64,000 nt of DNA, from assembly GCA_002410925.1 (NCBI GenBank), contig DHPR01000019.1, positions 1 to 64,000 on the forward strand, given 5' to 3'. Position 1 is the stretch's first letter, and each line of letters starts with the position of its first letter. Positions 1-64,000 of this stretch are shown here, in pieces. This DNA comes from a bacterium UBP13_UBA5359 (GTDB lineage Bacteria; UBP13; UBA5359). Made by a program: the position numbers and the translations under genes. The notes below the pieces were generated by a model. It searched no databases. It had not been told where the DNA came from and saw only the letters and a list, made by a program, of their open reading frames with translations.

Positions 1-117
1 CTGCCGTGCCTTCTCTCTGGCCCTACCAAAAACAGGAAAAAGAATAGACGCCAGTATTGCAATAATAGCAATGACGACGAGCAATTCTATCAATGTAAAT
101 GCTCTCTTATTTTTCAT
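1..117 (-). CDS. Prepilin-type N-terminal cleavage/methylation protein (DUF1559-like), 5' part only; runs off window start
   Basis: Not in ORF track. Manual translation from ATG at 117 gives [39 protein letters not shown]. Purine-rich RBS upstream. Confidence 0.9.
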
Positions 118-185
118 TCTTACTCTCTCCCTTCTCTTAATTTGTGCTTGTGAGCATCAGCACAATTGTTGCCCCTCGTTAGCAT

Positions 186-1460
186 CTAAAAACTTTGCTC
201 ACTATACTGCATACAAGAATCCCTCATCACTAATTCTACCTCCAGTTCCCTGGCTCCCTCTAAATCACCGGCATGCTCATCCCTTACTGCGACTATTCTC
301 TTCTCCAGTATCTCGCAGGCCAAACATCCCATCTCATATCGCGGTGTCTTTATAGTGGTCAGCGCCGGTACCAGAGAGGTTGCTATCGGCAGATCATTAT
401 AACCCACCACGGAGAGATCCTCCGGTATCTTCAAGCCGTTTTCTACTGCTGCCTGATAAACACCTATAGCAAACGAATCATCGGCCAGGATGATAGCCGT
501 GGGTCTGTCGTCGGTGCTCAAGAGTTGTCTGGCAAGCTTCAGCGCACTCTTACCTGAATAATCACACTCCGGCATCCAATCAGACCTCACTTCCAACCCA
601 TGCTCCTTCATTGCCTGGCGAAATGCCAGCACCGTCTGCAGCGCTGCATAATAACGGGAATATATTCCCCCTACGCAGGCTATCCTCTTATGCCCCAGGC
701 CGGCCAGATAGGATACCGTCTGTTTCATGCCGCTCTCATGGTNNNNNNNNNNNNNNNNNNNNNNNNNNNNNNNNNNNNNNNNNNNNNNNNNNNNNNNNNN
801 NNNNNNNNNNNNNNNNNNNNNNNNNNNNNNNNNNNNNNNNNNNNNNNNNNNNNNNNNNNNNNNNNNNNNNNNNNNNNNNNNNNNNNNNNNNNNNNNNNNN
901 NNNNNNNNNNNNNNNNNNNNNNNNNNNNNNNNNNNNNNNNNNNNNGCCAGAAGGTAAAAGAGCTCACGTTCCGCCAGTTCCTCTGAAACGATAAGTAGGC
1001 CGTGTAACTTCTTCTGCGAAATGATCCTGCGGCAGAAATCCCCTTCCCGCACTCCGGCTGTCCGCTCATCAAAAGGCACCACCACCACGTTGGCGGCATC
1101 CACATCCACTGCATCCGAGATGCCTCTGAGCAGATCAGGGAAGAACCATTGTGCTTCCAGTGCCGCCTTATATATCACGACACCGATATTTATGGGATCA
1201 ACCGTACGCTCGATATCCTTCTTGGCTACAAAGGTGCCTCTGCCCTGCTCTCTGATAAGATACCCTTCCTCCTCCAGTGCCTTCAGAGCCTGCCGGACCG
1301 TTTGCCGATTTATACCGTAAGCCTCTGCCAGCTTCCTCTCCGGCGGCAAGGCTGAACCGAATGGATATTTACCGCTACAGATATTCTGTTCCACAATCAA
1401 TCGAAAGCGGTGATATTTAGGTATAGGATCTTTGCCGAGCTCTTGTATCAAATTGACCAT
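186..1460 (-). CDS. GntR-HTH / LacI-type sugar-binding transcriptional regulator (AraR-like), spans assembly gap
   Basis: N-terminal LPPERKLAEAYGINRQTVRQAL..EQGRGTFV; C-terminal GHKRIA, IPEDLSVVGYND, PALTTI. True length uncertain because of the N-run. Confidence 0.9.
   Translation of the reverse strand: MVNLIQELGKDPIPKYHRFRLIVEQNICSGKYPFGSALPPERKLAEAYGINRQTVRQALKALEEEGYLIREQGRGTFVAKKDIERTVDPINIGVVIYKAALEAQWFFPDLLRGISDAVDVDAANVVVVPFDERTAGVREGDFCRRIISQKKLHGLLIVSEELAERELFYLLXXXXXXXXXXXXXXXXXXXXXXXXXXXXXXXXXXXXXXXXXXXXXXXXXXXXXXXXXXXXXXXXXXXXXHESGMKQTVSYLAGLGHKRIACVGGIYSRYYAALQTVLAFRQAMKEHGLEVRSDWMPECDYSGKSALKLARQLLSTDDRPTAIILADDSFAIGVYQAAVENGLKIPEDLSVVGYNDLPIATSLVPALTTIKTPRYEMGCLACEILEKRIVAVRDEHAGDLEGARELEVELVMRDSCMQYSEQSF
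743..945. other. Scaffold gap (203 N)
   Basis: Run of n characters. Confidence 1.
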
Positions 1461-1469
1461 CCTCGATTA

Positions 1470-1541
1470 TTTGGTATGCTTTTGCGAACCGTTATAAGTA
1501 TATTTCGGCACAAAATTTTATATCCCTCTTTTTTGGTATGC
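1470..1541 (-). promoter_or_regulatory. Putative promoter (AGAGGGATA-N11-GCCGAAA, 1503-1529) flanked by two TTTGGTATGC direct repeats (1470-1479, 1532-1541), candidate operators
   Basis: Repeats read directly. The promoter resembles the sigma-H-like elements at 27995 and 30051. Confidence 0.45.
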
Positions 1542-1793
1542 AAATGCAGACTTTTTTAAATATGAATACATGAAGCTGATCACATCGAAAATAAGCCCTT
1601 CAAAAACTGGAATTTCCATCTTTTACTACATATGAAATACGAAATATGAAAAAGGCCAAACACTTAATAGAGCTTCTCCGGGCATTGGCAAACAAAGCCA
1701 GCCGGTTTTACCTTGCCGGCAAAACAGTGATATCTATATTAGGGGAATTTACGCCGTGACGGGAGCCACCGCCATATCGAATATAACCGGCAG

Positions 1794-1970
1794 ATCAGAA
1801 AGAGGCGTAAAAAGCTGCCGCTGATTCAATAGGAACTGAGCAAAAAACTGCAGGTAAGCCAGCAGATTGTTTCACGTCTGGAGAGGAGTGAAAACAGTAT
1901 CAGCCTGCAATACCTGCAGCATATCGCCAAAGCGTTGGATACCAAGCTTGCGGTAAGCTTTAAGCAGGCC
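1794..1970 (+). pseudogene. XRE/HTH_3 helix-turn-helix remnant with in-frame TAG at 1830-1832
   Basis: Frame reads IRKRRKKLPLIQ*ELSKKLQVSQQIVSRLERSENSISLQYLQHIAKALDTKLAVSF. No start codon after the upstream TAG at 1740. Confidence 0.7.
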
Positions 1971-1994
1971 GGTATTCCGGCCTGCTGCTATCTC

Positions 1995-2786
1995 CTACCC
2001 GTTCTCCCGCTCCATCTGCCTGATGATATCCGACAGCCCCTCTATGCACTCCATAGCCATCTTTTTTCCAAATTCAGCACTGGCTCCATTGTAATCGCCC
2101 ATGACGCCTACCTCTATATCAGGATGCTGAGCCAGTCTGGGCACGACAAACCTGTTATCCGCTTTTTTATGCTTTACCAGAAAAGCATCCTGATCGGTTC
2201 GCATCATTTGGACTATCTCCGGTCTATCCAGGCAAGCCTCATCCATCCTGACCAGTTCGGGCTTCCAATAGAGCATCAGTGAAGTCTCGTAACGTCCGGC
2301 ATGAAAATCCTTCTCTTCGGTAGCTTTCAAATAGCTGGGCGATAGTTCCCAGAAGGGTACAACAGCTATAGCTGTGCCGGCCATACGTGGGTCCAGACGC
2401 TGCAAGTTTTCAGCTGCATCGGTTACGGCCCGGCCGGCTTCCGTGCCTCCGTGTCCCATGAGCAGAATTATATTCTTGAATCCCTGAATCGAAAGGCTAC
2501 GACAGATATCCATCAACGCCAGAGAGAAAACCTGAGGGCTAAGGTTGATAGTGCCGGGCAGAGTGCCGCCGGAAAAATTGTAATGCATCGGCGGGGCCAT
2601 AAAAGAGCCGGTCTCTTCAGAGACCCTGCGGCCTATCTCAACCGCATTATGGATATCCACACTCAGAGGCAGATGGTAACCGTGCTGTTCCACTACTCCG
2701 ATGGGCACAATAACGGTCTTCATCTCTTTAAGTCCTTCCCGAACATCTCGAACCGTCATATTGTACATTATTCTGGCCTTACCCAT
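1995..2786 (-). CDS. Creatininase/amidohydrolase family protein
   Basis: PIGVVEQHGYHLPLSVD, GHGG and HAGRYETS metal-ligand motifs; GGAGG RBS. Confidence 0.9.
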   Translation of the reverse strand: MGKARIMYNMTVRDVREGLKEMKTVIVPIGVVEQHGYHLPLSVDIHNAVEIGRRVSEETGSFMAPPMHYNFSGGTLPGTINLSPQVFSLALMDICRSLSIQGFKNIILLMGHGGTEAGRAVTDAAENLQRLDPRMAGTAIAVVPFWELSPSYLKATEEKDFHAGRYETSLMLYWKPELVRMDEACLDRPEIVQMMRTDQDAFLVKHKKADNRFVVPRLAQHPDIEVGVMGDYNGASAEFGKKMAMECIEGLSDIIRQMERENG

Positions 2787-2939
2787 TTAAATAATCCTCC
2801 CGGTTTTATATTATATATTCTGCGGTATACGTCGGAAATCCTCAGTCGCCTGCCCGGATGCCGCCGTGTCATTATCATATGTATGGCCGCATACCGTTGT
2901 AAATCCAGCCGCTTATCTCCCGTACCTGTCCATACCGGA

Positions 2940-4199
2940 TTATTCCCGACGAACCTTCTCAGCGGCATTACGAATGCCGGTAACGGTATCTTCTATCTCC
3001 CTATCGGTCAAGCGCGGATGCATCGGCAGATTCAACTCTCGCTTATAGAAAAACTTCTCTGCCAACGGACAGAGGCCGTCGCCGTAACCCATACGCTTCA
3101 AACCGGTAAAGTGATAGGTAGGCTGGTAATGCAGAATACCCTGTACGCCCTCTTCCTTGTAAAGCACTCTCATGAAGTCATCGCGGCTTGCTCCCAGCTC
3201 CTCCTCCTCCACACAGAGAGTATAGAGATGGTAAACATGGTAGCAATCGGGAGACTCATAGACAGGCGTGATTCCCTTGATTCCCTGAATGCCGTCATTG
3301 ATGCGACGTCCCAGTTCACGACGCTTCTCGTTGAGCATATCCAGCTTGCGTAACTGTGCCCGGCCCACGGCTGCCTGAATTTCATTCATGCGATAGTTGT
3401 TGCCCCAATAGCCCTTAACATCCACTACATCAAAGTGCGATGGTATCCAGTAATCAACCTGATCCTTCCAGTGATCCAGGTTCATGCAACGTAACTTCTC
3501 GATGGCATCGACAAAATCATCATTGCTAGTGGTTATCATGCCGCCCTCGCCGCAGGTGGTCATATTTTTAAGCGAGTGAAAGCTAAAGCAGCCTATATCG
3601 CCTATGCTGCCTGCCTTGCGTCCTTTATAGGCAGCCCCCGGAGTGTGGGCGCAATCCTCCAGCACATATAGATTATGCTTTCTGGCAATAGCCATGATGG
3701 GATCCATATCACACATCAAACCACCATAATGTACTACATATATAGCTTTAGTCTTGTTGGTGATCTTCTTCTCTATCTCTTTAGGATCGATATTATATGT
3801 CCTGGGATCGATATCGGCATATACCGGAATACCGCCCTCTTTGAGAATAACCAGAGAAGTAGCGATAAATGTGTTTGGAGTAACGATAACTTCATCTCCC
3901 GGCTTAATACCGAAAACCTGGGTAGCTACATGCATAGCCGTCGTACAGTTGGTCACGGCAAAGGCATGCTTGACACCATGCATAACGGCAAACTCTTTCT
4001 GGAAAGCCTGGACCTGCGGTCCCATGGTCAGTGTATCCTGACCCATCGCCTGCAAGGTCATATTCTTCTCATCTTCATCATAGATTGAGCCGAAGAAGGA
4101 ATAAGGCACTTTCAAATCAACACCATCATCCATGGTGTAACTGCTAGTGATACCTCCGTCGGTATCAGAACCGGTATATTTGTCTTTCTTATTGGACAT
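2940..4199 (-). CDS. DegT/DnrJ/EryC1/StrS family PLP aminotransferase
   Basis: GDEVIVTPNTF, VHYGG, EDCAH, FSFHSLKNMTTCGEGG (PLP Lys), NYRM. Confidence 0.95.
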   Translation of the reverse strand: MSNKKDKYTGSDTDGGITSSYTMDDGVDLKVPYSFFGSIYDEDEKNMTLQAMGQDTLTMGPQVQAFQKEFAVMHGVKHAFAVTNCTTAMHVATQVFGIKPGDEVIVTPNTFIATSLVILKEGGIPVYADIDPRTYNIDPKEIEKKITNKTKAIYVVHYGGLMCDMDPIMAIARKHNLYVLEDCAHTPGAAYKGRKAGSIGDIGCFSFHSLKNMTTCGEGGMITTSNDDFVDAIEKLRCMNLDHWKDQVDYWIPSHFDVVDVKGYWGNNYRMNEIQAAVGRAQLRKLDMLNEKRRELGRRINDGIQGIKGITPVYESPDCYHVYHLYTLCVEEEELGASRDDFMRVLYKEEGVQGILHYQPTYHFTGLKRMGYGDGLCPLAEKFFYKRELNLPMHPRLTDREIEDTVTGIRNAAEKVRRE

Positions 4200-4314
4200 A
4201 ACGCACCTCCAGAGATACTTGGCACAAAATGCACCTTAGTCTTATTCTATCCCTTACAGGTGCCTCAAGCTATGAAAAAATCCACGATTATTACAGATTA
4301 TCCCTTGAAATTTA

Positions 4315-5532
4315 TCAGGGCAACGGCAAGCTGATAACGGCTGTCACTCCCTGCCCTGCATTGAGCAGTTCCAGCCCCGGCAGATCCGGGTAATAGTAAT
4401 GTAAACGGCGATTAAGACCGGAAAGACCGGTCAGCTTGATTCCATCTCCCGAACCGTTGATAACACTCTTATCAACCATGACCTCAGCCGGCAAACCGGG
4501 ACCGTTATCCGCAACTCGCAACTCAACCTTATAATTGTCTACAGCGGCGGTGATGGAGATATGCAAGCTATCCGGGCAAGCAGGCAAAGCATGAACCAAA
4601 GAGTTCTCCACCAGCGGCTGAAGAATTAGAGCCGGAACCTGAAGCTTGCTCAGATCTTCCGGTATATCTATGGATATTTCCACTTTTCGCCCGAAACGGG
4701 CGCGAAAGATCTCTGCATAAGACCTGGCAGCCGCAGCCTCTTCGGCCAGGGTTATGGTGCCGCCTATATTGGCTAGAGAATGCCGCAATAGTATCGAGAG
4801 CTCCTCTATCAGGCGCCCGGTGGCGGAGGCATCCTCCAGCATAGCCTGTCCCGCAATAAGATTCAGAGCATTGAAAAGAAAATGCGGGTTCAACTGAGCC
4901 TGCACCAGCCTCAGTTCCACCTCTCGCAAATCACGCTCCAATCCGGCCTTTTCCTCAGCGGCCTGCCGCAGCTTGCGCTGTTTGCGAGTCAGTTCTCTCT
5001 CCTTACGCAGGGCTATCTGTCCTTCCACCAGGTGGTTACAGATTACACCCAACAGCCCCAAGGCTATTTCCAGACGACCGGCATCCACCACCGGCACTTT
5101 CAGATAGGCCGCCCACAGTTTATCCGGATCCAGGCCCAAATCACCTGTCCTGGCGATGAAATCCTGATAGCCTACGGAGGTGGGTGACGCCAGCAGAGAC
5201 TGGCCGCTAAAAAAACAACCTATTGATTTGCCGGCTACCACTACAGGCAGAACCACATCTATCAGACCGGCGTGACAGGTATAGGAGATAGGTTTGCCGC
5301 CATGCAGAGCTCTCTCCGCCGCTTGCTTATCCGAGAGCAGACAGCGCCGCCTTCCCTCCTGTGTACTCTGAATCATGTGGCAGATCTCACAACGTTCTTC
5401 CGCCGGTGAGAAAATGTTCTCGCCGGCATCACTGTAAAAAGAGATGGTCATACCCGTAGCTCGATAAAAAAGCCTGCCGGCCTCTTCAAAAGCAGGCAAA
5501 TTAACAATATCGCTCAGTTTTACCTTGCCCAT
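4315..5532 (-). CDS. Cytoplasmic sensor histidine kinase with PocR ligand-binding domain (LytS/YesM-type)
   Basis: PocR Cys pattern (CEIC..RCLLSD..YTCHAGL); QAQLNPHFLFNALN, LQPLVENS, DNGPG. No transmembrane segment seen. Confidence 0.9.
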   Translation of the reverse strand: MGKVKLSDIVNLPAFEEAGRLFYRATGMTISFYSDAGENIFSPAEERCEICHMIQSTQEGRRRCLLSDKQAAERALHGGKPISYTCHAGLIDVVLPVVVAGKSIGCFFSGQSLLASPTSVGYQDFIARTGDLGLDPDKLWAAYLKVPVVDAGRLEIALGLLGVICNHLVEGQIALRKERELTRKQRKLRQAAEEKAGLERDLREVELRLVQAQLNPHFLFNALNLIAGQAMLEDASATGRLIEELSILLRHSLANIGGTITLAEEAAAARSYAEIFRARFGRKVEISIDIPEDLSKLQVPALILQPLVENSLVHALPACPDSLHISITAAVDNYKVELRVADNGPGLPAEVMVDKSVINGSGDGIKLTGLSGLNRRLHYYYPDLPGLELLNAGQGVTAVISLPLP

Positions 5533-6353
5533 CGCTTTCCTGTTCCCCTGTATTCACCGGGCCTAGCACCAACCTCATCCAGAAAAGCCTGACTGAAGTA
5601 GTTAATATCTTCATAACCTACGGCAAAAGCTATCTCTGTAAGATTTAGCCTCTGATCTGCCAGAAGTTCTCTGGCTTTGGCTATGCGGACTGAGCGCAGG
5701 TAGGCTCTGAAAGTCATACCTGTTTCGGATTTGAAAAGCGATCCCAGATAACCGGAACTGAGATGAAAATGCTCAGCCATTAGATCCAGAGAGAGCTTCT
5801 CGGCGAAGTGCTCATCCACATAGTCGCGCACCTGCCTGACCAACAAAGCGGTGCGTCTCATCTTAGGCTCATCCCTTACTGTCAGAGCAGGAAGCACCTC
5901 TTTCAGGCTACGCCGCATACATTCTTTCTCCAGCTTCTCCAAGCGCTCTGCTTGAAGCCTATCCACCGCTCTTCCCAAAGCACTGAGCAACTCCTCCTGC
6001 CGTATAGGTTTGAGAAGATACTCCTCTGCACCCAAGCGAAGTGCTCGGCGAGCGTATTCAAAACGATCGTAAGCAGTAAGATAGATAAAGCAGGGCGTAT
6101 GATTGAGTTCATCTTTCAAACGCCCTGCCAAGTCCAGTCCATCCATATCTTCCATATGTATATCCAGCAGGCAGATATCCGGGCGCATTGTCCGGGCCAA
6201 CTGCAGCGCCTCCGCCCCGGACAGAGCGGTGGCGCATATATTGACGGGCAAACGAGATCGCTCCAGGATGCGGGCTACCATATCATGGACTATAGGTTCG
6301 TCATCGACGCTCATAAGGGTATAGAGATCGTTCTGCCTGCTGCCGTTTGCCAT
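5520..6353 (-). CDS. Response regulator with AraC-type HTH (YesN-like)
   Basis: VDDE, LLDIHM, LTAY, LLKP receiver domain; EIAFAVGYEDINYFS AraC domain. Confidence 0.93.
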   Translation of the reverse strand: MANGSRQNDLYTLMSVDDEPIVHDMVARILERSRLPVNICATALSGAEALQLARTMRPDICLLDIHMEDMDGLDLAGRLKDELNHTPCFIYLTAYDRFEYARRALRLGAEEYLLKPIRQEELLSALGRAVDRLQAERLEKLEKECMRRSLKEVLPALTVRDEPKMRRTALLVRQVRDYVDEHFAEKLSLDLMAEHFHLSSGYLGSLFKSETGMTFRAYLRSVRIAKARELLADQRLNLTEIAFAVGYEDINYFSQAFLDEVGARPGEYRGTGKRWAR

Positions 6354-6370
6354 AATGCAAGTTTTTATCC

Positions 6371-6595
6371 CTAGCTTTCCCGTTCCCTTGAGGTGTGAAT
6401 TGCGTCTAATATCTCTTGGCGCGAAATCTTTTTATGCAGACCGGATACATCAAAAGGAGAACGACAAACAGGAGTTTTAGGAACAACAATAAACAAATCT
6501 CCTTTACGTCGACGAATTACAACTTCTTCCCTTTTTGACTCTTCAAGTATATCAGCTAACTTTTCCCTTGCCTGAGAATAAGTATAAACTTTCAT
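6371..6595 (-). CDS. Phd/YefM-family antitoxin
   Basis: MKVYTYSQAREKLADILE..EEVVIRRRKG, typical Phd N-terminus; 74 aa. Confidence 0.85.
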   Translation of the reverse strand: MKVYTYSQAREKLADILEESKREEVVIRRRKGDLFIVVPKTPVCRSPFDVSGLHKKISRQEILDAIHTSRERES

Positions 6596-6598
6596 AAG

Positions 6599-6988
6599 CT
6601 ATTCCACCACCTTTATTCCAAGGTTTATTGCAACATCACACATACGGCCATCAAGACTGATAAGCGGCAATTCGTTTTCGATGCAACACCGCAAATAGTA
6701 AGCATCGTAGGTATATATATTAAAACGAACAGCAATTTTTACCGCGTCATACAGATTTACAGAAACCAATCTGACTGAGATTCGCTGAGAAATCTCCAGC
6801 GCCCGAAGAACTTCTCGATCACTGAGACGTCCCTTTCTTTTAACAGCGATTAACGCATTGCCGATCTCATAGGGCAAAACTTCGGGCGAAATGATGCGCT
6901 GCCCGACAGTTTTATTAACAACCCAATCACGGTCGTTTTCATTTAATACAACAGCAAGAAATGTGCTGGCATCTGCAACAAGTTCCAT
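6599..6988 (-). CDS. PIN-domain (VapC-like) toxin
   Basis: LVADAS, YEIGNA, YDAYY, LISLD acidic PIN tetrad; 129 aa. Confidence 0.9.
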   Translation of the reverse strand: MELVADASTFLAVVLNENDRDWVVNKTVGQRIISPEVLPYEIGNALIAVKRKGRLSDREVLRALEISQRISVRLVSVNLYDAVKIAVRFNIYTYDAYYLRCCIENELPLISLDGRMCDVAINLGIKVVE

Positions 6989-6993
6989 AATTC

Positions 6994-7023
6994 AGTTGTA
7001 CAACTAATTCCAGGAATTGTCAA
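6994..7023 (-). promoter_or_regulatory. sigma70 promoter TTGACA-N17-TACAAC with palindromic operator AGTTGTACAACT (6994-7005) over the -10
   Basis: Read directly. The -10 ends 6 nt upstream of the toxin ATG. Confidence 0.6.
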
Positions 7024-7065
7024 TATATCGTTGAAAACAAAGACATCTTATGTTAATCTGATTGA

Positions 7066-8010
7066 ATGCTTTTTAAGATACTTTTCGGCATGTTGATGCT
7101 CTCCCTGCCGACCATAGCCGGGTATGTCAGCCGCTCCAGAGGTCTTTTGCCGGAGACAACCGCCGTCAAAATCACCCGCTTTGCCGTCGTCTGGCTGGGC
7201 ACGCCTATTCTGATCCTGACTATGTGGCACCTGGAGTTGGCTGGCGGCAGGCTTTTCTGGCTGCCGGTGATAGGCATAGGGGTGGCGCTTATCAGCCTGG
7301 GTGCAGGACTGCTGATGGCCGGCAGATTCAGGCTGGAAAAGCGATCCCGCGGCAGTTTTGTCATCTCCTCCAGTATTTCCAACCTGGGAGAGACATTCGG
7401 CGGCCTGCTGGCCTTCATCCTTATGGGACAGCAGGGTTTCGGCCTGGCGACACTCTACGCTCTTTTCTTCCAGCCGTATACCTTCAGCGCCCTGTTCTGG
7501 ATAGCGGGCAGATACTCTTCCAGGAGCGAAGAAGGATTGATAAGCTACTTTCGACACAACCCCGACCTGTTGTTGCCGATGCTGGCCATCGCCGTCGGGT
7601 TGATCTTCAACTTGTCCGGTCTGCCGGAGATAGAGATCCTGGTAAAAGCCAACAGCGTCCTCATCCCGTTATCTTCGGCCGTCTGGCTTTACGCTATAGG
7701 CATGCGTCTTCACATCTCATCCATACACCGCTTTCGGAGGATCATCCCGGCCTATTTTATATTGAAGTTCATATTGAGCCCCGTTGTGGCCCTGCTCCTG
7801 GCCTGGGCCATCGGCATATGGAACTGGGAAATCCGCGAGCCGCTTCGGGTCATCTTTATAGAATCGATAACTCCGGCAGCGGTCTTCAGCATGGCTATCC
7901 CCATGATCTTCGATCTGGACGTGGATCTGGCCGGCGCGCTCTGGCTGACGTCGACAATTGTTGCCGTCGCATTAGTGCCTGTTATTATGCTGGTGGCGGC
8001 TATGTTGTAG
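7066..8010 (+). CDS. AEC (auxin efflux carrier/malate permease-like) family transporter
   Basis: About ten hydrophobic segments; SNLG, LKFILSP, TPAAV motifs. Confidence 0.8.
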   Translation: MLFKILFGMLMLSLPTIAGYVSRSRGLLPETTAVKITRFAVVWLGTPILILTMWHLELAGGRLFWLPVIGIGVALISLGAGLLMAGRFRLEKRSRGSFVISSSISNLGETFGGLLAFILMGQQGFGLATLYALFFQPYTFSALFWIAGRYSSRSEEGLISYFRHNPDLLLPMLAIAVGLIFNLSGLPEIEILVKANSVLIPLSSAVWLYAIGMRLHISSIHRFRRIIPAYFILKFILSPVVALLLAWAIGIWNWEIREPLRVIFIESITPAAVFSMAIPMIFDLDVDLAGALWLTSTIVAVALVPVIMLVAAML

Positions 8011-8086
8011 TGCCATCATCCCGTCTCCATATCGGATGAAGTGAATAAACAGGTGCCGACCCTACACAATCTGAATCTCCTGCAAA

Positions 8087-8118
8087 AAAACGGACGGGAA
8101 ATTTTTCCCGTCCGTTTT
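8087..8118. terminator. Bidirectional intrinsic terminator
   Basis: AAAACGGACGGGAAA-TT-TTTCCCGTCCGTTTT inverted repeat between convergent genes. Confidence 0.8.
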
Positions 8119-8154
8119 AACGATTTTCACACCCTTCTAGGAGCCCCGCTTGCC

Positions 8155-9024
8155 TCAGGCGCTATAACGTCTGAGATTCTCCAACCCTATCTCCAGCGCC
8201 TTGCGATTATCTTCCATACCTTCAAACTCTATGGAGAGGAAACCGTCATAGCCTGCTGCCTGCAAAGCTTTGATGCAACCGGCCGTATCAACGTTGCCAT
8301 GCCCGATAATAGAGCCGCGCAGCCAGTTTCCGCCACGGGAACGGAACCAGCCCTCTCCGGGATCGGCTATGCCGGGCTTAATATGGAAATCCTTGGCATG
8401 GGCGTGGATGGCATGAGGCGCCATGCGGCTTACAGCCCGCAAGGGATCGTCGTCGGCACAGAGAAAGTTGCCTATATCCACCAGCCAGCCGAAATTAGGA
8501 TGATTCACCTCATTAAACAACACGGCGCAACGATCGCTGTCCTGAATCAGAAAGCCGTGGTTCTCCACCATAGTTTTGATGCCCTTATCAGCAGCGTATT
8601 CGGTTATCGCCCGGCATCCCCCGGCCACATCAGGCAAAACTTCCAGAAACTCCGCCAGGTCTTTCTTACCATCCTTTATTCCCCCGGTGGCATCATGACG
8701 CATACACGGCACTCCCAGTATGGCGGCTATATCCACCTCGCCTTTGAGTCGCTCCACCTCGTCCTGCCAGCTGCCGCCCTGAGGTGGGTTGATAAAATCC
8801 GCACCGATGGTATAGCTGATTATCGGTAGCCCGGCTTCGGCACAGGCCTCCTTGACCCTGACTGCCAGGGCAGCGGTGTCCGTTTCTCCTTCCGGCAGCT
8901 TGAGCCCGGAGAACTCTATCCCGTCAAAGCCTAATTCCGCCGTAGCTTTGATGAGCCCGAAGATATCCATCTTGCTCTCATTAAGATAGCGCTGAAAACT
9001 ATAGGAACTAACACCGATTTCCAT
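8155..9024 (-). CDS. Sugar phosphate isomerase/epimerase (xylose isomerase-like TIM barrel)
   Basis: GFDGIE, VENH, DIGN, HAKD, GYDGFLSIEFE. Confidence 0.9.
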   Translation of the reverse strand: MEIGVSSYSFQRYLNESKMDIFGLIKATAELGFDGIEFSGLKLPEGETDTAALAVRVKEACAEAGLPIISYTIGADFINPPQGGSWQDEVERLKGEVDIAAILGVPCMRHDATGGIKDGKKDLAEFLEVLPDVAGGCRAITEYAADKGIKTMVENHGFLIQDSDRCAVLFNEVNHPNFGWLVDIGNFLCADDDPLRAVSRMAPHAIHAHAKDFHIKPGIADPGEGWFRSRGGNWLRGSIIGHGNVDTAGCIKALQAAGYDGFLSIEFEGMEDNRKALEIGLENLRRYSA

Positions 9025-9186
9025 GAAGAACCTCCCTTTTATATTAGCCTGAAATCTGAAGTAATTACGCTCCGGTAGATTTCTTTAGCTTTTTTATCCA
9101 GACCTACTTCTCAGGATTAATTAAAGCTATCAATTAAGCCTGAGCGTTCTCCTTTAGACTTCAAACTTTTACCTTCAGACTAGCAA

Positions 9187-9756
9187 TTACTGTCCTCGCT
9201 TGAATTTGACCAGCATATAGGCAGAAGCCGTTTCCTGACCAAGATTTTTTATAGAATGTCTGACATCAGCGTTGTAATGAGCTGAATCCCAGGCTTCAAG
9301 TTCTTTGCAATGTTCACCGGACACCACTTCCATCTTGCCGGATAAAACGGTGAGCAATTCCTCCGTCTGAGGAAAGTGGGGCTCGGATATCAGAATCCCT
9401 CCCTGTTGCAAGTGGATAATATATATCTCCTGATTCTCAACAAAACGATGGGGCGCCACAACCTGTATACGGCAACGCCCCTCGTCATAATCAAGCACTA
9501 CCGCTCTGTCCCTTCGGTGAATATCAAAGCGTCCCGTCTCGTCAACCTGGAGCAGTTCCTGCAAGTCCAGCCCCAGACCACAGGCTATCTTCCAGACTGT
9601 AGCAATGGTGGGATTAACTTTATCGCCCTCTATCTGCGAAAGCATAGCTTTAGAAACGCCCGAACGCCTGGATAGATCATCCAGAGAAAGGTGCTGTTTC
9701 TTGCGCAGCTTACGTATGTTATTAGCTAATGCAGGCGGGCTGCCGACAGTTTTCAT
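9187..9756 (-). CDS. XRE-HTH / cupin transcriptional regulator
   Basis: LSLDDLSRRSGVSKAMLSQIE..NPT followed by a cupin domain (PHF..TEE..HSIKN). Confidence 0.92.
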   Translation of the reverse strand: MKTVGSPPALANNIRKLRKKQHLSLDDLSRRSGVSKAMLSQIEGDKVNPTIATVWKIACGLGLDLQELLQVDETGRFDIHRRDRAVVLDYDEGRCRIQVVAPHRFVENQEIYIIHLQQGGILISEPHFPQTEELLTVLSGKMEVVSGEHCKELEAWDSAHYNADVRHSIKNLGQETASAYMLVKFKRGQ

Positions 9757-9869
9757 ATGTTGCTCCCAGAGCGCATCTCTATTCTACGCATCCATCTTGC
9801 ATGAATCATTAAGTCTTTCTCTCTTCACCCACTATTCTCCTGCTTTCTGCAGCAACCGATCTCTTTTAA

Positions 9870-11135
9870 TTACTTGGAATTAATCACGGATGGGATACGT
9901 GTTCTATAAACCTGATGCCCGAAATCAGGCAGGTTATCCAGCAGAAAGAGCATTCCTTGGCTACGCCAGTAATGATTATCAACCAGATAATCATATAGAA
10001 CTCGCTGCAGACTCGTCTTGCGCGGGGCCGTAACCGGATCAAAGGATTCTTGTAAAAACACAAACCATATGTTTTTACTAAGTGCAGGTATAGGATAGAG
10101 ATAGAGCTCCTGCAGCAGCTTTACAAGGTTTGAATCCTGCGGTAGCAACTCTTCTAATTGTGGACTGAAAATCCAGGAAGCGGAGGTGAAAGCCACCGGC
10201 AACCGATCAGGGAAGCGCGTCTTAAAGAAAGCTGCGGCACGCTGAAGAGAATCCCGGCAGGCCTCAAGTGACATACCGCCTCCTGACGGGATATGAATAT
10301 CAAGAACCCAGTCGCCACGCTTCAGCACCAGGTCCCACTCTGCTAAAGGCAGAGAGATCTCTTGCTGCAATCCATGACCTTGCGGTAACACCGGATACCC
10401 CTGCACCTCGGAACCGCTTGAACTTAAGGCGGATACCCATCCAGGCTCATCTCCGGGAACGGCTGTATCCCCATTCAGATAGCCGCTTTTACTATATTCC
10501 TGACCGGCTTCCGCCAGCGCGATCATTTCACCGCTGTTGCGATGACGATAAACCGTCACCCCGCCGCGAAAGGGCATCAGCCAATATTCAAGCCTGCCGA
10601 TGCGCAGAAAAATATTGCCGTTTATATAATTACGCAGCCAGGTTAGCTGATTGATGAACATACCTGAGTATCCATCGTGCGCCCGACGATAACTGCCGCA
10701 AATGCAGAATATTTGCCGAGCGGTCTCTCGTGTTATCTCCTCAGGTATCCGCAGCACCTTATGGTAATCTCGCAAACGAGGCACCATAGCCATACCGATC
10801 AACAGATAAAACAGACCTCTGTTATTATCCGAGATAATATTCAATACCGGCACCGTTTTTAGATGTTCATGACCCGTTTCAAATATCCGCCAATAACAAT
10901 ACCAGGCCAGACAGCACAAAGCCCGGTCGGCAGAGATCTGTGCCGCCACTGTCAATAAAGAAGTATCCATGGATTCTTCCAACCCGGACCATTGCCGATT
11001 TTCAACGACCGCTGCGGACTCAAGAAAGGGCAGGAGACCTTCAGGCATAACGGCCATAGCCTCTTCCCAAAAGGGTTTTATCGCCTCCAGCTTATCATCC
11101 TCACCGATTACTTTAATTACCTCTTCAGCCGTCAA
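9870..11135 (-). CDS. Putative acyltransferase (DUF5596/GNAT-like C-terminal family)
   Basis: RIGRLEY, LDIHIPSGG, SWIFSPQL, TSLQR motifs; TTG start with GGAGG RBS. Confidence 0.7.
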   Translation of the reverse strand: MTAEEVIKVIGEDDKLEAIKPFWEEAMAVMPEGLLPFLESAAVVENRQWSGLEESMDTSLLTVAAQISADRALCCLAWYCYWRIFETGHEHLKTVPVLNIISDNNRGLFYLLIGMAMVPRLRDYHKVLRIPEEITRETARQIFCICGSYRRAHDGYSGMFINQLTWLRNYINGNIFLRIGRLEYWLMPFRGGVTVYRHRNSGEMIALAEAGQEYSKSGYLNGDTAVPGDEPGWVSALSSSGSEVQGYPVLPQGHGLQQEISLPLAEWDLVLKRGDWVLDIHIPSGGGMSLEACRDSLQRAAAFFKTRFPDRLPVAFTSASWIFSPQLEELLPQDSNLVKLLQELYLYPIPALSKNIWFVFLQESFDPVTAPRKTSLQRVLYDYLVDNHYWRSQGMLFLLDNLPDFGHQVYRTRIPSVINSK

Positions 11136-11175
11136 GATATCTGCCCTCCCTCATAATCATTCTAATCTAATAAGA

Positions 11176-11202
11176 CTTCTATTGTTTTACAGATAATCCT
11201 TT
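11176..11202 (-). promoter_or_regulatory. sigma-H-like promoter AAAGGATTA-N11-ATAGAAG for the acyltransferase/XRE genes
   Basis: Matches RNAGGAWWW-N11-RNNGAAT except at the last base. Confidence 0.4.
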
Positions 11203-11258
11203 TAAAATCCTCTCTAACCTGCTCCAGGCTATCGTAAGCTCATATATAAGGAGTACGC

Positions 11259-11286
11259 TTGACAATTTCGTTCAGTATACTATACT
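11259..11286 (+). promoter_or_regulatory. sigma70 promoter TTGACA-N16-TATACT for the kbl-tdh fusion
   Basis: Near-consensus hexamers upstream of the AAGGAGGT RBS. Confidence 0.65.
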
Positions 11287-11356
11287 TATGTTTAAGATAA
11301 TTTTACACTTCTCTGGATTAATTGGGTATAGATATTACGGCAAGGAGGTATCTGAA

Positions 11357-13702
11357 ATGGAAAGGCTCTATAACAGGTTGGCTGAATCTCTTCAGAAGCG
11401 GGAAGAGGAAGGGTTGCGCAAATTCGAGCGGGTCATCACCTCAGCCCAGGGAAACGAGATCAAGGTGGAGGGCTTGAAGAAGCCGGTACTGAATTTCTGC
11501 AGCAATGATTATTTAGGCCTTTCCAATCATCCCAAAGTATTATCGGCAGCAAAACGCGCACTGGATACCTACGGCTACGGTCTCTCTTCCGTGCGTTTTA
11601 TCTGCGGCACTCAACGTATTCATCGAGATCTGGAAGAGCGCCTGTCGGATTGGCTGGGTTTTGAGGATACCATCGTCTACACCTCCTGCTTCAATGCCAA
11701 CGGCGGCCTCTTTGAGAGCATTCTGGGCGAGAACGATACCCTGGTAAGCGCCCGTTTGAATCATGCCAGCATCATTGACGGAGCACGCCTGACCAAATGC
11801 CGACGCCTGATTTATAAAGAGGATGATCCAAAGGACCTGGCCAGGGTATTGATGGAAGCTACGATGCAGGATACCGATACTATTGTTATCACCGACGGCG
11901 TCTTCAGTATGGAGGGAACGCTGGCGCCGCTGGATAACCTGCTGCCGATATGTAAAAAACATGAAGCACTGCTGGCGGTGGATGATTCTCATGCCGTAGG
12001 CCTGGTGGGCAGCGGCGGTCGCGGCACCCCGGAACGCTTTGGAGTGGCTGTGGATATTCTGACCGGCACCCTGGGCAAGGCGCTGGGAGGAGCCTGCGGC
12101 GGCTACATCTCCGGTAAACGAGAGCTGATCGAGTGGTTGCGCAATACTTCAAGGCCGTATCTCTTCTCCAATTCCCTGGCTCCATCCCTGGTAGCGGGCG
12201 GTCTGGCATCTATAGATATAGTCGCTTCAGATGAGGGAATGGAATTGAGAGGCCGCCTGAACGATAATACAGCTCGCTTCCGCCAGGCTATGAGAGAATC
12301 AGGCTTCAATATCCCCGATGGAGAGCATCCTATTATTCCCGTTATCCTGGACGATGCCCGGACAGCCGGCGAAATGGCGGAAAGGTTGTTGCAGTTGGGT
12401 ATCTACGTTACCAGCTTCAGCTATCCTGTTGTCCCCAGGAAGAGCCCGCGTATCCGCGTTCAGATTTCCGCCGCCCATACGCCAGAGCAGATAGACCGAG
12501 CGATAGAGGCCTTTGCCGTTGCCGGAGGAGAGCTGGGCATAGTAAACAGAGGCTCTACATATGATGCCGCTCCTCTTTTCCCTGCAGAAACAGCTACCAT
12601 GCGAGCCTGGGTATACAGAAGCAAACGCAGGCAGAATGGAACACACCTCAGTCTGGAGCAGGTGCCTGTACCCGTACCCCACCCGGGAGATCTGCTGCTG
12701 AAGATATCACGCGTTACCGTCTGCGGCACAGATGAAGATCTCTTTCATGGTAAATTCAGTGATGTTCACGACGGTATCATCCCCGGACATGAGATTTTCG
12801 GTGAGATAGTTGACCTTGGCTCTAACGTCCGGGGCTTTGAGATCGGGCAGAAAGTAGTAGCGGAATCTCATTATCTCATCCCGGGATACGTAGAAGAGGG
12901 AATTATAGGATTGTGGGGACCCAAGCTTCCCAAAGGCGGATATTTGCTGCCGCTCAATGGCGGCTACGCCGAATATACAGCCATTCCTTCTTACTGCGCC
13001 CTTGTGGTGCCCGAATCTTTGGACCATCCCGACTTCTTCCCCTCCCTGCTGGAGGGCGCAGGCAACGATTGTCTTATTGCCAAGTATCTGCTGGATCACA
13101 ACCTTCTGGGCAGCGTAGCTGTACTGGGATGCGGTCCGCACGGTCTCTTCACTCAGATGTTCTGCAAACACTTTGGAGCAGCCAAAGTGGCTGCCTTTGA
13201 AATTAACTCCTCCCGGGCAGAGTTTGCCGCCGGCTTTGGAGCAGATCGCATAATCAATCCTCTTGCCGCTGGCTTTGAAAAACAGGTGGAAGAGTTCACC
13301 GCAAGCAAAGGCTTTGACGTGGTCATCGATACAGCCGGGGCCCGGCGTGAAGTGCTGGAAACCTGCTTAAAATTGGTCAGGAGTGGTGGCACACTGGTGC
13401 TCTTCGGCCTCTACGGCGACAAGTCTATACTCCTTAACGGATATACCATTAACGATATTATCTTCAACCAGCGTGATTTGGATATTGAGTATGCCGGCAA
13501 AAGAATCCATGTCAGAGGCATCACCGGACGCGAGGGCATCTGGCCTTATCTCATAGATGCAGTGGCTCTATCCAAAGAGCTGCAGCAGAAGATGATGAAA
13601 CCGGTGACGGTCATGGGGCCATTAGATAACCTGGGTGCGGATACAGCTACATATGACAGAGAGAAGATTATGAAGAGGGCTTATACGGCATTTTCACGGT
13701 AA
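11357..13702 (+). CDS. kbl: Fusion of glycine C-acetyltransferase (2-amino-3-ketobutyrate CoA ligase, Kbl) and Zn-dependent threonine-dehydrogenase-like MDR domain
   Basis: NFCSNDYLG, SVRFICGT, NHASIIDG, DDSH, GTLGKALGG; then VCGTD, PGHE, GCGPHG. One uninterrupted frame. ATG 11357 follows AAGGAGGT. Confidence 0.9.
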   Translation: MERLYNRLAESLQKREEEGLRKFERVITSAQGNEIKVEGLKKPVLNFCSNDYLGLSNHPKVLSAAKRALDTYGYGLSSVRFICGTQRIHRDLEERLSDWLGFEDTIVYTSCFNANGGLFESILGENDTLVSARLNHASIIDGARLTKCRRLIYKEDDPKDLARVLMEATMQDTDTIVITDGVFSMEGTLAPLDNLLPICKKHEALLAVDDSHAVGLVGSGGRGTPERFGVAVDILTGTLGKALGGACGGYISGKRELIEWLRNTSRPYLFSNSLAPSLVAGGLASIDIVASDEGMELRGRLNDNTARFRQAMRESGFNIPDGEHPIIPVILDDARTAGEMAERLLQLGIYVTSFSYPVVPRKSPRIRVQISAAHTPEQIDRAIEAFAVAGGELGIVNRGSTYDAAPLFPAETATMRAWVYRSKRRQNGTHLSLEQVPVPVPHPGDLLLKISRVTVCGTDEDLFHGKFSDVHDGIIPGHEIFGEIVDLGSNVRGFEIGQKVVAESHYLIPGYVEEGIIGLWGPKLPKGGYLLPLNGGYAEYTAIPSYCALVVPESLDHPDFFPSLLEGAGNDCLIAKYLLDHNLLGSVAVLGCGPHGLFTQMFCKHFGAAKVAAFEINSSRAEFAAGFGADRIINPLAAGFEKQVEEFTASKGFDVVIDTAGARREVLETCLKLVRSGGTLVLFGLYGDKSILLNGYTINDIIFNQRDLDIEYAGKRIHVRGITGREGIWPYLIDAVALSKELQQKMMKPVTVMGPLDNLGADTATYDREKIMKRAYTAFSR

Positions 13703-13829
13703 GAGAGCAAATGAACCGTGTTACCTCATTCCGCAGCTCTTTTCACGCCATTGGTCTGCCCGTAACTTAAGAGTAATTTACATTCGCTGCAGGCGCTCAA
13801 GCATATCTTTATTTAACTTTGCCGTTCCA

Positions 13830-15194
13830 TCAGACGCAGAGTTCGTTATTAAAGCCATTGGCAGCTATGATGCCTTGATACCAAAAGGCCGAATCCTTGA
13901 GAACCCGCTGCTGAGTAGGATAATCGATATAGATGATGCCGAAGCGCCGGTTATAGCCAAATGACCATTCGAAGTTGTCCATAGCAGACCAGAGGAAATA
14001 GCCTCTTATGTCTACCCCATCAACAGAAGCTTTGCCATATTCTTGCAGATAACAACTAAGAAAATCGATACGCTGTGGATCATGCACCCGACCATCGTCA
14101 TGTACCCAGTCACAATTAGCCATGCCGTTCTCGGTAACGACTATAGGCAAATGGTAACGCTCGTAAAGAAACTTAGGCCCCCAGTAGAGAGACGAAGGCA
14201 CTACTTCCCATTCCATAGCTGTCAAAGCAGCCCCTATATTCTTGGATATTATCTGCCTGCTCCCATTAGAAGAGACACCGACAACCTGGCCGTGATAAAT
14301 ATTGGCGCCATAGAAATCGAGAGGCTGGCAGATAGTTTCCATATCCCCTGTCTTGATCTTAGGCAAATCCGCCTGAAAAAGATTCAAGCCGTCTTCCGGA
14401 TAACGTCCCCAGATCATTGGATCGGCAAACCAGGTGTTATTCCAGCAGCTCTTCTCCGTAACCGAAAACATCTCTTCCCTGGCAACCTCTATCTCCAGCT
14501 TACTATCGCCGGTAGGTATACTGGTTATCCCTACCGGAGCAGCACCGACTGCAGGCTGCCTGCGGGCTCGGGCGCGGATAGCCTGTACAGCCTTGCCATG
14601 CGCCAGCAACGTATTATGGGTTGCCAGCAGGATTTCTGGAAAATCCAGACTCAATCCGGGGGCATGTATGCCACTCTGATGCCCCAGACCAATAAAGCAT
14701 TGCGGCTCATTCAGAGTTATCCAATGCTGAACACGATCAGATAATCTATCGACGATTACAGCAGCATAATCTGCAAACCAGTCAGAGCTATCGCCATTCA
14801 ACCAGCCGCCACGGCAGAAAAGGGAATATGGATAATCCCAGTGAAAAAGAGTTACCCAAGGTTGTATGCCTCTCTTCAACAATGCATCGGTCAAGCGGTC
14901 GTAGAAGTCTAAGCCTTTTTTATTAACCAGGCCGATACCTTCAGGGATAATACGCGGCCAGGAGATTGAAAACCGGTAAGCTCCCAATCCTATTTCACCC
15001 ATTAGAGATACATCTTCCTCATAGCGATGATACTGGTCACAAGCGGTATCTCCCGTATCCCCACCCATAATTTTTCCTGGCCAACGGCACATCATATCCC
15101 AGACAGAAAGCCCTTTGCCATCTTCATATGCCGCTCCTTCAACCTGATATGCAGCTGATGCCGCTCCCCAGACAAAGCCTTTAGGAAAGCTCAT
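13830..15194 (-). CDS. GH1 beta-glucosidase
   Basis: AYQVEGA, TLNEP (acid/base), VTENG (nucleophile), DNFEW. Confidence 0.96.
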   Translation of the reverse strand: MSFPKGFVWGAASAAYQVEGAAYEDGKGLSVWDMMCRWPGKIMGGDTGDTACDQYHRYEEDVSLMGEIGLGAYRFSISWPRIIPEGIGLVNKKGLDFYDRLTDALLKRGIQPWVTLFHWDYPYSLFCRGGWLNGDSSDWFADYAAVIVDRLSDRVQHWITLNEPQCFIGLGHQSGIHAPGLSLDFPEILLATHNTLLAHGKAVQAIRARARRQPAVGAAPVGITSIPTGDSKLEIEVAREEMFSVTEKSCWNNTWFADPMIWGRYPEDGLNLFQADLPKIKTGDMETICQPLDFYGANIYHGQVVGVSSNGSRQIISKNIGAALTAMEWEVVPSSLYWGPKFLYERYHLPIVVTENGMANCDWVHDDGRVHDPQRIDFLSCYLQEYGKASVDGVDIRGYFLWSAMDNFEWSFGYNRRFGIIYIDYPTQQRVLKDSAFWYQGIIAANGFNNELCV

Positions 15195-15252
15195 TTATAT
15201 CTCTTCCTCCTTTACCGATATATCAGTATATTCTCCGTTATACTCTTTCACT

Positions 15253-16377
15253 TTACATCAGTGTCTCCACCATAAGCTCTATAATATCACATACGTCGAT
15301 ACGCTCTGTCGCTTGCGCGGAAAGGGCACCTTTGGTGATCGGGCATACCGTCACCAGGCGATCTGCTCCTGTTGCTACAGCTCCATCTATAATTCTGGCT
15401 GCAAGCGACCGGCTGATCTGCGGATACAATTGCTGTAAAACTCCCCCGGCTTCGCCGCAAGAAGCAGCCTCCTCCCTATTCCATCTCATTTCAACCGGCT
15501 CAATTCCAGGTATTGCAGACAGTAATTGCCTGGGCAGTTCATGCAGGCCATGAAAACGAGTGAGATAGTCATCATCATGATAAGTAACTGTCTTTTTCAA
15601 TTGCTTCTGCAACTTGATCTTTCCTTTCGCTATCAAATCACTGATATACTCAACGGCATGCAACACCTCTATCTCTGTGGCAAAAGAAACACTCATTGCT
15701 TCATAATTGCGCTTGAAAGCATCGTAACAGCTCGGGCAGTTGGTAACAATCTTTTTGCAACCTGTAGCCTTTATCTGCTGAAAAAGCTTGTTGGCCCAAT
15801 CTTTAGCTGCCTTACGATAACCGAGAAGATACAATGGCTTACCGCAGCATACCTCTCCAGGCAATATAGTAAAGCTCTCTTCTGCTTGCTTCATGATCTT
15901 GGTCATGGCCTCAGCTAGTTCGGATTGCAGATAAGTTGTATGGCACCCGGCAAAATAGAGCACCTCCGCCTTATCTAACGGAGCTTTGCCTGCCTGCATC
16001 TCAACAGGAATATCCTTTTTCAGCCCCAATATATTACCCTTGTCCAGAATATTATCCTTGATTCCGACAACTTCAGCCGAAGCCTTCTCCTGCTCAATAA
16101 TATCGGCTCTGGCAGCCTGTATCAGAGACGGCATATCGTAATTCCCCACACAATTGTTTTTACAAGCGCCGCAGGTTGTGCAACGGTAGAGAGGAGCTAT
16201 CGTTTCCTCATCCAGTTGCATGGTCTTGTTAAGTATACTATGCAGTAGTATGGCCTTACCGCGTGGGGTATCGGCCTCATGTTGCGTCTCTGTTCCCACG
16301 GTGCAGACATGCCGGCACATGAAGCATGTCTTGCAGGCGTTAATCACATCAGTGTATTCTTTAATATACATTTTCAA
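15253..16377 (-). CDS. Fe-S oxidoreductase (GlcF/GlpC/HdrD-like, CCG domains)
   Basis: CKTCFMCRHVC, CTTCGACKNNC, CCG, CPSC. Confidence 0.9.
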   Translation of the reverse strand: MKMYIKEYTDVINACKTCFMCRHVCTVGTETQHEADTPRGKAILLHSILNKTMQLDEETIAPLYRCTTCGACKNNCVGNYDMPSLIQAARADIIEQEKASAEVVGIKDNILDKGNILGLKKDIPVEMQAGKAPLDKAEVLYFAGCHTTYLQSELAEAMTKIMKQAEESFTILPGEVCCGKPLYLLGYRKAAKDWANKLFQQIKATGCKKIVTNCPSCYDAFKRNYEAMSVSFATEIEVLHAVEYISDLIAKGKIKLQKQLKKTVTYHDDDYLTRFHGLHELPRQLLSAIPGIEPVEMRWNREEAASCGEAGGVLQQLYPQISRSLAARIIDGAVATGADRLVTVCPITKGALSAQATERIDVCDIIELMVETLM

Positions 16378-17813
16378 GCCCCCTTGAATCCCATCTTGCC
16401 GGGATTCATAATATTATTCGGATCAATAGCTTCTTTAATTTTCTCAAAGATGCTGAATGCCTCTCCGTATTGCTCTTTCATCAGCCTGCCCAGCTTCAGA
16501 CCTATGCCGTGATGCTCGTTAAGCACTCCACCGGCATTTATAGCCGCCCGCACACCCGCATCCCAGACGCTATTGTAAAGCTGCGCTGCCTCATGTGGAT
16601 CCTGTGGAGGATTGTCTATAATAAAGCGGGCGTAAAGCATGCATCCCCACTCATACCAGTGTGAGAAATGCCCTATATAAACAGCCTCAGGAAAGTTATT
16701 CTCAACAGCTCTCTTCATGGCCCAGTAGACATTCTCTATATTGGAGAAGGTGGCTACCGTATCCAGAGTGCCAAAGGCCTGCGGCAGGGCAAACATATGG
16801 GGTGGGTAAAAAAAATCGTAACGATGCTTCCACCAGCTTCGGCCCATCTCGCTGCCGAGATCTTCGGAATCCTGCTTCAGGCAGATATCTATAGCTCGTT
16901 TCTTCTCTATTTCCACTATTTCTCTATCGCCTTCAAAGCCAAATACTAGATATGCCCCCTGCTTATCGATGCCCAAAACTCTCTTGATGAGTTTTTTAGT
17001 CTCAGCTTCATCATAAAGCCTGATGACGGATGGTCTCAACCGGCTGAGCATAATTTCTTTGCCTGCCTGCATAGCTGCATGCATATCTTTGAAGATAAAA
17101 GCATGGAATTGCCTCTCCGCAGGCAGAGGATGCAGCTTCAAAGTAGCCTTTGTTATGACACCCAGAGTTCCTTCCGATCCTATAAACAGCTGGTTGAGAT
17201 CAGGACCGGCCGCGTGCCGGGGCACCGGCAGAGTATTGATGATCTTTCCATCCGGAAGTACTACCTCCATGGACATGATCATGTCTTCAATTTTGCCGTA
17301 TTTGGTAGACAGCACTCCTGTTCCTCTATGGGCCAGAAAGCCTCCCAGGGTAGAGCAACTGATAGACGCGGGATAATGCATGGTAGACAGACCTTCCCCC
17401 TCCAGCTCCCACTCCAGATGCTGAGTAATAATACCTGTCTCAGCCGTAACACTGAAGGTATCCCTGTCGATGTTCAAAACTCTGTTCATCTTCTTGGTAT
17501 CCAAAATTATACCGCCGTATACAGGCAGAGCACCTCCCTGAGAACCGGCACCTCCTCCCCAGGTAACTACCGGTATCTTATAGTTACCGGCTATCTTCAG
17601 TATTCTGGAGACTTCTTCCGTCGTTTCGGGATGAACAATGAAGTCTGCCATAGGGTTGGGACACCCTCTATCCAGCCACATCTCGGGTATCCAGTAATAA
17701 TCACAGGAATAGGCCGCCTTATCCGCCTTATTACCGGTTATATCTTCCCTGCCTACGACATCCGCCAGTTCGCTGTAAAGCATTTCTTGCAAATAACTAT
17801 TTGATGTTTTCAC
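16374..17813 (-). CDS. FAD-binding oxidoreductase (alkyl-DHAP synthase/GlcD-like)
   Basis: GPDLNQLFIGSEGTLGVIT, HFSHWY, EHHGIG, DPNNIMNPGK. Confidence 0.9.
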   Translation of the reverse strand: MKTSNSYLQEMLYSELADVVGREDITGNKADKAAYSCDYYWIPEMWLDRGCPNPMADFIVHPETTEEVSRILKIAGNYKIPVVTWGGGAGSQGGALPVYGGIILDTKKMNRVLNIDRDTFSVTAETGIITQHLEWELEGEGLSTMHYPASISCSTLGGFLAHRGTGVLSTKYGKIEDMIMSMEVVLPDGKIINTLPVPRHAAGPDLNQLFIGSEGTLGVITKATLKLHPLPAERQFHAFIFKDMHAAMQAGKEIMLSRLRPSVIRLYDEAETKKLIKRVLGIDKQGAYLVFGFEGDREIVEIEKKRAIDICLKQDSEDLGSEMGRSWWKHRYDFFYPPHMFALPQAFGTLDTVATFSNIENVYWAMKRAVENNFPEAVYIGHFSHWYEWGCMLYARFIIDNPPQDPHEAAQLYNSVWDAGVRAAINAGGVLNEHHGIGLKLGRLMKEQYGEAFSIFEKIKEAIDPNNIMNPGKMGFKGA

Positions 17814-17851
17814 AAATACATACTCCCTTTCGATTAACCTTGTAGCAGCCG

Positions 17852-18634
17852 CTACGACTTTATCTTTTCCTTACTAACAACAATGGTACTGTTGTTATGT
17901 TTAAGAAGATAAGAAGCAGGCAGGTATGGAGTAACTCTGCCGCGCCTTATTTCAGCCAGCGGCCTTTCCTGTTCTTCAAAGCATGCCAGCAGCATTATCT
18001 CTCTTGTCTCCAGGATGCTCTTCATTCCCATGGTAATGGCTTTAGTAGGAACTTCAGCCGTATTACCATTTGCGGCCAGACCGGCATTGGTCTTAATAGT
18101 TAGTTCCTTCAGCCCAACAATCCTAGTAGGTAATTGAGCAAAGTCTTCTGCCGCTATCAGCTCTTCGGATATCGGCTCATTAAACGCTATATGCCCGTTA
18201 AACCCTATACCCAGCAACTGAAAATCAAGACCACCCGCATCGGCAATAAGCCTGTCGTAATCTTCAGGACAATTCGGGTCGGGGAAATTAATATTGCGAG
18301 TATTAAATCCCCGATCCGGTTTAAAACCCTGAAACAGATTTTCCGTCATATAACGCCGATAGCTAAGAGGATGCATAATATCTAAAAGACATCTATCATC
18401 GCTCATATATTCATCCAGGTTATATGTATGTAATTGCGTCAGGTCCACCTCCCTTTTATTCAGCATATCGGCCAGCAAACTGTAAAGCAGTATCATTGTC
18501 TTGCCGGTTGCCAGACCTAAATGCGTGGGTTTGCCCGACCTGTTGTTTTGCTCGATTACAGATACTATTCTAAGCGCTGCAATCGAACTCATTACCTCAT
18601 AATCCGCCGCTTTGATCCATTTTATATTCATCAT
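17852..18634 (-). CDS. nagB: Glucosamine-6-phosphate deaminase family protein
   Basis: GLATG, NLDEY, LGIGFNGHIAFNEP, AITMG, PASYL. Start moved to ATG 18634 (GGAGG RBS). Confidence 0.85.
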   Translation of the reverse strand: MMNIKWIKAADYEVMSSIAALRIVSVIEQNNRSGKPTHLGLATGKTMILLYSLLADMLNKREVDLTQLHTYNLDEYMSDDRCLLDIMHPLSYRRYMTENLFQGFKPDRGFNTRNINFPDPNCPEDYDRLIADAGGLDFQLLGIGFNGHIAFNEPISEELIAAEDFAQLPTRIVGLKELTIKTNAGLAANGNTAEVPTKAITMGMKSILETREIMLLACFEEQERPLAEIRRGRVTPYLPASYLLKHNNSTIVVSKEKIKS

Positions 18635-18672
18635 GGTCCTCCCGCTAATTAAAGCATAACTACATAGGCAGC

Positions 18673-20187
18673 TTATACCGACTGCCTGTATATATCCGCC
18701 AGGCTTGAGCATATCCGACGATAGGTATCGAACATTCCGGTGTATTTCTCATGAGAATCGTAATCCGGCTTAAATGAGTCGGCAATTTCTACGCAACTCT
18801 CTATCGCCTCCTTTTCATTTCGAAATACTCCCACACCCACTCCCGCCAGCAAGGCTGCTCCAAACGAGGCATCTCCTACAGCCGGCACCAGTATCTCCCT
18901 TCCCAAAATATCACTCACTATCCGGCACCATAACTTACTTTTAGCTCCTCCGCCTATCAACCTTATCTCGTTTACCGGCAGCTTCATGTCTTCCAAAATT
19001 CCATAACAATCCCTGATAGAATAAGCAACCCCTTCCAGGACAGATCTGAGAAAATGGCCTTTATCATGCTGCATACTAACACCGGTAAAGCTGGCTCTGA
19101 GATAAGGATCCCAATACGGCGCTCTCTCTCCCAGCAGATACGGATGGAAAAATAAACCTTCTGATCCAGCCGCCACCTGAGCCGCCCTGGCGTCCATAAT
19201 TTCATAAGGGCTCTTGTTTTGACCCCTGGCCTTCTCCACTTCTTCCGCACAGAATAACTCTCTAAACCATCTCTTGGCTGAGGCTGCGGTGTTGGTGGCC
19301 ACCACCGTATACCACAGTCCTGGAATAACATGCGAATATGTCAGCGTCTGCGGATGCGGATAAGGTGTATCGGTCATGACATTGACATTGCCGGCCGTTG
19401 CCAGCTTAATTATGCACTGCCCAGGCTCTACGGCTCCAGCAGCATAATCTTCAACGGCTGAATCCGAACAACCGGCCGCCACTGGAATCCCTGCCGGCAA
19501 TCCTGTTATCCGTGATGCCTCTTCCGTAACCTCGCCTACTATATCAGTGGGCTTTACTAATGGAGGCAGCACCTCCAGCGAGATACCGGCATAACTGCAT
19601 AGCTCCTCTGACCACTCCTGAGCCTTCATGTCGTAGAAAAGAGTGCCCTGTGCCTCTATATAATCTGTCTCCCATGTTCCCGTAAGCCTGTATCTGAGAT
19701 AATCCTTAGCAAACATTATATGGGCTGTTTTACGCAGCACTTCCGGTTCATGCCTCTGTATCCACATTAACTGCGGCAGCGTCCAGGTAGGACTGGGGCG
19801 CTGATAAGTCGTTCGGAATATTCTCTTGCCATAGTTGTTTTCCAACCTGGCTACCTCTTCCACACTGCGTTGATCGGTCCACATTATAACCGGCCGCAGC
19901 ACCTTGAAATCCCTATCAAGCAGTACGGCATTATGCGTCGATCCATCAAGAGCGATGCCGGCTATTTTATCGGCTTGCCATGCACTATGCCGTCTCATTC
20001 TCTGCAATACTCTGCAGATTGCGTTATACCATTCATCCGGGGCTTGCTCCGACCACCCCGGATGAAGGTGGCGGCTTTTGATCTCCTCCATATCTTCAGC
20101 TATAACTCGCCCTTTTTGATCTATAAGAGTAATTTTGCAACCGCTGGTGCCCAGATCTATGCCCAGAAGCAACTTTTCTTTACTCAT
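18673..20187 (-). CDS. FGGY-family carbohydrate kinase (xylulokinase-like)
   Basis: GIDLGTSGCK, WTDQRS, PYLLGERAP, GGGAKS. Confidence 0.92.
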   Translation of the reverse strand: MSKEKLLLGIDLGTSGCKITLIDQKGRVIAEDMEEIKSRHLHPGWSEQAPDEWYNAICRVLQRMRRHSAWQADKIAGIALDGSTHNAVLLDRDFKVLRPVIMWTDQRSVEEVARLENNYGKRIFRTTYQRPSPTWTLPQLMWIQRHEPEVLRKTAHIMFAKDYLRYRLTGTWETDYIEAQGTLFYDMKAQEWSEELCSYAGISLEVLPPLVKPTDIVGEVTEEASRITGLPAGIPVAAGCSDSAVEDYAAGAVEPGQCIIKLATAGNVNVMTDTPYPHPQTLTYSHVIPGLWYTVVATNTAASAKRWFRELFCAEEVEKARGQNKSPYEIMDARAAQVAAGSEGLFFHPYLLGERAPYWDPYLRASFTGVSMQHDKGHFLRSVLEGVAYSIRDCYGILEDMKLPVNEIRLIGGGAKSKLWCRIVSDILGREILVPAVGDASFGAALLAGVGVGVFRNEKEAIESCVEIADSFKPDYDSHEKYTGMFDTYRRICSSLADIYRQSV

Positions 20188-20197
20188 TGCCAGCCCC

Positions 20198-20989
20198 TTA
20201 TCCTTCTGCAATCCAACGGTGCTCAGGATTCAGTGTGGATAGAAATTTTCTGTTCTTGCCGGCCATAATCCATAGATAATACATGCCGTAGCCGGGAGCC
20301 GCCGCTACCGGATGATATCCTCTGGATATCATCACTGTATCGTCATTTTTAACGGTATACGTCTCATCAATGTCTCCGTCGTCGGTATACACCTTCTGTA
20401 TACCGAACCCCTGAGGTTTATCAAATCTGTAGAAGTATACCTCTTCCATGTCGACCTCGTGCGGCAGATTATCATAATCATGCCTATGTGGCGGAAAACC
20501 GGCCCAATTTCCTGCCGGCACTATGGCCTCACCTATATAGATATGTTTGGCACCTATACGCTCATCCAGAATCAGATAGGCTTTTCTTTGCCAGTTATCC
20601 TTACCCAGATCCTTCACAATAACATCTTCAGGTTTAATCAACTGGGGCTTGCTCTTTAAATCAGAGGGTGTCCGGCATAGAGCTACCTCTACGTCAGTCA
20701 ATGCCTTAATTTCATACAAGGTATTAAACGGCAGATAGACGCAGTAAGGCTTGCCGTCGAATACGTTCATTCTATCTCCGATATTCGAAAAATCGAAATC
20801 CTTTCCACTAACCGAACATTTGCCGTTCAATATTAACAGGCCTTCTTCATACCCTGAAGTGCTATTATTATATACCGCGCCGGCATCGAGTTTTAGCATA
20901 TCGAACTCGATATACTCCATTTCACGGCTTTTGACTATCCTTTCATACTTTGATTCCGGCTGCCGGTGTCTCAAATATGTATTCTTCAT
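20198..20989 (-). CDS. iolB: 5-deoxy-glucuronate isomerase (IolB/KduI family)
   Basis: GNWAGFPPHRHD, EEVYFY, GYHPV, YYLW. Confidence 0.85.
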   Translation of the reverse strand: MKNTYLRHRQPESKYERIVKSREMEYIEFDMLKLDAGAVYNNSTSGYEEGLLILNGKCSVSGKDFDFSNIGDRMNVFDGKPYCVYLPFNTLYEIKALTDVEVALCRTPSDLKSKPQLIKPEDVIVKDLGKDNWQRKAYLILDERIGAKHIYIGEAIVPAGNWAGFPPHRHDYDNLPHEVDMEEVYFYRFDKPQGFGIQKVYTDDGDIDETYTVKNDDTVMISRGYHPVAAAPGYGMYYLWIMAGKNRKFLSTLNPEHRWIAEG

Positions 20990-21049
20990 CGCTTTTTTGC
21001 CTCCTGATAATAATTCAGCCTTATATGCTTAAATCGATTATGTTTCTTT

Positions 21050-21712
21050 CTATGCTTTGGCAGATACCGCCCCCCAGTCCTCCAGGAATTTTTCCACGCC
21101 TATATCCGTTAATGGATGATCCGTCAATTTTGAGAAGGTATCGAATGGCAGGGTAACGATATGTGCTCCGGTCAAAGCAGCGTCGGTAACCCAACGTGGA
21201 TTGGTCAAGCTGGCTACTATTACCTCAGTTGCAAAATCGTAATTGCGGAAGATAGTCATAATATCTTCGATCAAATCCGTGCCTACCTGGCCTATATTGT
21301 CCAAACGAGCTACAAAAGGACTGACAAATGTAGCCCCAGCCCTGGCTGCCAAAATTGCTTGGTTGGCAGAAAAGATAAGAGTAACATTTGTTTTTATGCC
21401 CTCCCGGCTCAAAATTTTAACAGCTTTAAGTGCCTCCTGCGTAATAGGCAGTTTAACCGTAACGTTGCTATGAATTCCGGCCAGAGCTTGTGCCTCTTCA
21501 ATCATACTTTGGCTATCAAGACTGACGACTTCAGCACTGACCGGACCATCTACAACAGCACATATATCCCTGATAATTTCCTCAAAGGTTTTGCCTGTCC
21601 TGGCTATTTCTCTTGAAATATGTGTAGGGTTAGTAGTAGCGCCATCAATTACTCCCAGTTCGTTAGCTCTGATAATCTCCTTCATATTGGCTGAATCGAT
21701 AAATATCTTCAT
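21050..21712 (-). CDS. Transaldolase / fructose-6-phosphate aldolase family protein
   Basis: FIDSA, TTNPT, VSAEV, VKLP (Schiff-base Lys), NVTLIFS, SPFVARL. Confidence 0.92.
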   Translation of the reverse strand: MKIFIDSANMKEIIRANELGVIDGATTNPTHISREIARTGKTFEEIIRDICAVVDGPVSAEVVSLDSQSMIEEAQALAGIHSNVTVKLPITQEALKAVKILSREGIKTNVTLIFSANQAILAARAGATFVSPFVARLDNIGQVGTDLIEDIMTIFRNYDFATEVIVASLTNPRWVTDAALTGAHIVTLPFDTFSKLTDHPLTDIGVEKFLEDWGAVSAKA

Positions 21713-21958
21713 CTTTCTTCCTCTTTCCTTTTTATATAGCCGGCCGTTGCCTAAATAGCAGCGAATATGGTCATCGGCCTCTATCTTCTGCAATAGTATT
21801 AACTTGTATTGTTGTTATTATAAGATCCTATTGTATGCAACTCGACTTTACTATACGCAAAATAACCGTTTCCCTAACCGTTTTGTCGTATTGCATCAGC
21901 TTCCATGCATCTAGAAGTTTCCGGAATACCACCCCATATCAGTACCCGTTACGGTACT

Positions 21959-22945
21959 TCAAATTATCTGCAATCCTCCTCCACCTTTGATGGAATCAAC
22001 TATAGCCAGAGCCGTCTTCAACGACTCTATCCCGTCATTCAGCGAAGGTGCAAACTCCCTGTCCTCAATGATACTGAGAGCGAATTCCCGCAACAGCCGT
22101 AAATGAGGCGATTCGGTGTTCTCTCCGGTCTCTTCAAAGCTGCCGTCCTTAGAGAAAACCCTGAGCGTTTTGGACAAGCTGTCGTAGCAAATGGTCCCTT
22201 CCGTTCCAATCAGGTAATAGGCTTCATCTATAGAGAGCCCTCTCCTTATCCAGCCACCGCTCACCGTAGCAACAAAATTGCTACGGAAGGTTATGTTCGC
22301 CACCGTATAATCCATAGGTTCCGGCAACCCGGGAGAGAGCAACAGCCCGTTGCCGCAAACACTGATCGCTTCACCGAACCACCAGCGCATAATATCCAGG
22401 AGATGGATCATGGTATCTATCGTATAGCCGCCACAGATATTCATATCGGCAAACCAGTCACCCTTCTGCCTGCAGTAGCCTGCATTGATGTTGACAGCCT
22501 GACACATCTTAGGCTCTCCCAATGTGGGCAAGAGCTCCCGTATCCGCTTCTCCAGCCAGGATTGTCTTCTCATGAAGTTCATGCCGAAATGAACTCCATT
22601 AGTCGTAACGGCTTCCTTGATAGCCTTGGCCTCTTCCAGATTCAAAGTCAAAGGCTTCTCGCAGAATATATGTTTACCCCTTTGAGCCGCTTTGATTACG
22701 GTATGAACATGATACGGTGTTGGCGTCGCCACAAAGACGAAATCAATATGAGGATTATTCAATATCGCCTCTTCGTTTTGATAAAATTCCACACCATAAT
22801 CATCTCCGGTTTTTTTAGCCCGGTCGATATCGACATCACAGACGGCTGTCAATTCGGTTTCCGGAATTTGCGTTACGTTATAAGCATGAGCGCTACCCAT
22901 TCTGCCGCATCCGATTATGCCGACAGAAACCTTTCTCTTCTGCAT
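21959..22945 (-). CDS. Gfo/Idh/MocA family NAD(P)-dependent oxidoreductase
   Basis: GIIGCGRMG, ATPTPYH, CEKP, DTMIHLLD. GGAGGAG RBS before ATG 22945. Confidence 0.92.
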   Translation of the reverse strand: MQKRKVSVGIIGCGRMGSAHAYNVTQIPETELTAVCDVDIDRAKKTGDDYGVEFYQNEEAILNNPHIDFVFVATPTPYHVHTVIKAAQRGKHIFCEKPLTLNLEEAKAIKEAVTTNGVHFGMNFMRRQSWLEKRIRELLPTLGEPKMCQAVNINAGYCRQKGDWFADMNICGGYTIDTMIHLLDIMRWWFGEAISVCGNGLLLSPGLPEPMDYTVANITFRSNFVATVSGGWIRRGLSIDEAYYLIGTEGTICYDSLSKTLRVFSKDGSFEETGENTESPHLRLLREFALSIIEDREFAPSLNDGIESLKTALAIVDSIKGGGGLQII

Positions 22946-22977
22946 GATGATTTCTCCTCCAAACAACTTCAATCGAT

Positions 22978-25900
22978 TTATTTATTTTTCGTTCCCGTCA
23001 GCGCAAACAGAACGGGGTTAACCTCGCTCATATCTGAAGCATAATCTATAGACACTATCGCTTCATCAGGATATGGATTAATCCATCTATATGAAGTCAA
23101 GGAAGCGTAGGCGCCATTTTTCAGCGCCTTGCTCCATACAGTTACAGCATCCGATGCCCCAGGCAATTCACCGTTCCAACTTACTATCTGATTGCCGTAG
23201 CACAGTTGCAGAACCAGCGATTTGCCATTCAAGTAATTTATTTTATATCTGGCTACATTTCTCGGAGCGTCTCTGTTGGTGGAAAATATATCCTGTCTGG
23301 CAAAATTCACTTCCGGCTTGCTTGTCGTATGAAGAAAGAACAAGCTGTTCAGCTTCTTCTTTATCGGCAGCATGATCTCTTTCGGATAACGGCTGTCTTT
23401 GCCTCGCAGGACAACGCATCCTCTCTGAAGATTGTCACATAGCTTGAAAGGAATACTATCCAGATAATTGATACCCCCGGGTATATCGAAAACCAGGCTT
23501 TTATCATCACCTAGCCAGGAATTTTCACCGGCTGTAAAGCCGGCATTAGCAACCGAGGCTAAATCGAACAGGTAAAACTTATCATCGGCATTGCACTTTT
23601 CACTCCTGATATTCATCAGGCTATTGAACTTATCTACCGGATTGAACCGGATATCGTCAAGCTCAGGCATCCCCTTGCTCCATGAGTACTGAGCCGAGAG
23701 CACTATTTCGGCCATGAACTTAGGCATGCGAATCAGCGAAGCTATACCGGCCCACCAGGTAGTGGCAACATACCCTACGGCATCCACATCTGCAGCCTTA
23801 TTGATAAGATGATAAATGTTTAATGGATCCGTCCAGCCTGCAGCTATAACCTGATTACCGTTTTTCTGCAGATAGTCCATTGAAGAATACCGGCTGTAAT
23901 ACTTGTTGTACCAGTATTTCCACTCCCAAAGAATTATATCTTTTGAGAGCAATGGCAAAGCCTTGGCCGTGAACTGCGGCGCGCCACCCGTACCGCCGAG
24001 CGTCGGATCTCCCGGAAGCAAAGGATCAGCCGCTACAATAGTTTTGATGCCTTTCGCTTTCAAATATTTGTTAACAGCATTCTCAGCCCCGGCAAGCAAC
24101 TCATAAGGTTCTTTTAATCTGCATAGATCGCAGATGCCGATGCTGCCGTGATTGAACTCGTCAAAATTGATCATCAGATGCTCCGGCTTCCTCGGCTCGA
24201 ACAACTCGATAAGCTCATCGATAAGGCTATACATTAAATCGTAGCCTTTGGGGTTGGACAAACAAAGGTTCGTTTCAATCTCGTTTTTTGTTTCAAAAAG
24301 ATGGCCGTAATGAGTTCTGTTAATCCACCAGTTTCCATGGCTCCATCCCTGTATACAGGGTATGATCTTGAGACAACGAGATTGAGCAAAATTTAGGATT
24401 TTCTTAACCTGCTGTTTAGTAAACGCTCCACTTTTTGCTAGTTTCGGCTCATTCTCATATTGCATTCGTTCATCTATCTCAAGAAATATCGTATTGTATT
24501 TCAGATAACTAATAACATCTATCAATTTCAGAATGGCTTCCATTTCAGCTTCGTCATTAGTTCGTGGTAAAAAGAAATGAAAGCCTCGCATACCCTTTAT
24601 ATCAGGCCAATCGTGGATTACAACTTCTTGCACAAAAGACTGCGGCCTCTGGCTAAGTAATTGCCGCAACGTTTGCAAACCGCAGAAAACTCCTCGATCG
24701 CTCTGGCCGGCTACCAATATATAGCCACTTTTAACGATTAAAATATATTCCTCCGGCGCAGATCCGTTGAATTGCAGCTTTTCCATGTCCAGAAGGCGCT
24801 TAACAGCTTTATTCGCGCCGGCATTGCCGACCAGTATAAAGTTGCTCTTGGGATATGTACGAGCCGCGGTCTCGACAGGAAGGGCAAAATGATAAAGATT
24901 TTTGATATCTTTTTGTAACAGATCGATACCATATTCAGCATTATTGCCGGCTATAATCAAGGTATCTCTTTTTATCTTGAATATGCCTTTGCCGATTTCA
25001 ATTCGCTTAGGCGAAGGAACAATGCAAAAGGCCTCTGGCTGCGTTATTTCCTTTTCATCCAAAAGCACAACTTTCATGGCGCACTCGGTAGCAGGCTGCA
25101 GCTTGCCGCTATCTATTGTAACGTCGGCGCTCTTTATCGGCACCTCTGCTTTCGTCTTTTCCCCCAAGAACAAGCGATTGAAATAATTGACGGCATGAAA
25201 AGACTTTCCCGGTATATAGCTCCAGGTATAATCACCCATACCCGCGCCCCGCCGAATACGGCAGAAATTAATATCAAGAGCCTCTCCCGCCGGATTACCG
25301 CTAATATTAAAATCATTCAAGGGAATTTTCCATTCGGCATACCATCGTTTTTTTTCGGCATTTACTCTGGTACGGCATACAATTCCCGTGCTGTTCCAGC
25401 TTCTTGGAGGTAACGATATCAGATCGCTAGACTGGCCGTACCACCGGTTATTATAGCGTCCCAATTCACCGATAATAATTTTTTCATCAAAAAGCGCTCC
25501 CCCGCTGTTCATACAATATTGCACATAATATTTTCCTTTTGGAGAGTAGATAAATACGGCTGTACAATCATCAAGATATACGTTTTCATCTCTCTCTTTA
25601 CACCGAGAAACAATTTTTTCCGGCAGAGGCTCCTCGCATTCAAAGGCCAGGTAGAGATACTCGTTATCATAAAGCGCCTTTACTATTGTTGTAGCTTCTG
25701 CTGTCTTCCTAGTTCCCAGTACAAAAAAAGAATCAGCCGTCATGCCATTATCCCAGGCAGCTTCGCCGGGGTAACCATCGATCTCTATCCTGCCCTTTCT
25801 CTGAGGAACAATATAGGTCTTCGTTTCTGTTTTAGATATATTTGAGGTATCATAGCGATTGATATCGGAAATTCTGATCTCATCGATTTTACCTTTCCAC

Positions 25901-27081
25901 GGATAGGCGTTTTTATCTTCACTATTGAAGCCTAAAGCAGCTCTGCCGATAAGACAAGGTGTTTTTCTATCAATAAATTGAGGAATATAACCCTCCTTGA
26001 TCAGGACCCCGTCTATATACAGCTTAACACGCTTTCCGTTTCTCTCAACAGCAATATGATGCCACTTATGCGCTTCTATTTTGTACGCTAAATCCCTGAC
26101 GGTATTGCCGTTGACAAAAAGAGTGGGCAGGCCGTCTATTATATACAGAGCCAGCCCAGCGGTAGGTGCATACCGTTTATCAAGAATAAAAAAAGTATTG
26201 CCTTTGCCGGAGTTTTCCGGATATACCCATGCCTCTATCGTAAACCTTTCGCCCAGCACCATATCGTCCGGAGCTTCTATATACTGAGAGGAGGCACCCG
26301 TAAGCTGTACACCCTGACCGGATATTCCGGCGCATAAATTTTTCTTCGGTAGATTGACCATGCGAACCCTATTATTCTCCGCATCAAAATTTAAAAGCAG
26401 CAAAGTTGCTGCATCCGCTTTCAAACTATGCTCCGGAAAGAAGGAGATAACTTTATTATCTCCTTCTTTCCAAAGCTCTGCTTCCTTTTTCGGTTTTGAA
26501 ATATCAATCTCGATAAGAGATACTTCATCGAACCAAACAGCGCCCAGGCCGAAATTTCGCAACCAGATGCTTACATCGGAAGCATCACCGGTGTTGAATT
26601 GCACGGAATAGCTGGTCCAGATAGAAGAAGCGGGCAATTTGAGCTCTTCTATTTTAGGAGAAATATATAGACCGGCATGCCTTGATTTAAGATCAGTCTT
26701 ATACCAGAAATTGAGTTCGTAATTCGTACGCGGCTTAAGCACCAATTCCTGAATATACTGAGCACGAGGCCAATCACCGATTACTTCTGTTCCAGTTATT
26801 CTGATGCATCTTTCGCCTTTATAGCTGCCCGTGTTTTCAATGCTGAGTTCAAACTTTCCCTCACCAAAGGTACCTCCTGCCATGATACCTCTTTTCCAAT
26901 CTGCGGGATGGCCATCCTTTGCAAGCTTCTCAAACCCCGGGTTCTTTATCAGATTTTCCGCAGCAGGCAACGGCAGAGCATGCAGAGAAAAAATAATCAG
27001 AAAGGTTGTCGCCGCTGCAACAATGCTTTTTATGCTTCCCCGATATGTCCTTCTTTTATTGTTCACTAACATCATATACAC
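22978..27081 (-). CDS. Large secreted multidomain glycoside hydrolase: signal peptide, CBM4/9-like, LamG, CBM9-like, GH20 (HEX N-terminal plus catalytic)
   Basis: ENLIKNPGFE; FTIEAWV..WHHIAV..GKIDEIRIS; IEIDG..YDNEYLYLAF; IVPSPK..EEYIL..GLQTLRQL..DWPD..YNT..NFDE. Confidence 0.82.
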   Translation of the reverse strand: MYMMLVNNKRRTYRGSIKSIVAAATTFLIIFSLHALPLPAAENLIKNPGFEKLAKDGHPADWKRGIMAGGTFGEGKFELSIENTGSYKGERCIRITGTEVIGDWPRAQYIQELVLKPRTNYELNFWYKTDLKSRHAGLYISPKIEELKLPASSIWTSYSVQFNTGDASDVSIWLRNFGLGAVWFDEVSLIEIDISKPKKEAELWKEGDNKVISFFPEHSLKADAATLLLLNFDAENNRVRMVNLPKKNLCAGISGQGVQLTGASSQYIEAPDDMVLGERFTIEAWVYPENSGKGNTFFILDKRYAPTAGLALYIIDGLPTLFVNGNTVRDLAYKIEAHKWHHIAVERNGKRVKLYIDGVLIKEGYIPQFIDRKTPCLIGRAALGFNSEDKNAYPWKGKIDEIRISDINRYDTSNISKTETKTYIVPQRKGRIEIDGYPGEAAWDNGMTADSFFVLGTRKTAEATTIVKALYDNEYLYLAFECEEPLPEKIVSRCKERDENVYLDDCTAVFIYSPKGKYYVQYCMNSGGALFDEKIIIGELGRYNNRWYGQSSDLISLPPRSWNSTGIVCRTRVNAEKKRWYAEWKIPLNDFNISGNPAGEALDINFCRIRRGAGMGDYTWSYIPGKSFHAVNYFNRLFLGEKTKAEVPIKSADVTIDSGKLQPATECAMKVVLLDEKEITQPEAFCIVPSPKRIEIGKGIFKIKRDTLIIAGNNAEYGIDLLQKDIKNLYHFALPVETAARTYPKSNFILVGNAGANKAVKRLLDMEKLQFNGSAPEEYILIVKSGYILVAGQSDRGVFCGLQTLRQLLSQRPQSFVQEVVIHDWPDIKGMRGFHFFLPRTNDEAEMEAILKLIDVISYLKYNTIFLEIDERMQYENEPKLAKSGAFTKQQVKKILNFAQSRCLKIIPCIQGWSHGNWWINRTHYGHLFETKNEIETNLCLSNPKGYDLMYSLIDELIELFEPRKPEHLMINFDEFNHGSIGICDLCRLKEPYELLAGAENAVNKYLKAKGIKTIVAADPLLPGDPTLGGTGGAPQFTAKALPLLSKDIILWEWKYWYNKYYSRYSSMDYLQKNGNQVIAAGWTDPLNIYHLINKAADVDAVGYVATTWWAGIASLIRMPKFMAEIVLSAQYSWSKGMPELDDIRFNPVDKFNSLMNIRSEKCNADDKFYLFDLASVANAGFTAGENSWLGDDKSLVFDIPGGINYLDSIPFKLCDNLQRGCVVLRGKDSRYPKEIMLPIKKKLNSLFFLHTTSKPEVNFARQDIFSTNRDAPRNVARYKINYLNGKSLVLQLCYGNQIVSWNGELPGASDAVTVWSKALKNGAYASLTSYRWINPYPDEAIVSIDYASDMSEVNPVLFALTGTKNK

Positions 27082-27124
27082 CGTCCTTCGTTAAGGATTT
27101 TAAAATCTTTCAACCTGCCGGGCA

Positions 27125-27856
27125 TTATTGATTGGCATCCAGCAATGTCCAAATTCCAGCCATGGATGCATTATCAATTGCACCGTTACCCCAGGAATTG
27201 CCCTTCATATTGCCGCTGGGATCCTTATACGGCTTAACATGGCCGTCACCGTATAGCGTCATGAAAATATTTCCGTGCCCTCTTCTACCGGCAGAGACTG
27301 CATAAAGAATAAAAGCATCAACGAGCAGCGCCTTTTGAGACCATTCCGAGTCCAGAAAGATGCAGTCATCGTCCAGCATATTGCCGTTGCCATTAAGATC
27401 CTCCCCACGCATGATATAAGAGCCTTCAACCCAGTTGCTGGTCCAGTAAGTAGTATAGTCATCCGACTTGATCGAATCACTGAGGCAATAGAATATGGCA
27501 ACCTGGGTAGTGCCCGCTGAACTGCCAGCGTATTTTCCGATATAGTTTTCCTTATATAAAAGGCCATGGTTAACCCATTTTGCCGAATTGCATTTCATCA
27601 CACATCCGCGTCTCAGAAGGTTGCTCTGAAAATAGCCCGGCATCAGATAACTATCATAATCCTGCGCATACATAAGCATGGCCGCACCAAGCTGTTTGAG
27701 ATTGCTCATACAGGTAGCCTGCCTGGCCTTCTCACGAGCCTGACCAAATACCGGAAAGAGTATAGCACTGAGCAAAGCAATTATTGCTATTACAACCAAT
27801 AATTCAATTAAAGTAAAAGCGTTTATTGAGTTCTTCTTTTTTATATTATCACACAT
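27125..27856 (-). CDS. Prepilin-type N-terminal cleavage/methylation protein with H-X9-DG C-terminal motif (DUF1559-like)
   Basis: [76 protein letters not shown] before ATG 27856. Confidence 0.92.
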
Positions 27857-27966
27857 TTTACACTCCTTTATCATTAATAAACCGTTTCTTAATGATCTCC
27901 TCAGACTAATAAAACAGGGTCCCGTTTGGTCATATACTTATCTGATCTCTCCTGCATGCTTGTTTA

Positions 27967-28021
27967 CTTGTCTTTACAAGCACGTATTGTTTATATTCGA
28001 CGCATTTGCAGATTTTCCTCT
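27967..28021 (-). promoter_or_regulatory. Operator CTTGTCTTTACAAG (27967-27980) and sigma-H-like promoter AGAGGAAAA-N11-GTCGAAT (27995-28021)
   Basis: TTGT-N4-ACAA palindrome resembling the B. subtilis AraR box, 14 nt downstream of the -10. Confidence 0.7.
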
Positions 28022-28129
28022 CTTTCCTATAACATTATCGCTCATCATAACGAAAATTAGTTACCTTTACCAACATGCGTTATCTACAATGCAACGAGAA
28101 AGACTCTCCTGCCAGACCGCCCTTCGCCA

Positions 28130-28755
28130 TATTGGGCATAACGGCGTTGAAGAGGAAATCTTCCCGGCTCTGGACATTGACGCTTCTGCGACATGCTGCC
28201 GCATATCTGGCCGGATGGTACCCAGTAATGCATGCAGAAGTTGTGCTTTGGTCTCATAATCGTCATCCTGAAGCGCTCCGGTGAGAAAAGCGCCGTTGCC
28301 GACAAAAGCGTTCAGATAATTATCTCGGTGCTGCTTACTACCGGATTATACGGATAGACGACTATGCTCTTGCCGGCAAGCATACCCGTCTCTATACCGG
28401 CTTCGTCTACCATGCCGGCATCTATACCTGCCCGAGACAAAGCGCCAGCCATCTTATTCGCATAGACCTTGGCCGAAGCGGCTTCGGTTCCGGCACGCGT
28501 ATTTCGGACAACTATAACGTCATCGCCAATTCCTTTCATTGCCCCCAGCAGGACCGTAGCCTGTATATCGGCACCTTTCCAGACGGGAAAACGTATACGG
28601 TCGATGCTGCTCCAGCTTGCAGGTGTGCCTTCAACCACAAAATCAGCTCTGTTGAAGATTACATGCTGCCAGCCCTGCATAGGCAATCCGAAGCCGATAT
28701 TCTGATTCGCGGTATACCAGCCTGAGCCAAACCTAAAATGAAATAAGCCCTCCTT
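28130..28755 (-). pseudogene. Startless, frameshifted fragment of a carbohydrate-active protein
   Basis: One frame reads LFHFRFGSGWY..GWQHVIFNRADFVVEGTPASWSSIDRIRF..YPYNP. After a shift near 28315 it reads LNAFVGNGAFLTGALQDDDYETKAQLLHALLG. The upstream in-frame codon is a stop. Boundaries approximate. Confidence 0.55.
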
Positions 28756-28830
28756 CTAACATTGCCGAATTCTTTATCCTGTGCTTAAACCCAAATCGGC
28801 TTAAAGCACCTGCACAGCTCCTCATGTTAG

Positions 28831-28844
28831 CTTGTCTTTACAAG
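28831..28844. promoter_or_regulatory. Second identical operator CTTGTCTTTACAAG
   Basis: Exact 14-bp copy of 27967-27980. Confidence 0.65.
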
Positions 28845-28879
28845 TTGGCGCACACATACACCGCTCTGCTCCTGTTTAT

Positions 28880-29989
28880 TTATCCTTTGCTGTTAGCCGC
28901 AACCGATCCCCTTATCATTAATTCCGTCGGCAAAACAAACTTGCCGATTTCATTGCGTTCATCTCGTATTATCTCCAGAAGCACCGTAGCCGCCTTCTTC
29001 CCCAGTTCATATTTGGGCTGAGCAATAGTAGTAAGAGGCGGTGTTAAAACCGAAGAGGTGGAGAGATCATCAAAGCCTACGATAGATATTTCCTGTGGAA
29101 TCGATAATCCTATCTGCTTAACGGCTCTGTAGACATCAAGAGCAACCAGATCATTAGAAGCCACCACTGCACTGATTTTGTTGCGGTTCAGAAAATTCTT
29201 GACGGTATCCACCCGCTGCTCCTCCGGTATATCCATTATATAGCTTCCTTCCGGAATCAATTTTGCCGTCGGAATCTCCGTATACTTGAGGCCGTTATCT
29301 CTTAAAGCATCTTTATATCCTTCTATTCTATCTCTTATCGGAGTTATATTGCGTTCGGGGGTAATTATCAATCCTATTCTTCTATGGCCCTGCCGGATCA
29401 GATATGAAACAGCCTCGTATGCACCGCTATAATTGTCGGAAACAACATAATCCGTTTCTAATTGCGGCAGATATCTATCAATAAGTATAAATGGAAAAGC
29501 ACTGCTTTTGAGCTCGCTAATCGCTTTGTAACTCTTTTCTGCTTCACAGGGAAGAATAATCAGCCCCTCCACTCCTTTTTTCCGTAATCTGTTAATGTTA
29601 TCTCTCTCTTTAACCGGGTTATTGCCGGAATTACAAAAGATCAGCGTATAATTATTCGAGTATAGAACGTGCTCAACACCGAGTGTTATTTCTACCTCAA
29701 AAGGGCCTTTCGTATAGGGAAGTATCAGGCCAATGAATTTAGTCTTTTTAGGCTGGTATCTATCAGCCACAAAAGTACCCACCCCTTTTTCCCTATAGAG
29801 TATTCCTTCATTTATTAATTCGGAAATAGCATGCCGTATAGTCGGCCTGGAAATACCGAATCTGGCGACTAATTCGTTCTCGCTGGGAATTTTACTCCCG
29901 GGTGTTATATTATCCGTCTTCAGCATATTGAGCAATATGCTCTTCAATTGAGCATATCTCGGTATCAAAGAATTTTTATCTATTTTCAT
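28880..29989 (-). CDS. GntR-HTH / LacI-type sugar-binding transcriptional regulator (AraR-like)
   Basis: IPSENELVARFGISRPTIRHAI..GVGTFV; VVSDNYSG, GHRRIG, SIVGFDD, PPLTTIAQP. Confidence 0.95.
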   Translation of the reverse strand: MKIDKNSLIPRYAQLKSILLNMLKTDNITPGSKIPSENELVARFGISRPTIRHAISELINEGILYREKGVGTFVADRYQPKKTKFIGLILPYTKGPFEVEITLGVEHVLYSNNYTLIFCNSGNNPVKERDNINRLRKKGVEGLIILPCEAEKSYKAISELKSSAFPFILIDRYLPQLETDYVVSDNYSGAYEAVSYLIRQGHRRIGLIITPERNITPIRDRIEGYKDALRDNGLKYTEIPTAKLIPEGSYIMDIPEEQRVDTVKNFLNRNKISAVVASNDLVALDVYRAVKQIGLSIPQEISIVGFDDLSTSSVLTPPLTTIAQPKYELGKKAATVLLEIIRDERNEIGKFVLPTELMIRGSVAANSKG

Positions 29990-30015
29990 CCTAATTTATC
30001 ACCAATTTCTTTGGC

Positions 30016-30077
30016 TTGTGAAGTTGTAATTACAACTTCACAAATATAATATTCGATATATCTTAAGAATATCCTTC
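30016..30077 (-). promoter_or_regulatory. Perfect 28-bp palindrome (30016-30043, core GTTGTAATTACAAC) and sigma-H-like promoter GAAGGATAT-N11-ATCGAAT (30051-30077)
   Basis: Read directly. The operator core is 14 nt downstream of the -10, as at 27967. Confidence 0.7.
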
Positions 30078-30204
30078 AAAGAGATGCTTCTCACCTTTGT
30101 AATCTATAAATACCAACCTGGTATTGCTTTCAAGCGGACCTCAATTCTCAAACAATCAGTTCGTACTCTTGGCTTCCTTAACCTGCAAACGTGCCCGGAT
30201 ACTG

Positions 30205-32217
<2,013 letters not shown>

Positions 32218-34428
32218 CTATCCCTCCAGCTTCTCCAGCGGTGCCATTGAGACCCTCAACTGCTTTACACCCACCTCCGGGAACGCTACACTTATCTTCA
32301 ACCTCTCACCGCTACCTATGGTGGCCATTACAATGCCTTCGCCCCACATGGCATGACGCACCTTGTCACCAGTGCGATAAGCGGCATCGATATAAGGCTC
32401 TGCATGGCGAGGAGATCGGGCAACAGCAGATGATGACCGTCCACCGGCTTGGCGTCCATAATCCGGACTAAAAGCACCGCAAACGGGTGTTTCGCTGAAC
32501 ATGAAATCACTGCCGCTACCTTGACGAGATAGCATATCGGCCGGGATATCCTCCAGAAAGCGTGATGGTTTATTGCTATTCACCGAGCCGTAGATCATAC
32601 GCCGCCAGGCATGCGTCAGATATATCTGCTCTTTGGCCCGGGTCAGCCCGACATAGCAAAGACGGCGCTCCTCTTCCATTTCGGAGTTATCCAGCAATGA
32701 CCGGTTATGAGGGAAGAGCCCTTCCTCCATACCAACCATGAAGACAACGGGAAACTCCAGCCCCTTGGCCGAATGCAACGTCATCAAAGTTACGGCTCTG
32801 GTCTCTTCCGGCAGATTATCGATGTCGGCCACCAAGGCCACCTGCTCTAAAAAGGCGGCCAGAGTACCATGCTCACCATCAATAATAAATTCGCGGGCCA
32901 CGGTCAGAAGCTCCTTAATATTCTCCAGGCGTCCCTCAGCCTCTATGGTCCCCTCTTCTCGCAGCATACGAGCATAGCCACTGCGGTCCAGCACTTCGGC
33001 GATGATATCTCCCACCAGCATCTTCTCTCGGCGTGACCCCAAACCGGCTAACAGATTATACAGCTCCTGTAAGGCCGCAGAGGCTTTACGTGATAAGCCC
33101 TCTAGCTCCTCTGTCCGGCCCACGGCTTCCAGCAAAGAGATGCCCTCTGCTTCAGCCAGGCGCTCCAGCCTGGTCAAACTGGCCGGGCCCACGCCGCGGC
33201 CGGGAACATTGATGATACGCCTCAAGCTAACAGCATCAGCAGGGTTCTCTATTACCCGCAGATAGGCCATAATGTCCTTGATCTCCTTACGCTCGTAAAA
33301 ACGGAGGCCTCCCACAATAACATAAGGTATATCGAGACGTACCAGCGCCTCTTCCAACGCTCTTGACTGAGCGTTGGTACGATAGAGAACAGCAAAATCG
33401 CTCAATGAGCGCCCTTCATCCTCCACCAGCCGGATTACCTCCCTGGCTATGAAAAAGGCTTCGTCCTCCTCGTTCATAGCTTCGTAAAGCACCAGTTCCT
33501 TACCAGCCTCATTCTCTGTCCATAATTTCTTGGCGTGGCGCCCGGAGTTATAAGAGATGACCGCATGCGCAGCCGACAGAATATTGCCGGTGGAGCGGTA
33601 ATTCTGCTCCAGCTTGACAATTCCGGCCTCTGGAAAGTCCTTTTCAAAACGCAGAATGATGCCCACATCGGCACCGCGCCAGCCATAGATGCTTTGATCA
33701 TCATCGCCTACGGCTGTCAGCCGGCGATGCGATTGCGCCAGCAACTTGATCAGCGTATACTGTGCCTTGTTGATATCCTGATACTCATCCACTAGAATAT
33801 GGCGAAAACGCTCCTTATAGCAGCGAGCCGTCTCAGGATCCTCTTGCAGCAAACGTACAGCGTTAAGAATAAGATCATCAAAATCCATGGCCTTTTGATT
33901 GATCAATGCTGCTTGATAGTGCTTATATATCCGGGCCACCACTTCCTGGAAGTAGCCGATGGGACGGTAGCGCTCCGGGGTGATCAACTCGTTTTTGGCC
34001 TGGCTGATATGGTAGAGCACGGCCTGCGGCGTATGCTGCTTGCCGTCGATATTGAGTTCCTTCATGATGGAACGCATCAAAACAAGCTGATCACCGGCAT
34101 CGTAAATAGTGAAACGCGGGTCTCCTCCCAGCCTCTGCCAGTCCTGTCGTAACAAGCGAGCGCAGGTGGAGTGCAGTGTTCCGGCTCGGATATCCCGCCT
34201 GCCGGTAAGGCTTTCTATACGGCTCTTCATCTCATCGGCCGCCTTATTTGTAAAGGTCAGTGCCATAATGGCGTGCGGATCCACACTCATCTCCCGGATA
34301 AGCCAGGCCACCCGGTAGGTTAGAACTCTGGTCTTTCCGGATCCGGCTCCGGCCAGAACCAGCAGCGGATTTTCAGGATAGGTAACAGCCTTCTTTTGTG
34401 CATCGTTCAGTGTATCAAGCCAGCTCAA
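32218..34428 (-). CDS. pcrA: ATP-dependent DNA helicase PcrA/UvrD
   Basis: AGAGSGKT, VDEYQD, QNYRST, HSAKGLEF, EERRLCYV, C-terminal Tudor domain. Confidence 0.96.
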   Translation of the reverse strand: MSWLDTLNDAQKKAVTYPENPLLVLAGAGSGKTRVLTYRVAWLIREMSVDPHAIMALTFTNKAADEMKSRIESLTGRRDIRAGTLHSTCARLLRQDWQRLGGDPRFTIYDAGDQLVLMRSIMKELNIDGKQHTPQAVLYHISQAKNELITPERYRPIGYFQEVVARIYKHYQAALINQKAMDFDDLILNAVRLLQEDPETARCYKERFRHILVDEYQDINKAQYTLIKLLAQSHRRLTAVGDDDQSIYGWRGADVGIILRFEKDFPEAGIVKLEQNYRSTGNILSAAHAVISYNSGRHAKKLWTENEAGKELVLYEAMNEEDEAFFIAREVIRLVEDEGRSLSDFAVLYRTNAQSRALEEALVRLDIPYVIVGGLRFYERKEIKDIMAYLRVIENPADAVSLRRIINVPGRGVGPASLTRLERLAEAEGISLLEAVGRTEELEGLSRKASAALQELYNLLAGLGSRREKMLVGDIIAEVLDRSGYARMLREEGTIEAEGRLENIKELLTVAREFIIDGEHGTLAAFLEQVALVADIDNLPEETRAVTLMTLHSAKGLEFPVVFMVGMEEGLFPHNRSLLDNSEMEEERRLCYVGLTRAKEQIYLTHAWRRMIYGSVNSNKPSRFLEDIPADMLSRQGSGSDFMFSETPVCGAFSPDYGRQAGGRSSSAVARSPRHAEPYIDAAYRTGDKVRHAMWGEGIVMATIGSGERLKISVAFPEVGVKQLRVSMAPLEKLEG

Positions 34429-34530
34429 TAGTATTCTCCATCAGTGATATTTGCCGTCGGAGCGACGCCATAAGTATATCACGATGATGACCGATAGAAT
34501 AGTTTTAACGATAAAGAGTATATTTCCGGT

Positions 34531-34782
34531 TCAGAATCCGATACGCCGAACATTAATACCGGCAACAGCGCAGGCATGCTTCATTTCAGTACAAATATTA
34601 CTTTCGATAAACGAACAGTGGTTGCTCGCGACCACATCGATAAAGCAATCCATACCCAGGTTTAAATCCACAATCACATGGGACCAGACGGCTCCCCATT
34701 TCATACGCTCCAGCATCTCCCGCTTCACGTCCACAGCTTTGCCGGCACTCAGATACATAACGTATTTTCTCCGGCTATGCAT
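34531..34782 (-). CDS. Hypothetical protein (uncertain)
   Basis: 83-aa ORF filling the gap between pcrA and polX; no recognised motif. Confidence 0.25.
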   Translation of the reverse strand: MHSRRKYVMYLSAGKAVDVKREMLERMKWGAVWSHVIVDLNLGMDCFIDVVASNHCSFIESNICTEMKHACAVAGINVRRIGF

Positions 34783-35017
34783 TCCAATCTCGCCACAGCC
34801 ATTTCGACGGTATGTCCCAGATAGCCTATCCGCCGGCTTTGCCCTGGCACTGAGGCACTATTCTCACTCCGGGAAGAGCCTTCGCCGGAACGGATGAATT
34901 ACGAGCATAGCAGATGGAAGCATTGCCGCAATTGGCTCTGGCCGGATGATGCCAACCGAATTACTCTGGGTATAATTTCCCTGAAAGATTAAATTCGTTT
35001 ACCGCGGGTGATCCGAT

Positions 35018-36745
35018 ATGAATAACGAGCAAGTGGCCGAAGTTCTGAACGATATTGCCGAAATACTGGAGATCAAGGGCGAAAGCAAGTACCGTATCCG
35101 TGCATATCAACAGGCTGCCCGGTCCATCGAATTCATGCCGGAAGATGTCAATCAAGTTTATCGCGAGGGACACCTGGATGATATTCCCTACATCGGTAAA
35201 AGTATTGCGGCAAAGGTCGCAGATGTTCTGGAACATGGATACTCTTCATACCTTGAAGAGCTGGAAGAGAGTATTCCTCCATGTATAGAGAGCCTGCTAC
35301 AGATACCCGGCATAGGTCCTAAAACAGCTGTACGCCTTTATCAGGAGTTGGGCATAGACAACATAGAATCTCTGCGCGTTGCCGCCGAGGAACAGCGCAT
35401 TCGGCAACTCAGGGGTATGGGCAAAAAAACTGAAGAGAATATTCTCAAAGGTATAAAATGGTTGCAGGGAAAGAGTCCGCGTCTGCCTCTGGGAGTAGCG
35501 GCAATTCTGGTAGAGCGTATTCTGGAGCAGCTCCGGCGCGATCCCTTTGTCTGCAACCTGGTGGTAGTAGGCAGCTACCGCCGCATGAAGCCGACGGTTG
35601 GAGATATAGATATCATGGGCACCTCGGATCGCCCGGAGACGGTCATAGACCTCTTCACTGCCCTGCCGGATGTCGACAGAATCATGGCCAAAGGAAGAAC
35701 CAAGGCCACCGTCCTGGCGGAGAACGGATTGCAGATAGACCTGCGAATCGTGCCGCATGAGAGCCTGGGTTCTCTGTTGCAACACTTCACCGGCTCAAAA
35801 GAACATAATGTTCAGCTCAGAGAGTATGCACTCTCCAAAGGATTCAGCGTAAGTGAATACGGTATCACCAATATCAAAACCGGCTGGCGCATACCTTGTG
35901 CCACCGAAGAGCAGGTCTACTCCATCCTCGAACTGCCCTATATTCCGCCGGAGATACGTCAGGGCTCCGGTGAAATAGAGGCTGCCGTTGCCGGTAAGCT
36001 TCCGGTGCCGGTTACACAGCAGGATATATGCGGCGATTTGCACACTCATTCAAATTGGAGTGACGGGCGTAGTTCCCTGGCGGAGATGGCGCTGGCTGCC
36101 AGAGAGAAAGGCTATAGATACCTGGCCGTCACCGACCATTCCCCGGGACTCGGCATAGCCCACGGACTGTCACCGGAGAGATTACGCCTGCAATGGCGTG
36201 AGATTGATGATCTCAACAATCGCCTTAAAGGTATTACACTGCTTAAGGGCAGTGAGGTGGATATCCGGGCCGACGGCAGCCTGGACCTGCCGGATAAGCT
36301 TCTTAAGGAGTTGGATATAGTTCTGGGAGCTATCCATTCCGGCATGAGAGAATCCGGCGATCTTATCACAGAGAGAGTCATACGAGCTATGCGCAACCCG
36401 TATTTGAACATACTTGCTCACCCTACAGGACGCCTCATCGGCAGCCGTGAACCCTATGATATAGATATGGAAAAGATTATCAAAGCAGCTGCAGACCTAA
36501 AGGTAATTCTGGAAATAGACGGCACGCCTGACCGCCTGGATCTGGATGGAAGGCATGCCCGAAGAGCAAAAGAGCTGAATGCCAAAATAGCCATCAGTTC
36601 CGATGCCCACCAGGTATCCGGATTGAATAATATGCGTTTTGGCGTAGGCACAGCCAGACGAGGCTGGCTGGAAAAGAGAGATGTCGTCAACAGTTGGAAG
36701 CTGAAAGAATTACAGACATTTTTAAATCAACATAGAGGGAAATAA
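35018..36745 (+). CDS. polX: DNA polymerase X family with PHP 3'-5' exonuclease domain
   Basis: GSYRR..GDIDI, QIDLR, HFTGSKEHN; DLHTHS, TDH, AHPTGR, SDAH. Confidence 0.96.
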   Translation: MNNEQVAEVLNDIAEILEIKGESKYRIRAYQQAARSIEFMPEDVNQVYREGHLDDIPYIGKSIAAKVADVLEHGYSSYLEELEESIPPCIESLLQIPGIGPKTAVRLYQELGIDNIESLRVAAEEQRIRQLRGMGKKTEENILKGIKWLQGKSPRLPLGVAAILVERILEQLRRDPFVCNLVVVGSYRRMKPTVGDIDIMGTSDRPETVIDLFTALPDVDRIMAKGRTKATVLAENGLQIDLRIVPHESLGSLLQHFTGSKEHNVQLREYALSKGFSVSEYGITNIKTGWRIPCATEEQVYSILELPYIPPEIRQGSGEIEAAVAGKLPVPVTQQDICGDLHTHSNWSDGRSSLAEMALAAREKGYRYLAVTDHSPGLGIAHGLSPERLRLQWREIDDLNNRLKGITLLKGSEVDIRADGSLDLPDKLLKELDIVLGAIHSGMRESGDLITERVIRAMRNPYLNILAHPTGRLIGSREPYDIDMEKIIKAAADLKVILEIDGTPDRLDLDGRHARRAKELNAKIAISSDAHQVSGLNNMRFGVGTARRGWLEKRDVVNSWKLKELQTFLNQHRGK

Positions 36746-36776
36746 GGCTTACCTGTACCGGAGGATGAAAAGATCT

Positions 36777-37151
36777 TTATTTATCTGTCCCTTCCGATGT
36801 GTCGTCATCCGTTGTTAATTGAATGTTATGCTTATGCAGAAACCGGTGTACGACGGGAGCAAAGAGAATACCGGCGATAACCAGAAAGATTACGCCGGAA
36901 AAGAGTGCATAAGCAGCGGCAAAAACCTTTCCTGCAGATGTATTAAGGAGATTGACCGGTCCCATGCCGCCCAGGATCATGGCGGCGTTCAATATGGCGT
37001 CCAGCCACGGCTGTCCTTCAAAAAAGTGATAGCCAAGAACCCCCGCCAGCAGCGATCCTGCTATGATGCCGGCGGCCACAGCAACGTGATATAGCAGACG
37101 AAGATAGTATTTAGCCTTTGGCAGCAAGGGTTCTTTGAAGGCTTCAAACAT
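36777..37151 (-). CDS. Small two-TM membrane protein, potassium-channel-pore-like
   Basis: TM-GYHFFE..WLDAILNAAMILGGMGP..AGKVFAAAY-TM. Confidence 0.65.
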   Translation of the reverse strand: MFEAFKEPLLPKAKYYLRLLYHVAVAAGIIAGSLLAGVLGYHFFEGQPWLDAILNAAMILGGMGPVNLLNTSAGKVFAAAYALFSGVIFLVIAGILFAPVVHRFLHKHNIQLTTDDDTSEGTDK

Positions 37152-37267
37152 AGTTATCCCTCTTACTACTTGGCAGGCGTATCCGGGCCACGATAATCCC
37201 GGTGCCAAAAGAGATTGACGATCGTTTCGCGCATGCCGGCACTGAGTCCGTTTCACAGCTTATATTC

Positions 37268-37909
37268 TTAGAACCTCAACGTATAGCCGGCAGATAGACC
37301 CAGATCTTTGTCGTTCAGCAAATCGAAAACGGCCAGATCAATATTCAGAGGTATCAGAGATGCTTGAAAACGCAGCCCCAGATTAATATTCTCGTTCTGC
37401 TCCACTACCGCCTGTATACGAGGAAAGACCGGCACGGTCGCTCCGGCGATGAGACGTGAATCGCTGCCGGAAAGGGCTAATCCGGCAGTCAGTGTAGTCT
37501 TGGCCAAAGATATGGGCTGAGTGGCCACAGCATAGAATTCGGCATTGACATCTCTGGCAGAGGTCAGGTTTTTCACACCCAGCGCTACAGCGGGTGTAAC
37601 AGGCGAAGCGCCCAGAAGGAGATACTTGGCATTAACCCAAGTGCTGTTATCACCATTTTCAGGATCGAAGAAAGCAATGCCTGCCTCCAGGCGATTGACG
37701 GCACCATAATTGATAACACCTGCCGCTATGCCGTCATTTATATCTCTATAGTTAACGCCAAAAGAGAAATCACCCGTTCCCACAACTTCAGCCGTAGGAA
37801 TGGTAAATAGTCCGGTAGGACCGTCGAAACTGGGTGCAGCCGATGCTACTCCCGCCAAGAAGGTTAAGGTTACAAGGGCCAACGTTAGAGTTCTAAACAT
37901 AATTCGCAC
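37268..37909 (-). CDS. Secreted outer-membrane beta-barrel-like protein (YjbH-like)
   Basis: Signal peptide, GPTGLFTIPTAEV, amphipathic strands, terminal YTLRF. Confidence 0.65.
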   Translation of the reverse strand: MRIMFRTLTLALVTLTFLAGVASAAPSFDGPTGLFTIPTAEVVGTGDFSFGVNYRDINDGIAAGVINYGAVNRLEAGIAFFDPENGDNSTWVNAKYLLLGASPVTPAVALGVKNLTSARDVNAEFYAVATQPISLAKTTLTAGLALSGSDSRLIAGATVPVFPRIQAVVEQNENINLGLRFQASLIPLNIDLAVFDLLNDKDLGLSAGYTLRF

Positions 37910-37945
37910 CTCCGCATTTTAGCAACTATTCAGCTTTTTAGCTTT

Positions 37946-38572
37946 TCATATTACTATTACCCTATTCATCTCTCTCTTCAGCCGTCCCTCGGCAAAGAGA
38001 TTTACCACCTTAGGGTAGAGAGCATGTTCCGCTTTAAGAACTCTGGCTCCCAAGCTTTCCGGCGTATCATCATCCATTACCTCTACTATGGACTGGGCGA
38101 TAATAGGGCCGGCATCAGTTTCAGCGGTGACAAAGTGAGCTGTGCAGCCGCTAAACTTAACCCCGGCCTTCAGCACCGCTTTATGCACTCTGGAGCCGTA
38201 AAAACCGACTCCTCCAAAGGCCGGCAGCAGAGCCGGATGAGCATTTATTAAACGACCATCGTAATGCTCCACAAAGAACGGTGTCAGCACTCTGAGAAAA
38301 CCGGCCATAAATACAAGCTCTACACCGTAAGCATCCAATTCATCTATCATGCGACGCTCGAAGCTCTCTCGGTCAGAGTAGTCGCGGTTATTTATCAGCA
38401 CTGCCGGTATACCGTTCTGCCCGGCTCTTTCCAGGGCATAAGATTCAGGCCGATCGCTGATAACCACCGCTATCTCAGCCCCTAGTTCATTCCTAGCAGC
38501 GGCATCTATAAAGGATTGAAGGATGGTTCCTGATCCGGATACCAATACACCCAGCCGAATAAGCTTGTTCAT
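37946..38572 (-). CDS. purN: Phosphoribosylglycinamide formyltransferase
   Basis: [24 protein letters not shown]. Confidence 0.96.
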
Positions 38573-39618
38573 GTGCCAAGAACCACACCCTCTCTACCGA
38601 TGCTTATCTCGCCTATCGCACAGGCATTCTCTCCCAGCTCCTGCAACCGCTCAATGGCAGAAGCGGCGCTCTCTTTACCGACTATTATAACAAATCCTAT
38701 CCCCATATTGAAGGTGCGGTACATCTCTATCTCTTCAATTCCGCCTCTTTGCTGCAGAAAATGAAAAAGGGGCGGCACAGGCCAGCTGCCCTTTTTTAGA
38801 ATAGCCTGCAATCCGGGTGAAAAGGAACGAGGGATATTTTCCAACAGGCCACCGCCGGTTATATGAGCCATGGCCTTGATTTTGACCTGGCGCATTAACT
38901 CAAGCACAGGAAGAACGTATATCCGTGTAGGAGCTATCAGTGCCTCTCCTACCGTCTGCCCAAGCGTATCCACATAATTGTCTGCCGAATATCCGCTAAG
39001 ATCAAATAAGACTTTTCGAGCCAGTGAATAGCCGTTGCTGTGCAGACCGGTAGAAGGCAAACCTATTAATATATCTCCTGAAGATACCGTGCTGCCATCA
39101 ATGATCTGATCACGCTCTGCCACACCTACGGCAAAGCCGGCTATATCATATTCATCATCCCTGTAGAAGCCGGGCATTTCGGCGGTTTCTCCGCCTATCA
39201 GAGCACAACCGGCCTGACGGCAACCTTCAGCCACCCCGTCGACGATATCGGCTACTCGATCCGGGTCCAGCTTACCCACCGCCAGATAATCCAGAAAGAA
39301 AAGCGGTTCGGCGCCCTGAACTAAAATATCATTGACGCACATGGCCACGGCATCTATGCCGATGGTGTTATGTATACCTGTCATAAAGGCAACCTGCAGC
39401 TTGGTCCCCACACCATCAGTGCCGGATACCAACACCGGTTGCCGATAGCGTTCCGGTACAGCAAAAAGGCCGCCGAATCCTCCGATGCCGGTCACCACTT
39501 CCGGCCGCCGGGTAGATTCCACTGCGGGCTTTATTCGACGCACCGCCTCATTCCCTGCTTCGATGTCCACCCCTGCATCTTTATATGTTAATTTTGGATT
39601 TTCTATCATCTTTTCCAA
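38569..39618 (-). CDS. purM: AIR synthase
   Basis: [35 protein letters not shown]. Confidence 0.98.
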
Positions 39619-39710
39619 TCCTGTTCATCCTTCTCGGCAGCACATCAGCTCCAGGAGAGACTGCCTTCTTAACTCGCAAATAGCTCTCATGCTTTCAAAC
39701 GCTCTCTGTT

Positions 39711-41150
39711 CTACAGCCTCTTCTCACCATTATCCTTCTCCTGGCTTTCCATGATAAGCTTGCTGAGCCTGACCCTCTCAGGAACAGGTATAGGATAATC
39801 GCCGTTAAAGCAGGCTGTACAGAATTCATGCCTGGCACACCCTATTGCCGCCACCATGCCATCCATACTAAGATATACCAGGCTGTCAGCCCCTATCTCC
39901 TGCCTTATCTCTTCCACCTCTTTGGAGGAGGCGATCAGATCCTTACGTACGGCGGTATCGATGCCGTAGAAACAGGGAAACTTGATAGGCGGAGAGCTAA
40001 CGCGAACATGAACTTCGGTAGCCCCGGCCTCCTTCAACATCCTGACAATCTTACTGCTGGTGCTGCCCCTAACAATTGAATCATCCACCAGCACAATACG
40101 TTTACCCGCCAGCGCTTCATGCAGCGGCGTCAGCTTCATTTTAATACCCAAATCTCTAAGACGCTGGTCCGGCTGGATAAAGGTACGTCCGATATAGCGG
40201 TTCTTGATCAACCCCTCGCCAAAGGGTATGCGGGAAGCTTCGGCATAGCCGATAGCCGCCGGTGTACCGGAATCAGGCACAGGTATAACTATATCCGCCT
40301 CAGTAAAATGCTCCCTGGCCAATAATTGGCCCATACGGCGCCGGGCCAGATGCAACGACTGCCCATTGATATGGCTATCAGGCCGAGCCACATAGACAAA
40401 CTCAAAGATACACATGCTGGCCTGAGAAGATGTACCGACCTTGTAACTGCGTAAACCGGATTCGTCGATAAAAACAATCTCGCCGGGATCGATCTCACGT
40501 TCGAACGTAGCGCCCACTACATGCAAAGCACAGCTCTCGGAGGCCAGGACATAACCGGTACCGTTTATTCTGCCCAGACAGAGCGGCCGCACGCCGTAAG
40601 GATCGCGTACACCGATAAGAGCTTTTTCGGTCATCATTACCAGAGAATATGCCCCGACGACCTTACCCATCATGGCCGGAATAGCCTCTTCCAAGGCCAA
40701 TTCAGGCATATCGGCGAGTATCTTACCGGCAACCTCGCTATCGATGGTCGTTTCAAAGCTTGTCCCGGCAGCTTCCATTTCAGCCCGCAGAATAGAAGCA
40801 TTAATAATGCTGCCATTATGCCCTAAAACAAGCTGGCCGGCCGGCCTGTCTATCATCAGCGGTTGAGCATTAGCCAGCTTGCTGGAACCCATAGTAGAAT
40901 AGCGTACATGGCCGATGGCCATATGCCCTTTCATTCCATTCAGCATATCTTCTTTGAAAATCTGGGTAACAAGCCCCATATCCTTATGTAGCAAGATGCT
41001 CCTGCCATCTGCAACGGCTATTCCGGCACTCTCCTGCCCTCTATGTTGTAGCGCGAAAAGCCCGAAATATGTCATCTTTGCTACATCTGCGCCCGGAGAA
41101 TAAACCCCGAAAACGCCACACTCATCATGCCAGCCCTCTTTTAAATCCAT
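39711..41150 (-). CDS. purF: Amidophosphoribosyltransferase (propeptide and Fe-S type)
   Basis: E|CGVFG, QHRGQ, VDDSIVRG, PCFYGID, CTAC. Confidence 0.98.
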   Translation of the reverse strand: MDLKEGWHDECGVFGVYSPGADVAKMTYFGLFALQHRGQESAGIAVADGRSILLHKDMGLVTQIFKEDMLNGMKGHMAIGHVRYSTMGSSKLANAQPLMIDRPAGQLVLGHNGSIINASILRAEMEAAGTSFETTIDSEVAGKILADMPELALEEAIPAMMGKVVGAYSLVMMTEKALIGVRDPYGVRPLCLGRINGTGYVLASESCALHVVGATFEREIDPGEIVFIDESGLRSYKVGTSSQASMCIFEFVYVARPDSHINGQSLHLARRRMGQLLAREHFTEADIVIPVPDSGTPAAIGYAEASRIPFGEGLIKNRYIGRTFIQPDQRLRDLGIKMKLTPLHEALAGKRIVLVDDSIVRGSTSSKIVRMLKEAGATEVHVRVSSPPIKFPCFYGIDTAVRKDLIASSKEVEEIRQEIGADSLVYLSMDGMVAAIGCARHEFCTACFNGDYPIPVPERVRLSKLIMESQEKDNGEKRL

Positions 41151-41198
41151 AACTCCACCGTCACTCCGGCTACCGCCATGCGCCCGGATATCGGCCTA

Positions 41199-43406
41199 TC
41201 AGGCCAGCGCCTCCTCTATGGAACCTCTCCAGGCACTCTCTATTTTTTCTATCTGCAGATCTATGACCCTGCTTTCATCCAAATCGATAATCAGGTTGCT
41301 TCCGCCTACTGCTCCGATCACCATCAAAGGAACATCATGCTCAGCAGCAAGCTTCATCAGCTTATCCAGCTTCGATGGAGCAAGGGAGACCAGTATCCTC
41401 GATTGAGCCTCGCCAAAGAGAGCATCGTCCTGACGCAATCCGTCAGAGGAGATTTCCACTGATACACCATGACTGCCCTCTGTATTGAAGCAACTTTCAG
41501 CCAATGCAACGGCCAGGCCGCCTTCCGCAATATCATGAGCCGAGGCCAGCAAGCCGGATCGTATAGCCTTCAGACAGCAGGCCTGCAACCTCTTTTCTTT
41601 ATCCAGATCCAGGCTGGGGCATCCGGCTACCCGTCCATGCATGGCTTTGAGATATTCGCTGCCGTCCAGGCCGGGTCCGTTGAAGCCCAGCACGACCACG
41701 GCATCACCGTCATTTTTGAAGAACGAAGTGCACCGGCGCTCGATATCTTCTATAACTCCCAGCACACCGATGGCTGGAGTCGGATAGATAGCTACACCCT
41801 GGCTTTCGTTGTAGAAGCTGACATTTCCGCTGATTACCGGCACTCCAAAGGCACGGCAGGCTGCGCTTATTCCCTCAACCGCCTGGCGGAATTGCCAGAA
41901 TATCTCCGGCTTCTCAGGATTGCCGAAGTTGAGGCAATCGGTAACTGCTGCCGGTTCGGCTCCAGAACAGACTACGTTGCGAGCTGCCTCCGCTACCGCG
42001 ATAGCGCTGCCAGTGTAAGGATCCAGATAACAATAGCGACTGTTACAATCCACAGTAACCGCCAGGCCGCGCCCTGTGCCTTTCAGCCTGAGCACAGACG
42101 CATCGGAACCCGGAAGAACGACGGTATTGATCTGTGCCATATGATCATATTGCCTATAAATGTACTCCTTGCTAGCTATGTTATGCCGTCGAAGCAGTAC
42201 CTCCAGTACAGATTCAAAATCCTCTATTTGGGGCAATTCATCCTTATCAAAATGTTTCACTTGAGCTATATAATCAGGAATTCTGGCCTCCATATAGTAT
42301 ACGGGAGTATCTTCAGCCAAAGACTTGGCCGGAACCTCTGCCGCCAGCTCACCGTTGTCGTAGATACGCACAATACCATCATCAGTCAGCCTACCTATAA
42401 CTACCGCATCAAGGCCCCACTTCTCAAAAATGTCTTTGACTTCATTCTCATGTCCTTTAGCGGCTACCAGTAACATACGCTCCTGGGATTCCGACAGCAT
42501 GATTTCATACGGAGTCATCCCTTCCTCACGACGAGGCACCAGTGAGATATCCACTTCCATGCCGCTGTCGCCCTTGGCCGCCATCTCAGTAGTAGAACAG
42601 GTCAGACCGGCGGCCCCCATATCCTGAATACCTACAATATGTCCGGTATTCAGTGCTTCCAACGTAGCTTCTATTAAAAGCTTCTCTGTGAAGGGATCCC
42701 CCACCTGAGTAGGGGAACGGCGTTCCTCGGATTCATCCGATAACTCCACTGAAGCAAAGGTGGCTCCATGAATACCGTCACGACCGGTCTTGGCTCCCAC
42801 ATACATTACCGAATTGCCGGCACCGCTGGCCGAAGACCGAGCAATCTTATCGCTTTTCACCAACCCGAGGCACATAGCATTGATCAGAGGATTGCCTTCG
42901 TAACAATCGTCAAAATAAACCTCTCCGGCCACGGAGGGCACTCCGATACAATTCCCGTAACCCGCTATGCCAGCCACCGCCCTGTCAAAAAGATAGCGTG
43001 TCCGGGCATCGCTCAATTCCCCAAAACGTAGCGAATTCAATGCAGCCATGGGTCTTGCTCCCATAGTAAAAATATCACGAACAATACCGCCAACACCGGT
43101 AGCAGCCCCTTCATACGGCTCCACGGCACTGGGATGGTTGTGGCTCTCTATCTTCATGACCACAGCCATGCCATCACCAACATCCACAGCGCCTGCATTT
43201 TCGCCGGGACCCTGCAAAACCCGGGGACCGGCGGTCGGGAAGAGCTTCAACACAGGCCGAGAATACTTATAGCCGCAGTGTTCAGACCACATGACGGCAT
43301 ACATGCCCACCTCCGTGTAATTAGGATGGCGACCAAGTATCTCCACTATCTGCGCATACTCGGCATCATTCAATCCCATCTCTCTATATACTTTGGGTTC
43401 AATCAT
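41199..43406 (-). CDS. purL: FGAM synthase subunit PurL (small type)
   Basis: [36 protein letters not shown]. Confidence 0.98.
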
Positions 43407-43507
43407 TACTCTACCTCTTTTGCAAGAATTATGGCAGAACTCTTAAGTCAGGCACTAAGTATTAGAGTCCGCTTGCAAGTATTACTTCAAGCCTTTATGC
43501 CCCACTT

Positions 43508-44203
43508 TCAAAGCTCCTTCAAGTGCCTCAGCACAGACTCAAAGATGAGCCTGCCGTCGGCTGAAGTCAGGATTTCCTCCGCACTGCGCTCGGGATAAGG
43601 CATCATACCCATGACGTTGCCTTCTCGATTACATATGCCGGCGATATTGCCTAACGAACCATTGGGATTAGCTTCAGCGCTAACCATGCCGTCAGCATCA
43701 CAATAACGGAAGAGAATCTGTCCCTTCTCCTCCATTTCGGCCAGAACCTTCGGATCGACATAATAATTCCCTTCGTCGTGAGCTATGGGAATGCGCAGGA
43801 CCTGCCCGGGGCTACAGGCGTTGGTAAAGGCGCTCTTATTATGCTCAACCTTGAGATGGAGGAATTTGCAGATAAACCGCAGGTTTTTATTACGTTGCAA
43901 CACTCCCGGCAATAACCCGGCTTCCGTCAGCACCTGAAAACCGTTGCATATGCCCATTACCAGCTTGCCGTCAGCTGCAGCCTCTTTCACTGCTCCCATT
44001 ACTGGAGAGTGGCTGGCTATAGCGCCGGCACGCAAATAGTTACCATAAGAGAAACCGCCGGGAAGTATTATGCAATCATATCCATCCACAGAATCGGCTT
44101 CATGCCAGATTAAATCCACCGGCTCTTCCATGACCTGCTCCACCACACGGCAGCAATCACAATCGCAGTTAGAGCCGGGGAAGATTACAACCCCGAATTT
44201 CAT
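43508..44203 (-). CDS. purQ: FGAM synthase glutaminase subunit PurQ with catalytic His replaced by Tyr
   Basis: [28 protein letters not shown] instead of GMMPHPER. Confidence 0.95.
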
Positions 44204-44448
44204 GCTTCCGACACCTCATATCTGTACTGCTCGATGACCGTGTTGACCAATAGGCGCTCACACATATCGCGTACAGTCGCTTCAGCCGTTGACCTGTCTG
44301 CCGCTTTCAATTGCAGCTCTATATACCTGCCCATCCGAACATCTTCTACGCCGCTAAAATTCAACGCTTGTAATGCTTTCCGCACTACCTGGCCTTGTGT
44401 GTCAAAAACGCTCTTTTTAAGAGTTATAAAAATCTTTGCCCTATACAT
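44200..44448 (-). CDS. purS: FGAM synthase subunit PurS
   Basis: Size and position between purC and purQ; DTQG and LLVNTVIE variants of DPQG/LLANPVIE. Confidence 0.92.
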
Positions 44449-44539
44449 GAGCCAACTCCTCGCCTTTATTATTTCAAAATATATACAAACTATGTCCAAA
44501 CCCTTAACGTCTCATTGCTTCGGTGCCTTTGCAATAACT

Positions 44540-45424
44540 TTACCCCGGCTCCTTTCCCGTTATCAACCGATAAACCTCTCGATATTTATCTGCCGTATGA
44601 GCTACAACATCCTCCGGCAAACCGGGTGCGGGCGGCTCCTTATCCCAGTTGATCGCCTCCAGGTAATCCCGAACAAACTGCTTGTCATAGCTTTTGGGAG
44701 AACTACCGGGAATATATGCTGCCGGATCCCAGAAGCGCGATGAATCCGGGGTTAGCACTTCGTCTATTATCGTCAGCTCTCCGTCTACCAGCCCGAACTC
44801 AAATTTAGTATCGGCTATAATCACACCACGCTCCAGAGCATAATCTGCCGCATATTGATAGAGAGCCAGACTGATATCTACTATGTGAGAGGTCAGGTCT
44901 TCACTGATAAGAGCTGCCATCCTCTCCCGGCTGATATTCTCATCGTGCCCGCTGTCGGCTTTGAAGGCCGGCGTAAAAATGGGCTGGGGCAACTTGTCGG
45001 CATAGTTTAGTCCGGCTGGCAACGGAATGCCGCAAAGAGTGCCGGCAGATTGATACTCTTTCCAGCCGGATCCGGCCAGATAACCGCGCACCACGCACTC
45101 TATATCCAGGCGTTCCGCTTTTTTAACCAGCATGGAGCGCCCTTTCAGCTGATCGACATAGGCTCGCAACGGTTCAGGATAATCCTCTGTAGAGGCACTG
45201 ATCAAATGGTTAGGCACAATATCCTCAGTTAGCCCGAACCAGAACACAGAAAGTTGAGTAAGGATTTTGCCCTTATCCGGAATCCCTGTAGGCAAAATGG
45301 AATCAAAGGCCGAAATGCGATCGGTAGCTACGATCAACAGTTTCTCTCCCAGATCGTAAACATCCCTGACCTTACCTTTAATAAAGGCGGAATATTCTCT
45401 TATGTCGCTCTGCAGCAATATCAT
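44540..45424 (-). CDS. purC: SAICAR synthase
   Basis: GKVRDVY, TDRISAFD, DTKFEFG, TPDSSRFW, DKQFVR. Confidence 0.98.
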   Translation of the reverse strand: MILLQSDIREYSAFIKGKVRDVYDLGEKLLIVATDRISAFDSILPTGIPDKGKILTQLSVFWFGLTEDIVPNHLISASTEDYPEPLRAYVDQLKGRSMLVKKAERLDIECVVRGYLAGSGWKEYQSAGTLCGIPLPAGLNYADKLPQPIFTPAFKADSGHDENISRERMAALISEDLTSHIVDISLALYQYAADYALERGVIIADTKFEFGLVDGELTIIDEVLTPDSSRFWDPAAYIPGSSPKSYDKQFVRDYLEAINWDKEPPAPGLPEDVVAHTADKYREVYRLITGKEPG

Positions 45425-45426
45425 TA

Positions 45427-46719
45427 TTAAATCCCCAGTCTGTCAAAGATCACATCCAGATGCTTGGTGAAGTAGTTATAATCAAACAAATTATCTATTT
45501 CATCTGCAGATAGATGCTCACGCACTCCAGGATCATTCAGCAGCAGCTCTTTGAACGAGCTGCCGGTCTCCCATGCCTGCATGGCATTCTTTTGTACCAG
45601 CTTATATGCCTCTTCACGCGACATTCCCTTTTCCACCAGCGTCAGCATAGTCCGCTGTGAGAAGACTAATCCATGCGTCTTTTCAAGATTTCTTCTCATA
45701 TTCTCCGGGTAAACAACCAGCTTCTGAAGAATATCCGCAAAGGTACGAAGCATATAATCCAGCAGAATATTGCTGTCCGGCAACACAATACGCTCTATGG
45801 AGGAATTAGCCAGATCACGCTCGTGCCAGGTTACTTCACTTTCCATTACCGGCAGACAATTGGCCCTGACTACCCGTGCCAGGCCGCTGATCTGCTCATC
45901 CACCCAGGGATTACGCTTGTGCGGCATGGCCGAAGAACCGCGTTGCCCCTTGCGGAAGATCTCTTCCACTTCCAATATTTCCGTTCGTTGTAAATTCCTG
46001 ATTTCGGTAGCAAATTTCTCCAGCGATCCGGCTGTAACAGCCAAGGCGGTCATATACTGAGCATGACGATCACGCTGCAGTATCTGTGTGGATATCGGCG
46101 AGGGCTTAAGCCCCAGCTTATCGCAGACTATTCTCTCAACCCGGGGATCGATGTTGGCATAATTGCCTACCGCTCCGGATATCTTGCCGTAGCTGACAAT
46201 CTCACGGGCCTGGCGCATCCGCTCCAGATTCCGCTCCATCTCCGACAGCCAGACACCCAGTTTGAAACCGAAGGTTATCGGCTCGGCATGCACGCCATGC
46301 GTACGCCCGATCATCAAGGTATACTTGTGCTCTGCAGCGCGCTTACGGATGATAGCTATAAGAGCCTCTATATCTGCAATAAGCAGTTCCGCAGATTCCT
46401 TTAAAAGTAAAGAGAGGGCTGTATCGACTACATCGTAGGAAGTTACTCCGTAATGTATATACTTGCCCTCTTCACCAAGATTTTCGGTTACCGCTTTAAT
46501 AAATGCTATGACATCGTGACGGGTCTCTTTCTCTATTTCTTCGACCCTTTGCAAGTTAAAGGCGGCCCTTTCCTTTATCCTGGCCACCGCTTCCCGGGGT
46601 ATCTCCCCCAGTTCCGACCATCCCTCACATATGGCTATCTCTACGTCAAGCCACTTCTGCAGCTTGTTCTGCTGCTCCCAGATGCCCTTCATCTGAGGGC
46701 ATGAGTAGCGCTCTATCAC
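45427..46719 (-). CDS. purB: Adenylosuccinate lyase
   Basis: RHDV, GRTHG, GSSAMPHKRNP. GTG start (MIERYS). Confidence 0.97.
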   Translation of the reverse strand: MIERYSCPQMKGIWEQQNKLQKWLDVEIAICEGWSELGEIPREAVARIKERAAFNLQRVEEIEKETRHDVIAFIKAVTENLGEEGKYIHYGVTSYDVVDTALSLLLKESAELLIADIEALIAIIRKRAAEHKYTLMIGRTHGVHAEPITFGFKLGVWLSEMERNLERMRQAREIVSYGKISGAVGNYANIDPRVERIVCDKLGLKPSPISTQILQRDRHAQYMTALAVTAGSLEKFATEIRNLQRTEILEVEEIFRKGQRGSSAMPHKRNPWVDEQISGLARVVRANCLPVMESEVTWHERDLANSSIERIVLPDSNILLDYMLRTFADILQKLVVYPENMRRNLEKTHGLVFSQRTMLTLVEKGMSREEAYKLVQKNAMQAWETGSSFKELLLNDPGVREHLSADEIDNLFDYNYFTKHLDVIFDRLGI

Positions 46720-46781
46720 TACCTTCCCCCCACTCTTTAATCGGCATGGCAAACAGTCGCCAGCCCTTGATTGCCTTTTGA

Positions 46782-46810
46782 ATTTTAGCATGATACTTCT
46801 TTGCGCGCAA
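46782..46810 (-). promoter_or_regulatory. sigma70 promoter TTGCGC-N17-TAAAAT (extended TG) for the pur operon
   Basis: Read on the minus strand upstream of purB. Confidence 0.55.
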
Positions 46811-46851
46811 GAGATAATGAAAAGCTAATTATCCGCATGATGGAGAAAGCA

Positions 46852-48267
46852 TCATTGCAGCTCTTTCTCCCCTATCTGTGCCAGCAAAGCGTTTATAGGT
46901 TCCATCAAGCGGCACCGTGCCTGTGATGAAACGCCATTTTGCACATACTGCACAGCTGAAACCACTTTGTCTTTCATCTCCGGATTAAAGCCCAGCGCCC
47001 CTTCTATATTAGGTTCAAAGACGAAAAGCCGTCCGGGGCTGCGAGAAGCGGCGATAAGACGGGCATTGGGACCACCCTGCTGTTTGAGACGAAGAAGGAC
47101 GTCAGCCCGTTTACGCCCCTTTCCAGGATGCATATCGGAATCGAATATGGCTACATAAGGAATATCAAAGAATTCCAACACCTCTACCAGCAACGGCATA
47201 TTACCCTTTCCCCCGGCATCGACTATCGATATCTCGATCTCATCGATATCGATACCCTGTGACTGCAGAAAGGGAGGATATAGAAAGCGTTCTGTATCCC
47301 CCTCAACAAGTACCACCCCGCGGGAAAAAAAGAGTTCGTTACGCCGGGAATCAAACTCGCGCAGCAGCATAAATCGCTCATCGGAACTCCAGGTGCTCTT
47401 GAAGTTATGGCGTACTACGGTACCTGCACCCAGTTTACGCCGGACAAGGAAGACATCCTCCGGATACTGAATATCGACAAAATTACTGGAGTGAGTAGCA
47501 TAAAAGATTTGATTGCCGGCCATAGAAAGACCTCTGAGGATACGATAGAAAAAGCGCTCTCTATGAGGATGGAGGAATATCTCCGGTTCTTCAATAGCGA
47601 TAACGGCGCCGGCATTATCCGCATCCTTAACAGCTTTAAGTGCTTCCACCAGCAGGCTGCTCTGGCGGCCGGGACCTGAAACGGCGGCTTCATCGCGCTC
47701 TCTGTCGGCACCAGCGGTAAGACTCTCTGTTTCCAACAGAAACCGGGCCTCGCCATCGATGCCGCCCAGGCGTTCCAGCAATTTACGCAATGCCTTCCAA
47801 TGATCCTCTAAACCATCATTGAGCAAGCTGCGACGGGCATCTATAAAGAGAAAGGGCACCTGTGATCTCGCCTGCAGAAAGAGCTCATGGTCATCCTGAT
47901 TGCAGGCTAATATTTTCCCTTCTTCGTCAAGGCAATCCAGCTGAGGATTCGGCACCTCGCCGGTAGATTGAAGGGGCGGTGAAAAATAGCGCAGGCCCCA
48001 AACAGGGAAGCCACCCTGCCTGCAGCGAAGAGGTGCAGTAAAGAAGAGCTTTACACTTACAGGATGACTGGTATCCCCATCACTGTAATCCTGCGTTGCC
48101 AGAGGCAGCGGACCGCCGTTACCCATTATGAGATTGATAGCCTTAAGTATATTGGTTTTACCGGCGTTATTAGGCCCTATCAGAGCGCAAAGAGATGCCG
48201 GCTCAAGTTCCAGATAGCGCACAGAGCGATAATGTTCGATTATTACTCTGGAAATTATCGTCGCCAT
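46852..48267 (-). CDS. OLD-family ATP-dependent nuclease (ABC ATPase + TOPRIM)
   Basis: GPNNAGKT, IEEPEIFLHP, ATHS, LVEGDTE, FDSD. Confidence 0.9.
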   Translation of the reverse strand: MATIISRVIIEHYRSVRYLELEPASLCALIGPNNAGKTNILKAINLIMGNGGPLPLATQDYSDGDTSHPVSVKLFFTAPLRCRQGGFPVWGLRYFSPPLQSTGEVPNPQLDCLDEEGKILACNQDDHELFLQARSQVPFLFIDARRSLLNDGLEDHWKALRKLLERLGGIDGEARFLLETESLTAGADRERDEAAVSGPGRQSSLLVEALKAVKDADNAGAVIAIEEPEIFLHPHRERFFYRILRGLSMAGNQIFYATHSSNFVDIQYPEDVFLVRRKLGAGTVVRHNFKSTWSSDERFMLLREFDSRRNELFFSRGVVLVEGDTERFLYPPFLQSQGIDIDEIEISIVDAGGKGNMPLLVEVLEFFDIPYVAIFDSDMHPGKGRKRADVLLRLKQQGGPNARLIAASRSPGRLFVFEPNIEGALGFNPEMKDKVVSAVQYVQNGVSSQARCRLMEPINALLAQIGEKELQ

Positions 48268-48412
48268 ACCATAATTACTCCGCTCTCTTTACTTTCAATA
48301 GATAGAATCTATCTATTCCGCAATAAAGCTATGCTGAAAGGCCTGCCATTCCCGGAGAAAGAGAGGCCTTCGCTCTCCTCCATACCTTAAGCCGCGAGCC
48401 ATTCTTGCCGGA

Positions 48413-51400
48413 TCAGTCCTGACTTAGGGCTATTCTGAATGTTCTTATCTCAAACGGTTTTATGCTGAAGCGTATTTCACTGCCGTTATGCTCAACCGCT
48501 CCGGTAGTGCGCTCCAGCAAATCGCATTCACAGGCCTCGGCTATGGCCCGATCAAAGGTCAGCGCAGCCGAGCCTCTGCCGCCATAGGCTTCATAGAGCC
48601 TTACAATGATCCCTTTTCCATCCTCAGCCTGCTTGACGGCATCGACAACCGTGCCCGGGCGGCTGATTTGAAAGAAGGAGCAGGTGCTACCGTTTGTGCC
48701 GATATGTTTGTCGGTCACCAACGCTGTCAAAGGTGCATTCAGCCCATGAGCTGCCTGCAGTGTGCCATTCCTCCAATCTCCGGTATGCGGCAATAAAGAA
48801 TAGGTAAAGAGATGCTTGCCCCTGTCGGCATCCGGATCCGGGCTCTCCGGAGAACGCAACAGCGATAGACGCATAACGTTATCCTTGATATCCCAGCCGT
48901 ATTTGCTGTCATTGAGCAGGCTGACGCCGTAATTCGCCTCGGAGAGATCCGCCCAGCGATGTCCGGGAACTTCAAAGCGGGCCTTATCCCAGCCGGTATT
49001 CCAGTGGGTAGGCCGCTCTATGGCACCGCAGGCTATCTCGTATGTAGCCTTTGAACTATGTACCTCTACAGGGAAAGAGACCTTCAGGAGGGTCTTCCTT
49101 TCCTGCCAGTCAACCCTGTTAATGAAATCTATCCTGGGGCTACAGGCATAAAGAACGATGTCCTGCTCAAGAGTTGATTTGCCGTATTTCAGTTCTTGCC
49201 TGAGAAGAAGACGCACGGGACCCCTTTCCATCACCTGTACAGGCCTGGCAGGAGTAAATGCCCATACTTTGTCCTGATATTGCAACTCTATATCCCAGGC
49301 CTCCCATGCGGTAGGCTTATCCTCGAATACCTGTAACTGATTGGCTCTGCCGCCCTCCGGCAGCACTTCCCGGCTGTTAATGAGATCATACAACCGGGCA
49401 ATGGTGCCGTCCGATGCCATTTCCATCTCATAAAAAGGAGTGCTTATCCTGCCGCCCTCCACTTTAAAAGGCATCTTCGAAGTCTCTTTTTTATCATTGG
49501 GTTCAGCAGCCTCGGTTTCAAGCAATCTATAAACGGCACAGCCGCAGGAGGGCAGGCGGTCAGCCCAAAATACCAGCCTGCCCTCTGCCGACTGGCTGGG
49601 AACCTCTCTTCCATCCGGATCAATAACCACCATATTGCCGCCTGAACCGGCCTCTATGCTTACCATATCGCTTCTTTCCCAGGAAAGGGAATTGAAAATT
49701 ACCACCGGCTGCCCGTCACCGCGGGTATCCAGCCCTGCAGCTATATCTTCCTGAGCCTTGCGACGCAATCTCTCTCCGCTTTCTATGATATTCTCATACT
49801 GCACCCGGGAATCTTTATAGACCTCATTGATGGAGGAGCCGGGTATGATATCATGAAACTGGTTGAGCAGAATTGTCTGCCAGCCGGTTCTTAACTCGTC
49901 TGCCGGATAGGAAGCCTTATGATTCAGCCAGGCAGCTGCACTGCAATACATTTCCGTCTCCCGGTAAAGCAGTTCACTCTTACGGTTGAAACGTTTGTTC
50001 CAGGCCTGGCTGGTATATGTCCCCCGATGCAATTCGAAATAGAGCTCATCCTTCCATACCGGCATATCTTTAGTCTCCGCCGCTATACGGTCAAAGTGAT
50101 CGTGCACCCGCCCGGTGCATGCTCCGGGCAGTCCGGGAATGTCAGTCAAACGCGGCAAATACTCCAGCATCTCCCGGGTGGGCCCGCCGCCGCCATCGCC
50201 ATGGCCGTAGGAAGAGAGCACTTCCGGGCAGCTCCTCTTCGAGTTATAGCTATCCCAGAATTGCTGCATCTCTTTCGGCGTAACCAGAGCGTTATAGGTA
50301 CCGTGAATAAGCTGGGTAAATATCCTGGTGCCGTCTATACCCTGCCACCAGAAGGTGTTATGGGGAAAGCGGTTGGTATCGTTCCAGCTTATCTTGGAGG
50401 TCATGAAGTATTCCAGACCGCTCTTTCTATATATCTGCGGCATAGCCCAACTGTAGCCGAAAACATCGGGCAGCCAGCCCACCCTGACGTCCACTCCGAA
50501 CTCTTCTTTGAAGAAACGCTGTGCATAGAGAGATTGGCGTATCAGCGATTCTCCGGATACCAGGTTGCAGTCATTCTCTACCCAGGTGCCGCCTATAGGT
50601 TCGAAGCGCCCTTCTGCAATACGCTGCTTTACTCTGGCATAAACAGTAGGAAAATGCTCCTTAAGATAGAGAAAAAGCGGTACCTGGCTGCAGACAAAAT
50701 AATAATCAGGATATTCATCCATCAGCGCCATTACCGTGGAATATGTTCTGCCTACTTTCCGAGCCGTCTCTTTAAGTGGCCACAACCAGGCTACATCTAT
50801 ATGAGAATGTCCGGCAAAGAATATCTTGCCGGGATTGTCGGCAAAACATATCTGCGATAGCTTCTCTTGCAAAGCATTTGAGGCTGCCTCCAGTTCCTCT
50901 CGGAAAGACGGAAGAGTCTTGTCCCTGAAATCCACGCCATGAAGGGCCTCTTTCATAGCCGCAAGAATAGCTTCCTGCAGCAACAAATTCGGCTGAGTTA
51001 TCGCCGCCTCATGAATTACCTTGAAATTATACCAAAGATGCTCCATAGCCTCATCGATGGCGATCAATCGAGCTGAGGAGAGTATATACGGTTTCCGGGA
51101 ATCCTGCACGACGTATTCACAATAATCCCCGGGCTTTAGCTCTATCAAGCAGTCATACTGTTCATCTCCCCTGGCCGTTGCTGCCAGCAGGATATAGCCG
51201 CGATTATCATCCACGCCATGAAACGGTTCCCCGTTGATCGACAGCAACCCTTCGCCCCCGGTCAGAAGTTCCAGGCCTATTCTCTCTCCTTTCCATTCCG
51301 GCGGCACGGTTATTTTACGCCGCATAAAAAGAGTCTGCCCCTGTCTGCCCCAGATATCCCCGATATTAAGGGTTTTCCATCGATCATCAAAATATTCATA

Positions 51401-51523
51401 TCGCTCCGGCCCCAGATGCCTGGCAGCCCGCATCTCCCAGCCATCCAGTTCCAGGCTACGGCTTACGACACCACTTGCTATCTCCTCCAGGCGAACCTTG
51501 ATAATATCTTTCAACTCAGCCAT
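48413..51523 (-). CDS. GH38 alpha-mannosidase
   Basis: GHSHIDVAWLW, WLPDVFGY, GHGDGGGG, HRGTYTSQ, NQFHDIIPGS. Confidence 0.96.
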   Translation of the reverse strand: MAELKDIIKVRLEEIASGVVSRSLELDGWEMRAARHLGPERYEYFDDRWKTLNIGDIWGRQGQTLFMRRKITVPPEWKGERIGLELLTGGEGLLSINGEPFHGVDDNRGYILLAATARGDEQYDCLIELKPGDYCEYVVQDSRKPYILSSARLIAIDEAMEHLWYNFKVIHEAAITQPNLLLQEAILAAMKEALHGVDFRDKTLPSFREELEAASNALQEKLSQICFADNPGKIFFAGHSHIDVAWLWPLKETARKVGRTYSTVMALMDEYPDYYFVCSQVPLFLYLKEHFPTVYARVKQRIAEGRFEPIGGTWVENDCNLVSGESLIRQSLYAQRFFKEEFGVDVRVGWLPDVFGYSWAMPQIYRKSGLEYFMTSKISWNDTNRFPHNTFWWQGIDGTRIFTQLIHGTYNALVTPKEMQQFWDSYNSKRSCPEVLSSYGHGDGGGGPTREMLEYLPRLTDIPGLPGACTGRVHDHFDRIAAETKDMPVWKDELYFELHRGTYTSQAWNKRFNRKSELLYRETEMYCSAAAWLNHKASYPADELRTGWQTILLNQFHDIIPGSSINEVYKDSRVQYENIIESGERLRRKAQEDIAAGLDTRGDGQPVVIFNSLSWERSDMVSIEAGSGGNMVVIDPDGREVPSQSAEGRLVFWADRLPSCGCAVYRLLETEAAEPNDKKETSKMPFKVEGGRISTPFYEMEMASDGTIARLYDLINSREVLPEGGRANQLQVFEDKPTAWEAWDIELQYQDKVWAFTPARPVQVMERGPVRLLLRQELKYGKSTLEQDIVLYACSPRIDFINRVDWQERKTLLKVSFPVEVHSSKATYEIACGAIERPTHWNTGWDKARFEVPGHRWADLSEANYGVSLLNDSKYGWDIKDNVMRLSLLRSPESPDPDADRGKHLFTYSLLPHTGDWRNGTLQAAHGLNAPLTALVTDKHIGTNGSTCSFFQISRPGTVVDAVKQAEDGKGIIVRLYEAYGGRGSAALTFDRAIAEACECDLLERTTGAVEHNGSEIRFSIKPFEIRTFRIALSQD

Positions 51524-51546
51524 CTGCTTCCCCCTGAAATTTATAA

Positions 51547-53274
51547 TTAATTGTAATGATTGGTTATGGGATAACGCCTGTCGCGGCCCAGGGTCCTGGT
51601 AGTCACCTTGATCCCGGGAGGCGCCTGACGGCGCTTATACTCGTTGCGATTCACCATAGCCGCCACCCTGGCTACCAGTTCACGCGGAGCAAAAGTTATC
51701 TCATCCACGCTTAACTCATCCTCAATATAGGCTTCCAATATGGGATCAAGAATGTCATACGGCGGCAGACTATCAGTGTCTAGTTGACCGGGGCGAAGCT
51801 CGGCCGAGGGTGGTCGGGTGATAATTATCTCCGGTATTACTTCGCTTTCCCGGTTGATATGACGAGAGAGGCTGTAGACCATGGTCTTGGATAAGTCCTT
51901 GATCACCGCCAACCCACCGGCCATATCGCCGTAAAGCGTGCTGTAGCCTATACTCATCTCACTTTTATTGCCGGTGGCCAATACCAGCCAGCCGAATTTG
52001 TTAGACAAAGCATAAAGCAGATTACCACGAATGCGAGCCTGAATATTCTCTTCGGTTATATTGGGGGGCAGGCTCGTAAAAAGGGGAGCCAGCTCCGTCA
52101 GGTAGTCCTCCATTATGCCGTCGATAGATAGCGTAAGCATCTCTATACCGAGATTGGAGCAGAGCTCAGCAGCGCTCTGGCGGCTTATTTCAGCAGAGAA
52201 GCGTGACGGCATATTGACACATTTCACACTCTTTGCTCCCATTGCTTCGGCAGCCAGTACCGCCACCAGGGCGGAATCTATGCCGCCGCTGAGGCCAATA
52301 ACCACCGTTTTAAAGCCATTCTTATGCACATAATCGTGTAAACCGAGGCAGAGAGCCCGACGCACCTCTTCCATATCCGGAAGAAGGGACGCCGGCTTAC
52401 GGATTGCCTTCGGCGATTTTACTTCGGTCTGAAGCTCTCCCAAATGAATTATGCCGCCTGCAGCCCCCGACCTCGAGAAGTGAAGCTTGCGCCGGCGGCT
52501 GTTCCGCAGACGCTGATGAAGAACTCCTTTAAGATCCATCTCCATCAGGCGCAGATCCTCAGCAAAGGCAGCCGCCCTGTTCAACAGATTACCGCATTCG
52601 TCAAAGGCTGTACTCATGCCGCCAAAGACCTGTTCATCCTGGCCGCCGACCAGGTTAGCACGAACAACAGGCATCAGATGCTCGGAAGCCCTGGCGGAAA
52701 GCAGCTTTTCACGCTGAGCCGTTCTTCGCAGACAATACGGCTCAGCAGCAATGTTAACGACCATCTCTACCCCTTTATCGGCCAGGCCAAGGAGGGGTTC
52801 AGCCGAATATAGAATATCCTCACTGATAGTTACGCCTATTTTTAAATCGTGCAGGGTGAAGATCAAATCACTCTGTCCAATTCCAAAATAACGGCTCTCA
52901 TCAAAAATGCCGTAATCAGACAAAAAATGCTTATGGTAAATACCCGCCGCTGTGCCATCATGTAAGAGGGCCGCAGCGTTGAAGATATCATCACTTCGGT
53001 CTATAAAACCGACAATAGCGGTTATTCCCTTTGCGGCTGCCGCCGCTTCCTGCAAAGCGGCCAGATTATCTTCGATAAAGGACTCTTTGAAGAGAAGATC
53101 CTCCGGAGGATAACCGGTCAAAGCCAGCTCTGGGAAAACAATCAGATGCACCCCAGCCTCTACAGCTCGCCGCATATTCGATATTATCAGATTAAGATTA
53201 CCCTTAATGTCACCTACCGTAGGATTGATCTGAGCCACAGCCAGCCTGATGCTCTTATCACTGGAAATAGTCAT
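51547..53274 (-). CDS. nadE: NAD+ synthetase with N-terminal nitrilase-like glutaminase domain (catalytic Cys replaced by Ser)
   Basis: FPEL..GYPPEDL, YHKH, TISED; SGGIDS, ENIQARIRG, TGNKSE, EYKRRQAP. Confidence 0.95.
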   Translation of the reverse strand: MTISSDKSIRLAVAQINPTVGDIKGNLNLIISNMRRAVEAGVHLIVFPELALTGYPPEDLLFKESFIEDNLAALQEAAAAAKGITAIVGFIDRSDDIFNAAALLHDGTAAGIYHKHFLSDYGIFDESRYFGIGQSDLIFTLHDLKIGVTISEDILYSAEPLLGLADKGVEMVVNIAAEPYCLRRTAQREKLLSARASEHLMPVVRANLVGGQDEQVFGGMSTAFDECGNLLNRAAAFAEDLRLMEMDLKGVLHQRLRNSRRRKLHFSRSGAAGGIIHLGELQTEVKSPKAIRKPASLLPDMEEVRRALCLGLHDYVHKNGFKTVVIGLSGGIDSALVAVLAAEAMGAKSVKCVNMPSRFSAEISRQSAAELCSNLGIEMLTLSIDGIMEDYLTELAPLFTSLPPNITEENIQARIRGNLLYALSNKFGWLVLATGNKSEMSIGYSTLYGDMAGGLAVIKDLSKTMVYSLSRHINRESEVIPEIIITRPPSAELRPGQLDTDSLPPYDILDPILEAYIEDELSVDEITFAPRELVARVAAMVNRNEYKRRQAPPGIKVTTRTLGRDRRYPITNHYN

Positions 53275-53601
53275 AATTAATAGATCCTTCAACGCTTAGT
53301 TCCTTTGTACCTAATACATTTTCCACAAAGCATGAGAAAACCCTTCCAAAGAGGAATTCCAATTCAAAAGAACGAATACTTTATTAAGAAACCACTTGGA
53401 AAAATGCCCGACATTAAAACAATCGCGATCTATTTGCCGCCTGAAGGCGATAATTTGGAACAGTATCCCGAATACCTGTGCAGATATGAAACAGAGCAAG
53501 TAATATATCTGAGAGGAGAAAGCTACTCGGTTCCTTCCATATTTTGATATTAATTCTTATGCACTTTTGATCACCTTAATTTAAAGAGAGGGAGGAATAA
53601 T

Positions 53602-54186
53602 ATGAGCAAAGAATTCACTTTTACAACGGAGAAAAAATCACTTTGGCAGCGCCTTTCTGCTATGTTCTACATTATATGCAGCAAGTTCGGCGATCAAGGA
53701 CGTCGCCGGGAAATCAGAACAGAAGTAAATTACCTGCCCATCAGATACAAATATATAAATATTCTGGAGGATAGATATGATATGGATTCTCTAACCGTAG
53801 AGGATCCTGCCGGAGTTTTAGATTCCTCGGAACAGGAACAAACCGACGGCAATTATCCATTGCTTGACGTTAAATACGGTCGTAAGGTGCGCAAAGGCAG
53901 GCTGATCGAACTGGGTGTGTACGGCCTGCTGATCGAAGTGGATGCCGGCATAGTTGTTGGGGATTGGATGGAGATTAAATTCATACTACCCAATACAGTT
54001 GTACCTGTGGTTATTGTGGCCGAAGCTATACATATTGCCAGGTTGCCCGGTAAGGGTAAAAAATTTAAAGCGGGAGTAAGGATTCTTGAATTAAGCGCCA
54101 ATGATTCTCAGAGGATAAAAGCATATTTAAAACAACGAACCCTCATTGATATGGCTGCATCCAGAAAAAAGAACTGCTACCTGTAG
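53602..54186 (+). CDS. PilZ-domain protein
   Basis: RRREIR (RxxxR), followed by a PilZ-like barrel ending AGVRIL..IKAYL; GGAGG RBS. Confidence 0.7.
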   Translation: MSKEFTFTTEKKSLWQRLSAMFYIICSKFGDQGRRREIRTEVNYLPIRYKYINILEDRYDMDSLTVEDPAGVLDSSEQEQTDGNYPLLDVKYGRKVRKGRLIELGVYGLLIEVDAGIVVGDWMEIKFILPNTVVPVVIVAEAIHIARLPGKGKKFKAGVRILELSANDSQRIKAYLKQRTLIDMAASRKKNCYL

Positions 54187-54328
54187 CACTGGTAGGCTTG
54201 CTACAGATTCAGAAGCAGCTATCCAGGCAAAAAAACCTGATATTTTTCTGATAAGGCTGTCTTGCATGTCTTGCATTGCACACCCTGAAGCTGATAGAAT
54301 TAAGCCGTATTAAAAATGAGGAAGTAAG

Positions 54329-54922
54329 ATGCAACTTTTCATTAGCCAATACCTGAAGCTCTTCTTTGTTTTGACTCCTTTCTTCGTCATCTCCATGTTC
54401 TTGGCTTTGACAAATGAGTACACCGATAATAAAAAGAAGCGTCTGGCATTTAAAGTAACACTGGCCGTTATAGCAATCAGCTTCTCTATATATATCTTTG
54501 GAAAGTATATCTTTCTGATTTTCGGCATAACCCTGGATGCCTTTCGCATTGGGGCAGGCGCATTGCTCTTCTTATCGGCTGCAGCTTTAGTACAGGGCGG
54601 AACAGGCGGCAAAGAAGAGCAAATCCACACCGGCGACATAGCCGTCGTTCCTCTGGCGTTGCCGATAACGGTAGGCCCGGCTACTACCGGTGTTCTTCTG
54701 GTTATGGGAGTTGAGATGGAGAGTATCGCATCAAAGCTGATAGCCGGTAGCGCTCTTCTATGCGCTATCCTGACTGTAGGTCTACTCCTTTATGTGGCCG
54801 GGCATATCGAACGCTGGCTAGGTAAGACCGGCATCTCCATTCTCAGTAAACTGACCGGATTAATACTGGCTTCCATAGCAGCCCAGATAATGCTGACAGG
54901 AATAAAAGGGATGTTGGGCTGA
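54329..54922 (+). CDS. MarC family membrane protein
   Basis: FGITLDAFRIGAG, VPLALPITVGP, KLTGLILASIA. Confidence 0.93.
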   Translation: MQLFISQYLKLFFVLTPFFVISMFLALTNEYTDNKKKRLAFKVTLAVIAISFSIYIFGKYIFLIFGITLDAFRIGAGALLFLSAAALVQGGTGGKEEQIHTGDIAVVPLALPITVGPATTGVLLVMGVEMESIASKLIAGSALLCAILTVGLLLYVAGHIERWLGKTGISILSKLTGLILASIAAQIMLTGIKGMLG

Positions 54923-55109
54923 TACCTGGCTATCCGCGATATTTATCCAGAGAAAGAAGATCATTGATGCGAATATTCCGCCCCCTCTGATGGACTTATC
55001 GGCAGCTATGAAAAAGTTTGGAAATAGTGGCTTCTTTCCGCAGCCGGATACCCGAATGCACCCTTGACTCCTCGACACAGCCGGAATAATATAGTGTTTG
55101 AGGTGCGAA

Positions 55110-55865
55110 ATGCAAATTGAGCATATCGAACATATATTGAAAGCCGTTAAGAGCGGCGAGATGCAGATCGATGAAGCTATGCAGCGTCTCAAACATCTTC
55201 CGTATGAGAACCTGGAATTCGCTAGAATAGATCATCATCGCCATCTCCGGACAGGCTTTCCCGAGGTAATATTCTGCCAAGGCAAAGCACCGGAGCATAT
55301 TGTCGCCATCATGAAGAGAGCGGCGGCCGATGGAGAACCGGTGCTGGCTACCAGAGCAGAACCCTCTCTCTATGATTATATCCGGCGAGAGATTCATGAA
55401 GCTGCCTATCATCGTTCAGCCCGCATAATCACTCTCAATGCATCTTTACCGCAACCCGGCGAAGGGAAAGGGCTGATAGCCGTGGTCTCTGCCGGTACAG
55501 CCGATATACCGGTTGCTGAAGAAGCCGTTGTTACAGCTGCCGTTATGGGTAATCGAGTCGAGCGCCTTTTCGATGTCGGAGTGGCTGGTCTGCACCGACT
55601 GCTGGACAAGATGGAGCTTTTGACCTCAGCCAAGGTGTTGATTGTGGTTGCAGGCATGGAGGGAGCACTGGCCAGTGTAATCGGTGGGCTGGTAGAAAGC
55701 CCGGTAATCGCCGTACCCACCAGTATCGGCTATGGCGCCAGCTTTCAGGGCCTGGCGGCTCTGCTCTCCATGCTGAACAGCTGTGCTGCCGGCGTTACGG
55801 TAGTTAATATAGATAACGGCTTTGGGGCCGGATACTTCGCCGGACTTATAAATAGTCGTTTATAA
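55110..55865 (+). CDS. larB: Nickel-pincer cofactor biosynthesis protein LarB
   Basis: GFPEVIFC, AGTAD, DVGVAGLHRL, AGMEGAL, PTSIGYG, VNIDNGFGA. Confidence 0.95.
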   Translation: MQIEHIEHILKAVKSGEMQIDEAMQRLKHLPYENLEFARIDHHRHLRTGFPEVIFCQGKAPEHIVAIMKRAAADGEPVLATRAEPSLYDYIRREIHEAAYHRSARIITLNASLPQPGEGKGLIAVVSAGTADIPVAEEAVVTAAVMGNRVERLFDVGVAGLHRLLDKMELLTSAKVLIVVAGMEGALASVIGGLVESPVIAVPTSIGYGASFQGLAALLSMLNSCAAGVTVVNIDNGFGAGYFAGLINSRL

Positions 55866-55889
55866 AATTGGTCGTGAAAGGATTCTCTC

Positions 55890-57056
55890 ATGAAAATAGC
55901 TTATCTTGATGCCTTTGCCGGCATCAGTGGAGATATGACTCTCGGCGCGCTACTGGATGCGGGCCTGAATATGGAGTATCTACAAAGCGAGCTTTCCAGA
56001 TTGGATTTACACGGCTATACTCTATCTGCAAAAAAAGTAACCGTGTCCGGCATATCGGCCACCAGGGTCAGCATAGAGGTAAATAAAAATCTTCACCACC
56101 ACCGGCATTTGAACGATATTCTGTCTATGATAGCCGACAGCGGCCTGCCTGACAGAGTTATATCTATGAGCACAGCCATCTTCGATCGTCTGGCAAAGGC
56201 GGAAGCTGAGGTACATGGGACAGTACCTGAAAAGGTTCATTTTCATGAAGTAGGAGCGGTAGATTCCATCCTGGATATAATCGGTAGCTGTATAGGCCTG
56301 TATTCCCTGGGCATCGAGAAGCTGATTGTCTCCCCCCTGCCGCTGGGGCGCGGTTTTGTGAAGTGTGCCCATGGGATTATTCCCCTGCCTGCTCCGGCTA
56401 CGGTCAAGCTGCTGGAAGGGTTGCCCACTTATGCTTTTTCTGAAGAAGGAGAAACGGTAACACCCACGGGTGCAGCCATAGTAGCTGCTCTCTGCTGTTC
56501 CGTCGGCCCGATACCGGCCATGAACAGCCAAGTTATCGGCTATGGAGCCGGCACCATTGCCAGGCGCATTCCTAACCTCCTGCGCATCTTCATCGGAGAG
56601 GCAGTCGATATGCCGGAAGCTCTGGATACGATTATCCTGCAGACCTTGATAGATGATATGAACCCTGAAATTTACGAATATCTGATGGAAAAGCTCTATG
56701 CCGCCGGCGCTCTGGAAGTTACGCTTACGCCCTGCATCGTCAAGAACAGCCGCCCGGCCGTATTGCTGGCAACCATCTGCCCATTGGGCAAGGAGAACAT
56801 TATTGAAAATATCATCTTGGCAGAGAGCACCAGCCTGGGCCTGCGGCGTATTCAAGCATCGAGGACCTGCCTGGAGCGAAAGACAATAGAAGTAATCATA
56901 GCCGGCAGCAAGATCAAGGTCAAGCTGGGATTGAAGGACGGCAAGATAGCCAACATTGCCCCGGAGTACAAAGATTGCCGCTCTCTGTCGGAGCAAAGCG
57001 GCCTACCGTTGAAGGAAGTTTATAGGCTAGCCGAGACGGCCGTTAAAAATTTATGA
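55890..57056 (+). CDS. larC: Nickel-pincer cofactor nickel insertase LarC
   Basis: GISGDM, His-rich stretch, HFHEVGAVDS, TPTGAA, IDDMNPE, PEYKD. Confidence 0.95.
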   Translation: MKIAYLDAFAGISGDMTLGALLDAGLNMEYLQSELSRLDLHGYTLSAKKVTVSGISATRVSIEVNKNLHHHRHLNDILSMIADSGLPDRVISMSTAIFDRLAKAEAEVHGTVPEKVHFHEVGAVDSILDIIGSCIGLYSLGIEKLIVSPLPLGRGFVKCAHGIIPLPAPATVKLLEGLPTYAFSEEGETVTPTGAAIVAALCCSVGPIPAMNSQVIGYGAGTIARRIPNLLRIFIGEAVDMPEALDTIILQTLIDDMNPEIYEYLMEKLYAAGALEVTLTPCIVKNSRPAVLLATICPLGKENIIENIILAESTSLGLRRIQASRTCLERKTIEVIIAGSKIKVKLGLKDGKIANIAPEYKDCRSLSEQSGLPLKEVYRLAETAVKNL

Positions 57057-57066
57057 AAAGACACTT

Positions 57067-57591
57067 CTAAAACATCTTATTCAACGTCAAGGTAAAGCCA
57101 TTGCCGGCATCCGAGCCACCCTGAAAATACTTGCCCTCCAAACGAGTTCCGGCACTTAGCTGAAAGCCGGCCAGGAGATGGTAGCCGATATTGGTCTCGG
57201 ATACGGAAGCCACCTCTATGCTATCTTCCAAAATCTTCGTGGTCGAAAAGTAGACACCCAATCCGGTGCCATAGTAAAAGCGGGTGCCGGGATAGAAGAC
57301 CTTATTGGTCAGAGTAATTGGCCAAGCGGTTACCTGAGTTTCTCGGCTCACCCCCGTAATATCCTCCGTATCGGTGGTAATATAGCGCTCCAGGGCAAAG
57401 ATAGTTTCAGTCGTATTGGTATGCGATACTACCAGGCCGGCGCCGGCAACCCAGCCGGTACCGTTATCGGTAGACACATACCCCCCTTTAAGCTCATAAC
57501 CCTGCTGGGCTGAGGCTTGGCTGGGCCCCAAACAGAAGGATAAAGAGAGCAATAAAATGTATATGCCGTATTTACGCACATGCGCCACCAC
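57067..57591 (-). CDS. Small outer-membrane beta-barrel protein (OmpA/OmpW-like 8-stranded)
   Basis: Signal peptide, FYYGTGLG strand, C-terminal Phe. Confidence 0.6.
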   Translation of the reverse strand: MVAHVRKYGIYILLLSLSFCLGPSQASAQQGYELKGGYVSTDNGTGWVAGAGLVVSHTNTTETIFALERYITTDTEDITGVSRETQVTAWPITLTNKVFYPGTRFYYGTGLGVYFSTTKILEDSIEVASVSETNIGYHLLAGFQLSAGTRLEGKYFQGGSDAGNGFTLTLNKMF

Positions 57592-57739
57592 CTTAGCTAA
57601 GCTATATTAATCTTTCCCTAAGATTCTACGTTTAAAACTTACCGTTACAGGTCTTGATCCGTCCAAATTATTAAATTTCGATCTCTGGCTTCCGTTTTTC
57701 AAACTTCGGCAATGAGTCACAAAACATTCCCAACCTAAT

Positions 57740-58990
57740 TTATGCCGACCGACTGATAGTAGCCCCTAAACCAGTCAATTTGGCTTCTATATCTTCATAA
57801 CCACGATCTATATGCTCTATACCGGTAATCTCGGTAACACCTTCGGCAGCCAGGCCGGCTAGTATAAGAGCTACGCCGGCTCTGAGATCGGGGGCGGTTA
57901 CCTGGGCTCCGGTCAGGCGTTCCACTCCTCTGACAATGGCGCTATGCCCCTCCACTCTGATATCCGCACCCATACGCTTCATCTCGCTGACATGCATGAA
58001 TCTATTCTCAAAAATAGTCTCTGTAAAGACACTGATGCCATCAGCAAGCGACATCAGGGACATCAATGGCGCTTGCATATCGGTGGGAAAGCCGGGATAC
58101 GGAAGAGTCTTGACATCTACGGCATTTAATCTGTTTCGAACAGCTACCAGAAGCCCATTCTCTATCTCTTCAATATGAACGCCCGCATCCTTTAACTTGG
58201 TGGTTATAGGCTTAAGATGATCAAAATCGATATGCCGTATTCTAACCTCGCCCTTGCTGATAGCAGCCACCACGGCATAAGTTCCGGCCTCTATTCTATC
58301 CGGAATAATGGTATATTCCACACCATGTAGAGATTTCACGCCCTCTATCTCGATTATATTGGTACCCGCACCCTTTATACAGGCACCCATAGAATTCAGA
58401 AAGTTGGCCAGATCCACAATCTCCGGCTCCTCAGCCACATTCTCAATAATTGTCCTACCCTCAGCCAGCGATGCAGCCATCATAATATTTTCAGTTGCTC
58501 CTACGCTGGGAATATCCAGGTAAATACGCCCGCCGTGCAGCTTATCGGCCCAGACATGAATATAGCCATGTTCCATGGAGACCTCGGCTCCCAATGCCTG
58601 GAAACCTTTGATATGCAGATCTATCGGCCTGGAACCGATAGCACAGCCGCCGGGCAGAGAGACTTTGGCAGAGCCGAAGCGTGCTAAAAGAGGGCCAACC
58701 ACCAGAACGGAGGCACGCATCTTCTTCATTAATTCGTAAGGCACCAAACTCAAGGCAAAATTCTCAGGAGAAACGACCAGGCGATTCCCGGCAGTTATAA
58801 CCTTGACGCTAAATTCGTTGAGAACATCTGTCATGGTAGAGATATCCGTCAGTCTGGGAATATTATTCAACGTGCTGGGTGTAGAAGCCAATAAAGAAGC
58901 AGCCATGATGGGTAAGGCTGCATTTTTGGCTCCGCTTATCAGAACCTCTCCGCAGAGACGATTGCCACCGCCAATAATTATCTTCTCCAA
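57740..58990 (-). CDS. murA: UDP-N-acetylglucosamine 1-carboxyvinyltransferase
   Basis: GAKNAALP, PGGCAIGSRPIDLH, PGFPTDMQ, DLRAG. Confidence 0.98.
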   Translation of the reverse strand: MEKIIIGGGNRLCGEVLISGAKNAALPIMAASLLASTPSTLNNIPRLTDISTMTDVLNEFSVKVITAGNRLVVSPENFALSLVPYELMKKMRASVLVVGPLLARFGSAKVSLPGGCAIGSRPIDLHIKGFQALGAEVSMEHGYIHVWADKLHGGRIYLDIPSVGATENIMMAASLAEGRTIIENVAEEPEIVDLANFLNSMGACIKGAGTNIIEIEGVKSLHGVEYTIIPDRIEAGTYAVVAAISKGEVRIRHIDFDHLKPITTKLKDAGVHIEEIENGLLVAVRNRLNAVDVKTLPYPGFPTDMQAPLMSLMSLADGISVFTETIFENRFMHVSEMKRMGADIRVEGHSAIVRGVERLTGAQVTAPDLRAGVALILAGLAAEGVTEITGIEHIDRGYEDIEAKLTGLGATISRSA

Positions 58991-59118
58991 AAGCTTTTCC
59001 TCTGTGGGTGAAATCAGAAGCCGCCTATTCCTAAATTTTATATTCTAATTTCTCCCGTTTTAATAGTTGTTTATTTAACTTCTCTATCGGCGCTTGCTTT
59101 TCCTGCCAATCCAAAATG

Positions 59119-59532
59119 TTATTTGCCGCCGGCAACTCTGATACGGGTTATGGCCCTGTGCAGCGCCGCCTCCAGACCAACAAAATCAATGCCGGAAACC
59201 TGCCTTACCAAAGCTTCCTCAGCTCGGCGCTTAGCCTCTTCGGCCCGGCGAATATCTATCTCCTCCGCCAGTTCGGCAACCTTTGCCGCAACACTGACTC
59301 TATCCTTCTCTATCAAGGCAAATCCGCTGCCAATAGCGACCTTCCGCATTCCCTCCGGTGTTTTTATCACCAGTTCGCCGATATCCAGAGCCAGCACCAG
59401 TCTGGTGTGTCCGGGTAAAACACCTACCACACCCTCCTGCCCGGGCAAGCTGATATATGTAGCCTTGCCGGAAAAGACTATGCGCTCCGGAATAACAACG
59501 CTGACATTGATCATGCCGGAAGATGTTGCCAT
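59119..59532 (-). CDS. atpC: ATP synthase epsilon subunit
   Basis: GVLPGH motif, C-terminal helices, synteny. Confidence 0.95.
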   Translation of the reverse strand: MATSSGMINVSVVIPERIVFSGKATYISLPGQEGVVGVLPGHTRLVLALDIGELVIKTPEGMRKVAIGSGFALIEKDRVSVAAKVAELAEEIDIRRAEEAKRRAEEALVRQVSGIDFVGLEAALHRAITRIRVAGGK

Positions 59533-59535
59533 AAC

Positions 59536-63831
<4,296 letters not shown>

Positions 63832-63845
<14 letters not shown>

Positions 63846-64000
63846 TTTTAACCCTCTTTATCATTTCCTCCGTCAAATGCCTTCTGTTCTCTTCATCCAG
63901 CATATCGGAGAGAACCCTGGCAGCAATATCGACGGACATCTCAGAGGCTTTCTCTCTTAATTGCTCCTCGACAACGCGCCGCTGTTCTTCCAATTCACCC
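63832..64000 (-). CDS. atpF: ATP synthase subunit b, 3' end (partial)
   Basis: Manual translation GELEEQRRVVEEQLREKASEMSVDIAARVLSDMLDEENRRHLTEEMIKRVKNGGR*, overlapping the atpH start. Confidence 0.85.

Follow-up and report, generated by a model that had tools for sequence, protein, structure and literature searches.

How can a sugar-utilisation locus obtain its substrate when it carries no transporter gene, and what is the role of a pilin-like protein encoded near its head? Both questions are raised by a run of genes in the 64,000-nucleotide stretch of bacterial DNA analysed here, which is termed the window. In the initial annotation, the pilin-like protein was suggested to be the substrate-specific capture or uptake subunit of a shared pilus-like machine. 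The part of this suggestion that ties the protein to sugar use is supported by the regulator and the glycan-active neighbours, while the parts that concern inner-membrane uptake and specificity of the H-X9-DG motif were not supported.

Architecture and regulation of the locus

Ten intact, co-oriented genes stand behind a GntR-LacI regulator gene, all on the minus strand, and the open reading frames together with Pfam and NCBIfam searches bore out this arrangement at the coordinates initially annotated. The run, whose intergenic gaps range from -40 to 165 bp, encodes a 249-aa prepilin/DUF1559 protein, a 1367-aa exported LamG/GH20 enzyme and eight cytoplasmic enzymes, and the Pfam and NCBIfam matches of the latter confirmed the catabolic set described earlier. 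These are, in order, a GFO/IDH/MocA oxidoreductase (21959..22972), which is IolG-like below the equivalog cut-off; a fructose-6-phosphate aldolase/TalC-type (FSA/TalC) aldolase (21050..21793; TIGR00875, 289.3 bits, cut-off 245.95); an IolB/KduI-type isomerase (20198..20989; TIGR04378, 260 bits, cut-off 205); an XylB-like FGGY sugar kinase (18673..20211; TIGR01312, 426.3 bits, cut-off 380.25); a NagB-like sugar-phosphate deaminase/isomerase, below the equivalog cut-off (17852..18712); a GlcD-like FAD-linked 2-hydroxyacid oxidase/dehydrogenase (16374..17813) with its GlcF/LdhH-like Fe-S/CCG-domain partner subunit (15253..16377); and, as the final gene, a GH1 beta-glucosidase (13830..15194; TIGR03356, 526 bits, cut-off 478.5). 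Within the locus, neither ABC, MFS, PTS, SusC nor TonB families were matched by Pfam and NCBIfam, and a hydropathy scan revealed no polytopic membrane protein, in agreement with the earlier claim that a transporter is missing. The scan of the 51 open reading frames in the window also yielded no assembly ATPase, platform protein, secretin, prepilin peptidase or PilT.

The 1367-aa protein (22978..27081, minus strand) is a predicted GH20 glycoside hydrolase, in which a signal peptide is followed by an N-terminal sugar-binding-like module, a LamG module, a weak CBM9-like region, a GH20b domain and the GH20 catalytic domain. Matches above the cut-offs were obtained for GH20b (PF02838; 5e-16, 60 bits against 26.1) and for the catalytic domain (PF00728; 30.7 bits against 22.3), and Laminin_G_3 was matched at 2e-18. 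The top match among solved structures is 9fym (E=1.1e-17), a protein with a GH20 catalytic domain, and D974-E975 of the enzyme aligns with the D-E pair of 9fym. Judged by eye, the N-terminus resembles a Sec signal. The secreted CBM/LamG/GH20 enzyme of the initial annotation was retained in its LamG, GH20b, GH20 and Sec-like parts, while the CBM assignment fell short, with CBM9_1 scoring 19.7 bits under a cut-off of 23.4.

The regulator (28880..29989, minus strand, 369 aa) is, by its Pfam domain make-up, a repressor of the type that fuses a GntR helix-turn-helix (residues 12-74, 68.4 bits) to a LacI-type sugar-binding domain (residues 85-363; Peripla_BP_3, 118.2 bits; Peripla_BP_1, 110.3 bits), and its top NCBIfam matches are RbsR/CytR/PurR-like, every one under the equivalog cut-off. 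A 28-bp perfect palindrome whose core, TTGTAATTACAA, has the pattern TTGT-N4-ACAA (30016..30043) is located 27 bp upstream of the regulator ATG and is a putative autoregulatory operator. An operator-like inverted repeat, CTTGT-AAAG-ACAAG, which is a copy of the 14-mer CTTGTAAAGACAAG, lies 36 bp past the regulator stop and ahead of a decayed gene (28831..28844), and a second exact copy is found 93 bp upstream of the ATG of the pilin-like gene (27967..27980). The window contains four occurrences of the pattern TTGT-N4-ACAA where 0.55 are expected, and none of 100 shuffles reached this count; the regulator may act through these repeats.

The decayed gene (28109..28770, minus strand), which was recognised by three-frame reading, tblastn and PF02638, is the remnant of a GHL10/YddW-like lipoprotein gene. 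The protein collection contains an intact 799-aa GHL10/YddW-like homologue (P0244, PF02638) that is 88% identical; what the pseudogene retains corresponds to its residues 98-243 and, in a different frame, to residues 345-411, with both ends and the middle gone. The pilin-like gene was previously placed first behind the operator, and it is indeed the first intact gene, although it owes its place at the head of the locus solely to the decay of the preceding lipoprotein gene.

The pilin-like protein

The product of 27125..27874 (minus strand, 249 aa; P0001), as established by Pfam, NCBIfam, alignment and a structure model, is a type IV pilin or pseudopilin-like protein of the DUF1559 family. Its class III leader ends in A|FTLIELL with alanine at -1, a position at which the patterns used for scanning relatives allowed [GA], and prepilin-type membership is supported by PF07963 N_methyl (29.2 bits against 21.2) and TIGR02532 (25.5 against 16.3). 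The DUF1559 profile (PF07596, SBP_bac_10) was matched at 34.3 bits against a cut-off of 23.3, the match covering positions 2-33 of its 268 only. The family-conserved residues C55, N58, Y69, D72-Y73-D74, Y111, C130, H200 and D210-G211-H212 are all present, and N110, G113, L131 and W178 are substitutions at conserved positions, where 82-93% of 111 relatives agree on another residue. Across these relatives, F20, E24 and the remainder of the helix are invariant, and the most frequent residue of a position accounts on average for 0.88 of the sequences at residues 18-76 versus about 0.2 at residues 77-195.

The helix and the globular part gave distinct results in the comparisons. All 19 of the PDB profile matches are pilins, with coverage of the helix only, and the top NCBIfam match, TIGR01710 (GspG), reaches 37 bits over residues 19-76 only, so that identity as a GspG major pseudopilin was rejected against the equivalog cut-off of 88.85. 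Membership of the ABC solute-binding proteins was likewise discarded, the PDB profile matches being pilins throughout, the name of the Pfam identifier being the sole link to that class and the locus containing neither permease nor ATPase. When residues 78-249 were compared with 1.84 billion representatives, the two matches at E<=0.001 were the protein's own fragment and a repeat artefact, and Foldseek with the model returned no PDB match at E<=0.001; over the variable part, the model has low confidence (mean pLDDT 66.6, with four segments under 50). The sequence of the globular part resembles that of no other protein. Relative to GspG/PulG of type II secretion, exemplified by the Klebsiella Pul system, the protein shares the prepilin leader, the N-methyl-Phe site, E5 and the long N-terminal helix, whereas its globular part shows no sequence relationship and no match in fold; in addition, it is encoded alone, without other Gsp genes, and its family has many hypervariable paralogues per genome.

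The H-X9-DG tail emphasised in the initial annotation is present literally as H200-x9-D210-G211, with 38 residues after it, although the curated TIGR04294 model missed its cut-off (12.3 bits, E=0.11, cut-off 19), which the relatives P0041, P0016, P0014 and P0025 pass. A structure prediction had been suggested to look for a ligand pocket at this motif. However, the motif is near invariant across paralogues and forms a beta-hairpin turn in the predicted structure, which makes it an unlikely site for a substrate-specific pocket. Specificity could instead be set by the hypervariable middle region.

Gene neighbourhoods of DUF1559 relatives

The neighbourhood comparison covers 79 loci around DUF1559 relatives, with 124 distal control genes as the comparison set. 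The loci stem from the best 80 among the first 629 pattern matches and hence are not a random sample, and genes, functional classes and signal peptides were assigned by home-made means. The family is huge, as 7771 of the 8000 scored candidates match at E<=0.001, and 24 of the 79 loci hold two or three copies. A sugar-type regulator with helix-turn-helix and Peripla_BP domains lies directly upstream in 9/72 cases versus 2/124 distal genes (Fisher p=0.0023, odds ratio 8.7). On the same strand, such a regulator precedes the gene in 8 of the 21 Lentisphaerota loci versus none of the 51 others, and the link is confined to this phylum plus the lineage of the window. In Lentisphaerota, the regulator and pilin genes often overlap or lie within 20 bp of each other and are therefore predicted to be co-transcribed.

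The enrichment of glycan-active genes is modest. The first downstream gene is of this kind in 11/73 cases versus 7/124 distal genes (p=0.039), and pooling of both neighbours gave 17/145 versus 7/124 (p=0.09), so that the enrichment of regulators and CAZymes anticipated at the outset was recovered for the upstream regulator and the downstream gene but not for the two neighbours together. The depletion of transporters expected alongside it was not significant (3/145 proximal versus 6/124 distal, p=0.31); among 30 further genes of the regulator-pilin cassettes, no transporter was found.

A cassette composed of a sugar repressor, a DUF1559 pilin and a large exported glycan enzyme recurs in Lentisphaerota. 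Its gene spacing is operon-like, and in many cases it lacks catabolic genes and comprises just the regulator and the pilin together with one to three large exported proteins. A signal peptide was seen by eye in 14 of 18 large downstream proteins, and it was not visible in the first downstream enzyme of two cassettes, a GH78 in L020 and a sulfatase in L069. The relatives in L003 and L036 carry the N-terminal module of the 1367-aa enzyme of the window. Outside Lentisphaerota, the neighbours are mixed.

Pilus or secretion machine genes adjoin the DUF1559 gene in only three of the 79 loci (L012, L021 and L038), which fits a machine that is shared. L021 contains a PilB-like gene, PilT/PilU (432.6 bits against 319.1), a PilB/MshE-like gene and PilC, followed by two DUF1559 genes; in L038, from Kiritimatiellia, the DUF1559 gene is followed by secretin, PilM-like and PilB-like genes. 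GspD-like secretins adjoin the family members in L012 and L038. From the gene neighbours in L021 and L038, a retractile machine is available to the DUF1559 family.

Proposed role and competing explanations

It is possible, and tentatively preferred here, that 27125..27874 encodes a glycan-capturing subunit which is induced by sugar, specific to the locus and part of a type IV pilus-like machine that is shared. The protein would be produced only in the presence of the sugar of the locus. After cleavage by prepilin peptidase, a machine encoded elsewhere would assemble it into a type IV pilus-like fibre. The variable domain of the protein would bind the glycan of the locus outside the cell and carry it, possibly through pilus retraction, to the envelope and to the enzyme that is co-expressed with the pilin, which would make the pilin a counterpart of the capture step performed by SusCD or a solute-binding protein. 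At best, the pilin replaces the outer-membrane or capture step. Because a pilin cannot move sugar across the cytoplasmic membrane, a permease must be encoded elsewhere, and the cytoplasmic kinase, aldolase and GH1 enzyme still need this inner-membrane permease, which the capture idea does not supply.

The proposed mechanism is that of DNA-capturing type IV and competence pili (ComGC, PilA/PilT), whose role lies in DNA uptake, in that a fibre binds a polymer and is retracted to the envelope. The resemblance extends to L021, where DUF1559 genes lie directly behind PilB-PilT-PilB-PilC, and to the family profile, which matches PilA and geopilin structures via the helix. In contrast, the cargo would be glycan rather than DNA, the subunit would be locus-specific and under a sugar repressor, and the window holds neither retraction ATPase nor secretin. 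With the SusC/SusD loci of Bacteroidota, the locus shares the co-oriented regulator, the surface or exported glycan enzyme and the downstream catabolic genes, and the pilin-like gene near the head occupies the place of SusCD. However, neither a TonB-dependent transporter nor SusD was matched by Pfam or NCBIfam, so that the locus is not of the SusCD type, and its regulator is a cytoplasmic GntR/LacI hybrid, whereas a hybrid two-component or ECF/anti-sigma system serves as the regulator in Bacteroidota.

The same synteny is also accounted for by secretion or display of the exported neighbour, that is, by export instead of import. A cargo-specific pseudopilin would be induced with the 1367-aa enzyme, join a shared type II secretion-like pseudopilus and push, recognise or display the enzyme at the outer membrane. 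This explanation, the main competitor of the capture proposal although considered somewhat unlikely, draws on the N-terminal 60 residues, which fit the GspG/PulG type best (TIGR01710, 37 bits), on the large signal-peptide protein as the constant cassette partner (14/18 by eye, L003 and L036 included), on the cassettes, which often hold only one to three large exported proteins besides the regulator and the pilin, and on the GspD-like secretins beside the L012 and L038 members. The Klebsiella Pul secreton is, moreover, maltose-induced along with its cargo pullulanase. Conversely, no type II system is known to use cargo-specific major-pseudopilin paralogues. Also against the explanation stand the L020 GH78 and L069 sulfatase without visible signal peptide, the type IV pilus appearance (PilT, PilM) rather than Gsp character of two of the three machine-linked loci, and the 37 bits that miss the GspG equivalog cut-off of 88.85.

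A fibre is dispensed with if the protein, anchored by its helix after leader cleavage, is a membrane-tethered periplasmic binding or sensor protein that passes oligosaccharide to a permease or signals its presence. The Pfam identifier SBP_bac_10, the gene position, which is that of the binding protein in ABC sugar operons, and the distance of 76 of the 79 family loci from machine genes speak for this improbable alternative; yet there is no likeness to solute-binding proteins in sequence or fold (the PDB profile matches are 19/19 pilins via the helix, and Foldseek gave nothing significant), the permease partner is absent nearby according to Pfam, hydropathy and the cassette genes, and E5 and the entire assembly helix are invariant, as is expected only under selection for assembly. 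The least probable explanation denies any functional link, a numerous DUF1559 gene merely happening to lie between the regulator and the sugar operon after decay of the first gene. It is consistent with the size of the family (7771/8000 candidates, and two or three copies in 24/79 loci), with the intact GHL10 gene that a close relative keeps at the site of the wreck and with the mixed neighbours outside Lentisphaerota, but not with the operator-like 14-mer directly upstream of the pilin gene, the upstream sugar regulator that is about 8 times commoner than in distal genes (odds ratio 8.7, p=0.0023) or the operon-like spacing of the cassettes.

Since the repressor-pilin-enzyme cassette recurs in other bacteria, the pilins are candidates for a new kind of extracellular polysaccharide handling. 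A generalisation of the capture proposal, which is rather doubtful, would see in DUF1559 pilins the heads that give substrate specificity to a third general design, next to SusCD/TonB and ABC binding proteins, for the use of polysaccharides. Each sugar-regulated cassette would contribute one hypervariable pilin to a shared retractile type IV pilus-like machine, and this pilin would fish its own glycan from outside and pass it to the exported enzyme of the cassette. If true, this would account for the hundreds of DUF1559 paralogues and show how PVC bacteria, Armatimonadota and allied lineages live on polymers without SusCD. The idea of uptake is not wholly new, as the NCBI product name reads 'DUF1559 family PulG-like putative transporter' and the Pfam identifier is SBP_bac_10. 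A literature search retrieved no binding, assembly, expression or uptake data for any DUF1559 protein and no paper that ties dextran-binding fibres of Planctomycetes to DUF1559; in a study of R. baltica, DUF1559 genes are described as responding to salt and temperature shifts, not sugars (PMC2754498).

As to related machines, the best NCBIfam matches of the L038 secretin and PilM-like proteins are the Amuc_1098 and Amuc_1101 families of the Amuc_1098-1102 cluster of Akkermansia, although they fall far under the equivalog cut-offs (163 versus 750 bits and 91 versus 650 bits, respectively), and the window holds no such cluster. The fibres of the crateriform structures of Planctomycetes, a DUF1559-rich phylum, are a further parallel in that they bind polysaccharide. 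A 2025 review still counts the players of planctomycete uptake as unknown (PMC12673574), and pili-like fibres, which are reported to bind dextran labelled with gold, have been discussed as belonging to an uptake system (PMC5394234).

Gene content and operator-like sites of the sugar locus

The sugar locus (13830-29989, minus strand) is a compact gene run, in which a regulator is followed by ten intact co-oriented genes separated by intergenic gaps of -40 to 165 bp. The regulator (28880-29989, minus strand, 369 aa) combines a GntR-type helix-turn-helix with a LacI-type sugar-binding domain. The first intact gene behind it encodes a prepilin-type DUF1559 protein of 249 aa (27125-27874, minus strand), and the next one an enzyme of 1367 aa (22978-27081, minus strand), which carries a Sec-like signal recognized by eye, a Laminin_G_3 domain, a GH20b domain, and a GH20 catalytic domain. 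Among solved structures, the latter is closest to 9fym, a GH20 catalytic domain protein (E=1.1e-17), with which it shares the D-E pair; a CBM9 match in the same enzyme fell under the Pfam cut-off. After this enzyme, a GFO/IDH/MocA oxidoreductase is encoded on the same strand, and the run also harbors an FSA/TalC aldolase, an IolB/KduI isomerase, an FGGY kinase, a NagB-like protein, and a GlcD-like flavoprotein with its CCG iron-sulfur partner, all on the minus strand, before it ends in a GH1 beta-glucosidase (13830-15194, minus strand). This mixture of GH20, GH1, IolG-like, IolB-KduI, FGGY, FSA, NagB-like, and GlcD-CCG members matches no single textbook route known to us. Converging with the end of the locus is a gene (11288-13702, plus strand) whose 804-aa product fuses a class I/II aminotransferase to a zinc alcohol dehydrogenase.

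Family profile searches found no ABC, MFS, PTS, SusC, or TonB member in the locus, and no polytopic membrane protein was detected within it by a hydropathy scan. The initial description of a sugar locus with a regulator, a pilin-like gene, an exported GH20 enzyme, a catabolic set, and no transporter is hence confirmed as an observation. It can be classed as a PUL-like sugar operon, and its pilin-like gene belongs to a known, uncharacterized family. The same scan over the whole window returned just two polytopic proteins, an AEC-like one (7066-8010) and a MarC protein (54329-54922). The former (plus strand), which has seven hydrophobic segments and a weak auxin-efflux-carrier match (E=1.7e-6), is the one polytopic protein close to the locus that resembles a transporter; beside its gene, in a neighborhood that takes in 8155-9024 (minus strand), are genes for a xylose-isomerase-like TIM barrel and for a cupin-HTH regulator.

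The 14-mer CTTGTAAAGACAAG, built from inverted arms of 5 bp around a spacer of 4 bp, occurs as an exact copy at 27967-27980, 93 bp upstream of the ATG of the pilin gene, and again at 28831-28844, 36 bp past the regulator stop. A perfect palindrome of 28 bp with a TTGT-N4-ACAA core lies at 30016-30043, 27 bp upstream of the regulator, and a fourth TTGT-N4-ACAA copy is found within the CCG gene. The four occurrences in the window compare with 0.55 expected, a number reached by none of 100 shuffles, and these sites may be bound by the regulator, as their sequence suggests. When up to three mismatches were allowed, six sites were found against 4.35 expected, none of them near the window's only candidate permease; likewise, no copy of the 14-mer lies near 7066-8010 or 8155-9024. 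A scan for promoters and terminators did not outperform shuffled sequence (32 vs 31.0 and 13 vs 13.2, respectively). A second GntR-HTH/Peripla_BP hybrid regulator (186-1460, minus strand) is broken by an assembly gap of 203 N at 743-945, and the genes downstream of it fall outside the window.

Between the regulator and the pilin gene lies a pseudogene (28109-28770, minus strand), the decayed remnant of a gene for a GHL10/YddW-like lipoprotein, which has a 14-mer copy to itself. A 124-aa ORF in this interval shares 88% identity with part of P0244, an intact GHL10/YddW-like lipoprotein of 799 aa (PF02638), which is probably from a close relative. According to tblastn, only residues 98-243 (28770-28321) and 345-411 (28297-28109) of the lipoprotein survive, in different frames. 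This remnant, compared with the intact homologue P0244, indicates that the locus recently lost its first gene. The pilin-like gene was therefore correctly called the first intact gene, and it stands at the head of the locus because the gene before it decayed, the separate 14-mer copies having belonged to the decayed gene and to the pilin gene.

A constant helix and a private head

In Planctomycetota, Verrucomicrobiota, Lentisphaerota, and Armatimonadota, DUF1559 ranks among the largest families of paralogues, and to our knowledge no function of its members has come from experiment. The leader of the window protein runs up to A|FTLIELL, which puts E at +5, and the protein scores above the cut-offs of N_methyl, TIGR02532, and DUF1559, the DUF1559 match being limited to the first 33 of 268 profile positions. 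In an alignment with 110 relatives, residues 18-76 are strongly conserved (commonest-residue share 0.88 on average), both the sequence and the length of residues 77-195 are hypervariable (share about 0.2), with a C130-to-H200 stretch of 64 to 168 residues across relatives, and a second conserved island is formed by H200 and D210-G211-H212-V-K (share 0.53). The H-X9-DG pattern is literal in the window protein, which scored 12.3 bits with the curated model against a cut-off of 19 bits, passed by four relatives.

An AlphaFold2 model from 111 sequences (mean pLDDT 66.6) is confident for the helix and a hairpin and poor elsewhere; in the hairpin, D210-G211 forms the turn between strands 203-208 and 213-217. 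Foldseek against the PDB gave no match at E<=0.001, the top one being the pilin PilA4 (E=0.37), and all 19 matches of a PDB profile search were pilins, via the helix alone. Searching the globular part against 1.84 billion representatives returned only two matches, its own fragment and a repeat artefact, so that there is no orthologue set for the variable domain. These data make the protein pilin-like in build, the assembly helix being constant and the head private, hypervariable, and without informative matches. H-X9-DG had been named as the place to look for a ligand pocket; since the motif is nearly invariant across relatives and lies at a hairpin turn in the model, it is rather a shared structural or assembly element and not likely to be the seat of substrate specificity.

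The window protein is a compact, divergent family member: its variable region is among the shortest (69 residues vs a median of 103), and it departs at residues 110, 113, 131, and 178, where 82-93% of 111 relatives have P, K, P, and P. Its nearest named DUF1559 matches are from Armatimonadota. All-against-all BLAST of 101 globular parts yielded 120 related pairs, mostly within Planctomycetota and Verrucomicrobiota, and none of them included the window protein. In the same comparison, the idea that the variable domain tracks the type of the neighboring enzyme was left with just one anecdote, the related pair L032/L056, two loci in each of which a sulfatase adjoins a DUF1559 gene.

Gene neighborhoods of DUF1559 relatives

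A scan of genome contigs with the family alignment gave at least 629 pattern matches; confirmation succeeded for 509, and the best 80 of these, representing 79 loci, were analyzed. By record title, these comprise 25 Verrucomicrobiota, 21 Lentisphaerota, 17 Planctomycetota, and nine Armatimonadota, together with one Kiritimatiellia, one Omnitrophota, and five unclassified or other records, the source genome of the window not being among them. Genes were called by a home-made ORF picker anchored on DUF1559 HMM matches, which placed an ORF at the pattern match in 78 of 79 loci and found 109 DUF1559 ORFs in all. Pfam (E<=1e-7) was applied to the first non-DUF1559 gene upstream (72 genes) and downstream (73 genes); the control consisted of 124 genes, every second one of the 247 that were five or more positions away upstream or six or more downstream.

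Among these best-80 loci, in tests which treat a non-random sample of related genomes as independent and with families assigned to classes by ourselves, a sugar-type regulator (HTH plus Peripla_BP) lay directly upstream in 9/72 cases vs 2/124 controls (odds ratio 8.7, p=0.0023), the first downstream gene was glycan-active in 11/73 vs 7/124 (p=0.039), and with the 6/72 glycan-active upstream genes added, the two sides together gave p=0.09 against the same 7/124. The expected enrichment of regulators and glycan enzymes beside DUF1559 genes was thus found for regulators and was modest for glycan-active genes. Eight of the upstream regulators are on the same strand, all among the 21 Lentisphaerota loci; the ninth (in L024) is divergent, and L065 has an FCD-type GntR fragment in addition to these nine. 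In the other phyla sampled among the best-80 loci, the regulator/enzyme link to DUF1559 was not seen. Transporters made up 3/145 proximal vs 6/124 control genes (p=0.31), so the depletion that had been anticipated around relatives cannot be claimed.

Within a cassette, the regulator gene and the pilin gene either overlap or are separated by up to about 150 bp, and a gene for a protein of 480-980 aa comes next. Thirty further genes of cassette-type and similar loci gave weak or clear matches to GH123, GH39/42, GH95/65, GH78, carrageenase-propeller, and LamG families, with no transporter among them. A signal-like N-terminal segment was seen by eye in 14 of 18 large downstream proteins, and those of L003 and L036 open with the same module as the 1367-aa enzyme of the window. 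In a Lentisphaeria MAG (L013, E=3e-54) and in an Armatimonadota MAG (L071, E=3e-88), the first gene 3' of the DUF1559 gene encodes an 800-830-aa DUF4838 protein, and different phyla therefore have the same partner type.

Genes of the pilus or secretion machine adjoin only three of the best-80 loci. The Omnitrophota MAG locus L021 (1-6787) encodes a PilB-like protein, PilT/PilU (above cut-off), a PilB/MshE-like protein, and PilC/GspF, followed by two DUF1559 genes, and the PilB/MshE-like protein carries an MshE-type c-di-GMP-binding domain; in L038, the DUF1559 gene is followed by a secretin, a PilM-like, and a PilB-like gene, and in L012 a GspD-like secretin is the neighbor. The gene order of L021 implies that some DUF1559 members serve as pilins in a type IV pilus-like machine that can retract and is under c-di-GMP control.

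Possible roles of the pilin-like protein and other genes of the window

At least in Lentisphaerota and the window lineage, there is a real link between the pilin family and exported glycan enzymes under sugar regulation, which supports the core idea of the initial annotation that the pilin-like gene belongs to the sugar locus; mere coincidence without any functional link is improbable in our view. Synteny does not demonstrate uptake, and the pilin-like protein could at most replace the outer capture step. A pilin in the inner membrane or in a fiber cannot replace a cytoplasmic-membrane permease, and sugar inside the cell is required by GH1, the NagB-like protein, the aldolase, and the FGGY kinase as well as by the effector site of the repressor, which means that a transporter is still missing.

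We tentatively favor a role in which the pilin-like protein, with one hypervariable head per cassette, would capture glycan outside the cell. This preference stems from the family members that share an operon with a PilT-type retraction ATPase, from the first enzymes of some cassettes, which have no visible signal peptide, from the polysaccharide-binding fibers documented in a DUF1559-rich phylum, and from the resemblance of one private hypervariable head per sugar-regulated cassette to a set of substrate-specific adhesins. By analogy with pseudopilins in type II secretion, the protein might instead help to secrete or display the neighboring enzyme, which predicts the same synteny and which we regard as somewhat unlikely. 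A tethered binding or sensor protein appears improbable to us.

Earlier publications describe 74 DUF1559 copies in R. baltica (PMC2754498), a set of 68 functionally uncharacterized paralogues in P. limnophila that includes two essential ones (PMC10632474), and a copy on a plasmid (PMC5352709). Pili-like fibers of Planctomycetes are reported to bind gold-labelled dextran and are discussed as part of an uptake route (PMC5394234), and a 2025 review states that the uptake players are still unknown (PMC12673574). Our literature searches found no published link between these fibers and DUF1559, nothing on pseudopilin-based polysaccharide uptake in Planctomycetes, nothing relevant on H-X9-DG, and no tie between prepilins and glycan use in Lentisphaerae, PMC7397252 included. 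The guess of a transporter is already present in database names, some members being called 'DUF1559 family PulG-like putative transporter' by NCBI, and no publication with the phrase 'PulG-like putative transporter' was found. The recurrent cassette and its value as a functional handle are absent from the literature searched. This recurrence ties DUF1559 to carbohydrate use and supplies testable pilin/regulator/enzyme pairs, and it bears on the question of how polymers are captured and imported by these glycan specialists in the absence of SusCD. Capture, if true, would be a new uptake principle, and secretion, if true, a new modular cargo choice for type II secretion; either outcome would be useful to annotate thousands of genomes.

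Elsewhere in the window, an OLD-family nuclease-like gene (46852-48267, minus strand; AAA_15/AAA_21 ATPase plus OLD-like TOPRIM), which looks like a defence gene, is flanked by the operon for purine biosynthesis on one side and by the gene of a GH38 alpha-mannosidase (48413-51523) on the other. At 6371-6988 (minus strand), a PIN-domain gene (6599-6988) is followed on the same strand by a 74-aa ORF (6371-6595); if the two form a toxin-antitoxin pair, their order is reversed, as the usual VapBC gene order is the opposite one. An AIR-carboxylase-like gene lies beside a Ni_insertion (PF01969) gene at 55098-57056 (plus strand), a pairing which we take to resemble nickel-pincer cofactor synthesis. 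The window comes from an organism of a deep lineage, its ATP synthase beta subunit showing 97% and 93% identity to MAG proteins and then about 72% to many phyla.
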